Source of the DNA: Gemmatimonadota bacterium
GTDB lineage: Bacteria > Gemmatimonadota > Gemmatimonadetes > Gemmatimonadales > Gemmatimonadaceae
Length of the DNA stretch: 46,646 nucleotides
Reading direction: 5' to 3'
NCBI GenBank assembly: GCA_040389905.1
Contig: JAZJZK010000043.1
Span: 1 to 46,646, forward strand
Notes under the pieces: generated by a model
Told to the model about the DNA's origin: nothing
Databases searched by the model: none
What the model saw: only the letters and a program-made list of their open reading frames with translations
Shown here: positions 1 through 46,646 of the stretch, in pieces
Numbering within the stretch: the stretch's first letter is position 1
Layout of the letters: every line of letters begins with the position of its first letter
Made by a program: the position numbers and the translations under genes

Positions 1-42
1 CGGCGATTAGTAGTTCTCGGCAGCGCCTTGATTCATCGGTGG

Positions 43-675
43 TCATTTTTCACCACTATCGCAATCGAGACATCTGCCGATGGTGTTTCCACCCGTCCAT
101 TGGATGCGCCTGTGCTCGCATGGCGTCGTGGCCGCGCGGCGGGCGACTAGTGCGGCCTCGATCGTCTGCTTGGCTCCAAGCAATTGCCCGCTAAGTGTAT
201 GCGCTGCCACTGCGTACATCTCGTAATTGAAGCACGCGGAGATATAGGTCAGCGCCTTCTCCAGTGCGTCGGTGTTTGCATCCCGATCGCGTTCGGCGGC
301 TTCCATGCGATGCCGCGACGACCATGCACGACGCTCGGCGGTCTCGCGCTTCGACTGCTCGATATCCCGCTCGCATTCGGCGGTGGCGGCACGGGCGAGG
401 GCTTCATCTCGGTCATGCGCATAGGCAATAACGTCAGTCTCCTGTGCGTGCAGGTGACCAACCATGCCGATTCCGATCGCGAACGCCTGCCATTGCGCGG
501 CGTCGCGCTCGTGCGCTTGACGCTCGACGATGGAGCACAACAGCTTCTGCTCGGTCTCCAGCTCGGCGATGCGGGCGTGCAGGGCGGCAGCGCGCTCGGC
601 TTCGTTATGCGGGCATAAGGCAGAGCAGACCCAAGAGCCGTCTGTATACTGATGACATCCACTGATGTGGTTCAC
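43..675 (-). CDS. Hypothetical coiled-coil phage protein
   Basis: GTG at 675 overlaps the upstream TGA (GTGA); Ala/Glu/Arg heptad-like stretches; Cys motifs at both ends (CEH...CLDC). Confidence 0.65.
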   Translation of the reverse strand: MNHISGCHQYTDGSWVCSALCPHNEAERAAALHARIAELETEQKLLCSIVERQAHERDAAQWQAFAIGIGMVGHLHAQETDVIAYAHDRDEALARAATAECERDIEQSKRETAERRAWSSRHRMEAAERDRDANTDALEKALTYISACFNYEMYAVAAHTLSGQLLGAKQTIEAALVARRAATTPCEHRRIQWTGGNTIGRCLDCDSGEK

Positions 676-806
676 GACGTGAACCCCAGCAAAAATGCTA
701 CGGCGAATGCGGCCTTGACGGTCACGATGATGGCCAGCAAGCTCGCGACCAGTGTCACGAAAAACAGATTTGCGATTTGCCAAAACGAGATAGAGAACGG
801 AATCAT
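672..806 (-). CDS. Small hydrophobic membrane protein
   Basis: MIPFSISFWQ... 44 aa, almost all hydrophobic; GGAGG RBS upstream. Confidence 0.55.
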   Translation of the reverse strand: MIPFSISFWQIANLFFVTLVASLLAIIVTVKAAFAVAFLLGFTS

Positions 807-949
807 GACGACCTCCACGTTTTTCGATTCACGCACAGCATCGCCTCTCGGCGATCTTCGATGGCCTGAACCATCGCCTGCCTGACTGTTGCCGCCACCC
901 TGTCCATCCCACCCACCCCGCCGGTCGATCGGCCGTAAGCGATACTGTC

Positions 950-1300
950 CTAGCCTTTTCCGCAACTACTCTTCCCGCAGCTCGCGCACCTACAGAACGT
1001 GTAACCGCATCCGACGCACGGCTTGAGCCGACCGCCGTCGAGCGCGTCGGCCGAGTCGAGGTGGAACGAAGCACTTAGAAGCAGCGCCGCGTCCGCGTAC
1101 CCCTCGGCTCGACCGACGCCGCGCTCGCGTTTGGCGGCATCCTGCTCGTTGCCGGCCAACCGCCTCTCTAGCTGTGCCCTCACCGCAAGCTCCTCGACGA
1201 ACTTCCGTGCGGCAGCCTTCGTCATTCGGCGTTTGTTCATGTGAGGAACTGTACGCCAGAATAGCGACGCAAGCGATGCGACTGGTTGTCGCATATCCAT
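950..1300 (-). CDS. Hypothetical protein with Cys-rich C-terminus
   Basis: CVGCG...CRCASCG...CG; alternative start at 1240. Confidence 0.55.
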   Translation of the reverse strand: MDMRQPVASLASLFWRTVPHMNKRRMTKAAARKFVEELAVRAQLERRLAGNEQDAAKRERGVGRAEGYADAALLLSASFHLDSADALDGGRLKPCVGCGYTFCRCASCGKSSCGKG

Positions 1301-1303
1301 CGG

Positions 1304-1540
1304 CTACAACACGCGTCCGAGCCGCAGCTCGTCGAAGCGCTTCATCCAGTCTTCGAAGTCGAGTCGCATCGCTTCTTTGTAATTCGCCTTGGCCGTCTCG
1401 ACGCAGTCCCAGCAGCACGCTATGACCGTGTGGTTTTGCACGACACCGATGCCTGAGACTTCGCCGCGCAGGCAGCCTTTTTCACCATCGAAATCCACTA
1501 TTTTACCGCAGCCGTCGCATGGGTATTTGAGCATTTCCAT
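1304..1540 (-). CDS. Small Zn-finger-like protein
   Basis: MEMLKYPCDGCG...CCWDC; purine-rich RBS. Confidence 0.6.
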   Translation of the reverse strand: MEMLKYPCDGCGKIVDFDGEKGCLRGEVSGIGVVQNHTVIACCWDCVETAKANYKEAMRLDFEDWMKRFDELRLGRVL

Positions 1541-1590
1541 TTGGATCCTTTCTTTTAGCGCTCGGACGCAGAAACGGTCGGCGACGCTCA

Positions 1591-1833
1591 CTAATGCACG
1601 CTCGCATACGCTCGTGCCGCTGCCTGACGCTTCGCGAAGCGCACGTGCGCCAAACACATTCGCTTGCCACCGACGCGTTCGCTGTGCTTGGCGCACATCG
1701 GACGGTTGCAGGTCTCACCTTCTTTGTCGCCCATGAGCTCGAACGAGCACTTGTCGATGGCGATCTCGTTGCACGTCATGTCGCAGCGCTTCGCCTTCGG
1801 CCGTCCGCACGCAAACATCGTTATCGTCTTCAT
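1591..1833 (-). CDS. Small Cys/His-rich (Zn-binding) protein
   Basis: CDMTC...C...CNRPMCAKH...CLAH. Confidence 0.65.
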   Translation of the reverse strand: MKTITMFACGRPKAKRCDMTCNEIAIDKCSFELMGDKEGETCNRPMCAKHSERVGGKRMCLAHVRFAKRQAAARAYASVH

Positions 1834-1873
1834 TGCTATTCGGAGGTCTCCCTGTGTTTTGTGTTCTGTAGAT

Positions 1874-2038
1874 TCAGCGACCGCGGCGCGAGTCCGGCAC
1901 GTTCGCCAGGCCCGTCGCCTTACCCACGGGCGAGCTTGCTGGCAGGCCACGCGCGTCGAGACCACCTGGGCGTACCTGCACGTCACCGATGCGCGGTGAC
2001 TGCGGGCGCGGCCTGGGCTGTTTGAGTTCGTCGTTCAT
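1874..2038 (-). CDS. Hypothetical small protein
   Basis: ATG overlaps the upstream stop (ATGA). Confidence 0.4.
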   Translation of the reverse strand: MNDELKQPRPRPQSPRIGDVQVRPGGLDARGLPASSPVGKATGLANVPDSRRGR

Positions 2039-2553
2039 TTTAAAAACATCAATACGGTTTTGCAGACTAGTGTAGCGATGCCAAATCCGATCAATGCACC
2101 AACGATCCACGAAAAACTATCAGTTTTAATGACAGGCGCCGCCATCTCTCTATGCTCGGGAAAACCCCTCTCGCGCATCGGTTCATCTTGCGGTGGATTC
2201 ACCTGGCGTTTGAACGCTTCTAGGTCGTGTCGCATGTACGTAGATTTAATAGCGAGCCAGCACAGCAAGAAAAACGACATGATGCCGAAGCCGAACAGAC
2301 CGAGAAACAGGCGGTTGAGCGCGTTGATGCGTGCGTGCATTTCGTTGATTTCGTTTTGCTGCGTTGGTGACAGGTTGAGCGTGATTGTCGTCGTGAGCGC
2401 GTCGTCGATGTCGACACCATTCACTACCAGTGGCCACCATACCGAAGACGAAGGCGCGAATGTGTTCGCCGAGGGTACGGCATTGACAATCGGACTCGCC
2501 TCGGCAACCGTCGAGAGCAAAAACAACATCGGAATCAAGAATTGCGTTTTCAT
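2035..2553 (-). CDS. Membrane protein with signal peptide and two TM segments
   Basis: MKTQFLIPMLFLLSTVAEA signal-like start; hydrophobic segments LFLGLFGFGIMSFFLLCWLAI and WIVGALIGFGIATLV. Confidence 0.7.
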   Translation of the reverse strand: MKTQFLIPMLFLLSTVAEASPIVNAVPSANTFAPSSSVWWPLVVNGVDIDDALTTTITLNLSPTQQNEINEMHARINALNRLFLGLFGFGIMSFFLLCWLAIKSTYMRHDLEAFKRQVNPPQDEPMRERGFPEHREMAAPVIKTDSFSWIVGALIGFGIATLVCKTVLMFLK

Positions 2554-2571
2554 TTTGTCCCTCCTGTTGGT

Positions 2572-2904
2572 TTAGTGTAACGTCACGGCGGCCACCGGTA
2601 GTTCTTTGAGCTCGCCGTTTATGAACGAAAGTCGCATCGGTGGTTTGCCGCGTGCACAGATCGCAAAGTCGGCGACGAATGACAGCCTATGCGTCGGCCA
2701 CTTCGGAATTGCGGAGCGCAGGATGGCGAATAGTTCGCCGAACTCATCAATCAGATTGACACCACGTGCGATGTCGAGTGCGCAGCACATCTGTACGCGC
2801 TGACTGTTCGTCATGGTTTTGAACAGCAGCTCGGGGTTTGGCAGCTCGGGGAAGTAACGCTGCATCAACGCGAGCACGCTGACGGCTTCCTCGAATTTGC
2901 TCAC
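2572..2904 (-). CDS. Hypothetical protein
   Basis: Probable GTG start at 2904 after GAGG; lies within ORF 2572..3105. Confidence 0.55.
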   Translation of the reverse strand: MSKFEEAVSVLALMQRYFPELPNPELLFKTMTNSQRVQMCCALDIARGVNLIDEFGELFAILRSAIPKWPTHRLSFVADFAICARGKPPMRLSFINGELKELPVAAVTLH

Positions 2905-3025
2905 GAAAGCCCTCGGACCGCAATCCGTCGCGCCGCAAAGCGACCGAGTGAGACGATTTCGTACATGCGTCGAGGAGTTGCACGCGGTCGACAGTACGCC
3001 GGCAGTTTTTCTAGAAAGCTCACGA

Positions 3026-3328
3026 TCAGGCCTTCCTTTTGACCGAGCGCACCACGCGAAACAAATTATGGCCGCATGCCGGGCAATGGTGTTCCGTCGA
3101 GCCATTCTGACAACTGACGGCGCGCGTTCCGACGGTCATCGGCTGAGTTTCATCACCCCAGCTTTCGCCGCATCGCGGACACGTTCGCGCATCGATACAT
3201 GGGGCATCATGCGCAACATATCGCTTGAGGGCCTCAGAGACCCCCAACTCTGCAGCGCGCTTTTCTTCTGGCGTGGCGGGATCGGCCAAAACAATCACCT
3301 GATCCAACACATCGACGCGACGGCTCAT
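3026..3328 (-). CDS. Zn-ribbon protein
   Basis: CPRCG and CPACG pairs; coupled to upstream gene. Confidence 0.65.
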   Translation of the reverse strand: MSRRVDVLDQVIVLADPATPEEKRAAELGVSEALKRYVAHDAPCIDARTCPRCGESWGDETQPMTVGTRAVSCQNGSTEHHCPACGHNLFRVVRSVKRKA

Positions 3329-3630
3329 TTGCGCCGCCTCCGCGCTTTCGGCGCTGGTAGGTCGGGTAGATCGTCGTCGGCGCCGTCGGCGATCCTGTCG
3401 AGCGCATCGGCCACCTTTGACGACCCGAGCGGCACCATCTCTAGACTGGTCAACATGCCGTTGATCGTGCCGCGCCGACCAATTCCTGACTTGACGAGCT
3501 GCAACCCGTACACCGGCTCGTTAGCACCAGCGAGGTGGATGAGGACGCGCTCTTTTAGCCGTCGGTTGTGATAATACGTGTACACGCCGTAGCAGCCGAT
3601 CACCAAGATCGCGATGAAGAACCAGATCAT
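3325..3630 (-). CDS. N-terminally membrane-anchored protein with PadR-like wHTH remnant
   Basis: TM MIWFFIAILVIGCYGVY, then VLIHLA...EPVYGLQLVK...RGTINGMLTSLE, resembling PadR helices. Confidence 0.5.
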   Translation of the reverse strand: MIWFFIAILVIGCYGVYTYYHNRRLKERVLIHLAGANEPVYGLQLVKSGIGRRGTINGMLTSLEMVPLGSSKVADALDRIADGADDDLPDLPAPKARRRRK

Positions 3631-3866
3631 GGCAGGACCTCCTTGTTGTAGACAAACTGGTGCACCTTCTCATGGTGCTCGATCATCGCTCGCTGCGAGC
3701 GCCCGTCCCCACCGTGCTCGGCGCAGAAGACGGCCAGGTGCTGGCAGCCGCGGCCACACTGACGGTAGTCGCGCACGGGCTCGCCGCAGACCTCCAGACG
3801 CTCGACGTACTCGTAGACCACATCGGACATGACGCGCTTGCTGGTCTCGTGCTGGCAGGTGCTCAT
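3627..3866 (-). CDS. Small Cys/His-rich protein
   Basis: CQH...CG...CGRGC...FCAEHGG; coupled overlaps on both sides. Confidence 0.6.
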   Translation of the reverse strand: MSTCQHETSKRVMSDVVYEYVERLEVCGEPVRDYRQCGRGCQHLAVFCAEHGGDGRSQRAMIEHHEKVHQFVYNKEVLP

Positions 3867-4051
3867 GAGCTTTTCTTCTTCGACAGGAACTTGACCAACG
3901 CCATGCGCACGACCCCCGTGCGCGTCACCGTGGCGCCATCTGTGGTTAGGCGCTCGGCCGCGGCGTCAACCTGACGTACCAGGTTGCCTGGTAGGAGCAT
4001 CTGCACGCGGCAGTTTTCGTTCTTGTATGGTTTGTTAGGTTTGCGAGACAT
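3863..4051 (-). CDS. Ribbon-helix-helix (CopG/Arc-like) DNA-binding protein
   Basis: RVQMLLPGNLVRQVDAAA...TRTGVVRMALVKFL fits the RHH pattern. Confidence 0.7.
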   Translation of the reverse strand: MSRKPNKPYKNENCRVQMLLPGNLVRQVDAAAERLTTDGATVTRTGVVRMALVKFLSKKKSS

Positions 4052-4086
4052 GAGTATTGAATACACCGCAACACTCATTGGATCAA
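4050..4086 (-). promoter_or_regulatory. Sigma70-like promoter with overlapping inverted-repeat operator
   Basis: TTGATC-17-TATTCA just upstream of ATG 4051; IR ATGAGTATTG (4050-4059)/CAACACTCAT (4069-4078), 1 mismatch. Confidence 0.5.
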
Positions 4087-4100
4087 GCAGAAAGTGCGGC

Positions 4101-4394
4101 CTAGAAGTAGAAGTGAGCGACGGCACCCCAGGACCAGGCCAGCAGGGTGAGCACGAGCGACTGTACGATCTGGATCGCAGCCGCTTCCTTGCCAGCTTCC
4201 TGCTCGTGCGCGACCTTAAGAACGTACTGCTTGCGCAGAATCGAGAGTGCGGACAGGCAGCCGAAGGCGACCGCCATCGGCATCGTCGTTGCGTGGAACT
4301 GCGGCACCACGAACCACGCCCAGAGTCTTGACAGCACATAGGCGTCGAGCAGAGAGTCGAGAAAACCGATCGCGAGCAGGAATAGGAACCACAT
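4101..4394 (-). CDS. Small multi-pass membrane protein
   Basis: About 3 hydrophobic segments; LWAWFVVP motif; GGAGG RBS. Confidence 0.7.
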   Translation of the reverse strand: MWFLFLLAIGFLDSLLDAYVLSRLWAWFVVPQFHATTMPMAVAFGCLSALSILRKQYVLKVAHEQEAGKEAAAIQIVQSLVLTLLAWSWGAVAHFYF

Positions 4395-4459
4395 TCACGC
4401 ACCTCCATTGTTTGTTTGTGTTACCGAACAGTTTTCTATGAAATCACACGCTTCTTCTT

Positions 4460-5290
4460 TTATAGATTCTTTACAGCCTCGTCCTCGACGTCTTCACCGC
4501 GCTTATCGTAGATCGTCGTCGTCTGGATGTTCTCGTGACCAAGGAGACGCTGAGCGACCGCGATGTCCGAGACCTTGCAGATATGTGTGGCGAACGTGCG
4601 GCGGAAGTCGTGCGGTGTGAACTTCTGCAGACCGTGTTTTATGTAGAAGCCGGCGACGATATAGGAGACCTGCCGCTCGGCCGTCTCGAACATCGACGCG
4701 TCGGGCGCGAGAGTTTTCCACCACGCGTCTATGAACGGGCGCCAGCGCGTCCCCACCGGCACCGATCGCCGCTTGTTACCCTTGCCAAATGCCGAGAGGC
4801 GGCCGGTGGTCGGGTCGTAATCCTCGCGCCTGAGTCTGGCGACCTCGATGCGGCGCAACCCGGCGCCCACGAGCACGGCGATGATGGCGGCTTCGCGGAG
4901 AGATGTCTCCCGCAGGATCACCTCGATGCGATCGAGCTCGGCTGGTTGGAGCGCATGCCCTGCGGGTTCACCCTTCCCCGCCTCGTTCTTGATGATGATC
5001 TTGCGGTACTCCTCATCGGGAATGGTGCCCAGGCGCCACGCCGTCTCGAGCACGCCGCGGAGGGCCGACAGAAGCTTGTTGATGGTTTTCGACGACAGAC
5101 CCTCATCGCGCAGTCTGGCGGGGATCGCGCGCACGTCGTCGTAGCGCAGCTCGTGCCAGGCGAAGGTCTCGGCGGTCGAGCCGTCGAGGCCGGCGATGCG
5201 GTTGAGGGCGCCGAGCATCGTCTTGCGGGTGACGCTCTTCTGCGACCATTTCGAGAGGTAGACTGCGGCGGGGTTCTTGGGTTTGGTCAT
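4460..5290 (-). CDS. Tyrosine recombinase / integrase-resolvase
   Basis: Complete catalytic set: GLRRIE (R), GKGNK (K), HDFRRT (HxxR), LLGH, TTTIY (Y); no N-terminal arm-binding domain. Confidence 0.95.
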   Translation of the reverse strand: MTKPKNPAAVYLSKWSQKSVTRKTMLGALNRIAGLDGSTAETFAWHELRYDDVRAIPARLRDEGLSSKTINKLLSALRGVLETAWRLGTIPDEEYRKIIIKNEAGKGEPAGHALQPAELDRIEVILRETSLREAAIIAVLVGAGLRRIEVARLRREDYDPTTGRLSAFGKGNKRRSVPVGTRWRPFIDAWWKTLAPDASMFETAERQVSYIVAGFYIKHGLQKFTPHDFRRTFATHICKVSDIAVAQRLLGHENIQTTTIYDKRGEDVEDEAVKNL

Positions 5291-5439
5291 TACAGTGCGT
5301 CGATTTCGTTCGCATAGCAGTCGAAACACATTTCACGGCCAGCGGCTTTAGCCTCGGCGCTTAACTCGCATCCACAATTGATACAATGATCTTCATCAAC
5401 GGGCTGGAACACTGTGTCGTCTTGGCTGGCGTCACTCAT
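5290..5439 (-). CDS. 49-aa Zn-finger protein coupled to the recombinase (not in ORF track)
   Basis: MSDASQDD...CINCG...CFDC...; AGGAGG RBS; its TAA overlaps the recombinase ATG (TAATG); TTGACA upstream at 5480-5485. Confidence 0.7.
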   Translation of the reverse strand: MSDASQDDTVFQPVDEDHCINCGCELSAEAKAAGREMCFDCYANEIDAL

Positions 5440-5526
5440 GAGTGCCTCCTATCTCAATACTGCCCGACCTCGCCGGGATTGTCAAGAATGTTGATTCTTT
5501 ACGTGAGATTTTCGGGGATTTTTGAG

Positions 5527-5552
5527 AAACTAGCTACTAAAATAGCTAGTTT
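5527..5552. repeat. Perfect inverted repeat, 10-bp arms with 6-bp spacer; candidate recombinase core site
   Basis: AAACTAGCTA-CTAAAA-TAGCTAGTTT, an AT-rich island beside the recombinase. Confidence 0.6.
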
Positions 5553-5570
5553 TCGAACGATCGGCGATCC

Positions 5571-5825
5571 TCACTTCTTCCGCGGACGACCTGCTACGAC
5601 TCCCTTGCGCTCGCCGGCAACCGTGCGCGTGCCGCCGGCCTCGAGTCGTAGCTTGGCGGCGAATTCCTTGAGCTCGAACTTGGTGTTGAGTTTGGTGGCC
5701 CAGGCGTGACCAATGCCGACTGCCATAGCGGCCCGCGTGATGTTGCCTGCAGCTGCGACCAAGGCCGCGCGCCAGGTCTCGAGGCGAACTTCGTTGACCG
5801 CGATTTTGAGAGGACGATCACTCAC
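5571..5825 (-). CDS. Fis-type HTH protein with C-terminal AT-hook-like GRPRK
   Basis: AALVAAAGNITRAAMAVGI matches the Fis HTH_8 pattern; ends GRPRKK. Confidence 0.7.
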   Translation of the reverse strand: MSDRPLKIAVNEVRLETWRAALVAAAGNITRAAMAVGIGHAWATKLNTKFELKEFAAKLRLEAGGTRTVAGERKGVVAGRPRKK

Positions 5826-6763
5826 TGCCCTGCGCTCACGTAATCTTTATGATACGCCTCCGCCCACTCCGCATGGTGAGGCAACTTCAACTTGAACAGC
5901 TTCGACAGAGCCTTCCAGTGCTGCGGGTGTTCGGGGTTCTTGAAGATGTGAGCGTCCGTCGCCATCTGCATCGCGAAGGTCATCCAGTCGGCGGGGAAGG
6001 CGCGGTCGAGGCGGTCGTCAGGCGGGCCGCGGCGCTTGGAGCGCTCGATGTAGCGCACGTCGGCGCCCTGGCCTTTGTTGTGGAACCAGGGCTGCAGTGC
6101 GAGGCACCAGGTGAGGACGCGCTGGTCGGAGTTGACCCACCACTCCCAGGCGGCCTTGGTCTCGCCGTCGGGCACGTAACGAGCTTCGTTGACGCGGGCC
6201 TGAATGAAAGTGAGTAGAAGGTTGTCGACAAGGCTCGTTGCCGGTAGGAGGTCGAACGTGTCGCGCCATTCGGCCGCGCGCATGGTCGCGTGACAGAGCG
6301 CGATCGTCGGAAATCGATGACCCGAGAAGAACATCGCGAGCGTCTCCTCCTTCGAGCGGAAATTGTCGCCATTGGAGTAGTAGAGGACTGCTTTTTCTTT
6401 GGCGCCTTCGTGCTGGTGGTAGAACTCGCGCTTGAGCGGCCACAGGTCGGCGTCCGCGGGCATGATCCAGGTGTCGGCGGGGATGGACACGTCGATCGCC
6501 GCATGCTCACGCACATGTTTGGCTACGGTGCCGTCCGAGTAGGCATCGATGCGCGGCACGAATCTACACTCGAACCTGTGCTTGTTCAGGGCCTCGTAGC
6601 AGACGTTTGGCGCCCCGCTGTACCACATCGATGGTTCGCCGACCAAGTAGACCACAGGCTCGAACCCGATGAGCTCGCGCCAGAGAAGACAGGTCAACGG
6701 CAGTGGAAAGCTGTAGTCGCTATCGACCGTGGCGGAGGTGACGACGATGGTCTTGTCGGTCAT
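5822..6763 (-). CDS. Putative glycosyltransferase (GT-A-like), paralog of 13259..14281
   Basis: DAD motif in WIMPADADLWPL; SDQ and DAH motifs shared with paralog; sits in glycan cluster. Confidence 0.65.
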   Translation of the reverse strand: MTDKTIVVTSATVDSDYSFPLPLTCLLWRELIGFEPVVYLVGEPSMWYSGAPNVCYEALNKHRFECRFVPRIDAYSDGTVAKHVREHAAIDVSIPADTWIMPADADLWPLKREFYHQHEGAKEKAVLYYSNGDNFRSKEETLAMFFSGHRFPTIALCHATMRAAEWRDTFDLLPATSLVDNLLLTFIQARVNEARYVPDGETKAAWEWWVNSDQRVLTWCLALQPWFHNKGQGADVRYIERSKRRGPPDDRLDRAFPADWMTFAMQMATDAHIFKNPEHPQHWKALSKLFKLKLPHHAEWAEAYHKDYVSAGQ

Positions 6764-7254
6764 GGCTTCCTCATTTGCAATTTGAAATTGTAGTTGTGCA
6801 GGTCGCAGGAAACGTACTCGAGACCGAGTTTGTTTTCACAGTGACGCTGTAGGAAATAGGCGTTGAAACCGGTGAAGTGAAATTGCCCTTTTCCATCATC
6901 TCGACCATCGCCTTGGCCGCCGAAAATGCGACGGTTCCATTTCTCCCAATCTTCGTCGTTGTTGGTGTCGGATGCGCCGAGCAATTCGGCTGCAAGCAAC
7001 GCCATGTCCGGCGCCTGGACCACGAGCAGCCCGCCGGGCTTGATGACACGCACCCACTCAGCCAGAACCGCTTTCCACTCGAGGCGCGGGAAGTGCTCGA
7101 GGATGTCCGAGGCGAGAACCTCGTCGACCGACTTGTCCGGGTACGGGAGCTTGCGCACGTCCGCGCGGATGACGCCCGGCGCGTCCACGTACAGGTCGAG
7201 GTTGTCGTAGCCGGGGAGGACGTTCGGGCCGGAGCCGACGTTCAACTTGATCAT
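6760..7254 (-). CDS. Class I SAM-dependent methyltransferase (type 11-like)
   Basis: LNVGSG...NLD...DVRKLPYPDKSVDEV...ILEH...RVIKPGG. Confidence 0.9.
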   Translation of the reverse strand: MIKLNVGSGPNVLPGYDNLDLYVDAPGVIRADVRKLPYPDKSVDEVLASDILEHFPRLEWKAVLAEWVRVIKPGGLLVVQAPDMALLAAELLGASDTNNDEDWEKWNRRIFGGQGDGRDDGKGQFHFTGFNAYFLQRHCENKLGLEYVSCDLHNYNFKLQMRKP

Positions 7255-7445
7255 TAGTATGGCCCATTTTCATCGACCATCAACGGGCGCCCGTCTGCAA
7301 CTTCGTCGAGCAGTGCAGCAAGTTGCAGACTAACCCAAGCACGGTGGTCCTCTAGTGCGTCACGCAATCCCGGCCTTGTGTTTTCTTGTATATGGTCGAT
7401 AAAGGCTTCGGCCCGCTCTTGGGCACCTCTACTTGGGTACTTCAT
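7254..7445 (-). CDS. Hypothetical small protein
   Basis: MKYPSRGAQ...; ATGA and TAATG coupling at both ends. Confidence 0.55.
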   Translation of the reverse strand: MKYPSRGAQERAEAFIDHIQENTRPGLRDALEDHRAWVSLQLAALLDEVADGRPLMVDENGPY

Positions 7446-8014
7446 CGGTCGATGACCATGTACAGATTCTCCTCGAAGATCGCGATGACGCCGTCGGGCT
7501 TGAGCAGCGTCTTCAGGTGTGCGATCACTTCCGTCGAGTTGTGCTCGATGGACGACCAGGCCGAGACCATGAAGATGAGGTCGAACTTGTCGACCGACTT
7601 GAACGTGAGCATGTCGGCGACCTGGAACGAGCAGTCGAAGTGGCGTAACCAAGCCTCGTCTACTTTCGAGAGCTCGGCGTAGTGATCGCGTGCTGCTCCG
7701 ATATTCTGGCCGGCGAAGTCGATGCCGACGTACTTGTTGCACCAGCGGCTAATCTGTTTGACGTAGCGTCCGTAGCCACAGGCGACCTCGAGCACGGCTT
7801 TTGAATCACCGTGTGTGTGGTCATAAACGCGGTCGTTGAGTATCCGCGACAACACCTTGTAGTTGCGCTCGTCCGCTTTCGCGAGGCGGTCGTCTGGGTA
7901 CACGGCGTAGAGACCGTGCAGCGGCTGGTTCCAGTCGCGTTCGACGCGCTTGTCCCAATACTCCTTTGTCTCGCGCTCGCGGGTGGAGGCGTCGGTCAGG
8001 CGGAAGACGCTCAC
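7442..8014 (-). CDS. Class I SAM-dependent methyltransferase
   Basis: VLEVACGYGR...GIDF...ADM...KFDLI...LLKPDG. Confidence 0.9.
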   Translation of the reverse strand: MSVFRLTDASTRERETKEYWDKRVERDWNQPLHGLYAVYPDDRLAKADERNYKVLSRILNDRVYDHTHGDSKAVLEVACGYGRYVKQISRWCNKYVGIDFAGQNIGAARDHYAELSKVDEAWLRHFDCSFQVADMLTFKSVDKFDLIFMVSAWSSIEHNSTEVIAHLKTLLKPDGVIAIFEENLYMVIDR

Positions 8015-8208
8015 GGCATACCTCCTGCCATCAGAACGCCTGCGGCTTCCTTAGGCGACAAGTTGTTTTTGTACAGCTGCATGATCTCGTTTCCGGCGTA
8101 ACTGTTGTGCATGCCAGAGCCGTCGGGGTCGACGAGCAGGCAGCCGTCCTCGTAGAACCCGTTCATGATTTGGGCGAGCTCCTCGCACCACTCATTGATC
8201 TCCATCAT
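8011..8208 (-). CDS. Hypothetical small protein
   Basis: Fills the gap between coupled genes; YxxNLSPKEAA ending. Confidence 0.55.
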   Translation of the reverse strand: MMEINEWCEELAQIMNGFYEDGCLLVDPDGSGMHNSYAGNEIMQLYKNNLSPKEAAGVLMAGGMP

Positions 8209-9309
8209 TCACAGGCTCCTTGCGTAGTCGTGCACAGCCTCGATGATCTTCGATTGATCGCTCTCGGTCAATTCCGGGTAGCTAGGTAAGAGGAAGGCTT
8301 CGCGGTGGAGCAAGTCGGCGACCTTGGTTGAGCCGCACTGCACGTCGCGTAGGTGCTTGTGTTTGGTGATGGGGTGGAACATCGGCCGGATCTCGATGCC
8401 GCACATGCTCATGAAGCTTTCAGCGGCGTAGAAACTGGGCGAGCCTTTGACGCGCACGCCCATCATCCAGTTGGACGAGACCGTGCCTGATTCGGTCTCC
8501 TGCACCATGACCTTGGCGGTTGGCAGCTCTGAGCGGTAGATCGCGAAGACGTCATCCTTGAGCGTGAGGATTTGCTCGCGGTGCACGAGCTGTCCGTAGA
8601 GCAGCGCCGCCTGCACGTTGGTCATGCGGTAGTTGAAGCCCATTCGGTCGTGCACATAACGCTCGTCGGTCTGACCCTGATTCGCGGTGCTCTTGGCGAA
8701 CGCGAACGCGTCGTCGTCCGAGGTCACGAACGCGCCACCTTCGCCGGAGGTGATCGTTTTGTTGGCGAAGAACGATAGCGAGCTCGCGAACGCGGCCGAG
8801 CCAGTGGGCTTATCCTCGTAGGTGCCGAAGAGACCTTCGCAGTTGTCCTCTATGATGACGTGGTGAGGGTATCGACTCTGCAGCGCTGGCACATTCACGA
8901 CTCCGCCGATATTGTGGACGACGAGAATGGCAGAACCACCGTCGTGCATCTGTTGCAGATTAGAGTGGTAAGTTTGCCAGGTACGCAAATCTGCGTCGAC
9001 CGGATGCAGCGCTCTGTGAAGGTATTCCTGCAAGAATGTGTTCCACGCAGCCACATACACGTTGTTAGGCACGAAAATATTTTGAACGTGCGATCGGCAG
9101 TGTTGGAGGGACATCGCCACCAGATGTCCCGCAGCCGTGCCACTCGAAGTGAGCAAAACATGTTTGTAGCCAAAGACTTCTTTCAATTTCTCGGTCGCCT
9201 GCTCGATGAACGGGCCGCGGGATGAGATCCAGCCAGAGGAGATGGCCTCGTGCGCGTACTTCGTCACGTGCTCGGGCAGATAAGGACGGTAGATCGGGAT
9301 TAGAGACAC
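8209..9309 (-). CDS. DegT/DnrJ/EryC1/StrS PLP-dependent sugar aminotransferase (perosamine/viosamine synthase-like)
   Basis: SGWISSRG, SSGTAA, IIEDNCE, SFFANKTITSGEGG (PLP lysine), GFNYRMTNVQAA, LPSYPEL. Confidence 0.93.
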   Translation of the reverse strand: MSLIPIYRPYLPEHVTKYAHEAISSGWISSRGPFIEQATEKLKEVFGYKHVLLTSSGTAAGHLVAMSLQHCRSHVQNIFVPNNVYVAAWNTFLQEYLHRALHPVDADLRTWQTYHSNLQQMHDGGSAILVVHNIGGVVNVPALQSRYPHHVIIEDNCEGLFGTYEDKPTGSAAFASSLSFFANKTITSGEGGAFVTSDDDAFAFAKSTANQGQTDERYVHDRMGFNYRMTNVQAALLYGQLVHREQILTLKDDVFAIYRSELPTAKVMVQETESGTVSSNWMMGVRVKGSPSFYAAESFMSMCGIEIRPMFHPITKHKHLRDVQCGSTKVADLLHREAFLLPSYPELTESDQSKIIEAVHDYARSL

Positions 9310-10343
9310 AGCGCCCTCCACTTCTCACCGAGCGCGTTCCACGAGTACTCGCGCTCGACCAAGTCAGCCACCTGGCGCGACTTCCTTTCCATGTTCCAGC
9401 CGCAGACGAAACTTAGCTTCTCCGCGCCCCAATCCGTGTCGACGATGGCGTACGGTGCCGCGAGCGGGGACGGCTCGTAACGAGCCACCTTCAGGAGCAT
9501 GAAGTCGCCGTTCATCTGGTGCTCGTACTCGTTGATCGGCGGCGAGTCGGTCACCAGTGCAGGTATCCCGCGAGCCATTGCTTCTAAAACCACTAGTGCG
9601 TGTCCTTCAATTTTCGACGGACACAACAACAGGTCGGGCTCGTACGTGGCGTAAATGTCGTCGGCGCGCTCCAGGAACTGGTTCGACCAGATGATGCCGT
9701 CGGGCGACTTCATGAGCAAGGCCGCGAGCTCGGGCGTTGGTGGTTTCCACGCGTGAATGATGAGCGTCACGCCCTTCTTCCCCAGCCCCGACTTCTGGAA
9801 CATTTCGATGGCCTGGTACGTGCCCTTGCGCAGGTTGCCGCCGAGCGAGCCGGCGTTGTGCAGGATCGTTTTGACGGACGTGACCACGCGTTTGGTGGAG
9901 CCGTTGGTCTCGACCGGCCAGGGGAGATACTGGAGCGTCTGAAATTGGTTCTCTTTCGGAGACATCGTTTGATAAGTGTGTTTGGTGACACATACGATGC
10001 TGTCCGCGAACTGTGCCTCGAGCGGAACCGACCCTTGTTCCCACATCGGCACGTAGATCGTCTCGACTGATTCGACGACTCGCGTATGTCGCGCAAGCCC
10101 GTACGAACTCTCGATGTAGACGAACTTCTTTTCCAACCCCTGGGACAGGTTCAGAGCCGACCGCGGAATCTCGTCATCGAACACGTCCAGCCGGCAGCGA
10201 GACGGGAACTTCAAATCGATCTTGAGCGACGGATCCCGGCGCACGCCGATGATGCGGGTGATCTCAGGGACGTGCTCAGCCAAGGCTTGGCCCATTATTC
10301 CCAAGCCAATTCCTTGAATCGTAGTGATGAGCGTGGTTGGCAT
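9300..10343 (-). CDS. GT-B glycosyltransferase (GT4-like)
   Basis: RKG...DLLLCPSKIEGHALVVLEAMARGIPALVTD (ExxxxxxxE), YSW near C-terminus. Confidence 0.88.
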   Translation of the reverse strand: MPTTLITTIQGIGLGIMGQALAEHVPEITRIIGVRRDPSLKIDLKFPSRCRLDVFDDEIPRSALNLSQGLEKKFVYIESSYGLARHTRVVESVETIYVPMWEQGSVPLEAQFADSIVCVTKHTYQTMSPKENQFQTLQYLPWPVETNGSTKRVVTSVKTILHNAGSLGGNLRKGTYQAIEMFQKSGLGKKGVTLIIHAWKPPTPELAALLMKSPDGIIWSNQFLERADDIYATYEPDLLLCPSKIEGHALVVLEAMARGIPALVTDSPPINEYEHQMNGDFMLLKVARYEPSPLAAPYAIVDTDWGAEKLSFVCGWNMERKSRQVADLVEREYSWNALGEKWRALCL

Positions 10344-10375
10344 TTCGGCAGTTTAGCAAATTTGAAATTTCAAAT

Positions 10376-11014
10376 CTAACAAATTACGTCGACGTCGGTC
10401 AGCTCGTATCGTTTGCCAGTGTTGCGCGTGAAAAAATCATGAAAGTTGACCACGCTCGTAGCAGCGGCGCGTACTTGGAACAAGTACGAGAGCATGACGT
10501 CGTCCGAAGGGCTTACATCGATCGCCATGATTGGTTCACACAGCGCGTGGAGCTCGTCCCTCGACACAGACACTGCCTTGTGGAAGAGCGCGCCGTGGGC
10601 GACCATCACCATGCCGCTCATGTGGTTGAACGATGCTCCTGGAATGACCGTGGGGTTGTGGTCAGCGAAGCCTTTCGTCTCGCCAGGCTGGCACTCGAGC
10701 GCGGCGATGAGCTTCGGGTTGACGAAGACCACGTCCGAGTCGATGTTCGCGAAGGTGTCGTCTTCGCCGACGATTGCCAGCATCTGCTGATGACACGCCC
10801 AGCGGTTGAGCGCTCCACCGCGCCCGAGTCCGTTGTCGCCGCCGTTGGGTTTCGGGCGAAGGTTCACATCGTCGTCGAGACCTACTTTGAAACGTTCAAA
10901 CTCTAGCTCTTCGACGAATAGGTAGTGGTCGATGTTGTGCTCACGCAACTGGCGGTTGAGTCGCAGCACCATGTCGCGGTCGCGCAGGCACGTGGAGGAC
11001 ATGGCCCGGATCAT
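10376..11014 (-). CDS. Putative GT-A glycosyltransferase
   Basis: FANIDSDVVF (DxD), SG, DDVMLS motifs as in galactosyltransferase-like GT-A enzymes. Confidence 0.6.
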   Translation of the reverse strand: MIRAMSSTCLRDRDMVLRLNRQLREHNIDHYLFVEELEFERFKVGLDDDVNLRPKPNGGDNGLGRGGALNRWACHQQMLAIVGEDDTFANIDSDVVFVNPKLIAALECQPGETKGFADHNPTVIPGASFNHMSGMVMVAHGALFHKAVSVSRDELHALCEPIMAIDVSPSDDVMLSYLFQVRAAATSVVNFHDFFTRNTGKRYELTDVDVIC

Positions 11015-11901
11015 AATTCGCTCGCTTTCTCGCGGATGCGTTCGATCCAGTAGCTGAGCCTAAATCTATCGAGGCTGAGGTTCAGGCTCAGTACGAAGTC
11101 TCGCGATGGCGCTTCGTGCATAGAGGTCCAGTCGGGGACGATGTAGATAGGCATGTCACACCACTGCGCCTGCCTCGGCGTGCAAATCGGAATGCATCCC
11201 AGCGCCAACCCTTCCCACATCGCCTGTCGTTCAATTCCACCATCGGCATTGCCGTCGCCCGAGGCCGCGACGAAGAAGTCGTGCGAGCGCAGAGCTCGTA
11301 AGTAGCCGTCGTTCGTCATTGGGTACTGGTTGTCCGGCGCCTCGTACACGGTCGCCCAGGGTTTGTCGCGGAAGTACGCGTTTGCGGTCCTGCGTTCGTG
11401 CCCTGGGCGAAACCAGTGCAGGTTCTGGTGCGCGACCAAGACCTTGTTGACGCTCGTGCGCGGGATGGTGGCGATGATGTTTTCCAGGCCCTCAACCTGG
11501 GATGCCCAGCGCAGCGCGAACGGCATGGACGTGATACGTGGGTGATCCGGGGCGTAGACCGCGAACATGTGGTGGATGTAGGAGGGCAGGTCGCGCCTGC
11601 CGAGGATGTGCTCGAGTTTGGCGTCGCCGTCGCGGGCGATGATGACGTAATGTCCGTTGGAGTACCGTTGTTCGAGATTTCTGAGTACGTCCGGCAACTC
11701 GCGTTGGAACACGGCCACGACCGCCTTTTGCGGCAGATCCCAGCTACTGTTTCCTTCACGCGGTGAGTCGCCCTCTGCCAAGCGAAGATTGCCCCCTGTC
11801 GGCGAACGCCAGCCCTTGTTCCAGATGTAGTCGACGACCTCGAGCAAGCCCTCGGTGTGCAGAACGTCGAGATGGCCGCGGTAGAGTCTGAGGTCGATCA
11901 T
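11011..11901 (-). CDS. Putative glycosyltransferase (exostosin/GT47-like C-terminus)
   Basis: YLRALRSHDFFVAASGDG...RQAMWEGLALGCIPI resembles exostosin Y...S.F...P.G...R.WEAL..GCIPI. Confidence 0.65.
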   Translation of the reverse strand: MIDLRLYRGHLDVLHTEGLLEVVDYIWNKGWRSPTGGNLRLAEGDSPREGNSSWDLPQKAVVAVFQRELPDVLRNLEQRYSNGHYVIIARDGDAKLEHILGRRDLPSYIHHMFAVYAPDHPRITSMPFALRWASQVEGLENIIATIPRTSVNKVLVAHQNLHWFRPGHERRTANAYFRDKPWATVYEAPDNQYPMTNDGYLRALRSHDFFVAASGDGNADGGIERQAMWEGLALGCIPICTPRQAQWCDMPIYIVPDWTSMHEAPSRDFVLSLNLSLDRFRLSYWIERIREKASEL

Positions 11902-12200
11902 TGTCCACCTTTGAAGACGAAACGGTTGATATTTGCTTTTGCACGCTCGCGACCTACTTTCGAAAAACTTTTCTTACGCTCTTCGCGCGCGGCCTGCAGT
12001 TTTGCAGACACAATCAACGCCAATTCGTACATCTCGGCCGGTTCTCCCTTGCACTGTTCAGGATTGTTGATGAGCAAGTCAGAACAGTATTCGGCCAACG
12101 TGATAGCAGCCAGTATGACCGTAGAAACTGGTTCTCCGACTGCTGCTTGTGAGAACTTCCCTACGAGTGGTGGCATTCGATCGATAGCGTCCTTAGACAT
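11898..12200 (-). CDS. Hypothetical protein (lower GC)
   Basis: ORF fills the gap exactly between coupled genes. Confidence 0.5.
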   Translation of the reverse strand: MSKDAIDRMPPLVGKFSQAAVGEPVSTVILAAITLAEYCSDLLINNPEQCKGEPAEMYELALIVSAKLQAAREERKKSFSKVGRERAKANINRFVFKGGQ

Positions 12201-13001
12201 CTACTTCTCCACGCCGTACGGGTCAGCGAAAATCTCGCGCGTCATCGAGACGACGCTCGTCCACGGGCGCATATATCTAAAATGTCGTTTGTATTTGAAC
12301 GACTCCAGGATGTCCCACACGCCATAGCCAAATTCCTCGGTGTCGTGAACTACGATGTACTCGGCCTTGTCCCTGGCGCGCTCGATAGCGGCCTTGCGCG
12401 TCTCACCGGGCGCGTGGTCGACGAATACGACTCCCCAGTGTGGCTGTGAGGGTTGCTCGGGAAGAAACTTCGCCGGGTCTATAAGTGCGTGAAAGCGATG
12501 TCTGTTGTTGGCCAAATGTGAAAACTTATTCAACCAATCTCTGTTGTTGTCTATCGAATAGAGCATTCTTTCGTCACCAACGCTGCACACCACCTCGTGC
12601 AGCATCGGCGTAGAACCCTCACCGCAACCGAGCTCGAGCACCGGACCGGTCGTGAGCTTGACCGCCTCCTCGAGATAGCGAGCGTGCGAGCCGTAGGTGT
12701 TGCCGTCGTAGTGCGATTTCACCCAGCACCGCTCGCCGGGTTCCAGTCCCGCCGGTTCCCAGAAGCGCCAGTCGTAGTCCGCGAGACATTCGGCAACCTT
12801 TTTGATGGTCGGGCCTGCACTGGTCAAGCCTTTGATGACCGCGACCGTGCCGTAAGCGAAATATTCGCCCCACATAATCATTCGAAGAATATCTTTTTCG
12901 TCGCCATAAAGCAGGTTCGGCAACTTGATCGGGAATGTTTCATTGAAACCGAAAACCCCGCCGACCGGTCGCACTTCCCTTTTCAGAAGCTCGATGTTCA
13001 T
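12201..13001 (-). CDS. SAM-dependent methyltransferase-like protein with N-terminal extra domain
   Basis: VLELGCGEGST...SIDN...VFVDHAPG...IVVHDTE. Confidence 0.8.
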   Translation of the reverse strand: MNIELLKREVRPVGGVFGFNETFPIKLPNLLYGDEKDILRMIMWGEYFAYGTVAVIKGLTSAGPTIKKVAECLADYDWRFWEPAGLEPGERCWVKSHYDGNTYGSHARYLEEAVKLTTGPVLELGCGEGSTPMLHEVVCSVGDERMLYSIDNNRDWLNKFSHLANNRHRFHALIDPAKFLPEQPSQPHWGVVFVDHAPGETRKAAIERARDKAEYIVVHDTEEFGYGVWDILESFKYKRHFRYMRPWTSVVSMTREIFADPYGVEK

Positions 13002-13259
13002 GCTCTAACGTATTCCTTTCGCGTCGAGGATTGCTTACGATGGCACCTCGTACATTCATCGACTGTCAGTATTTCGATTATCGTAACCTTTTGGCCATCC
13101 ACAAAACGAAGGTCGCCGCTGATGAAACTTGTGCGCGGTGCATTCGGGACGTCGGCCAAGTACACGTCACGGTGGAAATCGTGCCGACAAAAGCCAGCGT
13201 CCGAACCGCGAAACGCGCTGCACTGCAGGCTGCACCGGCTCTTCACGATAGGGATGCAT
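12998..13259 (-). pseudogene. Small Cys-containing protein, apparently split by a frameshift
   Basis: ATG 13259 (TGATG, GGAGG RBS) reads MHPYREEP...RFGRWL and stops at 13167; the adjacent frame continues CRHDFH...CTRC to 12998; junction at a T4 run (13189-13192). Confidence 0.45.
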
Positions 13260-14281
13260 CACTTCCCCGCCTCCACATATTCGTTTCGGTACCCTCGCGC
13301 CCAAGTACCGTGCTCGGGTATGTACGCGTCGATGAGCATGAGCAGTCGCATCCAGTTGTCGTCGGCAAACGGCGCGCGAAACACGTGCGCGTCGGTCCAG
13401 CGCGCTGGATCTGCGAGACGAAGTCGGGCACCACCTTCAGCGAAAGTCTGCGCCACCCACGACTCGTACACGCTGCGGCACAGCCTGTCCACCGGCGGAT
13501 GTCCGCGGCGGCCGACGAACAGAACGTCTCCGCTCGCGTGCGTGCCACCGTCATCCGGCGGCGTGCCGGTCGGGAACCACGGCTGCCTGCACAGGTTCGC
13601 GGTCATGATGTCCTGGTCGCTCATCCAGGTGTTGAAGCTGTCGGCGGGGTACGTGCGGAACCAGATGTCGAGCGTGCGTTTTACCGCGTCGTAGAGGTTC
13701 TCGCCGACGTTCAAGCCGTAGGTCTCGCGCCAGTCTTTGGCGCGCATGGCGACGTGGCAGGTGGGGATCGTCTGCGTGCGCTTACCAGCGGCGATGGCTT
13801 TCAAGAACGCGGTCTTTCCTACGAAGTGGTCCCCGTTCCAGTAGTAGGACACGGCGCGATAGGGAGAGTTCTCGTGCTGGGTGTAGAACTCTGGGCGCAG
13901 TGGCCACAGGTCCGCATCTGCGGGCATGACCCAGTCGTTCTCATCGATCACGAGCTCGGTATCGAACTTGTTGCCGAAGTCAGAGACGATGCGCAGCCCA
14001 GCCGCATGCTGCCGGACGTTCTGAGCCATCGTCGCGATGGGATAGCCGTCGATCGCCGACACGCTGTAGGTCGGGATGCGGTGCGCGATCAGCTGGTCGA
14101 ACGTGACCTTGGTCTTCGGATCATTCGACCACGCGAGCGAGCCGCTGTCCTTGTGGTCGCCGACGATGATGGCGAGCGGCTCAAACCCGACGCGCCGCCA
14201 GAAGAGCGCGGTGATGGGTAAGAGGAACGAGTAGTCCGAGGTCTGCGAGCAGCCCAGGGCCACAATCGTGCGGTCGCTCAT
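13259..14281 (-). CDS. Putative glycosyltransferase, paralog of 5822..6763
   Basis: DYSFLLP..WR..GFEP, WVMPADADLWPL, YYWNGD, SDQ, DAHVF are shared with the paralog. Confidence 0.65.
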   Translation of the reverse strand: MSDRTIVALGCSQTSDYSFLLPITALFWRRVGFEPLAIIVGDHKDSGSLAWSNDPKTKVTFDQLIAHRIPTYSVSAIDGYPIATMAQNVRQHAAGLRIVSDFGNKFDTELVIDENDWVMPADADLWPLRPEFYTQHENSPYRAVSYYWNGDHFVGKTAFLKAIAAGKRTQTIPTCHVAMRAKDWRETYGLNVGENLYDAVKRTLDIWFRTYPADSFNTWMSDQDIMTANLCRQPWFPTGTPPDDGGTHASGDVLFVGRRGHPPVDRLCRSVYESWVAQTFAEGGARLRLADPARWTDAHVFRAPFADDNWMRLLMLIDAYIPEHGTWARGYRNEYVEAGK

Positions 14282-15225
14282 TACAGTGCCTCCAGGCGAA
14301 GTCGGTACCATTCGATGGTCTTCTCGAGTCCCTGCGCAATGGTGTGTGCGGGTTTCCAGCCGAGCACGTTATGCACTTTGTCGATGTTGAGCACCTGCTC
14401 GTCGATCTCTACTGGTGGCCACCCTGCCGCGACCATTTCACCGTATGTGCGCTGACCTTCTTCGAAAACCGGCTGCAACCTTGACCCCATCACCTTCAGG
14501 ACGGTGTCGACGACCTCGATCACCGACGTTCCGACGCCTGTACCAAAGTTGAAAGCTCCGGTCACGGTCGCGTCGGCGAGCCGCAGGTACCCGTCGACCG
14601 CGTCGCCGACGTAGAGCCAGTCGCGTTTTGGGCCGCCGTTCGAACGCAGCCGCGGGCGCTCTCCCTTCAAGATACTGCGGATGGTGCCGGGAATGAGCGT
14701 GGACCAGTTGGTGTGGCCAGGACCGAAAAGGTTGCCACAGCGGGTGATCGCGACCGACATCCCGTACTCGCGCGCATAGGACTGCGCGAGCATGTCGGCA
14801 CACGCCTTCGACGTCGCGTAGATGCCGTTAGGGCGCAGCGGCTGGTCTTCACGATAGGGCGTTGGGCCGTCGCCGTACGATTTGTCCGAGCTGGCGACGA
14901 TGACGCGCCCGACTTTCTGCCGTCGACACGCCTCGAGCACCTGCCAGGTGCCTTGGACGTTGGCCTCAAGAGTGCCGACGGGGTCGGCGAACGACACGCT
15001 CACCTGTGTCTGAGCTGCTAGATGGAACACGGTGTCGATTTCGTACTCGGCTATGACGCGCTCGACCTGATCGAAAGAGCCGAACACGATCGCATTAGCG
15101 CTCGATTTTCGCGCGGTGCGGTTGTAGTCGCGCACGAGGCCGACGACGAAATCATCCCTGTCGAACAGGTAATCGACGAGATGCTGGCCGAGAAACCCGC
15201 TGGCGCCGGTCACAAGAGCGCGCAT
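14281..15225 (-). CDS. NAD-dependent sugar epimerase/dehydratase (CDP-glucose 4,6-dehydratase RfbG-like SDR)
   Basis: VTGASGFLG, FHLAAQ, ASSDKSYG, YATSKAC (YxxxK), RCGNLFGPG, RDWLYV. Confidence 0.92.
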   Translation of the reverse strand: MRALVTGASGFLGQHLVDYLFDRDDFVVGLVRDYNRTARKSSANAIVFGSFDQVERVIAEYEIDTVFHLAAQTQVSVSFADPVGTLEANVQGTWQVLEACRRQKVGRVIVASSDKSYGDGPTPYREDQPLRPNGIYATSKACADMLAQSYAREYGMSVAITRCGNLFGPGHTNWSTLIPGTIRSILKGERPRLRSNGGPKRDWLYVGDAVDGYLRLADATVTGAFNFGTGVGTSVIEVVDTVLKVMGSRLQPVFEEGQRTYGEMVAAGWPPVEIDEQVLNIDKVHNVLGWKPAHTIAQGLEKTIEWYRLRLEAL

Positions 15226-15413
15226 TATTCGAATTCCCCCTTGATGTCGTCGTTCTTCACCGACTCGATCCAGCGACGAACGTGGTAATTGAAGTGCCGA
15301 TACATCTCTTCGACCTGCTCAGGAGTGAAATTCGGTGGCATCCGAAATCCTGCGGCATCTAACGCCGTCGTCAGTCGCCGGAAATCACTCTCCTTCAAAA
15401 CATAAACTCTCAT
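15225..15413 (-). CDS. Hypothetical small protein
   Basis: Coupled at both ends (ATGA, TAATG). Confidence 0.55.
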   Translation of the reverse strand: MRVYVLKESDFRRLTTALDAAGFRMPPNFTPEQVEEMYRHFNYHVRRWIESVKNDDIKGEFE

Positions 15414-16102
15414 TTCCAAACCTCTTCCGCATGCTGCAGGTCCGCAAGCGAGTTCACGGTCGCGCGCTTGCCCTCGAAGTAGAAAACGCGCGCACCCCCG
15501 CCAACACGTTCGCGTGAAATGGTGTTGATCCAGTCCGAGAGGCCGTCTTCAGGCTTGAGCCACTGCCAGCACTCAGGCTCGACGATGGCGAACCCGACGT
15601 TCACCCAGCGTGCCTGGTCCTCGACGATGACCGATCTACTGCCCGCGTTCTCTTCGTATGGATCCTCCACCACCGTACCGCCAGGGGTGCTCGACTTGGC
15701 TGCGACGAAGGTGAGGCTGGCAAGGCTGGCACAGTTGTGCGCCTGCAGGAGCGCCTCGATGTTGACGTCGACGAGCTCGTCGCCGTAGCAGATGATGACG
15801 CGCCCGCCGTCGGTCAGCTCGCGAGCTTTGCGTAGTCGTTCGCCCATCGGTGCGTCCTCGCCAGCGTTGGAAGTGAGCACGTTGCTTGATGCGCCGTCCC
15901 AAACGTGTGCATTAAGCGATGCTTCAATATCAGATGCGCGGTAGCCGGCGCACACAACTACGCGATCGATTTCGTCACCGGAAAAAAGATGTGACAGTAA
16001 ACGCTGCAAAATCGTCACGCCGTTGATCGGCAAGAGGCACTTGGGCGCGTGCCACGGCTGCAGGCGCGAGCCCTTGCCACCTGCGAGGATGATCGCGTTC
16101 AT
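15410..16102 (-). CDS. Sugar-1-phosphate nucleotidyltransferase (RfbF/NTP_transferase-like)
   Basis: MNAIILAGGKGSRL...PKCLLPING...IICYGD...VNS. Confidence 0.9.
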   Translation of the reverse strand: MNAIILAGGKGSRLQPWHAPKCLLPINGVTILQRLLSHLFSGDEIDRVVVCAGYRASDIEASLNAHVWDGASSNVLTSNAGEDAPMGERLRKARELTDGGRVIICYGDELVDVNIEALLQAHNCASLASLTFVAAKSSTPGGTVVEDPYEENAGSRSVIVEDQARWVNVGFAIVEPECWQWLKPEDGLSDWINTISRERVGGGARVFYFEGKRATVNSLADLQHAEEVWK

Positions 16103-16500
16103 CAATAAGCCCCCTGTTCGACGACCTGCACGAGCTTGCCGTCGCGAATGATCCACACGCCGAACGCTCCGTAACCTTGTTCTTGGACGAAAAGGCGAAA
16201 CAGGTGTGGCTCTTTCCACTTCATCTCGCCGATCGCAGCGATGAAGTCTTTGAGCGGTAAGTAGTTGAACGCGGCTGCGAGCACTGTCGTTTCCGGGAGC
16301 TTACTGCCGCCCCAGTTGCTGCCTGCGGAATAGTGCTTGTTCGAGTCGGTGATCTCCGAAAAAATCTGCCCGTCGGCCAGCTTCCTGACGAGCGCCTGAA
16401 TCGCTTCGAGGTTTTTGAAGTCGGTGCCGAACTCCTCATCCTCTTCTTTGTCGCCGTCGGCGCCGGAGAACTGCATCATGACGTTGGTGACGAGGCTCAT
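16102..16500 (-). CDS. Hypothetical protein
   Basis: Coupled ORF; WGGSK...AAAFNYL motif; function unknown. Confidence 0.65.
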   Translation of the reverse strand: MSLVTNVMMQFSGADGDKEEDEEFGTDFKNLEAIQALVRKLADGQIFSEITDSNKHYSAGSNWGGSKLPETTVLAAAFNYLPLKDFIAAIGEMKWKEPHLFRLFVQEQGYGAFGVWIIRDGKLVQVVEQGAY

Positions 16501-17384
16501 GATTCACACTCCTTCACGAGCTTGGTGATGGTCGGGTCGCCATGCTGCTCCCAGAACGCGCGGGCGCGCTCGATTTCGTAACCGGCCGCGCCAAGGTGGT
16601 TGGCGAGGAGGTCGGCCTGTTCGAGCAGGCTCAGCACAGGTGGTTGGGACATCTGCATCTGCGCTTCGTGCGAAAACCACGACTTCCCCTTGTCAGGCAT
16701 CGGCGACGACCACGACCGGCAGCGGTACACCCCAGCCTTGCGCGCAGGGTACTTCCCCGGCCCCGCGTGCCAGCCGTTGTACCGGTGCTCCAGCAGCGTC
16801 GGACCGTCCGGGCGGTCGATTAGGCGGTTGAGCACGTGCTGGTCAGTGCCGTGCTGCGCCCACTCTCTCTCGGACTTTGCCGCGAACATGTAGAGGTCGT
16901 CGAGCGAACTCAGCTTCGTGGCGTTCTTGAAGGCCGCGGTTTGAAAGTGACAGAGACCTCCCATAATTCCTGTGTGGGATGAGCTGTCATGAATGACGCC
17001 AGCAGCGCAGTTCGACGCGATGAAGACGTCGCACACCGCGCGGTCCCGCGGCATGGGGATGCAGTCGATGTCGCGACAGAAAACGTAGTCGATGCCAGGC
17101 TCAAACACGGGCGCCATTCGCCAGAGCATGCTGTGGGTGAGTACGGCCGCACCCATAGTAGCAAGTTCGAGCAGACCTTCGTACTTCATGCGTGCCAGGA
17201 TGCGCCCGTACTCACCTGCGAGCGTGGTGTCGTCAATGTGCACGTGGAGTGCCCAGCCCTGCTCGCGCGGGAATAGGTTCGCGTGCGCGAGCACGAACGT
17301 CTGCAAGTACGCGTGGTAGTTCTGTCCACTGCCATCCTTGCGCGTGGCGTCGCCGAAGAGCGCGATGGAGACGACCTTTTTCAT
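16497..17384 (-). CDS. Putative GT-A-like glycosyltransferase
   Basis: KKVVSIALFG...MLWRMAP...FCRDIDC (DxD)...IHD...MGGL...TDQHVL. Confidence 0.65.
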   Translation of the reverse strand: MKKVVSIALFGDATRKDGSGQNYHAYLQTFVLAHANLFPREQGWALHVHIDDTTLAGEYGRILARMKYEGLLELATMGAAVLTHSMLWRMAPVFEPGIDYVFCRDIDCIPMPRDRAVCDVFIASNCAAGVIHDSSSHTGIMGGLCHFQTAAFKNATKLSSLDDLYMFAAKSEREWAQHGTDQHVLNRLIDRPDGPTLLEHRYNGWHAGPGKYPARKAGVYRCRSWSSPMPDKGKSWFSHEAQMQMSQPPVLSLLEQADLLANHLGAAGYEIERARAFWEQHGDPTITKLVKECES

Positions 17385-17635
17385 TTTCCACCTTTCTTCA
17401 TCGCCAACGTGGCCAACGTGATCTTCTCCCGCGACATACCCACCAGCTCGGCAAGCTCCCGGTGCTTGAACTTGCGTCTGCCCCACGCCTCCTCGAGCAA
17501 AGGCAGCGCAATCGCCAAACGGTTAGTCGCCGTGTACTCGTAGAGGATACGGACCATGTTGATCAGCGAGATTCTGTACTTCTCGGAGATCTCAATAACA
17601 CCCTCCATCGACAACTTTTTCAGCCCGCAATTCAT
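17381..17635 (-). CDS. Small protein with CRP-type HTH
   Basis: FKHRELAELVGMSREKIT matches the CRP/FNR HTH (ELA..VG.SRE). Confidence 0.7.
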   Translation of the reverse strand: MNCGLKKLSMEGVIEISEKYRISLINMVRILYEYTATNRLAIALPLLEEAWGRRKFKHRELAELVGMSREKITLATLAMKKGGK

Positions 17636-18093
17636 GAGCGGCCCACCTCGCGAGAGAGCAAGGCGATGCGTCCGAGCCACGTCTCGCCCGCCTCCACGAT
17701 CTCTTTGTGCCCGGCCAGAAGGTTGTGGATGGTGAACTCGTCCACGCGCCCGTTGTTGGCGTAGCGCAGGCGAATCGCGAGGTGCCCGCCCTCGGGTGCC
17801 TTCGTCAGCTCGCAGCGGCAGTCAGCGGAGATGAACAGGAAGAAGTCCTCGCCGAAGCCGACCGCATATTCAAACGTCTGTTTGACGTGCTCGTACAAGT
17901 ATGCAGGCACATTCGCGCGGTCCTCTGCCGGCGGTTCGAGAAAGCCGTCGTCCATGAACGTCTCGTCGGTGACCAGGAACGGGCAATCTGCGTCGGCACT
18001 GTTGAGGAGGTACCCGTAGAAGGAGAAGGGTTTACCACAGCGTGTTTTGTCGTGGTTGAGGCGGTCGCGCTCGACCATTTCCGAAATTGTCAT
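17632..18093 (-). CDS. Hypothetical protein
   Basis: ORF directly downstream of a promoter; coupled to the HTH gene. Confidence 0.65.
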   Translation of the reverse strand: MTISEMVERDRLNHDKTRCGKPFSFYGYLLNSADADCPFLVTDETFMDDGFLEPPAEDRANVPAYLYEHVKQTFEYAVGFGEDFFLFISADCRCELTKAPEGGHLAIRLRYANNGRVDEFTIHNLLAGHKEIVEAGETWLGRIALLSREVGRS

Positions 18094-18096
18094 CGT

Positions 18097-18132
18097 GAGA
18101 CAGAAGATACGTTGTTACTTCTGTCTCGTCAA
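18097..18132 (-). promoter_or_regulatory. Sigma70-like promoter overlapped by a perfect 10-bp inverted repeat
   Basis: TTGACG (18132-18127)-17 bp-TATCTT (18109-18104); IR GAGACAGAAG (18097-18106)/CTTCTGTCTC (18118-18127). Confidence 0.65.
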
Positions 18133-18142
18133 GGATTAGGGC

Positions 18143-19894
18143 TTATTTTGCGCCGCCGCCTTGCACCGACTTCGTCGGCACGTTCCAGTAGAAGTACAAG
18201 GAAGCGTCGCCCGTCGACGCCTCGCTCTTGAGAAGCGGCTGAATGCGATTTGAAAAATCATGGTCCTCGCCTACGTTCTGCGACACGAACCCGACCTCGA
18301 GCGCGAGCTCCCGCCGGACCGTGTTCAAGTGGTTGGGTGTGCGAATGAAAACTCCATCCTCGCGCGTGTACCAACCGTCGTGCGCGAGCGAGTGCTCGAA
18401 CCGGCGAGGGTTGGCGCCGTCCTCGGTGATGACACCCGTGAGCGAGCAGCAGTCCTTGCCCTCGGCACACGCTTTGAGCACGCGCTCGATGTACCGCGAG
18501 TCGACCCAGTCGTCGTCATCGATGAAGCACACGTACTTGCCGACCGCGCGTTCGAGGAGCCGCTGCCTCTTCTCGCCCACGGTCACGTGGTCGTCCGTGT
18601 CGACGCAAATTTCGACACACTGACGTTCGAAGCGCAGGTCGACCGCCTCCGTCATCTGCCAACGTAGATAGTTGACCAGACGCTCGAGTTGCTGCCGACG
18701 CGGTGCGACCGAGCAGATGAGGATCGACAACTCCATCTGCGGCGCGTTGAATTCTGCCGCACGCCTTTCCTCGAACAACTTCTGGTCGTGCTCGTCATGC
18801 CGCGAATTGTGCTTGTACAATTCGTCGAACGTCGCCTTGGAGTTGGCGAAATGTCGATGTTCGACGACAATCTCATCGACGAACACCATCCGCTTCATGT
18901 TGTTGAGCAGGAACGTCTGGTCTGTGTCACAGAAAATCGATCGATATTCCGGATGGTACACATAGCCACCGAGTACCTCCTCGAAAACGTGTCGGCCGAG
19001 AACCGGTAAGGTGCACGTCACTGGCTCACCCTCGCGCACGTGGTCTTTGTTGTACCCGTCATCGAAGCAAATGGCGCCGTCGAGGAGCGGGAAATGTTTC
19101 TCGAACGCGGCCAGGATGCGTTGGTCGTAGCCGCGCATCACCGGCACCATGTCGTCGGAGGCGAGCACGAGCACACCCCAGTCACACACCCTGCCGGCAT
19201 TGCACGCCTCGATCTTGCTCTTGTGGCGGCCGACTGTGACCGTGCAGTCGAGCTCAGCCAGGCGCTGCAGGAACTGGGTATTATTCGAGAGGCGGTCGTC
19301 CTCATCGATCACGACCTCGATGGCGACGTGCCCAATCGCCATGTCGCGGTACTTCGCCAGAACCTCGAGCGCCTGCTGCGGGCGCGCCCTCGTCGGCATC
19401 CTCACGAGCAGCGGCGTCGTGGTGCGCACGCCGCCCGACACGAGGCGCTCGATGGTGGCCTCGTCGGGCACCACGAACTCCTCAGCCTGACGCGCAGCGA
19501 GCGCCTCGGACACGCGCCCGCTTCTTCCCAGGGTCTGCTGTCTATGTGGGCGGGCGAGCACGAGGCGGAACACGAACTCGTCATCGTACCCCGCACGCTC
19601 GCGCACAGGTCGGCCGGTCTTCGGGTCGGCGATCTCGAACACTCCCACGGTCCAGCCGCCCGACTCCCACTCGTGCTTGAGTCGCGACAAGACGCTCGCC
19701 GAGACCTCGCGCGCAATGCGCACCTCGAACATCTTACCGGGGCGGCGCATCGCGGCTGCGCTCTCGACGTCGGCGTCGAGCGAGTACAAGAGCGCTTGCT
19801 CCTCTTCGGTGAGGACGGTCTCGACGAGCTCCTGCTTGTCGACGTCGGCGTCGACGAAGTCGGATAGGTCAGAATCGTCGTCGGCGCGAATCAC
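18143..19894 (-). CDS. Two-domain GT2-like glycosyltransferase with N-terminal extension
   Basis: Domain 1: MPTRARP...IDEDD...SKIEACN...LASDDM...FCD. Domain 2: LSILICSV...GEKRQRLLERAVGKYVCFIDDDD...EDHDF. Confidence 0.88.
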   Translation of the reverse strand: MIRADDDSDLSDFVDADVDKQELVETVLTEEEQALLYSLDADVESAAAMRRPGKMFEVRIAREVSASVLSRLKHEWESGGWTVGVFEIADPKTGRPVRERAGYDDEFVFRLVLARPHRQQTLGRSGRVSEALAARQAEEFVVPDEATIERLVSGGVRTTTPLLVRMPTRARPQQALEVLAKYRDMAIGHVAIEVVIDEDDRLSNNTQFLQRLAELDCTVTVGRHKSKIEACNAGRVCDWGVLVLASDDMVPVMRGYDQRILAAFEKHFPLLDGAICFDDGYNKDHVREGEPVTCTLPVLGRHVFEEVLGGYVYHPEYRSIFCDTDQTFLLNNMKRMVFVDEIVVEHRHFANSKATFDELYKHNSRHDEHDQKLFEERRAAEFNAPQMELSILICSVAPRRQQLERLVNYLRWQMTEAVDLRFERQCVEICVDTDDHVTVGEKRQRLLERAVGKYVCFIDDDDWVDSRYIERVLKACAEGKDCCSLTGVITEDGANPRRFEHSLAHDGWYTREDGVFIRTPNHLNTVRRELALEVGFVSQNVGEDHDFSNRIQPLLKSEASTGDASLYFYWNVPTKSVQGGGAK

Positions 19895-20826
19895 GACTGC
19901 TCCAGTGCGTGTTTGACGCTCTCGGCAAGCGAGGTCTTGGTGAACTCTTTAAAGCTTTGATCCCCATGCACTTGTCGCATATCAGGATCAGCAACCAGCA
20001 TCTTGCACGTCTCAACAATCTCACAGCGCTCGACATAGCACATTGACTTCTTGGCGAAGAACTCGAGCTCGCGGTCGATGCCGCCGTCCTCGGTCACCAC
20101 GCACTTTTTGTTGGCCAGGAGGTGCGAGCAGCGGAAGATCTCGAACACGCCGCCCTCGTAGTAGTGGAGGTTGAGCACCACCTTGGCGCGGGCAACGTAC
20201 GAATCGAGGTCGCGGTTGTAGACACCGAACACGTGCTCGACCTTGAGGCCGGCGCGGCGCAGGTCGCTGAGAATCTTGCCGCGGTCCATGACCTTGATGC
20301 CGCTCTTGTGCATGCCGATGATTCGCTGCGGAGGTTCAACCGACCCGTAGAAGAGGACGTCGATGTCCTCCTTCTCGAGCGGGAGCGCCTCGATACGCGA
20401 CATGGCCGGCGAGTAGCCGACCGGGCAGTGGATGACGTGCTCGACGCCGAGCTTGCGCAGCGCCGCCGCGTTGGTCTGCGAGTAGTCCCAGACGACGCGG
20501 TTCTTCCAGGTCTTGACCGCGTCGAAGATGCGCTTGGGTACGGCCCCGACGGCGCCCAGTTGCTCGGTGTTGAAAAGGATGGCGTTCGGCGGGCAGAATG
20601 AGCCCTGGTCGCGCGGGTCGTCGATCGAGTCCATGTTCTGCGCGCCGAAGACGATCGGGCGAGCGGTCTTGTCGACGTTGAACCCGTCGGTCGTCGGCGG
20701 CACGACCTCGTGGCCGAGTTCCCGCAACGTGTAGACGAGCGCCTGCACGAAGTCGACGAAGCACGCCGCGTTCGGGTGCATGGGATGGCCAAGGCCGCAG
20801 ATGGGGACGGAGAATTTCATTTTCAC
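19891..20826 (-). CDS. GT-B glycosyltransferase (CgeB/Glyco_trans_1_2-like)
   Basis: DIDVLFYGS...R...ARAKVVLNLHYY...FEIFRCSHLLANKKCVVTE. Confidence 0.8.
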   Translation of the reverse strand: MKMKFSVPICGLGHPMHPNAACFVDFVQALVYTLRELGHEVVPPTTDGFNVDKTARPIVFGAQNMDSIDDPRDQGSFCPPNAILFNTEQLGAVGAVPKRIFDAVKTWKNRVVWDYSQTNAAALRKLGVEHVIHCPVGYSPAMSRIEALPLEKEDIDVLFYGSVEPPQRIIGMHKSGIKVMDRGKILSDLRRAGLKVEHVFGVYNRDLDSYVARAKVVLNLHYYEGGVFEIFRCSHLLANKKCVVTEDGGIDRELEFFAKKSMCYVERCEIVETCKMLVADPDMRQVHGDQSFKEFTKTSLAESVKHALEQS

Positions 20827-21374
20827 CCCACGTTGATTTGAAGCATGTTCGCAAAGAAGTGCAGGTACTGCCGCGTCTGGCGCACCATGTCCGCGTCGTC
20901 TTTCCAGGCGTGCGCTTCTATGAACGCGAGCACCCAGGCCGACTGCGCGTTGAGAAGCTGATTCGCCGTCTTCAATCCGCCAGGGATGAGGCTGAGGTCG
21001 ACGCCACCGATTTCGGTCTGACCGGTGGTCGCCGGCCGCGTCATGCCAAAATTTGACGCTACCTTGAGATTGATCGCCTTCTTGAACACGAGCCGCAGAT
21101 GGATGTACGCGCCGCGGTCATCCTCGGTCGTCGGCACGCCGCTCTGGCGGTCGTGCACGAGGAAGTGGTAGCCGACGAGGCCCCGCTTCCTTTCGAGATA
21201 GCGGACGAGCGGCAGCACCTCGTTGCGCAACAACCGGATGACGACCGGCGCCGCCGGGTTGATGCCTCGTGCTTGACACCATGCGGGCTCGAGCGCCGGC
21301 ACCTTGTCGGTGGTGCTCGGCTCGGGCACGCGCAAGAACGTGACCCACTCTCGCGAGGCTGCTAGTTTTTTCAC
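20823..21374 (-). CDS. Hypothetical protein, weakly like lantibiotic dehydratase C-terminal/thiopeptide-type domain
   Basis: YHFLVHD...YIHLRL...QYLHFFANML resembles F.RY...HLRLR...H...N motifs. Confidence 0.4.
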   Translation of the reverse strand: MKKLAASREWVTFLRVPEPSTTDKVPALEPAWCQARGINPAAPVVIRLLRNEVLPLVRYLERKRGLVGYHFLVHDRQSGVPTTEDDRGAYIHLRLVFKKAINLKVASNFGMTRPATTGQTEIGGVDLSLIPGGLKTANQLLNAQSAWVLAFIEAHAWKDDADMVRQTRQYLHFFANMLQINVG

Positions 21375-21550
21375 GACCGCTCGCTCTTCTGTGTAAAAGG
21401 TCCCTGACGCAGAAGATCCTCGACCGGGGTGTTCCAGAGAAAATTGAAGCCACCTAAAAAATCAACCGGCGATTTCTGTGTATACCCGCGATACAAACCG
21501 GCAGCAGCCATCAGCATAACTTCGATCGACACTCGAAAGATTTTCCTCAT
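21371..21550 (-). CDS. Hypothetical small protein
   Basis: ATG after AGGAG; coupled to downstream GTG. Confidence 0.5.
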   Translation of the reverse strand: MRKIFRVSIEVMLMAAAGLYRGYTQKSPVDFLGGFNFLWNTPVEDLLRQGPFTQKSERS

Positions 21551-21561
21551 CGCGTTTTCTC

Positions 21562-22749
21562 CTACCCCGCCAAGTCTCCAACCACATCCAACGGCGCCCC
21601 CGCCGCGATGGCCTGCTTCGCAAAAGACAGCTGCAGCTTCTTGTCCTTGATGATGCGGCAGCAGTCGGATGCGAGCAGCAGCGACTGCCACTCGAGGTTC
21701 ACGTCCACCGCCCCGTGAACCGGGCGCTCGTAGACGTAGCGAGCGATCTTCGCCGAGCGCATTGCCAGCGGGATGGCTTTGCGCACGTCGACCTTCGCCG
21801 CGTTCTTTGCCAGTAGCCAGTGCGCTTCAGGCACGAACGCAACCGCGGCGATGGCCTGCAACCGCTTGACGAGCTCGGCCGGCTCGAACAGACCGAAGGT
21901 CTCGGCCACGTAGCAGTACATCGTACGCGCGTACATGGCCTTCTGGCGGTCGTACACCTTCGAACCCTCGATCTCAGCGAGCTCGGCGTAGCGGTTGTAC
22001 AACGCCATCGAGGCAAACTTGTGCGAGAGCCACGCACCACCACGCTCCGGCTGCCCGTCGTCACCGAGCGGCTCGTTGTGTCCGAGAACGAACAACGTCT
22101 CGGCGAGTTGGAACATGGCCTCGGCGCGATTCTCGAGTGACAAGGTTTCGTCGTCGACCACAGCAGTCAAGTCGGGGAGGTCCTTAAAGCGCAATCGCTT
22201 GAGCTTGCGCTGCAGGTTCGACTCTTCGTGAACGACGAAGACGCCGGGCACGAGCGGGCCTTCGATCTCTCCCTTCGGCCCGTACGGCTGCTCGTGCCTC
22301 TTGCCGGCGGTGTTCATGAATTTCCACCCGCCCCCCGTGCGCAGGATGCGCGGGAACGGCCACTGCCGCGGACCAGAGCGCATCATGATGCAGTAGGCAC
22401 CAGCACCTTCGGCAGCCGTCCGAGCTTCGAGATACGCGCGCAGCTCGGCGCCGCCGACCAACGTCTCGTCGGCCGAAAGAGAGATACTGAACTCGAATTC
22501 GTATGCCTGTACCGCTAGCTCTAAAACACGATTTCGAGCAGTAGCGTAATCAACAAAGCTATCTTGAAAAATAGATCCTTTTACTTTATTGAAACGTAAC
22601 CACTCACTGACAATATCCACAGAATTATCCGTCGAACCGGTATCCATAATCGCAAAATAATCAACATGCCTTAGACACGACTCTAGTGTTTTGACAATCG
22701 TACGCGCCTCATTTTTTACGATGATCGCCAGACACAGAACAGGTTTCAT
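21562..22749 (-). CDS. GT2 glycosyltransferase with helical (TPR-like) C-terminus
   Basis: CLAIIVKNEARTI...MDTGSTD...DYATARN...LSADE...HEQ, the protein-glycosylating GT2+TPR architecture. Confidence 0.85.
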   Translation of the reverse strand: MKPVLCLAIIVKNEARTIVKTLESCLRHVDYFAIMDTGSTDNSVDIVSEWLRFNKVKGSIFQDSFVDYATARNRVLELAVQAYEFEFSISLSADETLVGGAELRAYLEARTAAEGAGAYCIMMRSGPRQWPFPRILRTGGGWKFMNTAGKRHEQPYGPKGEIEGPLVPGVFVVHEESNLQRKLKRLRFKDLPDLTAVVDDETLSLENRAEAMFQLAETLFVLGHNEPLGDDGQPERGGAWLSHKFASMALYNRYAELAEIEGSKVYDRQKAMYARTMYCYVAETFGLFEPAELVKRLQAIAAVAFVPEAHWLLAKNAAKVDVRKAIPLAMRSAKIARYVYERPVHGAVDVNLEWQSLLLASDCCRIIKDKKLQLSFAKQAIAAGAPLDVVGDLAG

Positions 22750-23330
22750 TATCGCCCCTTGAGAGATGGTGCACGTCGAACATACGCAACCAACATCTCC
22801 AAATCTTTTAGCGTCGCATCTTTTTTCAGTACATTACAACGAAAACAGACTACCGCGATATTGTCTACAGTATACCCGCAGTTGTTATCTATACGATCAA
22901 TAGACGGAAACGACGACTCTTTACCCCAGTGTTCAATAGGCGCAGAGTAGTTCAGTACAGTGCTGCAACAGGCACACGTAGTCGGAATTTTATTTTTAAA
23001 CACATCTAAAATTTCTTCTAGCCTAGAACAGTCCAGCCCATACCTGTCTGCTCTTCGTAGAGCACCTTTTACCAGATCTCTCAGTCGCACCGCCGGATCG
23101 CTATAGCGATAGCGTCTCTTTGACGCTTTTCTTGCTTCTATGTTTCTCTGATTCGACAGCGCATTTTGTTCTGGTGTGTTTCTATGGTGCGCTGCCGGAC
23201 GTTCACGATAATGTGCAGCGGTCAACGAGACACCCGTCGCTTTAGCTACAGCAGCGAGGCTCATGCCTAAATTTCTACGCCACGTTTTTAGTACAAGCCA
23301 CCGCGGCGTAGTTAGAGCAGAACGAGGCAT
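22749..23330 (-). CDS. HNH homing endonuclease with N-terminal HTH (AT-rich)
   Basis: CACC...SIDRIDNNCGYTVDNIAVVCFRCNVLK; N-terminal GMSLAAVAKATGVS; low GC. Confidence 0.85.
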   Translation of the reverse strand: MPRSALTTPRWLVLKTWRRNLGMSLAAVAKATGVSLTAAHYRERPAAHHRNTPEQNALSNQRNIEARKASKRRYRYSDPAVRLRDLVKGALRRADRYGLDCSRLEEILDVFKNKIPTTCACCSTVLNYSAPIEHWGKESSFPSIDRIDNNCGYTVDNIAVVCFRCNVLKKDATLKDLEMLVAYVRRAPSLKGR

Positions 23331-23363
23331 TAAGTTGATCGCAAGCACGACCACGTCCTCCTA

Positions 23364-23882
23364 TCAGCTCTGCCCGTTTGGCGACGCCTGCGGACCGTCC
23401 GCGTGAATCAGTGGCTGCGGCCCCGGCACCGACCCGCGCGGCACGTACCGCGTGGTGTCGATCTTGCCGTCGGTCATCATGTCGGCGCGCTCTTCGGCGT
23501 CCTGCTCCTGAGGCGTCATCTCGTTGCCCATCGAGTCGACGCGCACCATGTCGCGCGTGTTGACCGGCTTCGAGGGGGCGGGCGGCGCCTGACCGTTCGC
23601 GGGCGCAGCACCTTCAGCCGGCGCACCAGTCGCGGCGGCAATCGCCTCGGGCGTGATGTTGAGCGCGGACAAGATCGCTGCCTGCTGCGACTCGAGCACC
23701 TTGAGACGCGTGAAGACCGTGCGGAACGACTTGTCCACGAGGTCGACGAACTCGACGAGGTGCGTACCGAGCGCGCGGGTGTAATACTCGAGCGGCTGGT
23801 CCTTGTGCTTCTCCCACGCCTCGGTCAACTGCTGCCGAAGGCGGTCCGTGATCGTCACTTTCTCCTGCGACATCGTCGTCAT
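23364..23882 (-). CDS. Hypothetical protein (coiled coil plus Pro/Ala linker)
   Basis: Coupled ORF with AAGGAG RBS. Confidence 0.7.
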   Translation of the reverse strand: MTTMSQEKVTITDRLRQQLTEAWEKHKDQPLEYYTRALGTHLVEFVDLVDKSFRTVFTRLKVLESQQAAILSALNITPEAIAAATGAPAEGAAPANGQAPPAPSKPVNTRDMVRVDSMGNEMTPQEQDAEERADMMTDGKIDTTRYVPRGSVPGPQPLIHADGPQASPNGQS

Positions 23883-25012
23883 TCTCCTTTTGGTTGCTGT
23901 TGCTGCCGCCGTGCCATGCGCACGTCGAGGAGCATCTTGAGGGGTGCGAGAAATTCAATCGGAATACCCGACTGAAGAATTTTCATGACCTGCGCCTGCA
24001 GAATTTCGAGCGGTCCGCCGGACAGGAGCGCGTCGAGGTTGTCGGGATTGAGCTCTTTGGATGCCACACGCGCGAGCAGCAACCCCTGCTCGGTCGTGAG
24101 CGCACCACCCTCGAGCGCCGGGAGCTTGCCGAAGATGACCTCGAACTGCTCGACCGTGAGCTTGCCGCCCTCGTCCTGCTTCTTGAAGAACTCGCCGACG
24201 GTCATCGCTTCGATGGAGGCGGTGCCGGGCTGCCAGTTGGCGCTCGCGTTCGGCCCTTTGAAGCTCGAGAGCATGGGCGGCACCACGCTCCACGCCATGT
24301 CGAGACCCTTGCCGATGTTGTCGCGCCACATCTTGCGCGCCTCGCGCTTGTCGGCGCGCTCGTCCTCGGCCATTGCCAGGCGCATGTTCATTTCGAGGAG
24401 CTCGATGTTCTTCGCCTGCGCCTTCTCGAGCTGCGCGTAGGCGTAGGACGCCTGGCGGTCAGAGCGATCGAGGAGGCCCTCCACCATACCACCGAGGAGC
24501 GAAAACAGTTGATTGTGGTGCCCCAGCATCGCGAGGTTGTAGCGCTGCGCGAACGGTACCTCCTCGTCGTCTTCGCCGTCGTGCTCGCCATTTTCGCCGC
24601 GGCGGTAGTTCTTGCGCGGCTTGACCGTGAGCGACATCTGCTCGAAGTAGTCGTCCGATCGCCCGTGGTGCATGGCGCCGACGATGAAAACCATTTCCTT
24701 CTGCACCATGTCGGTCTCAATGCGGGCTCTGTGAATTACCTCGTTGCACATCATCACCAGGCGCTCGGGACTTGGTTTGGTCGAGCCACTCTTGAAGATA
24801 TACTGCTTGATCTGTTTTCCGTACTGGTCCTTGTTCCGCCCCTTGACGACGCGCGCTTCGATGCGCTCGGGGAAGTCACCCTCGCCTTCGAACAAGTCGG
24901 TGAGGAACTTCCACAGATCTTCGTTGACCGGGCTGAGCGGGGACTTCTTCAGGTCCCTGTCGAAGTCAGATTCCTTGTCCTTTTTCGGGTTCTCGTCCTG
25001 CTCGTCGCTCAC
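23879..25012 (-). CDS. Hypothetical protein with central coiled coil
   Basis: 377-aa ORF with GC3-biased codons; GTGA coupling. Confidence 0.75.
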   Translation of the reverse strand: MSDEQDENPKKDKESDFDRDLKKSPLSPVNEDLWKFLTDLFEGEGDFPERIEARVVKGRNKDQYGKQIKQYIFKSGSTKPSPERLVMMCNEVIHRARIETDMVQKEMVFIVGAMHHGRSDDYFEQMSLTVKPRKNYRRGENGEHDGEDDEEVPFAQRYNLAMLGHHNQLFSLLGGMVEGLLDRSDRQASYAYAQLEKAQAKNIELLEMNMRLAMAEDERADKREARKMWRDNIGKGLDMAWSVVPPMLSSFKGPNASANWQPGTASIEAMTVGEFFKKQDEGGKLTVEQFEVIFGKLPALEGGALTTEQGLLLARVASKELNPDNLDALLSGGPLEILQAQVMKILQSGIPIEFLAPLKMLLDVRMARRQQQQPKGE

Positions 25013-25293
25013 TTGGTCACCGCCTTCCGCCGGGTCAAAGCGTCGCGGATGAGTTCTAGGGACCCGCGGCGCACGTCGAGGCCGGCGAGAGCGGAGGTAA
25101 CTACGCTGCGCGAGAGGCCAAGCTCGCGCGTCGCCGCCGGCAAGCCGATTTCGTCGACGATGCTGCGGAGGTAGTCGCGCTCTTCTGCGGTGAGCACGTT
25201 CAGTTCGGCAATCGGGACTTGAGCCACGAAAATCAATCTGCCCGAGTCCTTGGGCAGAGGTGAGTAAAAAATACTAGCCCTATTTACATTCAA
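25009..25293 (-). CDS. Small HTH-like regulator (start uncertain, possibly GTG 25227)
   Basis: GLPAATRELGLSRSVVTSALAG; similar to the divergent partner gene. Confidence 0.6.
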   Translation of the reverse strand: MNVNRASIFYSPLPKDSGRLIFVAQVPIAELNVLTAEERDYLRSIVDEIGLPAATRELGLSRSVVTSALAGLDVRRGSLELIRDALTRRKAVTK

Positions 25294-25311
25294 TCTTAGC
25301 TTCTGTAATAT
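25283..25311 (+). promoter_or_regulatory. Sigma70-like promoter for a probably leaderless mRNA
   Basis: TTTACA-17-TAATAT, ATG at 25320, no RBS; AT-rich island. Confidence 0.5.
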
Positions 25312-25319
25312 AAACTCCG

Positions 25320-25547
25320 ATGTCGCGAAAAACGTGGGCCTGTGGCGAACCTCTCGACGATCAATGGCAGTCGCAACTACGCGAAGCCATTAAACAATTT
25401 GGCGAAAAGCAGATCGTCAAGCTCCTCGGAGTGAACATGATCTCCATCGCCCGCGCTGCTGCTGGGTTCGGGCTACGGAAGGGGACCGCCCACCTCATCC
25501 AGTCCAAGCTCGCGGCGGCGGTAGAAGAACAGCAGCGGGCGGCGTAA
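25320..25547 (+). CDS. Small HTH-like regulator
   Basis: GEKQIVKLLGVNMISIARAAAG..LRKGT parallels GL.AATRELGLS...ALAG..VRRGS of the divergent gene. Confidence 0.65.
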   Translation: MSRKTWACGEPLDDQWQSQLREAIKQFGEKQIVKLLGVNMISIARAAAGFGLRKGTAHLIQSKLAAAVEEQQRAA

Positions 25548-26717
25548 TCACACCCCGAGGCTGAATATCGCGCGGTAGTTGCAGGCTGAGGCGTCCGTGT
25601 TGTCGATCTTGATCGACTGGGCGTCTCCTGGAATCGTCATGGGCGTCATCAGAGTTCCCTGGACGACAAGCTGCGCAGCGCAAACAAATCCCGCCGAGTC
25701 CAGTAAGCTGACCGTAAACTTACCCACGGTCGACAATGTCGAATACACAACAAGTGATTTCGAAAATTGTGGAATGGCCGCGCCACCGAAAGAGCCATTA
25801 CCGACCTGGTCGAGATACACAGTTCGCGTGATAGGCGTAGTTCGCAAAATCGCCCCGAACGAAATCTGTCCGTACAGCGTCACCAATGGAAACGAAGTGG
25901 GGGCAGTAGCATTCGGCAATGACGCCACGTTCGCCACCGCGAGGTCGATTGCGAACTGACTGCCCGACAAGGTCAGTTGGCAACCGAGTGGGCCGATATC
26001 GACCTCCATACTTTGAAGAAATCCGCGTGTACCAAATTTGATTCTAGCGTAGGGACGGATCGGCGCAGGACCGCCTGGACCTCCCGCTCGCTCGAAAAAA
26101 TTACCTTTCGATGCCGTAGTCCCCAGGGTGATAGTCCCCACAGACGTCTCAGCGTCTTTCCCTGCCCACTGAGCGACTGTCGCGAACGGATCATCCCCAG
26201 TCGCGGCAACTTGCAAAATAGCTACGTTACCAAGTGACCCATCGAGAACAGAAGGCGGGTTACTCCGTACAAATGGCGCGACAGCGTTCAGATCGGCGTG
26301 TTCGTTTTTTCCCTGCTCGACACGCGTGTAGAAATCATCACCGCCGGCTGCACGCGCAGCCTTGTCCTTGTCCATGAGGTACTTGTCGACCTCATCGATA
26401 TATCGACTGGGCTGAATCAGGTTGTCGATCTGTCCAAGCCCAACCCCTCCGTCGTCAATTATCATTCGCGGCACCGCACCGATGACCGGCGCCTGCTTAT
26501 GCATCGCTGCCATCTTGAGCGCGAAGTCGACCTCGCGATCGTCAAGAGCGCGTCCCAGCTTCATCTTCTCGCCAATGAGAGCGGCGATGGCTGCACGCGA
26601 GCGCACCTCGCGCTCCTCAGAGGACATCTGCGCGGCGGTGATCCGCGGCGATGTTTTATCGTCGGGCGGTGCAGAAAGCTCACCGAGAATATTCTTGAAC
26701 GGATCGTCGTCACTCAT
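25548..26717 (-). CDS. Putative virion structural protein with beta-rich C-terminal domain, paralog of 36823..37770
   Basis: Shared blocks: W.G.D.ET, RP[YF]A...[FW]G, E[VI]DIG, RT.Y[LI]D, P.F, end in [LS][GI]-like hydrophobic C-terminus. Confidence 0.6.
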   Translation of the reverse strand: MSDDDPFKNILGELSAPPDDKTSPRITAAQMSSEEREVRSRAAIAALIGEKMKLGRALDDREVDFALKMAAMHKQAPVIGAVPRMIIDDGGVGLGQIDNLIQPSRYIDEVDKYLMDKDKAARAAGGDDFYTRVEQGKNEHADLNAVAPFVRSNPPSVLDGSLGNVAILQVAATGDDPFATVAQWAGKDAETSVGTITLGTTASKGNFFERAGGPGGPAPIRPYARIKFGTRGFLQSMEVDIGPLGCQLTLSGSQFAIDLAVANVASLPNATAPTSFPLVTLYGQISFGAILRTTPITRTVYLDQVGNGSFGGAAIPQFSKSLVVYSTLSTVGKFTVSLLDSAGFVCAAQLVVQGTLMTPMTIPGDAQSIKIDNTDASACNYRAIFSLGV

Positions 26718-27127
26718 TTTTGCTCCTTCGCTTTCTCGTCGCGGGCTTTCTTCCACGCGTCGTTCTGCTTCTCGGCTGCTTCCCACGCTTCGATGTGTGG
26801 CAGCATCTGCGTTGCGTAACGCGCAAACGAGGGAGACCACTCGAACGTACCTATAACAGCGATGGCAACCACAAAGTCAGCGTCCTCTACACCGATCACG
26901 TCACCAGGTTTGCACCCCAGAAACACTTGCTCAATCTTTTGCTGCCGCCGCGCTCCGTTACCACCACCTTTGGACAGATTCGGGTGCACACACAGATTGT
27001 CGTAGACAAAATCCTCGTGTGTGATGACCCACGGGACAGCAGGACCGTCTTTCTCAAGTGAGACCTTCACTTCTTTTCCGCCGCGGTCCACAATATTTAC
27101 GTCAGCGGGCACGATGATATGTTTCAT
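26714..27127 (-). CDS. Hypothetical protein, possible spike-associated chaperone
   Basis: Directly downstream of the spike gene; coupled to the next gene. Confidence 0.6.
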   Translation of the reverse strand: MKHIIVPADVNIVDRGGKEVKVSLEKDGPAVPWVITHEDFVYDNLCVHPNLSKGGGNGARRQQKIEQVFLGCKPGDVIGVEDADFVVAIAVIGTFEWSPSFARYATQMLPHIEAWEAAEKQNDAWKKARDEKAKEQK

Positions 27128-27145
27128 TTTTCCAAATTTCCCCTG

Positions 27146-28534
27146 TTACGGTCCGAACACAGTATACGCACCTCCGTCGACAGACGCTTCAAAATGTTTC
27201 GAAGCAGCGATGTAGCGAATACGACCATGTCCGGCAGCGGAGACCGCTGCGTTTGAACCATCCGTCATGTCGATGAACGCCGCCGCTGCCACGCCGTAGA
27301 GCAAGAGCGCGCCGGCTTGATTCAGATCAGCAACCGGCGTCTCGTTGAATTGAAAACTGAAGTGCCCAGTAGGCGTCGTGCTGTCGACAATATGCTGAAT
27401 GTCAGCGTCATAACGCGTTGGCGAACCGCCGCTGAAATAACTGCCACGCCAGCGAATGCGCGGACTCGGTTGCGTCGGGTTACCGCCGGACGAATCAGTT
27501 CCAATCTGCAGAAAGTCCGCGAACCCTGCCATGAAGCCCGCGCCCCACTCCCAGACGGTGGTGCCGGCGGCTTTCAAGAACCCAGTGCCGCTACCAGAGT
27601 TATCGGCATCGACGTTGACCGTGAAGTTGGTGTTGCAACTTACGTCGACCTCACCGCTGGAGAGCACCGTGACTGCTGCCCCGCCCGAGTTCGCTTTGAT
27701 CCACGCCTGACTGTCGTCGACGTAGTGCGTATTCAACCCTGACGGCGAGTTCATTCCCGCGGTGGTCGGCGTGATGCCAACCGTGCCGCCACCACCGGGA
27801 CCAACGTTGATTGTCTCCGCGCTGATGAACAGCGTCGAGACATACGGCGCAATAAGACTGCTCAAACACGACCAGATGCGCGTAGCCACACCGTCAGGGT
27901 GCCAGAACACCTCGTGCCGCTCGGATTGACGCCCGTACGGAGCGCCCTCAAAGCTAGTCTCGAACTCGCTCGACCAGCCGCCAATATTGGTTCCCGTGAT
28001 GATGAGCCCTCCACCGGCAGCGACGTTCCAACCAAAGCGCGAAACTTGGTTTTTACGCGCCCAAGTGGCATTGTTGAATTGGCCAAACCAATGCACCCAC
28101 GGAACACTACCAGCTTCGGTCGGTTGAAAATTCAACCATTGGGTATCTGTCGCGTCCGACCCGGTAAGAGCAGGGCCGATGTTGAGCGTACCCTGACTTG
28201 AAACACCTAGAATAGATGTTCCGACGGCCATCGTGAGGTTCGTGGGTGAGAACGAGTAGAGATTCACACCTGCCGATGTCTGCAGTGCAAGCATCGTCCC
28301 GATCGGGGCAGCGTTGTCCTTAAGGATAACGGGACCGGCGGCTGCGTTAAGCAGCATCGTCGAGTCGGCCGCGGAGACCCCGGACGCGTAGGTCTGGGCG
28401 AGCGTTCCGCCACCACCTGGAGACAGACTGTCGAGCTTGATTTTGTCGGCAGCGCTCATGAAGCCAGCCATCGTGGTCGTCACGATGTTGGTGTCTACCC
28501 ACCCGGCGCCACCCTGGACGTAGAGCCTGCCCAT
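27146..28534 (-). CDS. Spike / receptor-binding fibre-like protein
   Basis: TTTMAGFMSAADKIKLDSL fibre-type motif; Gly/Ser/Thr-rich, beta-strand-rich body. Confidence 0.65.
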   Translation of the reverse strand: MGRLYVQGGAGWVDTNIVTTTMAGFMSAADKIKLDSLSPGGGGTLAQTYASGVSAADSTMLLNAAAGPVILKDNAAPIGTMLALQTSAGVNLYSFSPTNLTMAVGTSILGVSSQGTLNIGPALTGSDATDTQWLNFQPTEAGSVPWVHWFGQFNNATWARKNQVSRFGWNVAAGGGLIITGTNIGGWSSEFETSFEGAPYGRQSERHEVFWHPDGVATRIWSCLSSLIAPYVSTLFISAETINVGPGGGGTVGITPTTAGMNSPSGLNTHYVDDSQAWIKANSGGAAVTVLSSGEVDVSCNTNFTVNVDADNSGSGTGFLKAAGTTVWEWGAGFMAGFADFLQIGTDSSGGNPTQPSPRIRWRGSYFSGGSPTRYDADIQHIVDSTTPTGHFSFQFNETPVADLNQAGALLLYGVAAAAFIDMTDGSNAAVSAAGHGRIRYIAASKHFEASVDGGAYTVFGP

Positions 28535-28538
28535 CGGA

Positions 28539-29288
28539 CTATGCCTTCAGGCAGTCCAGTGGATCGATGATGTCTCGAAAAATTTCGCCGCCAACGATCG
28601 TGTCCTGCGAGCCGAAACCGAACGGTGCACCGACGGCATAGACCTTGTCGACGAAGGGGAACCACTTCGTCGGTGAGTGCTTGACCGCGTGCAGAATCTC
28701 ACTCTCGTGCGCGAGCGCATACGCCTCGAGCCTCGCCCACGTCCTCGCCTCACCGGCATCCTGCGCCATCGCGACGATCTTCTTGGTCGCGCCCGAGCCC
28801 ATCGTGTGTGCGAGCTTGACGAGGCGCCAAAAATACTCTGATCCCTTCGGCGCCACATCAAGCACGTTTACCAGTTTCATGTACTGGCCAATGAGCGCGA
28901 GGCCGCCGTTGATCGAATACGTCGCATCTGTCGACAACCGCTGATGGTCAAGTCCGAGCGACTTGGACTCCGACGGCATCAACTGAAATAATCCGCGCTC
29001 ATCGAGTTTGGTCACCTCGCCGAGTCTGCCTCCCGATTCCTTCGCGATCCAGCCGACGAGAACACCGAGCGGTACTTTCGACGAATCCGCCGCCTGCTTG
29101 AGCATGGGCAAGATTTTGTCGACGAGCTTGTACCCCGTGGACGTGGGGAACCCGACCGGCGGTGGTGCACTCGGCGGCAGATCGGGCTCGTGCACGGGCA
29201 CGGGCCTGTCCGTCGACGCGAGCGCAAGTGCAATCAGCACACCTGCGCCCGCACCGACGAAAATCACTAGCGGAATGAGGACAGGCAC
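28539..29288 (-). CDS. Membrane-anchored lytic transglycosylase (SLT domain)
   Basis: N-terminal TM, Pro-rich linker, WIAKESGG (catalytic E), GLFQLMP, SINGG; GTG start after GGGAGG. Confidence 0.88.
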   Translation of the reverse strand: MPVLIPLVIFVGAGAGVLIALALASTDRPVPVHEPDLPPSAPPPVGFPTSTGYKLVDKILPMLKQAADSSKVPLGVLVGWIAKESGGRLGEVTKLDERGLFQLMPSESKSLGLDHQRLSTDATYSINGGLALIGQYMKLVNVLDVAPKGSEYFWRLVKLAHTMGSGATKKIVAMAQDAGEARTWARLEAYALAHESEILHAVKHSPTKWFPFVDKVYAVGAPFGFGSQDTIVGGEIFRDIIDPLDCLKA

Positions 29289-29299
29289 GACTTCCTCCC

Positions 29300-29455
29300 T
29301 TACCGACGACCCTTGCGAAAGAAAAAGTAATACGCGAGACCACCCAGGCCCGCGGCCCAGCCCCACACCGGCACGCCCATCTTCTTCTCGCTCCAGTCCA
29401 CACCCAAAAGCTCATACTTGCCCGAGTCGCCAACCACCTTCGTCAAATTACTCAT
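29300..29455 (-). CDS. 51-aa tail-anchored membrane protein (not in ORF track)
   Basis: MSNLTKVVGDSGKYELLGVDWSEKKMGVPVWGWAAGLGGLAYYFFFRKGRR; AAGGAG RBS. Confidence 0.75.
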   Translation of the reverse strand: MSNLTKVVGDSGKYELLGVDWSEKKMGVPVWGWAAGLGGLAYYFFFRKGRR

Positions 29456-29483
29456 TTTCGTTCTCTCCTTGCTGGTTGAACTA

Positions 29484-30164
29484 CTATCTCTTCACGTGCG
29501 AATGCACGCCGAAGCCGAGACCTACTGCCAGCGACAAAATGATCGCTCCAGCACCCGCAATCCCCACCCACTTCAAAGTCGTGAGGAGACTCCCGACGCT
29601 CTTGGTCGCCTCGTCGAACTTCTTCTTGATGTCCGGTACCGCCTCCTCCATGTAGTGCGCGGGTGTGTCGAGCACGCGCCCTGAAAAATAATCGTTTTGC
29701 GACTGCGCGAAAACCGGCCCGCTGTAGACCTCGTCGAGCGGGTTGCGCTTCGTCACCTTCGCGATCTCACCGGCCAGCGCTTCGAGCTGTGCCTTGAACG
29801 TCGACGCAGTAATCGTCGGCGCCGTCTGATTGAGAATCTGCCCCGAGATCTGCCGCGCGTAATCCTCGAGCGACTGCTTCGACGACAGATGGGCGCCGAC
29901 GATGCACGCGTACGCTGAGTCTAGCAAGCCAAAGTCACGCGCCTTGCCCTGGCGATGAGCGAGCTCGTCCGCACCGAGCACGAGGGCGTCAATCTCAATC
30001 TCTTCATCGTCGTCATCTAAATCGTAGGCGTAGGAGGGTCCGCCCCACCAGGCGCCCCAGCCGCGCGGACCGCCACCACGGTGACCTCCACCGCCGTGGT
30101 GACCACCATGCCCGCCGCCACCGTGGCCGATGCAGACGTCAAGACCTCGCAAACAGCGTGTCAT
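29484..30164 (-). CDS. Putative virion membrane protein (C-terminal TM)
   Basis: N-terminal LRGLDVCIG, Gly/His-rich then acidic tract; C-terminal hydrophobic helix plus basic tail. Confidence 0.75.
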   Translation of the reverse strand: MTRCLRGLDVCIGHGGGGHGGHHGGGGHRGGGPRGWGAWWGGPSYAYDLDDDDEEIEIDALVLGADELAHRQGKARDFGLLDSAYACIVGAHLSSKQSLEDYARQISGQILNQTAPTITASTFKAQLEALAGEIAKVTKRNPLDEVYSGPVFAQSQNDYFSGRVLDTPAHYMEEAVPDIKKKFDEATKSVGSLLTTLKWVGIAGAGAIILSLAVGLGFGVHSHVKR

Positions 30165-30557
30165 TTATTTCCTCGCAACCAGGTAGACACCGCCGCCGAG
30201 TACCGCTGCGCCAATGAGGCCGCCTACCACCCACATCGTGGTCTTCTTCGAGTCGGCGGCGCGCTTTTCTTCTTGTTTGCGCATCGCCTCGGCCTGGACT
30301 TTGGCCGCCTCCACCGCCTTGGCGTCTGGAGAGCCTCCCGCACCGAAGCCCGAGGCGAACGCGCTCAGGTACGGCGTGACCTGGCTCATGTCCACGCCAA
30401 CGAGTTCGGTAACCGCCTCGGTGAAGCCGTCGAAGCGTTCAACGACGATGTCCGCGCTTGTGTCAAACTCATCATCATTGGCCGGCGCGTCGTCGCCAAT
30501 GCGGTGACAAGCCACTACGACATCGAAACCACGTTGCGCACGTTGATTGAGCGACAT
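30165..30557 (-). CDS. Putative virion membrane protein (C-terminal TM)
   Basis: RGFDVVV motif; ends MWVVGGLIGAAVLGGGVYLVARK. Confidence 0.75.
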   Translation of the reverse strand: MSLNQRAQRGFDVVVACHRIGDDAPANDDEFDTSADIVVERFDGFTEAVTELVGVDMSQVTPYLSAFASGFGAGGSPDAKAVEAAKVQAEAMRKQEEKRAADSKKTTMWVVGGLIGAAVLGGGVYLVARK

Positions 30558-30962
30558 TTACTTCCTCCGCAAAAATGTGATCAACAGCGACGACAGCGTA
30601 ATTGCTGCGCCTGCCCCCGCCGCTGCTTGCCAGCGCTTGACCGGCGCACCGGACCACGCGGGTTGAAACCACCACCCCACCGTCGCGTTCACCTTAGCGA
30701 TAGACGCGAGAGGAGCAAGTGACGAGGTTCGAATGAAGTACAGGCCGTCGTGCCCATTGACGGTGACCGGCGTGTACTGAACACCCTTCGTGTTCGGCAC
30801 CGACTTGCCTTGCGGCCACACGTTGGCACCCGGCTGCAGCGTGAACGCCGGGTCTTCGTCACCCACGTTGCCAGCGCTATTGTCGGCCGCCATCATGCTC
30901 GCGGCGAACACCGCGGTGTTGACTGACTTGACACGCAAGGTTGGCATTTCGACGCCGATCAT
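30558..30962 (-). CDS. Putative virion membrane protein (C-terminal TM), possible SH3-like core
   Basis: Ends QPAWSGAPVKRWQAAAGAGAAITLSSLLITFLRRK. Confidence 0.7.
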   Translation of the reverse strand: MIGVEMPTLRVKSVNTAVFAASMMAADNSAGNVGDEDPAFTLQPGANVWPQGKSVPNTKGVQYTPVTVNGHDGLYFIRTSSLAPLASIAKVNATVGWWFQPAWSGAPVKRWQAAAGAGAAITLSSLLITFLRRK

Positions 30963-32344
30963 CGTCTCCTCCGAAATACAGCCAGCAGCACCGACGACAC
31001 CGCGATGGCGGCACCGGCACCCACTCCGGCCTGCCAAATCTGCACGGGACTACCTGTCCACAGGGGCTTGTGGAAGTAATCGAGCCACGACGCCTTTGCC
31101 GTCGCTGTGGATGCCGTGGACGCGCTGGGGATAACCTGTGTGTTCGCACCGAGCACGCGCAGCCGCGGGCGGCCGAGAAGCTCACCTACGATGTCGGAGA
31201 AAATGTCGTCCTCGGGACGCTTCTTCTCACCCGTCTCGTCAACCTCGGAAGCGTCTTCGGCATCGGACTCGTCGGCAGATTCTTCAAACGAGCTCGTGTC
31301 GTCGGCAGATTCTTCGGCTTCTTCATACTCGTTGGTGTAGCTGCTATCGCCGGCATCTGAGGGAGCGCCTCCTTCACCGGTACCGCCGCCACCTTGTTCC
31401 CCACCGTCCTCATCTCCGCCGCCGCCCGTGTCTTCTCCACCGCCACCTTCGTCACCGCCGCCACCCCCACCGCCACCCCCACTGCTGCTGCCTCCGCCAG
31501 TAGCACCGCTATCAAGAGACGACGGAGGTGTAGAAGGCGCAGCAATTGCCGCGTGTACCTGTGCAAGCCAGGCGTTCGCATCGGCCTGGATTCCATTAAC
31601 AGTGGCGATAATCGAACTGTCCGTCGGATCGGCGGCAATGGCGTTCTGACACCGCTGCATAATCAGCTGACCCTGCTGCACGAGCGGCGGACTCACGGTG
31701 CTCAACTGATTTAAATCGATTGCCATCAGCGACGTCAGAATCTCCCCGGCGAGCGCTTGCGCGTCGACAACGAAACTGCTGACGAGATCCGCCATCATAT
31801 CGGTCGTGGCGGCACTAAAACTGAAATCGAGGCCCATAACCTCGCGCAGAATGCCGCTGATTTGATCGCCTTTAACGGTGGTCTTCGCCGCTGCTTTCGC
31901 CGCCTTAACCTTCTTCGCCGACGAGAGCGCCTTCTGCCCACTCGAAGCTAGCTTCGACGCCGCCTGCGGATAGCGCTTTGCAATCTTCCGGGACACCGCG
32001 AGGGCGCGGTTGCCGGCGCGCTGGAGCGCGTCCACGTCAGCACCCGGTGGGATCTTCAGCGCAGCAGGTTTCTTGGCCGCATCGGCAGCGGCCTTCTGCG
32101 CTACCGGCGAAACTTTCGACGCAGTCGGGGCAGCGGCCCTCTGCGCTACCGGCGACACTTTCGCTGCGGATGGTGTAGCTGCCTTCTGCGCAGTCGTCGT
32201 GGAGATGACCTTAGCCGCGGTGGGTGCGGGCGCAGCGGCCTTCTTCGCAGTCGACGACACGACCGGCGCCGCGGCAGCCGTGGCCGTTTTGGACACGAAC
32301 TTCACCGCACCGATGGCGTCCAGGCCGCGCAGGTCACGCGTCAT
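30959..32344 (-). CDS. Low-complexity putative virion membrane protein
   Basis: N-terminal LRGLDAIG; Ala/Lys-rich repeats (KVSPVAQ x2); poly-Gly and acidic linker; C-terminal TM plus RRRR. Confidence 0.8.
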   Translation of the reverse strand: MTRDLRGLDAIGAVKFVSKTATAAAAPVVSSTAKKAAAPAPTAAKVISTTTAQKAATPSAAKVSPVAQRAAAPTASKVSPVAQKAAADAAKKPAALKIPPGADVDALQRAGNRALAVSRKIAKRYPQAASKLASSGQKALSSAKKVKAAKAAAKTTVKGDQISGILREVMGLDFSFSAATTDMMADLVSSFVVDAQALAGEILTSLMAIDLNQLSTVSPPLVQQGQLIMQRCQNAIAADPTDSSIIATVNGIQADANAWLAQVHAAIAAPSTPPSSLDSGATGGGSSSGGGGGGGGGDEGGGGEDTGGGGDEDGGEQGGGGTGEGGAPSDAGDSSYTNEYEEAEESADDTSSFEESADESDAEDASEVDETGEKKRPEDDIFSDIVGELLGRPRLRVLGANTQVIPSASTASTATAKASWLDYFHKPLWTGSPVQIWQAGVGAGAAIAVSSVLLAVFRRRR

Positions 32345-32346
32345 TT

Positions 32347-32778
32347 TTACCGACCCTCTCCGTAATAATACCGCGCAGCACCGACGGCGAGAAAGCCGAT
32401 GACGAACCCGAGCGCCGAGTTCGTCTTCATCGCGGCCGAAGCAAACACGCCTGCGTGCGTCTGCGCCAGGTTCCAGACGGCTTCGTTGCGCGTCGCCGCG
32501 TTGAGTAGTGCTGGCGCGTTCGTGCCTATCGAGCAGCCGGAGATGGCGCCGAGAACCCAGTGCCCGTGCTTGGCGCCGATGATGCCACCAGCGACGAGGC
32601 CGGCGGCCGATCCGATGCCCCAGTCGATCGCGACTGGCTCCGAACGCGCATGCTGCGCCAGCGCCTGCGAGCCGAGCAACGTGCTCGAGTCGCCGACGAG
32701 CTTGTCCGCTCGCGCGAGGTTGCGCCGGTACCCGGTCACGCGGTTGGCGTGCTCGAGGTATTTCTCGAGGGTGGTCAC
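32347..32778 (-). CDS. Multi-pass Gly-rich membrane protein, paralog of 33434..33835
   Basis: GTG start overlaps the upstream stop; GHWVLGAI..SIG.NA vs GHPFLGFV..SLG.NA. Confidence 0.7.
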   Translation of the reverse strand: MTTLEKYLEHANRVTGYRRNLARADKLVGDSSTLLGSQALAQHARSEPVAIDWGIGSAAGLVAGGIIGAKHGHWVLGAISGCSIGTNAPALLNAATRNEAVWNLAQTHAGVFASAAMKTNSALGFVIGFLAVGAARYYYGEGR

Positions 32779-33422
32779 TTCTTCCTCATCGAGCGCATGA
32801 TGAGCGTGATTGCGGTGAGGCTGCCGACGCCGACCAAACCCCAACCCCAAACAGGGAGGCCGCCATGCACCGAGGTGATCCACGACCCTGAGCCGTGTTT
32901 GCCGCCGTGCTCGGCCTTCTCGACCGCGGCGGTCACCTCGGCGGTCGGTGGCGCACCACACGCGTCGGTGACCACCTTCCAGCCCTTGAACTTGGCCTGC
33001 TTTGCGATGTCCTTCGGCGACTTCGACGCATCCGAAGCTGCCGCCACGAGCGCGTCCTGCGCGGCCTTGCAGCGCTTGCCGATGCCGTCGCCCTGCAGCG
33101 AGGCGCCGGCTACGATGGCCACGGCCTTCTTCGAGTCGCGCATCACGCGCGACGCAGCCGTCGCGGTCGGGTCGATGGTGGCAAGCTCGAGGTTGGCCTC
33201 GGCGTTCGCCCACTCCTGGTCGGCTCCGATGGACTTCTGCACGGCGGACTCGGAGTCCTTCTTGGACTTGTCCGCGGCGTCGGCAGCCTGTTTTTGTTCG
33301 ATACCGGTCGCGGCCACGTTCGCCAAGCCCTTGACGAGCCCGCCGTAGTCGAACGCGCCGATGGGCGTGGACATCTCTTGGATCACGCTCTCACCGAGAA
33401 CAGCGTAATAGTCACGATTCAT
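32775..33422 (-). CDS. Putative virion membrane protein (helical, C-terminal TM)
   Basis: MNRDYYAVLGE...; ends GGLPVWGWGLVGVGSLTAITLIMRSMRKK; AAGGAG RBS. Confidence 0.75.
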   Translation of the reverse strand: MNRDYYAVLGESVIQEMSTPIGAFDYGGLVKGLANVAATGIEQKQAADAADKSKKDSESAVQKSIGADQEWANAEANLELATIDPTATAASRVMRDSKKAVAIVAGASLQGDGIGKRCKAAQDALVAAASDASKSPKDIAKQAKFKGWKVVTDACGAPPTAEVTAAVEKAEHGGKHGSGSWITSVHGGLPVWGWGLVGVGSLTAITLIMRSMRKK

Positions 33423-33433
33423 AGCGTTCTCCT

Positions 33434-33835
33434 TTACTTTCTCAACCCTAACACGAATACGTTTGCGTTGGAGCCCTTCACAAGCGACGTGGCGACGAGC
33501 CCGACCGCGAGTCCTGCAAGTCCACCCCAAAACGGATGCTGTTTCCACAGCAGCGAGCCGGCGACGATAGCCAGCGCCTGCCCCACGTTGCAGGCTGCGA
33601 TCGTTCGATCGTTACCTTGACCGCGCCACGTACGAAACGCGTTCTGGCCCAGTGATTCTGCCATCACGAAACCAAGAAACGGATGCCCGATCTTGAGCCC
33701 GTAGAGCGCGCCGGCCACGCCCGCGATGCCGCCAGGGAGCAGCGTCTTCGTGTACGGCAGGTTCCCCATCGCCGGGTCGGCGAGCGACGCCATGCCAGGC
33801 GAGATGGCACCGAGGAATGAAAGAGCGTGGCTCAT
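33434..33835 (-). CDS. Multi-pass Gly-rich membrane protein
   Basis: Several GxxxG hydrophobic segments; HPF[LW]G repeated twice. Confidence 0.75.
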   Translation of the reverse strand: MSHALSFLGAISPGMASLADPAMGNLPYTKTLLPGGIAGVAGALYGLKIGHPFLGFVMAESLGQNAFRTWRGQGNDRTIAACNVGQALAIVAGSLLWKQHPFWGGLAGLAVGLVATSLVKGSNANVFVLGLRK

Positions 33836-34032
33836 CTACGACCCTTCTTTCGCGCACGCTTGCGCGGCACGCCCGCCATCCGGTACGCGATGGCAATAGC
33901 TTGACGTTGTGGATATCCTTCACGCTTAATCAAAAAACGAATCTTGCGCGAAATCCACGCACGTTTTTTACGTGACAACTTCGCCTTGCGTTTCTTCGTC
34001 GCCTTGCGCTTGCGCGTTTTCTTTCGCGCCAT
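33832..34032 (-). CDS. Small Arg/Lys-rich nucleic-acid-binding protein
   Basis: MARKKTRKRK...GYPQRQAIAIAY...RKKGRR; coupled at both ends. Confidence 0.75.
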   Translation of the reverse strand: MARKKTRKRKATKKRKAKLSRKKRAWISRKIRFLIKREGYPQRQAIAIAYRMAGVPRKRARKKGRR

Positions 34033-34445
34033 CAACGCCCTCCTGCGAGCTTGACCGCACCGTACCCCAGCGCCGACAAGAGCACGCCGAAGAAGATACC
34101 GCCGGCCAAATCACTCGTAGGCTTCGAACCCTTCGGCGGCGTCTGCGTAATCTCGACGGTGATCTCCGAGCCCTTCTCCTTGAACTGCTTCTTTAGCTCG
34201 TCGGCGACCGTCGAGTAGATCGTGTTCTCGATAAACTCCGGCACGAGCATGCCCGTCGCCCACGCCACGCCCTCGCCCTTCTCCTTGGCGACGAGGCCGG
34301 CCGGGTCGTTGATGTGCATCGTCAAGTACGTCTTGCCTGCACCCGGCGCAGCACCGACGTCAACGATCAAGTCATCTGCACCCTGTCCTGGTTGTGCACT
34401 CGAACCGAGGAGAACGTCGAGACCTTTGCAGCACGCGGTTTTCAT
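34032..34445 (-). CDS. Putative virion membrane protein (C-terminal TM)
   Basis: N-terminal KGLDVLLG; C-terminal LAGGIFFGVLLSALGYGAVKL. Confidence 0.75.
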   Translation of the reverse strand: MKTACCKGLDVLLGSSAQPGQGADDLIVDVGAAPGAGKTYLTMHINDPAGLVAKEKGEGVAWATGMLVPEFIENTIYSTVADELKKQFKEKGSEITVEITQTPPKGSKPTSDLAGGIFFGVLLSALGYGAVKLAGGR

Positions 34446-34447
34446 TT

Positions 34448-36817
34448 TTAGACCTCGCCGAAGTCCAGGTCATCCGAACTCGGACGCTTCGACGCGCTCG
34501 CGTTGAGCTCGGCCTCGGATGCGTCCGCGTCGTTCTGCGCGTCTGCCGTCTGCTCGAAGCTCGCGGCGTCGTCCTCGGTCGGCATCGGCTGCGCGTCCTC
34601 GAATCCCGGCGGCGCCTGCTCGACGTCGTCGAACGGACCCGACGGTTGACCCTGCCCTTGATCCTGCATCGCGCCACCTGCTTTGAGGAAGTCGGCGTAT
34701 GCCTGACTTTCAGCTTGTCCCTGTTGAAACGCCAGTTGCTGCTGCTGCGCCTGCGCCTGGTCCTGCTGCCCCTGGTAGGCTACATCCTGAGCCTGCTGCT
34801 GCGTCGCAAGCTGCGCCTGCTGCGTCTGGTCGGCCACCGCCGCGAGGTCTGCCTGGTGAGCCGCTGCCGCGTTCTCAGTCTGCGTCGTCTTAGCGATCTG
34901 CGCCGCGGTCTGGGCGTCAGCGAAGTCCTGCGCAACTTGAGCGGCGTAATTGGACTTCGCCGTCGTCATGTCCGTGTTCCAGTCCGTCAACATCTGGTTG
35001 TAGAGCACGAGCTGATCCTGCGCAGTCGCCCAGGGAGGCGCCGCGTTTCGAAACCAAAAAAACATTGGCGCGCCCGCTCCGCCGCTGCCGTAGGCGTAGC
35101 GGAGGCCACCGTACTCGGCGTTGTTGGGGTTGCCGACGAGAGGACCCCAACCGTGCGCACCAGAAGCGTCGAACATCACGTCGAGATTACTGGCCTCTTG
35201 TGCATTCGGCGGATTGAGGCTAGACACGTTAGTTGGTGCGTACACGAACCACCGACTACCGTCGGTGCCATGCCATTCAAAACCTCCGTTCGGGTGATTA
35301 CCGTCGGAGTAATCCGCATACGGCTTGTCCTTCTTCGGCATCCACGTGTTGTAGCTCGTGATGCCCTTGAACGGCGGCACGTGCGACGACCCAAGGTCGA
35401 AGGTGAACGGAATCGCACCCGTGTAGCGCGCCTTGAGATCGTCGACATTCGCCGCGTTGTACTGCGTCTGCTCGCCACCAGGCGGTTCACTCATGAACGC
35501 GCTCGGATCCATGTACGCCTTCTGAGCGTCACTCATGGTTGGAGCAGACTTCATCCCGTAGTTCGTGTCCGGCCCTGGATAGCGGCCAGTCGAATACGCG
35601 CCATCGGTCGAACCGCCAGGGGCGCCACCGCTCGCGCCCGCACCACCGTACTGCGCCGAATCCGCGTACGACAGATCCCCGAACGCCGGGTCGAGCGCAC
35701 CCGAGGGCTGCAGCCAACCGTTGCCGTCGGGCGTGTCACCAGGCTGCGAAGGGATCGGCGACTGATCGGTGTTGTAGCCCGGATGCGTTGGATCAGGCGT
35801 GCCGGCGCCGATGACCATCGCATGCAGCATATCGCCGAGGAAGGTCGCCTGTGCACCGACGATGTCGAACGCCTCCTGCGCTTCATCGATGACGTCTTCG
35901 AACGGGTTGCCGACGCCGAGGATTTCGAAGTGCTCGCGATCGAGCGGCGGCGCGTTGTGATGATCACCGAAGATGCCGTGCACGCCCGTCGCACCCTTCG
36001 GGTTGAGCAGCATCGCCGCGGCCTTGACGCCCGCGACGGTCTTCGCCTTGGCCGTAGCGGTCACGGTCGCGTGCGTGTCGGCGGCAGCGGCAGTTTTCAC
36101 TCCCGCATTGCGCAGATCGACTGCAAGCTTCTTGACCTGCGCGAGCGATGGCACCGTATGTCCACTGCGCGTCTTGCGCGGCGGAGTGCCGAGAAACGCG
36201 TTTTTAATCGTCGACAGCACGCTGCCGATGAGGCTCTCGCTCTCGCCGACGACGCTGCGCTTTACAGTCTTCGTGGCAGGCTTGTACTGCGCCGCCGCGA
36301 TGGCGTGGTCGAGCTTGGCGGCGATCTGCAGTGCGTTCTTGGCCGCCGCTCGCGCGTTCGCGACCGTGACGGCGTCGCTCTTTCGCGTCATCGTCTTCGG
36401 GATGACCATCGCCGTATGAATACGCCCGTGGACCGGCGACACGGCCTTGACGAACTGCGCGCGCCCCTGCAACACCGACGGGCGCGTGGTCATACGCGCA
36501 CCGGCGCGGCTCGCAAACTGCGGCACCGAGCCGACGATATCCACGCCTCGCAAACACGCGGTCTCGCCGCGAATGTAATCTTCGTGCCCTTGGAACTCAA
36601 TCGGGCCGATGGCAGGACCCGGAGGAACAAGCTCCTCGAAGATTTCGCCAAGGATCTCAGCGATGTCGGCGCCACCGTCGCCGAGAATCTGCCCGTCACC
36701 GCTGACGACAGGAGGCGGGATCTCGTCGTCCCACGCCTGCGCGGCATCCGCGTTCTCCTGCGTGAGATCGGCCATGTGCTCGTCGATAGCATTTTCACGT
36801 TCGGTGCTCATGGTCAT
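34448..36817 (-). CDS. Large putative virion protein (about 790 aa)
   Basis: GAGGAG RBS; about 10 phi-phi-G motifs in the N-terminal half; Gly/Pro/aromatic central domain; Gln-rich coiled coil; acidic tail. Confidence 0.8.
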   Translation of the reverse strand: MTMSTERENAIDEHMADLTQENADAAQAWDDEIPPPVVSGDGQILGDGGADIAEILGEIFEELVPPGPAIGPIEFQGHEDYIRGETACLRGVDIVGSVPQFASRAGARMTTRPSVLQGRAQFVKAVSPVHGRIHTAMVIPKTMTRKSDAVTVANARAAAKNALQIAAKLDHAIAAAQYKPATKTVKRSVVGESESLIGSVLSTIKNAFLGTPPRKTRSGHTVPSLAQVKKLAVDLRNAGVKTAAAADTHATVTATAKAKTVAGVKAAAMLLNPKGATGVHGIFGDHHNAPPLDREHFEILGVGNPFEDVIDEAQEAFDIVGAQATFLGDMLHAMVIGAGTPDPTHPGYNTDQSPIPSQPGDTPDGNGWLQPSGALDPAFGDLSYADSAQYGGAGASGGAPGGSTDGAYSTGRYPGPDTNYGMKSAPTMSDAQKAYMDPSAFMSEPPGGEQTQYNAANVDDLKARYTGAIPFTFDLGSSHVPPFKGITSYNTWMPKKDKPYADYSDGNHPNGGFEWHGTDGSRWFVYAPTNVSSLNPPNAQEASNLDVMFDASGAHGWGPLVGNPNNAEYGGLRYAYGSGGAGAPMFFWFRNAAPPWATAQDQLVLYNQMLTDWNTDMTTAKSNYAAQVAQDFADAQTAAQIAKTTQTENAAAAHQADLAAVADQTQQAQLATQQQAQDVAYQGQQDQAQAQQQQLAFQQGQAESQAYADFLKAGGAMQDQGQGQPSGPFDDVEQAPPGFEDAQPMPTEDDAASFEQTADAQNDADASEAELNASASKRPSSDDLDFGEV

Positions 36818-36822
36818 TCTCC

Positions 36823-37770
36823 TCAAATCGAGAGTTCAAAAGGAAGACGGACGTGCTGCGTGGTCATCGTCGTGGTAGTCACGTTCAACTTCACGATGTC
36901 GCTAGTAAGCGGAATCGTAGAAATTTGCGTACCGTTGCCGATGTTCAAAGTGTAGCGAATCGTGTTCGACGTATCGATAAAATCGATCTGCACCGATCCC
37001 CCAGGGTCACTCATCTGCACCGGCAAGATGCCTGATGCAAAGGGAGGCACCACAATCGAGGCCGGGACGTTCTGTGCCTGCGAGTCGATGTATCGCGTAC
37101 GAATAAGAGGACTCGTCCGCACCATATCTCGAAACGATAGGTTTGCGCACATGTTGGCCTGTGCGGTATTCGACGCCGTCAAGGCATCGAGAGCGACCAG
37201 TACTTCGATCATCGACGCATTTATCGTGAACTGACGGCCGGTACCGATATCAATCTCGGCCGTGAAATTGTTTCCGTAGCTGCCCCAGTGCACGATCGCG
37301 AACGGTCGAACCACAGCACCAGCCGTCGAGACGAGCGGAGTCACGAGGCCGATGGTCACCGTCACCGGGCCGGTCTCGTGGTCCTCACCCTGCCAGCGCG
37401 CCACCGAGTCTTGAACGATGACGATATCCGAGGTGAGGCTGGCATTCGAACCAAGCGCCGGGGACTTGCCCGTAGCCGACGGCGGATTGCCAATGGACGC
37501 CGACGCGGCGTTGATGCGCCGAATTCTTTCGATCTCAGCTTCGACGTGCTGGTAGAACTCATCCTTCACCGCAGCATTTTTTTCGGCGGTGGCGAAGCGT
37601 TCGATATCGTCCTGCAGCGGATCGATGTATCCGCTCGGCTTAATCGGATCGAGAATTTCTGGTTGCAGTGCCTCATCCTCTTTGACGAACGAGCGTCCGT
37701 CATCGAGCTCCTGCGCGATATCATCAAACGGCGAGCTATCATCAAAATCGTCATCTTCAAAATCGCTCAT
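36823..37770 (-). CDS. Putative virion structural protein (beta-rich), paralog of 25548..26717
   Basis: Acidic N-terminus; about 200-aa Thr/Val/Ile-rich beta domain aligning with the paralog. Confidence 0.65.
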   Translation of the reverse strand: MSDFEDDDFDDSSPFDDIAQELDDGRSFVKEDEALQPEILDPIKPSGYIDPLQDDIERFATAEKNAAVKDEFYQHVEAEIERIRRINAASASIGNPPSATGKSPALGSNASLTSDIVIVQDSVARWQGEDHETGPVTVTIGLVTPLVSTAGAVVRPFAIVHWGSYGNNFTAEIDIGTGRQFTINASMIEVLVALDALTASNTAQANMCANLSFRDMVRTSPLIRTRYIDSQAQNVPASIVVPPFASGILPVQMSDPGGSVQIDFIDTSNTIRYTLNIGNGTQISTIPLTSDIVKLNVTTTTMTTQHVRLPFELSI

Positions 37771-39239
37771 TGGCTGACCGCCTGTTCTTTACCACCCTGG
37801 AACAGCACCAGCTTCGCATCCTTGACGACGACCTTCTTACCTCCAGTTTTCAGATTCAACGTCACCTGCGCGGGGGAGTCATAGCCAAAGCTGAACTTAT
37901 CTCCCGCGCCTCGCTTGTAGCCGTTGCCGTCGAAGCGCACACCACCGAGCACGCCGCACGCCGACACGGACGAGTTGAGGTACTCGTCATGGGTGCCGTT
38001 CACGTGGATGACGATCACGCTATCCGGCGACGCGACGATCACGATGTTCGACTGCGGCGCCTTCGGGGCCGGAGGAGGCGGCATGAATACGCCGGGCTTT
38101 ACGTCCGCGGTGCCGCCCGCCCAACCTGGCAGAGCGGGCGCCTCGAGCTGCGTCAGCTGATCGCCGAGCGCGCCCGCACCGAACGCGTGCAGGAGAATGT
38201 TGCCCCCCGTGTGCGCGCCGCCGAAGAAGTTCACGCCGAACTCGCGCGCATCCATGCCGACGACCTGCGCCTTGCGCTTCTGCGCGCTCGTGAGTCGCAC
38301 GCCGGCATCCTTGACGAGGCCGCGCCACGAGGACGCAAGCTTGAGCGCCTCGCGACACGCCTGCTTGTCGCCTTGCTGACAGCGCTGGAGGAGCGCCATC
38401 ATCGCCGCCATGTCGGGATCGGCCTGCGGAACAACGAGTCCGACGAACGGCTCGCGTGCCTGCGCAAACACGGGTGCGGCGGCGCAGATTTCGCTGAACA
38501 GCTTTCTCCCGGCGACCTTCGGCGCGAGGTTGGCGCCAACGAGCAGCGCCTCGTCGCCGACGCAGCCGACGACCTCCGCGCAGCCGACGACCTCCTCGAA
38601 GGTGTCGTCGAGCGGCGCGCCCGTCGTCGCGATGCCGTACGGCGTCCGCGCGCTCACGAGCACTTCGTCGCCGTCGGTCCAACACTCGACTTTGCCGCGC
38701 ATCGACGACGGCAGCCCGAGGTCCACCGGCTTGCCGCCGCGCGCTGCCTCGGTGACGACGCCGATGACCGCCTGCTCGTGCTCGTCTGAACCGCCGCCGT
38801 CGAGGTGGCGCTCGAACTCCTCGACGTCCATATTGTGGCCGCCGTGGTGGTCCGAGATGTGCCCCTCGAAGGCGCGCTCGAGGCGCCCCAAACGCGCGTC
38901 GAGGTCAGCGAGGTACGGCTGCCGACGAAGGTCGCGAAATTCGGCGTAGGACTCTTCGCCGTCGAGGCGCACGAGCTTCGGGCGGCCGATGGCGGAGCGG
39001 AACATCTTGCGCAGGCGATCGTACAGTGGGTAGTGCCCGTCGATGATGGTGGAAGCCGCGCCGACGACGTGCTCGGCTGGCTCGAACGTCCACGCGGTGG
39101 GGTCGAAGCCGACAAGCTCGACCCGCACGGGCACACGAAAACGGCGACGGCGAAGCACGCGCAGCGTCTCGCCCATCATGTCGATGATGTCGACCGACTC
39201 GGCGCCGAGGACGTCGTCGAATGCCTCGCGGGCGTTCAT
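37767..39239 (-). CDS. Putative virion/morphogenesis protein with many phi-phi-G motifs
   Basis: ATG in TAATG overlap; DDVLG, ELVG, HVVG, AVIG, EEVVGCAEVVGCVG, QVVG. Confidence 0.75.
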   Translation of the reverse strand: MNAREAFDDVLGAESVDIIDMMGETLRVLRRRRFRVPVRVELVGFDPTAWTFEPAEHVVGAASTIIDGHYPLYDRLRKMFRSAIGRPKLVRLDGEESYAEFRDLRRQPYLADLDARLGRLERAFEGHISDHHGGHNMDVEEFERHLDGGGSDEHEQAVIGVVTEAARGGKPVDLGLPSSMRGKVECWTDGDEVLVSARTPYGIATTGAPLDDTFEEVVGCAEVVGCVGDEALLVGANLAPKVAGRKLFSEICAAAPVFAQAREPFVGLVVPQADPDMAAMMALLQRCQQGDKQACREALKLASSWRGLVKDAGVRLTSAQKRKAQVVGMDAREFGVNFFGGAHTGGNILLHAFGAGALGDQLTQLEAPALPGWAGGTADVKPGVFMPPPPAPKAPQSNIVIVASPDSVIVIHVNGTHDEYLNSSVSACGVLGGVRFDGNGYKRGAGDKFSFGYDSPAQVTLNLKTGGKKVVVKDAKLVLFQGGKEQAVSQ

Positions 39240-39859
39240 TAGAAGACACCATTCGCGTTGCGGAAAAGCTCGAGGGTGGCTTCGAACCGGTTCTCCGGAT
39301 CGCTCCACTTCTCGAGCGCGGCGCGACCGCCACGGTGTAAAATCGCCAGGGCGCCCGACATACTTACGTCATCGGGTCTTTCGAAATCAGGTCGCAGCGC
39401 GCATTCGTCATAGTGCTCAGCTTCTTTCAACAGCTTGTAGTAGGCTCGGCAGCTCGCCACAAACACCTTGTACTGCGCGTTCGCACTCTTCAGGAACAGG
39501 TCGCGCGTGAGCGGTGGCACCCAGTCCGCCACCTGCACCGAGCGGTTGGTGATCGGATCGCGCTTGTAGCGCAGGTTCTCAACGAGCTTGAGGTCGGCCA
39601 GGCGCTTGTAGCGGATGTCGAACATGCCGAGGCCGTTCGACGGCGACACCGCGTCCAGCGGCGCGACCTTCATCGCGAACACGAAACTGGTCCACGCGGC
39701 GTTCGAGACGTTCGGCAGCTCGCTCTTGAGCACGCGCTCGTCGGCGCGGAATGGGCGCAGAGCCGGGGCGGTGCTCGCCGCCTCGGGTGGAGCGAAGCCG
39801 ATGGTCTCGCTCGCGGGCTCGGGCTTGCGCGCGTCGACGATGAAGGGGAATTTGCTCAC
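39239..39859 (-). CDS. Lysozyme-like fold protein, probably degenerate
   Basis: NGLGMFDI...LADL...FLKSANAQYKVF...SGALAILHRGG echoes G.YQF...FL..P..Q...SG.LA.AH..G; catalytic ES not seen. Confidence 0.5.
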   Translation of the reverse strand: MSKFPFIVDARKPEPASETIGFAPPEAASTAPALRPFRADERVLKSELPNVSNAAWTSFVFAMKVAPLDAVSPSNGLGMFDIRYKRLADLKLVENLRYKRDPITNRSVQVADWVPPLTRDLFLKSANAQYKVFVASCRAYYKLLKEAEHYDECALRPDFERPDDVSMSGALAILHRGGRAALEKWSDPENRFEATLELFRNANGVF

Positions 39860-40569
39860 GCGACCCTCTTTTTATTGCTGAGGAGATCGCTCACCGCGGC
39901 GTCGAGCGATGCGCCATCGAACGAGGACGTCATCGACTTCAATGCCGGGCGCAATGCCGCACGCCCGTACTTGCGAAGGATGTCGCAGCGCTCCTGGTTC
40001 TTTTGAATTTCGATCATGCGGTCGGCAGCGCGCTCCGGCTGGTACATGCCAAGCAACAAGGAGGGGTCCTCGCTCGTTTCGTAGTTGCACGGGCCGAGCG
40101 GCGGCCACAGCACGAGCGCGTGGTAGGTGGTACCGCCGCCGGGGCGCTCGCGACTTGTCATGAACGGGCGCGCTGGGATTCCTGCTTGACGAAGCTCGGC
40201 GACGCGCCAGCAGGCGAGGCCGTCACAATCGATCTCGCCGAGCTCGAGGATCACGCCGATATCGCAAAAGTGCTCGCCGCCCATCACGTCCTGAATTTTC
40301 TCGAGGACGCGGCGTACGTCGCCCTTGCGCGCGGCGGCGCCGAGGGCTTCCTTCAGGATCTTCACCTCGTCGATGTCACCGGTCAGCTGCTTCGGCTTCG
40401 CCCAGTTCACACCGGACTTGTAGAGGCGCGGGGTGGAGGGGCGCTCGCTGAGGTAGTCCTGATTCCTTTGGACAAGGGCCTCCATGAACCAAATCAAATC
40501 TTTTTCGGTTTTTAGCCGACTGTCGCCGTCGGAGAAGCAGGTTAGCTCACACCAAATATGCCGCAACAT
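39856..40569 (-). CDS. Transglutaminase-like (papain-fold) Cys-His-Asp enzyme
   Basis: IDCDGLACWRVAEL (Cys), YHALVLW (His), EDPSLLLGM (Asp). Confidence 0.8.
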   Translation of the reverse strand: MLRHIWCELTCFSDGDSRLKTEKDLIWFMEALVQRNQDYLSERPSTPRLYKSGVNWAKPKQLTGDIDEVKILKEALGAAARKGDVRRVLEKIQDVMGGEHFCDIGVILELGEIDCDGLACWRVAELRQAGIPARPFMTSRERPGGGTTYHALVLWPPLGPCNYETSEDPSLLLGMYQPERAADRMIEIQKNQERCDILRKYGRAALRPALKSMTSSFDGASLDAAVSDLLSNKKRVA

Positions 40570-40590
40570 GCGTGCTCCACCTCGACTTAG

Positions 40591-40627
40591 AAAAACGCCG
40601 CACCGATTAACGAAAGTCGGTGCGGCG
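40591..40627 (-). terminator. Intrinsic terminator downstream of the candidate capsid gene
   Basis: Perfect 11-bp stem CGCCGCACCGA/TCGGTGCGGCG followed by T5 on the minus strand. Confidence 0.8.
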
Positions 40628-40662
40628 GGTTAATCCCTACTAAACAACTCTGACGCAGTGCG

Positions 40663-41223
40663 TCAGTAGGCCGCCTTACCCCACAATTGACCAAAAAAGG
40701 TCGACGTGGTGATGAAGCTCACCGTGAACGCGATCGACAGCGCCGGCTGGCAGGTGTCCCACTTCACGCCGTTACCGAGCGCGTTGTTCGCGAAGAACAA
40801 GGTCAGCGCGCCGTTCGAGGTCGCCGGGCGCTGAAGCTTGTTGCCGATGATGACCTGGGTGATCGACGTGTTGAAGCCGGCGCCCTGGGGGCCGACGTCG
40901 GTCGCCATGATCTTCTCGACGCGGAACAGCGTCTGCGGCTGGATGGTGATGGTGGTCGTGGTGCCCGCGGTGCCCGACACCGGGCCGAGGGGGAAATCCC
41001 AGTCGCGGGCCTTGTCGACCGTCGACCGACGAACCATCGGACGCGCGTTCGCGATGCGCGCCTGGACGAACTGCGCCATCTGGGGCGAGCGCTGCACCAT
41101 CTCACCGAGGAGCTGGTACGCGCCTTCCGCGCCCAGCACCGAGAGGTCGGCGCCACCGCCACGAACCTGCTCACCGACGAGATCGTCCCACTCCGTACCT
41201 GCACCGATCAATGGATTACTCAT
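40663..41223 (-). CDS. Candidate major capsid protein (single jelly-roll-sized beta protein)
   Basis: 186 aa; N-terminal arm with four phi-phi-G motifs, then about 8 predicted beta strands (TTTITIQPQ..FRVEKI..SITQVIIG..SIAFTV..FFGQLWG); strongly GC3-biased codons; own terminator. Confidence 0.55.
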   Translation of the reverse strand: MSNPLIGAGTEWDDLVGEQVRGGGADLSVLGAEGAYQLLGEMVQRSPQMAQFVQARIANARPMVRRSTVDKARDWDFPLGPVSGTAGTTTTITIQPQTLFRVEKIMATDVGPQGAGFNTSITQVIIGNKLQRPATSNGALTLFFANNALGNGVKWDTCQPALSIAFTVSFITTSTFFGQLWGKAAY

Positions 41224-41430
41224 TTGCTTGTCTCCCTTGTTGCCGTCTGGGTACGCCAGGCCCGAACATTCGGACCTGACTGCGTTGCCGACTTGCGCGC
41301 GGCGCAGAACTCGCACCACCTCCGCTCACTGCCGGCTTGCTGCACCCTTGGGGCTCGGACTCGCCCGGCCTTTCGGGATCAGGGGCTACGGCGCGACTTC
41401 CGCCGGCCGTAGCCGAACTTCAAACCGCGA

Positions 41431-41883
41431 TTACCGCGGTCCCGTGTTGTTCGCCATCTCCTCGGCCGTCAAAAAGGGGCCGTCCGCACGCGGCGGAATC
41501 ACACCCACGACCTGCTGCGGGGACTTCTTGCCGGCGACTCCCTTGGGCGCGGCGTGCGCCACCGAGCGATTCGCCTTGTCCGAGCCCCACGACGCGCCGA
41601 CCGCGTACATGTACGTGGTCATGCCGACGTCACCTGCGCGCTCGAGGTGCTTGTTGCCGCCGAGCAGCGCCGAGCCGATGTAGCCGGCCACGCCGACGAT
41701 CGCCTCGATGCCGACGCCGTGAAAAACGGCCTTGTCGTAGTAGTAGCCCTTGATGGCGCCGAGGGCCGCCGCCATGACCGCGCGCTCGCCCTTGTCCATG
41801 ATGAAGGGCATGAGGCCCGACCCGGCCGCGAGACCCGTAGGAAGGTTGCGCGGGACCGCCTTGATCATGCTCAAAATCTTCAT
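41431..41883 (-). CDS. Putative virion membrane protein, first gene of structural operon
   Basis: AAGGAG RBS; Gly-rich hydrophobic segments; QQVVG motif. Confidence 0.7.
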   Translation of the reverse strand: MKILSMIKAVPRNLPTGLAAGSGLMPFIMDKGERAVMAAALGAIKGYYYDKAVFHGVGIEAIVGVAGYIGSALLGGNKHLERAGDVGMTTYMYAVGASWGSDKANRSVAHAAPKGVAGKKSPQQVVGVIPPRADGPFLTAEEMANNTGPR

Positions 41884-41961
41884 GTGTCCGTCTCCTTGAG
41901 AGCTCGCTCTCGTGGCCAGCTGAGACGGAACTCGCACCGTCGCTGGTATGGTGTAGAGCCA

Positions 41962-41991
41962 AATCTACGCGATTGAGGCGGACTTCGTCAA
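41962..41991 (-). promoter_or_regulatory. Candidate promoter of the structural operon
   Basis: TTGACG-18-TAGATT in the AT-rich divergent intergenic region. Confidence 0.5.
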
Positions 41992-42109
41992 GTATAAATA
42001 CGCGCAATCATACAGCTTTTTGGCTATGTGAAATATCGATTTGATTTTTTGCCTACGGACAGCGACGAGAATTGCCAGCAGGTGTGTTGTTTCTGGTAAT
42101 GTAAAAGGC

Positions 42110-42775
42110 ATGGGTGAAATCGCGAGAATTGTGGCCGAACTGCCCGTTTCTCTACATCGACGTGTCAAGAGAATCTCGAAACTCACGCACAAATCGATGT
42201 CCGATATCATTCGCGACGCGCTCAAGGGGGAGGTCAACGCCTTCGAGACCAAAGAGCGCGAGGAAGAGGCGCGCGTAGCTGAGACGAAGAGAAAGCCGTC
42301 GGGGATCGTCCCCCTCGAGCAGCGCCCCGCGATCGAGATGCCTGCCGTCGCCGCGCTCGACAGACTCGCTCCCGTGTTCGAGAAGCACGCGCTGAGGATC
42401 GCGGCGGCGTACGACAAGCCTGAAGAGCTCGCCGTGCTGCAGCGCGAAGCCTTTGCCGCGATCAAGAAGATGGCGCCTCTCACCTACGCCGACGACGAGA
42501 AGATCATCGCGCGGTTGGACGCGCTGATCGCGGAGAGGGCGGCGATGGAGGCGGAAGCGGAGACGGTGGAGCAGCCCGCGGTGCGCGGAATACGGTCGAT
42601 GCCTGCGGTTGCGGCTGCACCCGCGGAGGCTTCGCTCCCCGAGGTGTTCGGGTTGCTGAAGAACATGTTCGCTGGGTCGAAGATTGCGGAGGAGGATCCG
42701 CTCGAGGGGAAGGCGATCAATCTGATGAGGCTGGCGAAACAGTCTGTTGTTGAAGACGGAGAAGATGAAGGTTGA
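42110..42775 (+). CDS. N-terminal RHH DNA-binding protein
   Basis: RIVAELPVSLHRRVKRIS...SMSDIIRDAL fits the RHH pattern. Confidence 0.7.
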   Translation: MGEIARIVAELPVSLHRRVKRISKLTHKSMSDIIRDALKGEVNAFETKEREEEARVAETKRKPSGIVPLEQRPAIEMPAVAALDRLAPVFEKHALRIAAAYDKPEELAVLQREAFAAIKKMAPLTYADDEKIIARLDALIAERAAMEAEAETVEQPAVRGIRSMPAVAAAPAEASLPEVFGLLKNMFAGSKIAEEDPLEGKAINLMRLAKQSVVEDGEDEG

Positions 42776-42808
42776 CACTGCACGTGCATTCCGCGTATAC
42801 ATACACGC

Positions 42809-42964
42809 ATGGCCAACATTACAATTTACGTAGCCCCCGCTCTCGCAGCTGAGCTCGAGCAGTTGCGAGAGCGGCTCAAGTCGAAACGCTCCTCCCTCTC
42901 ACGCTGGTTCGACGAACAGGTCCGCGAAGCGGGTAGACCGCGCATGACGGGAAAGAAAAAATGA
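42809..42964 (+). CDS. 51-aa RHH-like protein (not in ORF track)
   Basis: MANITIYVAPALAAELEQL...SLSRWFDEQV; stop overlaps the helicase ATG; TTGACA at 42772 and palindrome TGCACGTGCA upstream. Confidence 0.65.
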   Translation: MANITIYVAPALAAELEQLRERLKSKRSSLSRWFDEQVREAGRPRMTGKKK

Positions 42965-44898
42965 AACTTCACGACTATCAAAAAGAAGCGATCGAAGTCG
43001 CTTGGAACACGCTACAGCGCAAATCCAGTGCTCAGGTCGTACTTCCCACCGGCAGTGGGAAAACGCTCGTCTTCGTCAAGCTGGCCGATCGCTGGTTTGA
43101 GAAGAACAAGAGTCGTGTACTAATAGTTGCACACACACGAGAGTTAGTTCGCAACGCACATCGCAGGGTTCTACAGCACACACGTCTCACTTGTGACATC
43201 GAGATGGCGGAACACCGAGCCAACGGCGCTCCTGTGGTCTGCGCCTCGGTACAGAGCATGGCTGCGCGCCTGAAGAGGTACAAACGCAACAGCTTTGGTC
43301 TAGTAATCTTCGATGAAGCTGATCTTGCGGCAGCGCCGAGCTACGACAAAATTCGTCGTCACTTCAACAAAGCAAAAATGTACGGAACCACCGCCACACC
43401 GGATCGCCACGACGGCAAAAAATCCATCGCTCCGGTGGTGTACGAGAAGTCCCTTCGCGAACAAATCGAGTCTGGGCACCTCACAAGAATTCGACGCATC
43501 GCTGTCAAGACTGCGGAGGTCTCCCGCGCCAAGCTGCTCGGCGGTGACTTCGACAAAATGTGGCTCGACGAAATCTTCTCGCGCGAGAGACACCTCCACG
43601 AAGTCGTTCGCCCACTACTAGACCAAGCCGGCAAACGCCCCACGCTCGTGTTCGGTGTTTCCGTTCTGCATTCCAAGCTACTAGCCAACCTCTTCAACAA
43701 GTACCGGCCTGGCTGCGCTCGGTGGGTGTCCGGCAAGACTACAGATCTTGAAGCGACGCTCGAAGCATTCAAACGCGGCGAGTTCCAGTTCTTGTGCAAC
43801 TGCGTTCTCATCTCGCGCGGCGTCGACCTACCGCTCGTGTCCTGCATCGGTATGGCTCGACCCACGCTCAGCCATACACTCTACAAGCAGATGCTCGGGC
43901 GCGGCACGCGTCTCTCGAAAGAGACCGGCAAGAAGGATTTGCTGGTCGTCGACTTCACTTTCAATTCGGACGTGCACTCGCTTGATGTCGTCGACGCTGT
44001 AGTCGGTGAGGGACAAGAAGAGGTAGGGGCTCGTGCTCGAGAAGTAGCGCCTAAGAATGAATTTGATATTGTCGACCTTATCAGCGAAGTCGAAGGTGAG
44101 CTAGAGACGAACGCGAAGCTACGAAAACGCATTCAAGCGAAGGTGAGGTACGAGCTTCGACGCGTTGTAGGAATAGACTGGTCGGTCGTCACGGAGAAAA
44201 TGTGGCGGACTATGTCAGATCACAAAATCGCAATAACACTAAACTGTGATAGCAAAGGAGTAAACAAACATAGACCACAACACATTCCGTCACCAGGATT
44301 GTATAAAACAATAGATTTATCTTCAGTAACTAAAAATATGTGGCTAACTATGACAAACAAGCAGCTAGCCTCAAGATTTAATTATAATGTTGCCAGAGTA
44401 AGAGAAAAACGACCTGAAAACATTCCTTCCCCCGGTCGTCGCAATATTTCTCTGTTGTCAATAACTGACAACATGTGGCGCACTATGACTGATAAAGAAC
44501 TAGCAAGGAAATTCAACTGTAGTGATGTGCCAATAAGAAGTCGCAGACCTAAACATATTACATCGCCAGGTGTCTTAGACACTGAAAAAACAATAGCAAA
44601 AATCACTGAAAATATGTGGCGAACCATGACTAATTATCAAATCTCAAACAAGTTAAAAATTACCCGTAGAGCTGTCGCTAAACGTCGACCTGTGGCTATC
44701 CCGTCCCCTGGGAGTAACGATCAGCGACGTATAGATTTTTCTTCGGTTACAAATAAAATGTGGCGGACCATGACAGATTCTGAAATAGCACAAAATTTAA
44801 AATGTGATAGAGCATCGGCTACTGCTCACAGACCGTCGAATATCATATCAGTTGGAAGCCCTCGTGGACGACGTAAATTGCCCAAACCCTTATTATAG
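42961..44898 (+). CDS. Superfamily 2 helicase (ResIII/UvsW-like) with C-terminal tandem HTH-like repeats
   Basis: LHDYQ (Q motif), LPTGSGKT, IFDEAD, TATPDR, RGVD, QMLGRGTR. Confidence 0.92.
   Translation: MKLHDYQKEAIEVAWNTLQRKSSAQVVLPTGSGKTLVFVKLADRWFEKNKSRVLIVAHTRELVRNAHRRVLQHTRLTCDIEMAEHRANGAPVVCASVQSMAARLKRYKRNSFGLVIFDEADLAAAPSYDKIRRHFNKAKMYGTTATPDRHDGKKSIAPVVYEKSLREQIESGHLTRIRRIAVKTAEVSRAKLLGGDFDKMWLDEIFSRERHLHEVVRPLLDQAGKRPTLVFGVSVLHSKLLANLFNKYRPGCARWVSGKTTDLEATLEAFKRGEFQFLCNCVLISRGVDLPLVSCIGMARPTLSHTLYKQMLGRGTRLSKETGKKDLLVVDFTFNSDVHSLDVVDAVVGEGQEEVGARAREVAPKNEFDIVDLISEVEGELETNAKLRKRIQAKVRYELRRVVGIDWSVVTEKMWRTMSDHKIAITLNCDSKGVNKHRPQHIPSPGLYKTIDLSSVTKNMWLTMTNKQLASRFNYNVARVREKRPENIPSPGRRNISLLSITDNMWRTMTDKELARKFNCSDVPIRSRRPKHITSPGVLDTEKTIAKITENMWRTMTNYQISNKLKITRRAVAKRRPVAIPSPGSNDQRRIDFSSVTNKMWRTMTDSEIAQNLKCDRASATAHRPSNIISVGSPRGRRKLPKPLL
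44173..44870 (+). repeat. Five ~45-47-aa AT-rich tandem repeats in the helicase C-terminus
   Basis: Consensus ID.S.[VI]T..MWRTM[TS][DN]..[IL]A...N........RP..IPSPG. Confidence 0.9.
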
Positions 44899-44907
44899 GA
44901 GCCCAAA

Positions 44908-45477
44908 ATGACCCCGACCAAAGATCGCGCTCTCGTCCTCATGACCCATTCACTGCCGCCGTTTTCGAATTTCCTCTCGCACTGCTCGTCGCTCCGATCC
45001 GAATGCGAGCGCGCAGGCGCTCTCACGCCCGAGCGCGCCGCCTTGTTCGACGAGTACGAGAAGGCGCTCCTCGTCGGTCAGAGCGACTACGAAAACCAGA
45101 TCGCCGATCTCATCTGCGCCGAGCTCGACGCCGACGAAGTCGAAAGCCTCATCGAGTTCTTCAACGGCCCGGCGTTCAAGGCACTGACGAAATCGCAAGC
45201 TCTTGGCGGTCGCGTCGCTGAGATCGGCAGCAACTGGCAGACGCGTGTGCTCGAGTCCTGCCCTGACACCTGGCAAATGCTTGTCGAACACGTCGGCGCC
45301 TGGCAGGAGAAGAACTCCCCCGAGGGCTCCACCACCATCCTCCCCGAGTCCCCCAACGGCAACGGCTGGAAGCGCGTCAGCGACATCGGCAAACCCGCCG
45401 AGGAGCTGGTCATGGACACGGCGACGGAGGAGGCCGAGATGGCGGCGATGCGCAGCGATCCGCCCGAGGCCGCCTAG
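44908..45477 (+). CDS. Hypothetical protein, DUF2059-like motif
   Basis: LDADEVESLIEFFNGPAFKAL; AGGAG RBS. Confidence 0.6.
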   Translation: MTPTKDRALVLMTHSLPPFSNFLSHCSSLRSECERAGALTPERAALFDEYEKALLVGQSDYENQIADLICAELDADEVESLIEFFNGPAFKALTKSQALGGRVAEIGSNWQTRVLESCPDTWQMLVEHVGAWQEKNSPEGSTTILPESPNGNGWKRVSDIGKPAEELVMDTATEEAEMAAMRSDPPEAA

Positions 45478-45576
45478 CAATCCGTCGTAGTCCGCCCCCA
45501 CCGTTTGCTCAATACGCAGCTTTTAACCCCTCCAATAGCCAATCCGTCGCGGTAAACGCCCAAGAATTGCCGATCC

Positions 45577-45605
45577 TTGCATTCCTCAGCATTCCGCTGT
45601 AGGCT
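45577..45605 (+). promoter_or_regulatory. Candidate promoter for basic-protein genes
   Basis: TTGCAT-17-TAGGCT; GGAGG RBS before ATG 45649. Confidence 0.4.
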
Positions 45606-45648
45606 AGATTCCAACATCGCGCCGAGTGCGCGAATTGGAGGCCGCACA

Positions 45649-46152
45649 ATGGCACGTCGCAAAAAGAAGGGGCACCGCCGCGGTAAACGCCGCATGTCGC
45701 GCAAGCAGCGCGCCGCTGCGCTCCGCAACCTGAAGAAGGCGCGCCGCGCCCGCAAGGGCAAGCGCCGGGGCAAGCGCAAGGGTCGCAAGGGCGGTCACAA
45801 GCGTCATCGGTCGGCCGCGCAGAAGCGCGCCGCGCTCCGCAACCTGAGGAAAGCTCGCCGCGCCCGCAAAGGCAAGCGTCGGGGCAAGAGACACGGCAAA
45901 CGCCGTGCAAAACGTCACTCGAAGCGACGCGGGCGCAAGGGCAAGCGCCGGCATTCGCGGCGTAACCGGGTCGGCAAGCATATGAAGTCGGCCTACTCCG
46001 CCAACCCGTACGCCGGCATGCACAAGGGGCGCGAAGAGCGCGTCAAGCGTGAAGAAGCCGCTGCAATCCATCGCGCTGGGTATTTGGCCTCGCTCCGCGC
46101 CAAGATGGCCGCCCGTCGCCAGGCTGGCGGTTTCGCCGGGTCGAGCGTCTAA
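45649..46152 (+). CDS. Protamine/histone-like Arg/Lys-rich protein
   Basis: MARRKKKGHRRGKRR...; roughly half R/K; internal repeat [KA]Q.[AR]AALRNL[KR]KARRARKGKRRGKR x2. Confidence 0.85.
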   Translation: MARRKKKGHRRGKRRMSRKQRAAALRNLKKARRARKGKRRGKRKGRKGGHKRHRSAAQKRAALRNLRKARRARKGKRRGKRHGKRRAKRHSKRRGRKGKRRHSRRNRVGKHMKSAYSANPYAGMHKGREERVKREEAAAIHRAGYLASLRAKMAARRQAGGFAGSSV

Positions 46153-46158
46153 ACCGAA

Positions 46159-46344
46159 ATGGCTCGTCGACGTCTGAAGACTCGCAGATCGAAGCGACCA
46201 AAGCGGCGCGCGGTCTCAGTGCGCACTCGTCTCAGACGAGCCAGACGCCGCATCAAAGAACTGCTCGTCGAAGGTCAGATGCGTGGTGTGCGTGAAGAGC
46301 GTGCCTACGTGAAACGGCTCAAAACCCAAAACAAAAAGAGGTAA
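46159..46344 (+). CDS. Small Arg-rich basic protein
   Basis: MARRRLKTRRSKRPKRR...; G.REER motif also present in the upstream protein. Confidence 0.7.
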   Translation: MARRRLKTRRSKRPKRRAVSVRTRLRRARRRIKELLVEGQMRGVREERAYVKRLKTQNKKR

Positions 46345-46349
46345 CACAC

Positions 46350-46508
46350 ATGGCTCGTAGAAAAAAAGGTCACCGCAAGGGTCGCAAGCGTCGTATGTCC
46401 GCGAAGCAGCGTGCAGCGTGTCTTCGCAATTTGAAGAAGGCGCGCTCCGCTCGTCGTAAGGGGCGCAAAGGCAAGCGCAAGGGGCGCCGTCGGTCGAAGC
46501 GTCGCTAA
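46350..46508 (+). CDS. 52-aa protamine-like protein, paralog of the 45649 N-terminus (not in ORF track)
   Basis: MARRKKGHRKGRKRRMSAKQRAACLRNLKKARSARRKGRKGKRKGRRRSKRR; GAGG RBS. Confidence 0.8.
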   Translation: MARRKKGHRKGRKRRMSAKQRAACLRNLKKARSARRKGRKGKRKGRRRSKRR

Positions 46509-46645
46509 ACCACCTCGAGCCGCGACTTCTTCCGCACCGTCTGCAAGATCCCCTGATTCGTCATCTCAAACCACGCCTTCCGTTTATCCTCAAAAATGGC
46601 GATTGGCGCAAATGGAAACCTATAATTTAAAATACTTCTTTTATA
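46505..46645 (-). CDS. Possible 3' end of a gene running in from beyond the window
   Basis: Open frame YKRSILNYRFPF...SRLEVV* converging on the protamine gene. Confidence 0.3.
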   Translation of the reverse strand, partial: YKRSILNYRFPFAPIAIFEDKRKAWFEMTNQGILQTVRKKSRLEVV

Positions 46646-46646
46646 C

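Follow-up and report, generated by a model that had tools for sequence, protein, structure and literature searches.

A transglutaminase-fold enzyme and a shared glycine-ending motif: a candidate maturation system in a probable uncultured single jelly-roll virus

Why do so many products of one operon share a short hydrophobic-hydrophobic-glycine motif, and what might this have to do with the transglutaminase-like enzyme encoded next to the capsid candidate? The question is raised by contig JAZJZK010000043.1 of assembly GCA_040389905.1 (Gemmatimonadota bacterium), whose 46,646 nt are here called the window, and concerns an operon on its minus strand (25548..41883; Table 1). Proteins are named by the lower coordinate of their open reading frame (thus 37767 is 37767..39239), and phi denotes a hydrophobic residue. 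When judged from sequence comparison, the enzyme is likely to be a virion maturation protease that cuts after the Gly of the motif; no description of such a system was found in the literature searched.

The contig probably belongs to the genome of a bacterial virus, so far uncultured, that lacks a tail, contains a membrane and has a capsid protein of the single jelly-roll type. No PHROG or Pfam match to a terminase, portal or HK97 capsid protein was obtained among 30 window proteins, Terminase_6N was not found in G041 (88% complete), and one ATPase profile recognised no packaging ATPase of the FtsK/HerA type in the window, the related loci or a 194-kb relative, all of these genomes being incomplete. 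Contigs of relatives reach at least 194 kb.

Table 1. Features of the operon, in order of transcription
Feature	Position	Strand	Remarks
First operon gene, 150 aa, hydrophobic segment	41431..41883	-	phi-phi-G at G127, 23 residues from the C-terminus
Major capsid protein candidate, 186 aa	40663..41223	-	acidic N-arm 1-40 (low confidence), basic helices ~35-72, eight-stranded single jelly-roll 73-185
Four N-arm motifs, LIG (5-7), LVG (15-17), VLG (29-31), LLG (38-40)	41104..41211	-	predicted propeptide
Transglutaminase-fold cysteine enzyme, 237 aa, no TM segment	39856..40569	-	candidate maturation protease
Cys115 codon, nucleophile	40225..40227	-	intein-like inserts directly before Cys in homologues
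His150 codon	40120..40122	-	invariant in 77 sequences
Asp168 codon, EDPS motif	40066..40068	-	at least 90% conserved
Conserved 206-aa protein after the enzyme	39239..39859	-	no motif here (counter-example); also in the 194-kb relative
Two-part polyprotein, 490 aa, 12 motifs	37767..39239	-	conserved core 1-328 and mobile module 329-490
Junction motif VVG (326-328) of 37767	38256..38264	-	core-only orthologues end here; module starts directly after
Acidic N-region and beta-rich C-terminal domain	36823..37770	-	paralogue of 25548; no motif in this copy
Polyprotein-like, 787 aa, 12 motifs	34448..36811	-	motifs divide acidic from basic segments
Small/medium proteins 34032, 33832, 33434, 32775, 32347, 30959, 30558, 30165, 29484, 29300	29300..34445	-	mostly C-terminal hydrophobic segment and basic tail
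Membrane-anchored lytic transglycosylase (SLT)	28539..29300	-	Pfam SLT E 1.3e-5; motif at chance level
Last three genes 27146, 26714, 25548	25548..28534	-	25548 is a paralogue of 36823; motifs of 27146 and 25548 at chance

Occurrence and position of the motif

The 21 operon proteins contain 56 [VIL][VIL]G sites where 21.0 are expected and 72 [VILMF][VILMF]G sites where 35.7 +/- 5.6 are expected, counts that none of 2000 within-protein shuffles reach; in 39 other proteins of the window used as a control (glycan locus, integrase, helicase etc.), the corresponding figures are 31 vs 26.6 (reached by 422 of 2000 shuffles) and 58 vs 45.9 (56 of 2000). Outside predicted transmembrane (TM) segments, [VIL][VIL]G occurs 45 times in 4970 residues of the operon and 27 times in 8855 of the control (Fisher p 5.6e-6), and it is also more frequent in the operon per Gly (p 0.003); for the looser [VILMF]{2}G outside TM segments the difference per Gly is not significant (59/505 vs 52/601, p 0.11). 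The original prediction had expected such an enrichment over non-structural proteins, and every motif string that it listed is present in the minus-strand frame named (29300 being 29300-29455). Its statement that almost every protein of the operon carries the motif was too strong, since 18 of 21 proteins contain at least one [VILMF]{2}G, the exceptions being 39239, 36823 and 33832, and several of the cited sites do not exceed chance. The excess is found mainly in the capsid candidate (6 vs 1.7), 37767 (12 vs 4.4), 34448 (12 vs 2.8), 32347 and 30165, with the motifs of the last two lying partly inside hydrophobic segments. Chance level applies to 27146 (2 vs 3.5), 33434 and two proteins that had been cited as examples, 25548 (3 vs 3.1) and 28539. 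As 52 sites are encoded by 35 different codon triplets, the motif is no DNA repeat.

In 20 related loci, phi-phi-G is 2.7-fold enriched in the particle module and 0.9-fold outside it, with 18 of the loci exceeding all 200 shuffles; preceded by an acid, as [DE]-phi-phi-G, it is 9.4-fold enriched in the module, and the motif is better written [DE]-[IVL]-[LVI]-G. When the third residue of phi-phi-X is varied over all 20, Gly alone stands out (463 vs 172), while the reverse order G-phi-phi (0.99x) and [VIL][^VIL]G (0.8-1.0x) do not. The enrichment stays at 2.7x after removal of the capsid, enzyme and 41431 families, and amounts to 2.4x in 28 proteins outside families. No enrichment was detected in the known tailless phages P23-77, PRD1, SH1 and PM2 (0.57-1.08x) or in the binned genome (1.04x; maximum 1.59 in 108 blocks).

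The sites are also conserved in position. The N-arm of the capsid candidate has a net charge of -5, followed by +4 over residues 41-72, and an N-arm motif is present in all 199 homologues of two clades (92/92 and 107/107). On average, the last of these sites divides an acidic leader from a basic helix, the mean charge flipping there from -5.6 to +4.6 in one clade and from -13.8 to +7.5 in the other. A third capsid subgroup has tandem motif copies immediately ahead of the helix, and jelly-roll paralogues without the arm exist. The site of 41431, whose family is present in 47 loci, is aligned in one column across 27 of 33 orthologues, all 10 orthologues of 36823 have one to four motifs, and, more generally, 80 of 163 module proteins carry the motif within their first 30 residues (28 expected). 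Among the smaller proteins, N-terminal or pre-anchor motifs are found in 32775, 32347, 30959, 30165 and 29300; 30959, which divides into +23, -39 and anchor segments, has a 30959-like counterpart fused to a 39239-type protein in three relatives, and the motif-free 33832 is a basic protein of 66 residues.

The idea of mini-polyproteins gains support from a module that is bounded by the motif itself. This module moves between two polyproteins, and the motif occupies the place of the stop codon of other relatives; the module starts after x-phi-G in one column in 7 of 7 aligned copies (5 strict), and all four further fused homologues keep the junction motif, as VIG, IVG, VVG and LIG, with varying hydrophobic residues. 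An independent assembly, possibly from the same sample, confirms the sequence of 37767 and shows zero differences over positions 33341-40410. In 34448, the basic segments are residues 95-189 (net +14) and 209-299 (net +6).

The enzyme encoded after the capsid gene

The intact triad that had been predicted for this enzyme has the order C115-H150-D168, with Cys and His invariant and Asp present in at least 90% of 77 aligned homologues. The protein has the transglutaminase core fold; with the PF01841 (Transglut_core) profile the window copy falls short of the cut-off (E 0.078), and 13 of the 77 homologues match at E<=0.01 (best 2.4e-7). In all 19 loci that extend at least 3 kb downstream, its gene comes after that of the capsid protein; it is also present in the 194-kb relative, so that the expected co-occurrence with the motif is found. 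In 15 of 150 homologues an intein-like insert lies right before the catalytic Cys and, because the insertion spot of an intein points to an essential site, this suggests that the active site is essential. The tails of the homologues contain the motif 42 times where 16.5 are expected.

These features are consistent with a scheme in which the particle proteins would be made as precursors and the enzyme would recognise [D/E]-[I/V/L]-[L/V/I]-G, most likely cutting after Gly. Cutting may, first, remove the acidic 40-residue capsid leader piecemeal, leaving a mature protein of 146 residues whose initial basic helix could bind DNA or membrane. Second, it may divide polyproteins, among them 37767 and 34448, into their modules and release basic DNA-binding segments from acidic ones. 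Third, membrane-anchored proteins may lose their leaders in this way and, in many relatives, the enzyme may shorten its own tail. The original prediction of cleavage at the motif is upheld in part: enrichment, conservation, gene linkage and the module boundary speak for it, and it is qualified because cleavage is an inferred step, a docking or conjugation role keeps some probability, the motif is better described with the acid, and 25548 and 28539 are at chance.

Other explanations of motif and enzyme

If the motif served for docking or packaging, bringing proteins uncut into the particle through a pocket on a scaffold or on the capsid protein, with another job for the enzyme, then the clustering of sites at spacings of 5-9 residues (58 vs 23 expected) and their occurrence as tandem repeats would provide avidity, sites would be frequent near N-termini as observed, and a module that moves would be expected to take its docking tag along. 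We nevertheless consider this unlikely, since the capsid protein itself holds four copies, the motif ends exactly at charge switches and replaces stop and start codons, and the strictly linked enzyme is left unexplained. Alternatively, the enzyme might be a transpeptidase or transamidase that cuts after Gly and transfers the acyl group to an amine acceptor (Lys, N-terminus or lipid amine), in sortase- or ubiquitin-like cross-linking or anchoring, or that cross-links Gln and Lys with the motif as recognition tag. The fold itself, the presence of real transglutaminases and acyltransferases among its matches, the Gln-rich tail of 34448 and the fact that a terminal Gly is the usual conjugation residue would fit, but Gln and Lys are not enriched around the sites (0.84x and 0.55x), four sites in a 40-residue capsid arm would yield tiny acidic donors of no obvious use, and the higher-ranking characterised matches PeiW/PeiP are peptidases, which makes this distinctly unlikely.

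It is very improbable that the motif is cut by a host protease or another viral protein while the enzyme acts on the host envelope. The closest characterised folds do work on cell walls (PeiW/PeiP) or surface adhesins (LapG, a periplasmic protease), but the enzyme lacks a TM segment, its place within the capsid gene block is fixed across loci, its own tail bears the motif in many homologues, and a separate SLT enzyme for lysis or entry is present. Finally, it is scarcely credible that the motif arose as a by-product, from strand-Gly turns, Gly-rich membrane helices or other features of structure and composition, or that the jelly-roll protein forms a fibre and not a capsid, the by-product reading being largely refuted by the shuffles, by an excess that persists outside TM segments and peaks in the low-confidence arm (4.0 vs 0.7 motifs per 100 residues), by its absence from four control phages and the binned genome, and by the varied codons.

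Comparison with known systems

As in the functional class of viral maturation proteases, a short motif is shared at precursor boundaries and the gene of the candidate protease is conserved in the morphogenesis module (19/19 loci). Adenain, I7L and Ulp1 have the catalytic order His-acid-Cys, and the order Cys115-His150-Asp168 rules out an enzyme of that type; the adenain-type motifs [VILM]xGG and [VILM]xGxG, at 1.3x and 0.91x in the window and 1.2-1.3x in relatives, do not place it there either. The parallel drawn earlier with adenovirus and I7 thus holds for function and not for enzyme family. Proteolytic maturation of jelly-roll particles is documented in eukaryotic viruses with Ulp1-type enzymes. 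Vaccinia I7L cuts after the Gly of Ala-Gly-Xaa and the adenovirus and ASFV enzymes after Gly-Gly (PMC1198262), and Polintons encode a related vUlp1 (PMC11071308). These systems resemble the one proposed here in that a single cysteine protease is encoded by the virus and many particle precursors share a short motif that ends in Gly. They differ in that the present enzyme has a transglutaminase-like fold, its motif consists of two hydrophobic residues with an upstream acid, and the virus is a prokaryotic one whose single jelly-roll capsid protein seems to be among the substrates. The words 'protease', 'proteolytic' and 'cleav' do not occur in a review of membrane-containing phages, nor do 'protease' or 'transglut' in a survey of prokaryotic double jelly-roll viruses.

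Among the nearest folds, the peptidases LapG/BTLCP (Peptidase C93) and PeiW/PeiP target host surface adhesins or pseudomurein, whereas the enzyme of the window is below any Pfam cut-off, has no membrane anchor and lies in a capsid operon. A distant homologue (profile E 6e-4 to 6e-5, in small comparisons) is gp34 of SSIP-1, annotated as a structural protein of this isolated tailless membrane-containing phage; it matches Transglut_core (E 8.9e-7), and its D-C, H and D-P align with the enzyme family, but it is membrane-anchored, SSIP-1 has no phi-phi-G excess (1.19x; G-[LMFI]-G 1.88x), and no relation between its capsid proteins and the capsid candidate was detectable. Singelaviria (P23-77, SH1, HHIV-2) and SPV1-type single jelly-roll viruses have no sequence similarity to the present virus, in which no packaging ATPase is recognised and whose relatives reach 194 kb, and P23-77 and SH1 lack the motif excess of the present family.

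If the proposal is correct, a transglutaminase-fold maturation enzyme in a common uncultured virus family would represent a strategy of convergent origin, an orphan family of more than 600 representatives would be given a function, a hint would be obtained of how a virus without a packaging motor condenses DNA, and a soluble protease of small size, for which a four-residue site is predicted, would become available. The systems of the prohead proteases T4 gp21 and phiKZ gp175 are similar to the proposed one in that many head proteins have propeptides in which a short motif recurs, digestion yields small peptides and the protease trims itself, and different in that the enzymes are serine proteases of HK97-fold tailed phages that cut after Glu. 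More tentatively, one may envisage a large and widespread family of prokaryotic single jelly-roll viruses, as yet undescribed, that would assemble particles around DNA from self-chaperoning precursors: acidic leaders would mask the basic DNA-binding helices until the transglutaminase-fold protease has cut all [DE]-phi-phi-G sites. Bacterial viruses would then have arrived independently at maturation in the style of adenoviruses and poxviruses and at polyprotein processing, here with a propeptide on the capsid protein, and the enzyme would be one member of a broader group of viral proteases with the transglutaminase fold, each paired to a Gly motif of its own.

Distribution of the motif

All motif strings listed in the original prediction occur in the window, where the operon proteins hold 56 copies of [VIL][VIL]G against 21.0 expected (0/2000 shuffles as high) and the 39 other proteins 31 against 26.6. 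Outside predicted transmembrane segments the operon excess persists, whether scored by residue (p 5.6e-6) or by Gly (p 0.003); that of the looser [VILMF] class falls short of significance when scored by Gly (p 0.11). Since 52 sites are encoded by 35 different nonanucleotides, the motif is a protein feature. The claim that nearly all operon proteins carry it holds for the capsid candidate (40663; genes are named by lower coordinate), 37767 and 34448, all with strong excess, but not for 39239, 36823 and 33832, which have none, and counts in 25548, 27146 and 28539 do not rise above chance.

A metagenome scan found 58 related loci, which keep the gene order 41431-capsid-(inserts)-enzyme-39239-37767-36823-34448. 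Enrichment was calculated for 20 of these 58, enzyme-bearing and with near-duplicates removed, whose genes were called by a custom script that recovered 38/38 window training genes. Conservation beyond the window was borne out: the 165 module (particle-gene) proteins contain 407 [VIL][VIL]G against 150.9 expected and 152 [DE][VIL][VIL]G against 16.2, compared with 86 against 96.8 and 12 against 11.0 in 183 non-module proteins. Eighteen of the 20 loci lie above all 200 shuffles (exceptions L009, 8/200 shuffles, and L033, 97/200). Because the relatives have common ancestry, all these counts exaggerate independence. Across these loci, Gly alone is conspicuous among the 20 hydrophobic-hydrophobic-X tripeptides, the reversed motif stands at 0.99x expected, and position -1 is Glu in 25% (4.6x) or Asp in 17%. 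Enrichment is still 2.67x without the three most sampled families and 2.44x in 28 proteins belonging to no family. The structural gene blocks of the tailless phages P23-77 (0.72x), PRD1 (0.57x), SH1 (0.96x) and PM2 (1.08x) are unenriched, and the bin gives 1.04x across 1042 composition-filtered long ORFs, with a maximum of 1.59x among 108 blocks. The motif is real and family-wide.

Module boundaries and the candidate protease

Residues 329-490 of 37767 correspond to the first module of a 34448-type protein in six relatives. All seven aligned copies begin after x-phi-G (phi, hydrophobic) in one column (VVG, VIG, LLG, LLG, VVG, PIG, YLG), several are closed by further motif sites at the position of the window copy's stop, core-only 37767 orthologues terminate at the position of the window's VVG, and the junction is kept in four more fused homologues (VIG, IVG, VVG, LIG). 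The motif thus alternates with start and stop codons at module ends, as expected of a cleavage site, and the predicted mini-polyproteins gain backing from this mobile, motif-bounded module. Sites in 34448 and 30959 divide basic from acidic segments. Per-site conservation is mixed, with 41431 G127 (27/33), 37767 G219 (8/14), 34448 G299 (4/4) and 30165 G54 (3/3) well kept and several other sites at 0.

A docking tag could travel along with the module in the same way, but a tag at both module ends is not expected, and this reading is unlikely. That the enzyme is a transpeptidase or cross-linker seems quite unlikely, and cutting of the motif by a different protease improbable; a structural by-product is scarcely credible. 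The motif goes together with an intact transglutaminase-fold cysteine enzyme, its Cys-His-Asp triad (catalytic Cys115) preserved, which is of unexpected fold and probably essential; that this enzyme is the protease cutting at the motif is the more probable reading.

Beyond the observed motif, its position, the gene linkage and the triad, we infer that precursors of particle proteins would gather on the membrane, that the soluble enzyme would cleave after the motif Gly, by analogy with vaccinia I7L and with the hydrophobic P2 preferred by papain-fold enzymes, and that acidic fragments would depart, the basic arms then binding DNA. No packaging ATPase was recognised in the window, the related loci or a 194-kb relative, all incomplete genomes; this would fit assembly around DNA like that proposed for the Odin group (PMC5894146).

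Intein-like inserts of 130-372 aa, with the catalytic Cys as the residue following the splice, occur in enzyme homologues (P0088, P0091-P0093, P0099, P0105, P0109, P0112-P0115, P0123, P0125, P0134, P0184; loci L016, L018, L020, L041, L042, L045). Several terminate in Gln rather than Asn, and a literature search found no paper linking inteins to the transglutaminase fold.

Gene layout and genomic setting

The window spans an entire contig (G000:C43, 46,646 bp), which has a GC content of 0.60 against ~0.635 in most of the bin, and no terminal repeats at its ends; a contig from a public run, maybe of the same sample, reaches at least 615 bases beyond its right end, so the viral genome is incomplete. 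Shine-Dalgarno-like sites are present at the genes, and stop and start codons overlap. Since the capsid candidate was not detected in the 40 related prokaryotic genomes searched, the bin is not necessarily the host; ESM Atlas neighbours of capsid candidate and enzyme fall for the most part in clusters labelled viral. The integrase suggests a temperate life style, and the sugar-modification cluster possibly serves particle glycosylation.

Features of the window
Feature	Coordinates	Remarks
Tyrosine integrase	4460-5329	Left part; Pfam E 3.7e-21
Sugar-modification cluster, ~17 kb	5822-22749	Left part; GT2, GT4, aminotransferase, epimerase, nucleotidyltransferase, methyltransferases, several orphan enzymes
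Operon	41883 down to 25548	21 genes, one orientation
Paralogous pair	25548-26717; 36823-37770	Conserved C-terminal beta-rich region, ~190 aa; candidate penton or minor capsid proteins
Extremely Arg/Lys-rich proteins	33832-34032; 45649-46152	Candidate DNA-condensing core proteins
Orphan protein	39239-39859	Conserved
Enzyme	39856-40569	Minus strand
Helicase and very basic protein		Right part

In relatives, basic proteins resembling the Arg/Lys-rich ones are encoded ahead of the capsid gene. The orphan always follows the enzyme, the 194-kb relative included; in L016, L017 and L045 it forms a fusion with a histone-H1-like protein that resembles 30959. The short capsid-enzyme interval is an insertion hot spot in L001, L011, L016 and L021, with some genes on the opposite strand, and holds one or two extra jelly-roll paralogues in L009, L011, L023, L036-L039 and L043, among them an entirely armless one and another whose acidic N-region is very long. 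The very large virus contig of the 194-kb relative (L059/G041, 194,181 bp) has the same capsid-enzyme pair and three more weak capsid-profile matches; terminase and A32 ATPase searches gave no match there.

Known systems

The prohead proteases T4 gp21 and phiKZ gp175 are comparison systems. Another transglutaminase-fold enzyme of a tailless phage, SSIP-1 gp34, was compared and proved a distant homologue. A literature search, mostly at abstract level, found no description of the motif-enzyme combination, nor do the available parts of PMC5894146, PMC11071308, PMC10318531, PMC4359373, PMC6356626, PMC1198262 and bioRxiv 2025.02.15.638363 give an account of it. The proposed system would work like the maturation of adenovirus, poxvirus and ASFV, although its enzyme stands outside their protease family, both catalytic order and motif being different.

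Follow-up and report, generated by a model that had tools for sequence, protein, structure and literature searches.

The window, a contig of 46,646 nucleotides, most likely carries the particle-building genes of a tailless bacterial virus, known here from its genes, whose dsDNA genome exceeds 47 kb. That the region is viral is virtually certain, and a tailless virus with a jelly-roll shell is highly probable. Gene content, conserved gene order, a catalytic triad and the enrichment of a short tag are observed, two folds are models, and from these we infer every role. The observations of the preliminary description are confirmed with small corrections, and its reading, a tailless internal-membrane virus with a small single-jelly-roll capsid, is supported in part. 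The virion-type operon comprises 20 minus-strand genes, named below by their lower coordinate, running from 41883 to 25548 over 16,336 bp, in keeping with the operon of about 16 kb reported before. With gene starts refined from ribosome-binding sites, intergenic gaps are at most 18 nt in 16 of 19 cases and measure 207, 93 and 201 nt in the remaining three. The genome continues beyond the right end of the contig, since one assembled piece reaches 615 nt past position 46646. Relatives, compared as 59 loci viewed with 10-kb flanks around the capsid gene, sit on contigs of 52-120 kb. The ribosome-binding sites and overlapping genes of the operon, its lytic transglycosylase (SLT), and endolysin-type genes in two relatives (L044 and L051) point to a prokaryotic host.

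The 186-aa product of 40663..41223 is probably the major capsid protein. The gene is a real one, with 87 homologues, and its product is beta-rich, as described before; its predicted model is a single jelly roll, in which a disordered N-arm with repeated Gly tags and two helices (residues 35-60) precede a beta-sandwich (73-185). Among the top fold matches listed, the SPV1 chain gives the longest low-rmsd alignment, and chains of HHIV-2, HCIV-1 and P23-77 are also listed. Gene position, terminator, GC3, structured leader, higher conservation and paralogues all make 40663 behave like a capsid gene. It is the first large gene after membrane gene 41431, its GC3 is 0.87, and its identity in five close loci is 53-88%, against 34-52% for gene 36823. 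Extra jelly-roll paralogues (two or three in all) occur in 10 of 30 loci, one being in view in the other 20, and they include tandem two-domain forms as well as forms with long acidic N-arms. On its 3' side lies an intrinsic terminator-like element (40591..40627, minus strand; hairpin 40596-40627 plus U run) of -23.4 kcal/mol (z -3.5; 0 of 200 shuffles as stable), as the earlier claim of a terminator of its own had it. The non-coding leader (41224..41430, minus strand), which has no match in Rfam, contains a YGAG-tetraloop hairpin at 41356-41367 and a second, imperfect one near 41304-41316. Of the close-group leaders, 24 of 30 have hairpins of this type, and of the distant-group ones 1 of 12; 36 were observed in all, where shuffles gave 2.4 +- 1.5 and the reverse strand 3. 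An RRM-like protein occurs in L010 and L056.

The same operon encodes a 315-aa protein (36823..37770) that we propose as a vertex or turret protein and that is the rival candidate for the major capsid role. Its model consists of an acidic N-arm followed by two tandem jelly rolls (95-315). Given that these two 8-strand sandwiches fit within 221 residues, that whole-chain alignments extend over 183 residues of PRD1 P3 and 172 residues of the phiCjT23 capsid protein, and that the phiCjT23 double jelly roll is itself merely 239 aa according to a passage of PMC9719478, a double jelly-roll shell made of 36823 rather than 40663 deserves mention; we consider it improbable. The top fold match of 36823 is the HFTV1 turret, and penton and turret chains are among its matches. 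A 389-aa paralogue with 25% identity (25548..26717; homologues in 11 of 59 loci) would likewise carry two jelly rolls, judging from the alignment of the two. Ena chains appear among the fold matches of both 40663 and 36823, and the many membrane and basic proteins would also suit a pleomorphic or enveloped particle, or Ena-like jelly-roll fibres that a mobile element makes as a non-virion appendage. The penton and turret matches of 36823, and the primase-helicase, RNR, integrase and endolysin-type genes that relatives carry, argue against such structures, which we regard as highly unlikely.

Membrane-type segments are present in ten operon genes (28539, 29484, 30165, 30558, 30959, 32347, 32775, 33434, 34032 and 41431), called by hydropathy or long uncharged runs rather than by a dedicated predictor, and the previously counted ten or so membrane proteins are thereby recovered. 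The first operon gene (41431..41883) encodes a 150-aa Gly-rich protein with uncharged runs, the proposed major membrane protein, which has homologues in 30 of 59 loci; in those that were mapped, its gene precedes that of the jelly-roll protein. Eight small or medium membrane-type proteins, recognised by hydropathy and composition, are encoded between 29484 and 34445 (29484 to 34032 in the list above), one of which, 30959, weakly matches a PHROGs 'attachment protein' family (E 0.0044); among them lies a basic protein with 46% K+R (33832-34032). The tenth is the SLT (28539..29288), which matches Pfam PF01464 at E 1.6e-5, over the cut-off, and tail-labelled transglycosylase families in PHROGs; an N-terminal hydrophobic anchor (hydropathy 2.68) and a catalytic E-S can be read in its sequence, so that the membrane-anchored SLT described earlier is confirmed. 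Next to it, a Gly/Thr-rich protein of 462 aa (27146..28534), with a weak match to phrog_6907 (E 0.0038, residues 13-38) and a short similarity to one relative (L056), may be a spike, as it was called before, or a fibre. Three further proteins belong to the operon: a conserved 206-aa protein (39239..39859; aligned homologues in 21 of 59 loci) without a match in Pfam or PHROGs, in which lysozyme/SLT-like motifs were judged by eye and the catalytic Glu is absent; a conserved 490-aa protein rich in the Gly tag (37767..39239; aligned homologues in 16 of 59); and a 787-aa protein, in parts Gln-rich or of low complexity, with many Gly tags (34448..36811; 5 of 59), for which an internal or DNA-delivery role is proposed.

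Could the operon instead belong to a tailed phage, encoding its fibres, decoration proteins and ejected core proteins, with the genes for head and terminase located in the missing part? The atlas labels read Uroviricota, phrog_240 and phrog_788 are matched, a KP1 baseplate chain ranks first for 40663 in the VIA listing by 0.2 Z, the HFTV1 turret ranks first for 36823, and an integrase, RNR, lysis genes and large contigs are all usual for tailed phages. Yet, as the preliminary description had noted for the operon, terminase, portal, HK97, tail-tube and tape-measure families are missing among the window proteins (58 scanned with Pfam, 43 with PHROGs, 20 with NCBIfam). Neither terminase, portal nor HK97 was matched among 128 locus proteins, Terminase_6N was not found in the whole bin, and tblastn with four queries against 50,697 phage records gave no match. 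As ten membrane proteins within one virion operon also speak against it, we hold a tailed phage to be very improbable.

On the DNA side, three protamine-like proteins with 40-58% K+R (45649-46152, 46159-46344 and 46350-46508, plus strand) are proposed from their composition as DNA-condensing core proteins; like genes occur in L002, L010/L011, L013, L017, L019, L021, L022 and L027. We lean towards the absence of a dedicated packaging motor. The FtsK/HerA/A32 family is absent from the same Pfam, PHROGs and NCBIfam scans of the window, and no FtsK-type ATPase was matched among the scanned locus genes in the 10-kb flanks. An SF2 (ResIII/RadD-like) helicase (42961..44898, plus strand; Pfam ResIII E 3e-24) had been credited with the only Walker A in the window. 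Strictly it is not alone, as the 137-aa membrane gene 34032-34445 also contains a Walker-A-like string, but that string is taken as chance because the 4 homologues found do not share it. Walker A strings of the 59 loci belong to RadA-like ATPases or a VapE helicase, or occur by chance. The same tailless jelly-roll virus might nevertheless package its DNA with a motor, either an FtsK/A32 ATPase encoded over 10 kb away from the capsid gene or the RadA-like ATPase, and would then resemble Singelaviria (SH1, P23-77). The window is incomplete, relatives are viewed in 10-kb flanks only, a RadA-like ATPase occurs in 11 of 13 loci, and 10 of 30 loci have more than one jelly-roll paralogue (two or three). 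Sphaerolipoviruses have two capsid proteins and an ATPase (PMC5332951). Against this stand the scans for FtsK-type genes and the single jelly-roll gene in view in 20 of 30 loci; moreover, L022 and L049 have no RadA-like gene close to the module, and this gene matches host RadA, which points to recombination or replication. We judge this motor-driven version unlikely.

Directly downstream of the capsid gene, 39856..40569 encodes a transglutaminase-like Cys enzyme, the proposed maturation protease. Its triad (C115, H150, D168) follows the transglutaminase order Cys-His-Asp and is invariant in 10 of 10 members. Transglut_core (PF01841) is matched in 5 of these 10 (best E 0.0013) and Peptidase_C93 (PF06035) in 2, both under the cut-off, and homologues occur in 30 of 59 loci. 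The versions of L017, L019 and L022 contain intein-like insertions directly N-terminal of the catalytic Cys. A shared tag, [DE]-hydrophobic-hydrophobic-Gly, occurs 15 times in operon proteins versus 2.5 +- 1.7 expected, and 5 times versus 3.6 in the other window proteins. Across 12 loci, virion-type proteins hold 122 tags versus 14.7 expected and others 16 versus 11.4; 22 of 37 protein families contain the tag (25.5 versus 3.5 with one protein per family), and its ratio is 0.96 in 505 host ORFs. A looser form occurs near the N-terminus (first 30 residues) in 10 of 20 operon proteins versus 4 of 38 others. Given this enrichment, 39856 may cleave virion proteins, and we put maturation by a protease at the tag slightly short of an even chance. 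The adenovirus protease cleaves after Gly motifs. Adenoviruses and polintons, for which a passage of PMC11161782 describes the vUlp1 protease, likewise have a virus Cys enzyme encoded among the morphogenesis genes and a motif ending in Gly that many virion proteins share; 39856 differs in being transglutaminase-like (BTLCP/LapG-type matches) rather than Ulp1, in belonging to a bacterial virus, and in that its cleavage is putative.

Several known systems come close. One is the Portogloboviridae (Sulfolobus polyhedral virus 1; PDB 6oj0; 7% identity). Their capsid is built of single jelly-roll VP4 hexamers and VP10 pentamers, where the window has one 40663-type gene with a single jelly-roll model; ten membrane-type and four basic genes here would be consistent with a lipid membrane inside the capsid and a coiled nucleoprotein core such as theirs. 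Their genome is a circular dsDNA of about 20 kb, whereas ours exceeds 47 kb on a contig still open; they infect Saccharolobus (Sulfolobales) without lysis, whereas the peptidoglycan SLT and the endolysin-type genes of relatives indicate a bacterial host. SLT, integrase, Cys enzyme, two-jelly-roll proteins and, in relatives, lysis genes further set the lineage apart. Singelaviria/Helvetiavirae (Thermus phage P23-77, SH1, HHIV-2, HCIV-1) have two single jelly-roll capsid genes and an FtsK-HerA packaging ATPase, compared with one such gene in the window and no such ATPase found there or in the relatives' flanks; archaeal members have genomes of 16-31 kb (in a passage of PMC5332951). Tectiviridae (PRD1, PR772) and phiCjT23 have much smaller genomes, and in the window neither a protein-primed polymerase, a packaging ATPase nor a convincing double jelly-roll capsid match to them was found.

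Taken as a whole, a tailless jelly-roll virus with internal membrane, protease maturation and no motor is the best explanation, to which we give an even chance; the design has a precedent (PMC8459092, PMC8812541). Protein 40663, with its structured leader and own terminator, would be produced in quantity and form an icosahedral shell, with 36823 and 25548 as vertices or turrets and 27146 as spike. The ten membrane proteins would make up a lipid vesicle inside the shell, and at entry the anchored SLT would open the cell wall. Protamine-like proteins would condense the DNA, shell and membrane co-assembling around this core as in SPV1, without an FtsK motor, and the Cys-His-Asp enzyme would cut virion proteins at or near the tag, stripping acidic N-arms in maturation.

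The family spans 718 protein clusters, has no match in standard phage libraries or in the IMG/VR marker scans made here, and most likely represents an undescribed, widespread lineage of large bacterial viruses. That these viruses (about 50-120 kb, unclassified) combine a single jelly-roll shell over a membrane, protamine-condensed DNA, no packaging motor and a transglutaminase-fold protease acting at a Gly tag is a tentative and rather doubtful reading. Such a lineage would unite SPV1-like architecture with adenovirus-style maturation in bacteria, possibly as a new high-rank group beside Singelaviria. Passages of PMC8812541 and PMC5332951 present prokaryotic single jelly-roll dsDNA viruses as a small group of 16-31 kb, mostly from extreme habitats, and propose that motor-less SPV1 resembles its ancestor. 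If true, our reading extends this design to ordinary bacteria and larger genomes, and reveals a blind spot in virus detection. The natural range from one to three jelly-roll paralogues, together with tandem fusions, bears on capsid gene duplication and fusion. With enzyme 39856 and its candidate tag, two small proteins suffice for a direct test of whether a tailless bacterial virus matures by a protease.

Divergent from the operon, a ribbon-helix-helix regulator is encoded at 42110..42775 (plus strand; Pfam RHH_1 E 0.0077, under the cut-off; 15 of 59 loci). The helicase 42961, whose C-terminal part holds five repeats of about 46 aa, has a lower GC and homologues in 0 of 59 loci, and is probably a recent insertion. 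Outside the module, the minus strand carries a sugar-modification cluster (5822..22749; Pfam glycosyltransferases, epimerase, aminotransferase, nucleotidyltransferase and methyltransferases) and a tyrosine integrase (4460..5329; Pfam E 3.7e-21), and a further tyrosine integrase is present in L038.

The operon consists of 20 minus-strand genes, running from 41883 to 25548, whose ends mostly overlap or nearly touch. Membrane-type segments occur in 10 of them, in keeping with the roughly ten membrane proteins of the preliminary description, the SLT it placed there (28539) exceeds the Pfam cut-off, and four basic proteins (40-58% K+R) are encoded within or next to the operon. Its picture of a ~16-kb operon free of terminase, portal, HK97 and tail-tube genes holds as well, since neither these families nor FtsK were matched in the window in scans against Pfam (58 proteins), PHROGs (43) and NCBIfam (20). 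A six-frame Walker A scan of the window returned 7 strings, 0 of them in a plausible ATPase, and motif I of the helicase was seen by direct reading of the sequence. The window is an incomplete virus genome; one assembled piece extends 615 nt beyond the right end of the 46,646-nt contig.

A metagenome scan yielded 58 loci on contigs of up to 72 kb, and homologues occur on contigs of up to 120 kb. Counted over 59 loci (L001 included), many of them only 1-6 kb long, the transglutaminase-like Cys enzyme (39856) and the membrane gene (41431) are each found in 30, the SLT-like gene 39239 in 21, gene 37767 in 16, the RHH gene (42110-42775, plus strand) in 15 and the two-jelly-roll paralogues 36823 and 25548 in 11; gene order matches across the long loci mapped. 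The SF2 helicase (42961-44898), whose low-GC tail is made up of sequence with five ~46-aa repeats, occurs in 0 of the 59. That the operon encodes an enveloped or non-virion structure is the least probable of the readings considered. A capsid built on a double jelly-roll is quite improbable. The virus may belong to Singelaviria (PMC12714852, PMC8812541, PMC10848233, PMC5332951, 10.1101/2025.02.15.638363), a placement that hinges on two capsid proteins plus an FtsK ATPase; the window has one such capsid gene, and FtsK was found neither there nor in the 10-kb flanks of the relatives.

From 12 long loci, 127 of the 234 called genes of at least 110 aa were scanned against PHROGs together with one gene from L050; the set excluded chiefly basic proteins, antisense frames, first copies of the capsid gene and whatever the Pfam scan had covered. 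None of these 128 locus proteins matches a terminase, portal or major capsid family. There is a single match each to phrog_240 'head protein' (E 1e-13) and phrog_788 'tail protein' (E 2.8e-4), and there are two to endolysin families; a tailed phage, on which these matches bear, is very unlikely. Pfam searches of thirty locus genes recovered VapE primase-helicases, RNR, integrase, DNA methylase and RadA-like ATPases. Among the 13 loci with at least 6 kb upstream, of which L010 and L011 overlap each other, 11 have the RadA-like gene. The window lacks it, its expected position there being past the open end. A motor is thus probably missing; a motor-packaged variant is unlikely. The gene content given in the preliminary description is confirmed, and its reading as a tailless internal-membrane virus is partly supported. 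By eye, RRM-like and Fis-like HTH genes lie near the RadA-like ATPase (L010:4575-5264, L056:7982-8341, L002:3011-3340).

In the most likely reading, the shell would form together with the membrane around DNA condensed by protamine-like proteins, in the manner of SPV1, proteolytic trimming would follow, and entry would use the spike and the anchored SLT; that all the architectural steps hold together is about an even bet. The virus is proposed to work like Portogloboviridae, but differs from them in genome size and host (PMC8459092). The family is not described in the available portions of PMC11161782, PMC6356626, PMC9719478, PMC9894754 and PMC5099504, and our literature search found no paper on it.

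Residues C115, H150 and D168 of the Cys enzyme are invariant, and the protein weakly matches Transglut_core and Peptidase_C93. Three relatives carry intein-like insertions immediately before the Cys (L017:12968-14854, L019:10744-12594, L022:10803-12014), which suggests that the active site is essential; no such insertion in a transglutaminase-like gene was found in the literature search. While searching for a shared motif we picked by eye the tag [DE][IVL][LIVM]G. The 20 operon proteins contain 15 copies of it, compared with 2.5 ± 1.7 in shuffles (none out of 300 has as many), and the 38 other window proteins contain 5, compared with 3.6. Across 12 loci there are 122 copies where 14.7 are expected from shuffling; upstream of the operon genes in these loci the two figures are 16 and 11.4. 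The tag is present in 22 of 37 families, its enrichment persists when each family is represented by a single protein (25.5 against 3.5), and the ratio in 505 host ORFs is 0.96. Of two alternative patterns, a wider tag form behaves similarly and G[LFV]D[IVA] is marginal only. The enrichment is real. We hypothesize that the Cys enzyme cleaves at the tag; a role in sorting, assembly or cross-linking would fit too.

Of the 30 close-group leaders of the capsid gene, 24 carry YGAG-tetraloop hairpins with varied stems; of 12 distant leaders, 1 does. The close-group leaders contain 36 such hairpins, against 2.4 in shuffles and 3 on the other strand, a strand bias that suggests an RNA element. The loop was first spotted when 15 of these same leaders were aligned; an unbiased loop count also puts CGAG and TGAG first. 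The tandem hairpins, conserved and strand-specific in the window (41224-41430) and in leaders of L002-L044, have no Rfam match. The element, a candidate new cis-regulatory RNA, probably acts in translational control.

The window spans all of contig C43, which has a GC content of 0.599, and the bin (5.08 Mb, 66 contigs) one of about 0.63; the bin may not be the virus host. The contig has no terminal repeat, no DNA match to the bin's other contigs and zero 22-mers in common with them, and by tetranucleotide profile it ranks second in deviation among bin contigs over 8 kb. Read cover is continuous at a depth of 11-19 in the one run holding it, which also supplied the 615-nt extension. A search of 40 related genomes for the capsid candidate (40663), and one of 400 genomes of the phylum for the Cys enzyme, found neither. 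In the bin's most deviant contig by tetranucleotide profile, C47 (8,841 nt, r 0.926), none of the family's virus genes was matched. The bin's RecA (L061:1276-2361) looks Gemmatimonadota-like. The capsid homologue P0039 carries the source label Vicinamibacterales.

Pfam and PHROGs matches in the left 25 kb of the window show a tyrosine integrase, an HNH-type nuclease and a cluster of sugar-modification genes. The cluster, which spans about 17 kb (5822-22749) and includes a paralogue pair lacking a Pfam match (5822-6763 and 13259-14311), probably decorates particle or DNA; a homologue of its gene 19891 adjoins a jelly-roll gene in L036. A 377-aa coiled-coil-like protein (23879-25012) and a small HTH-like gene (25320-25547) follow; in L050 and L059 their homologues precede the capsid gene. 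The gap between capsid and Cys enzyme genes is an insertion hot spot (L006, L023, L027, L034, L046, L048, L053), often occupied by inserted opposite-strand genes that by eye are nuclease-, transposase- or tRNA-like. The capsid-candidate domain occurs twice in tandem in P0204, P0207, P0213 and P0230, natural duplications, and a lone 124-aa jelly-roll copy (L002:3579-3953, E 3e-11) lies amid early genes, with the capsid gene 6 kb away.
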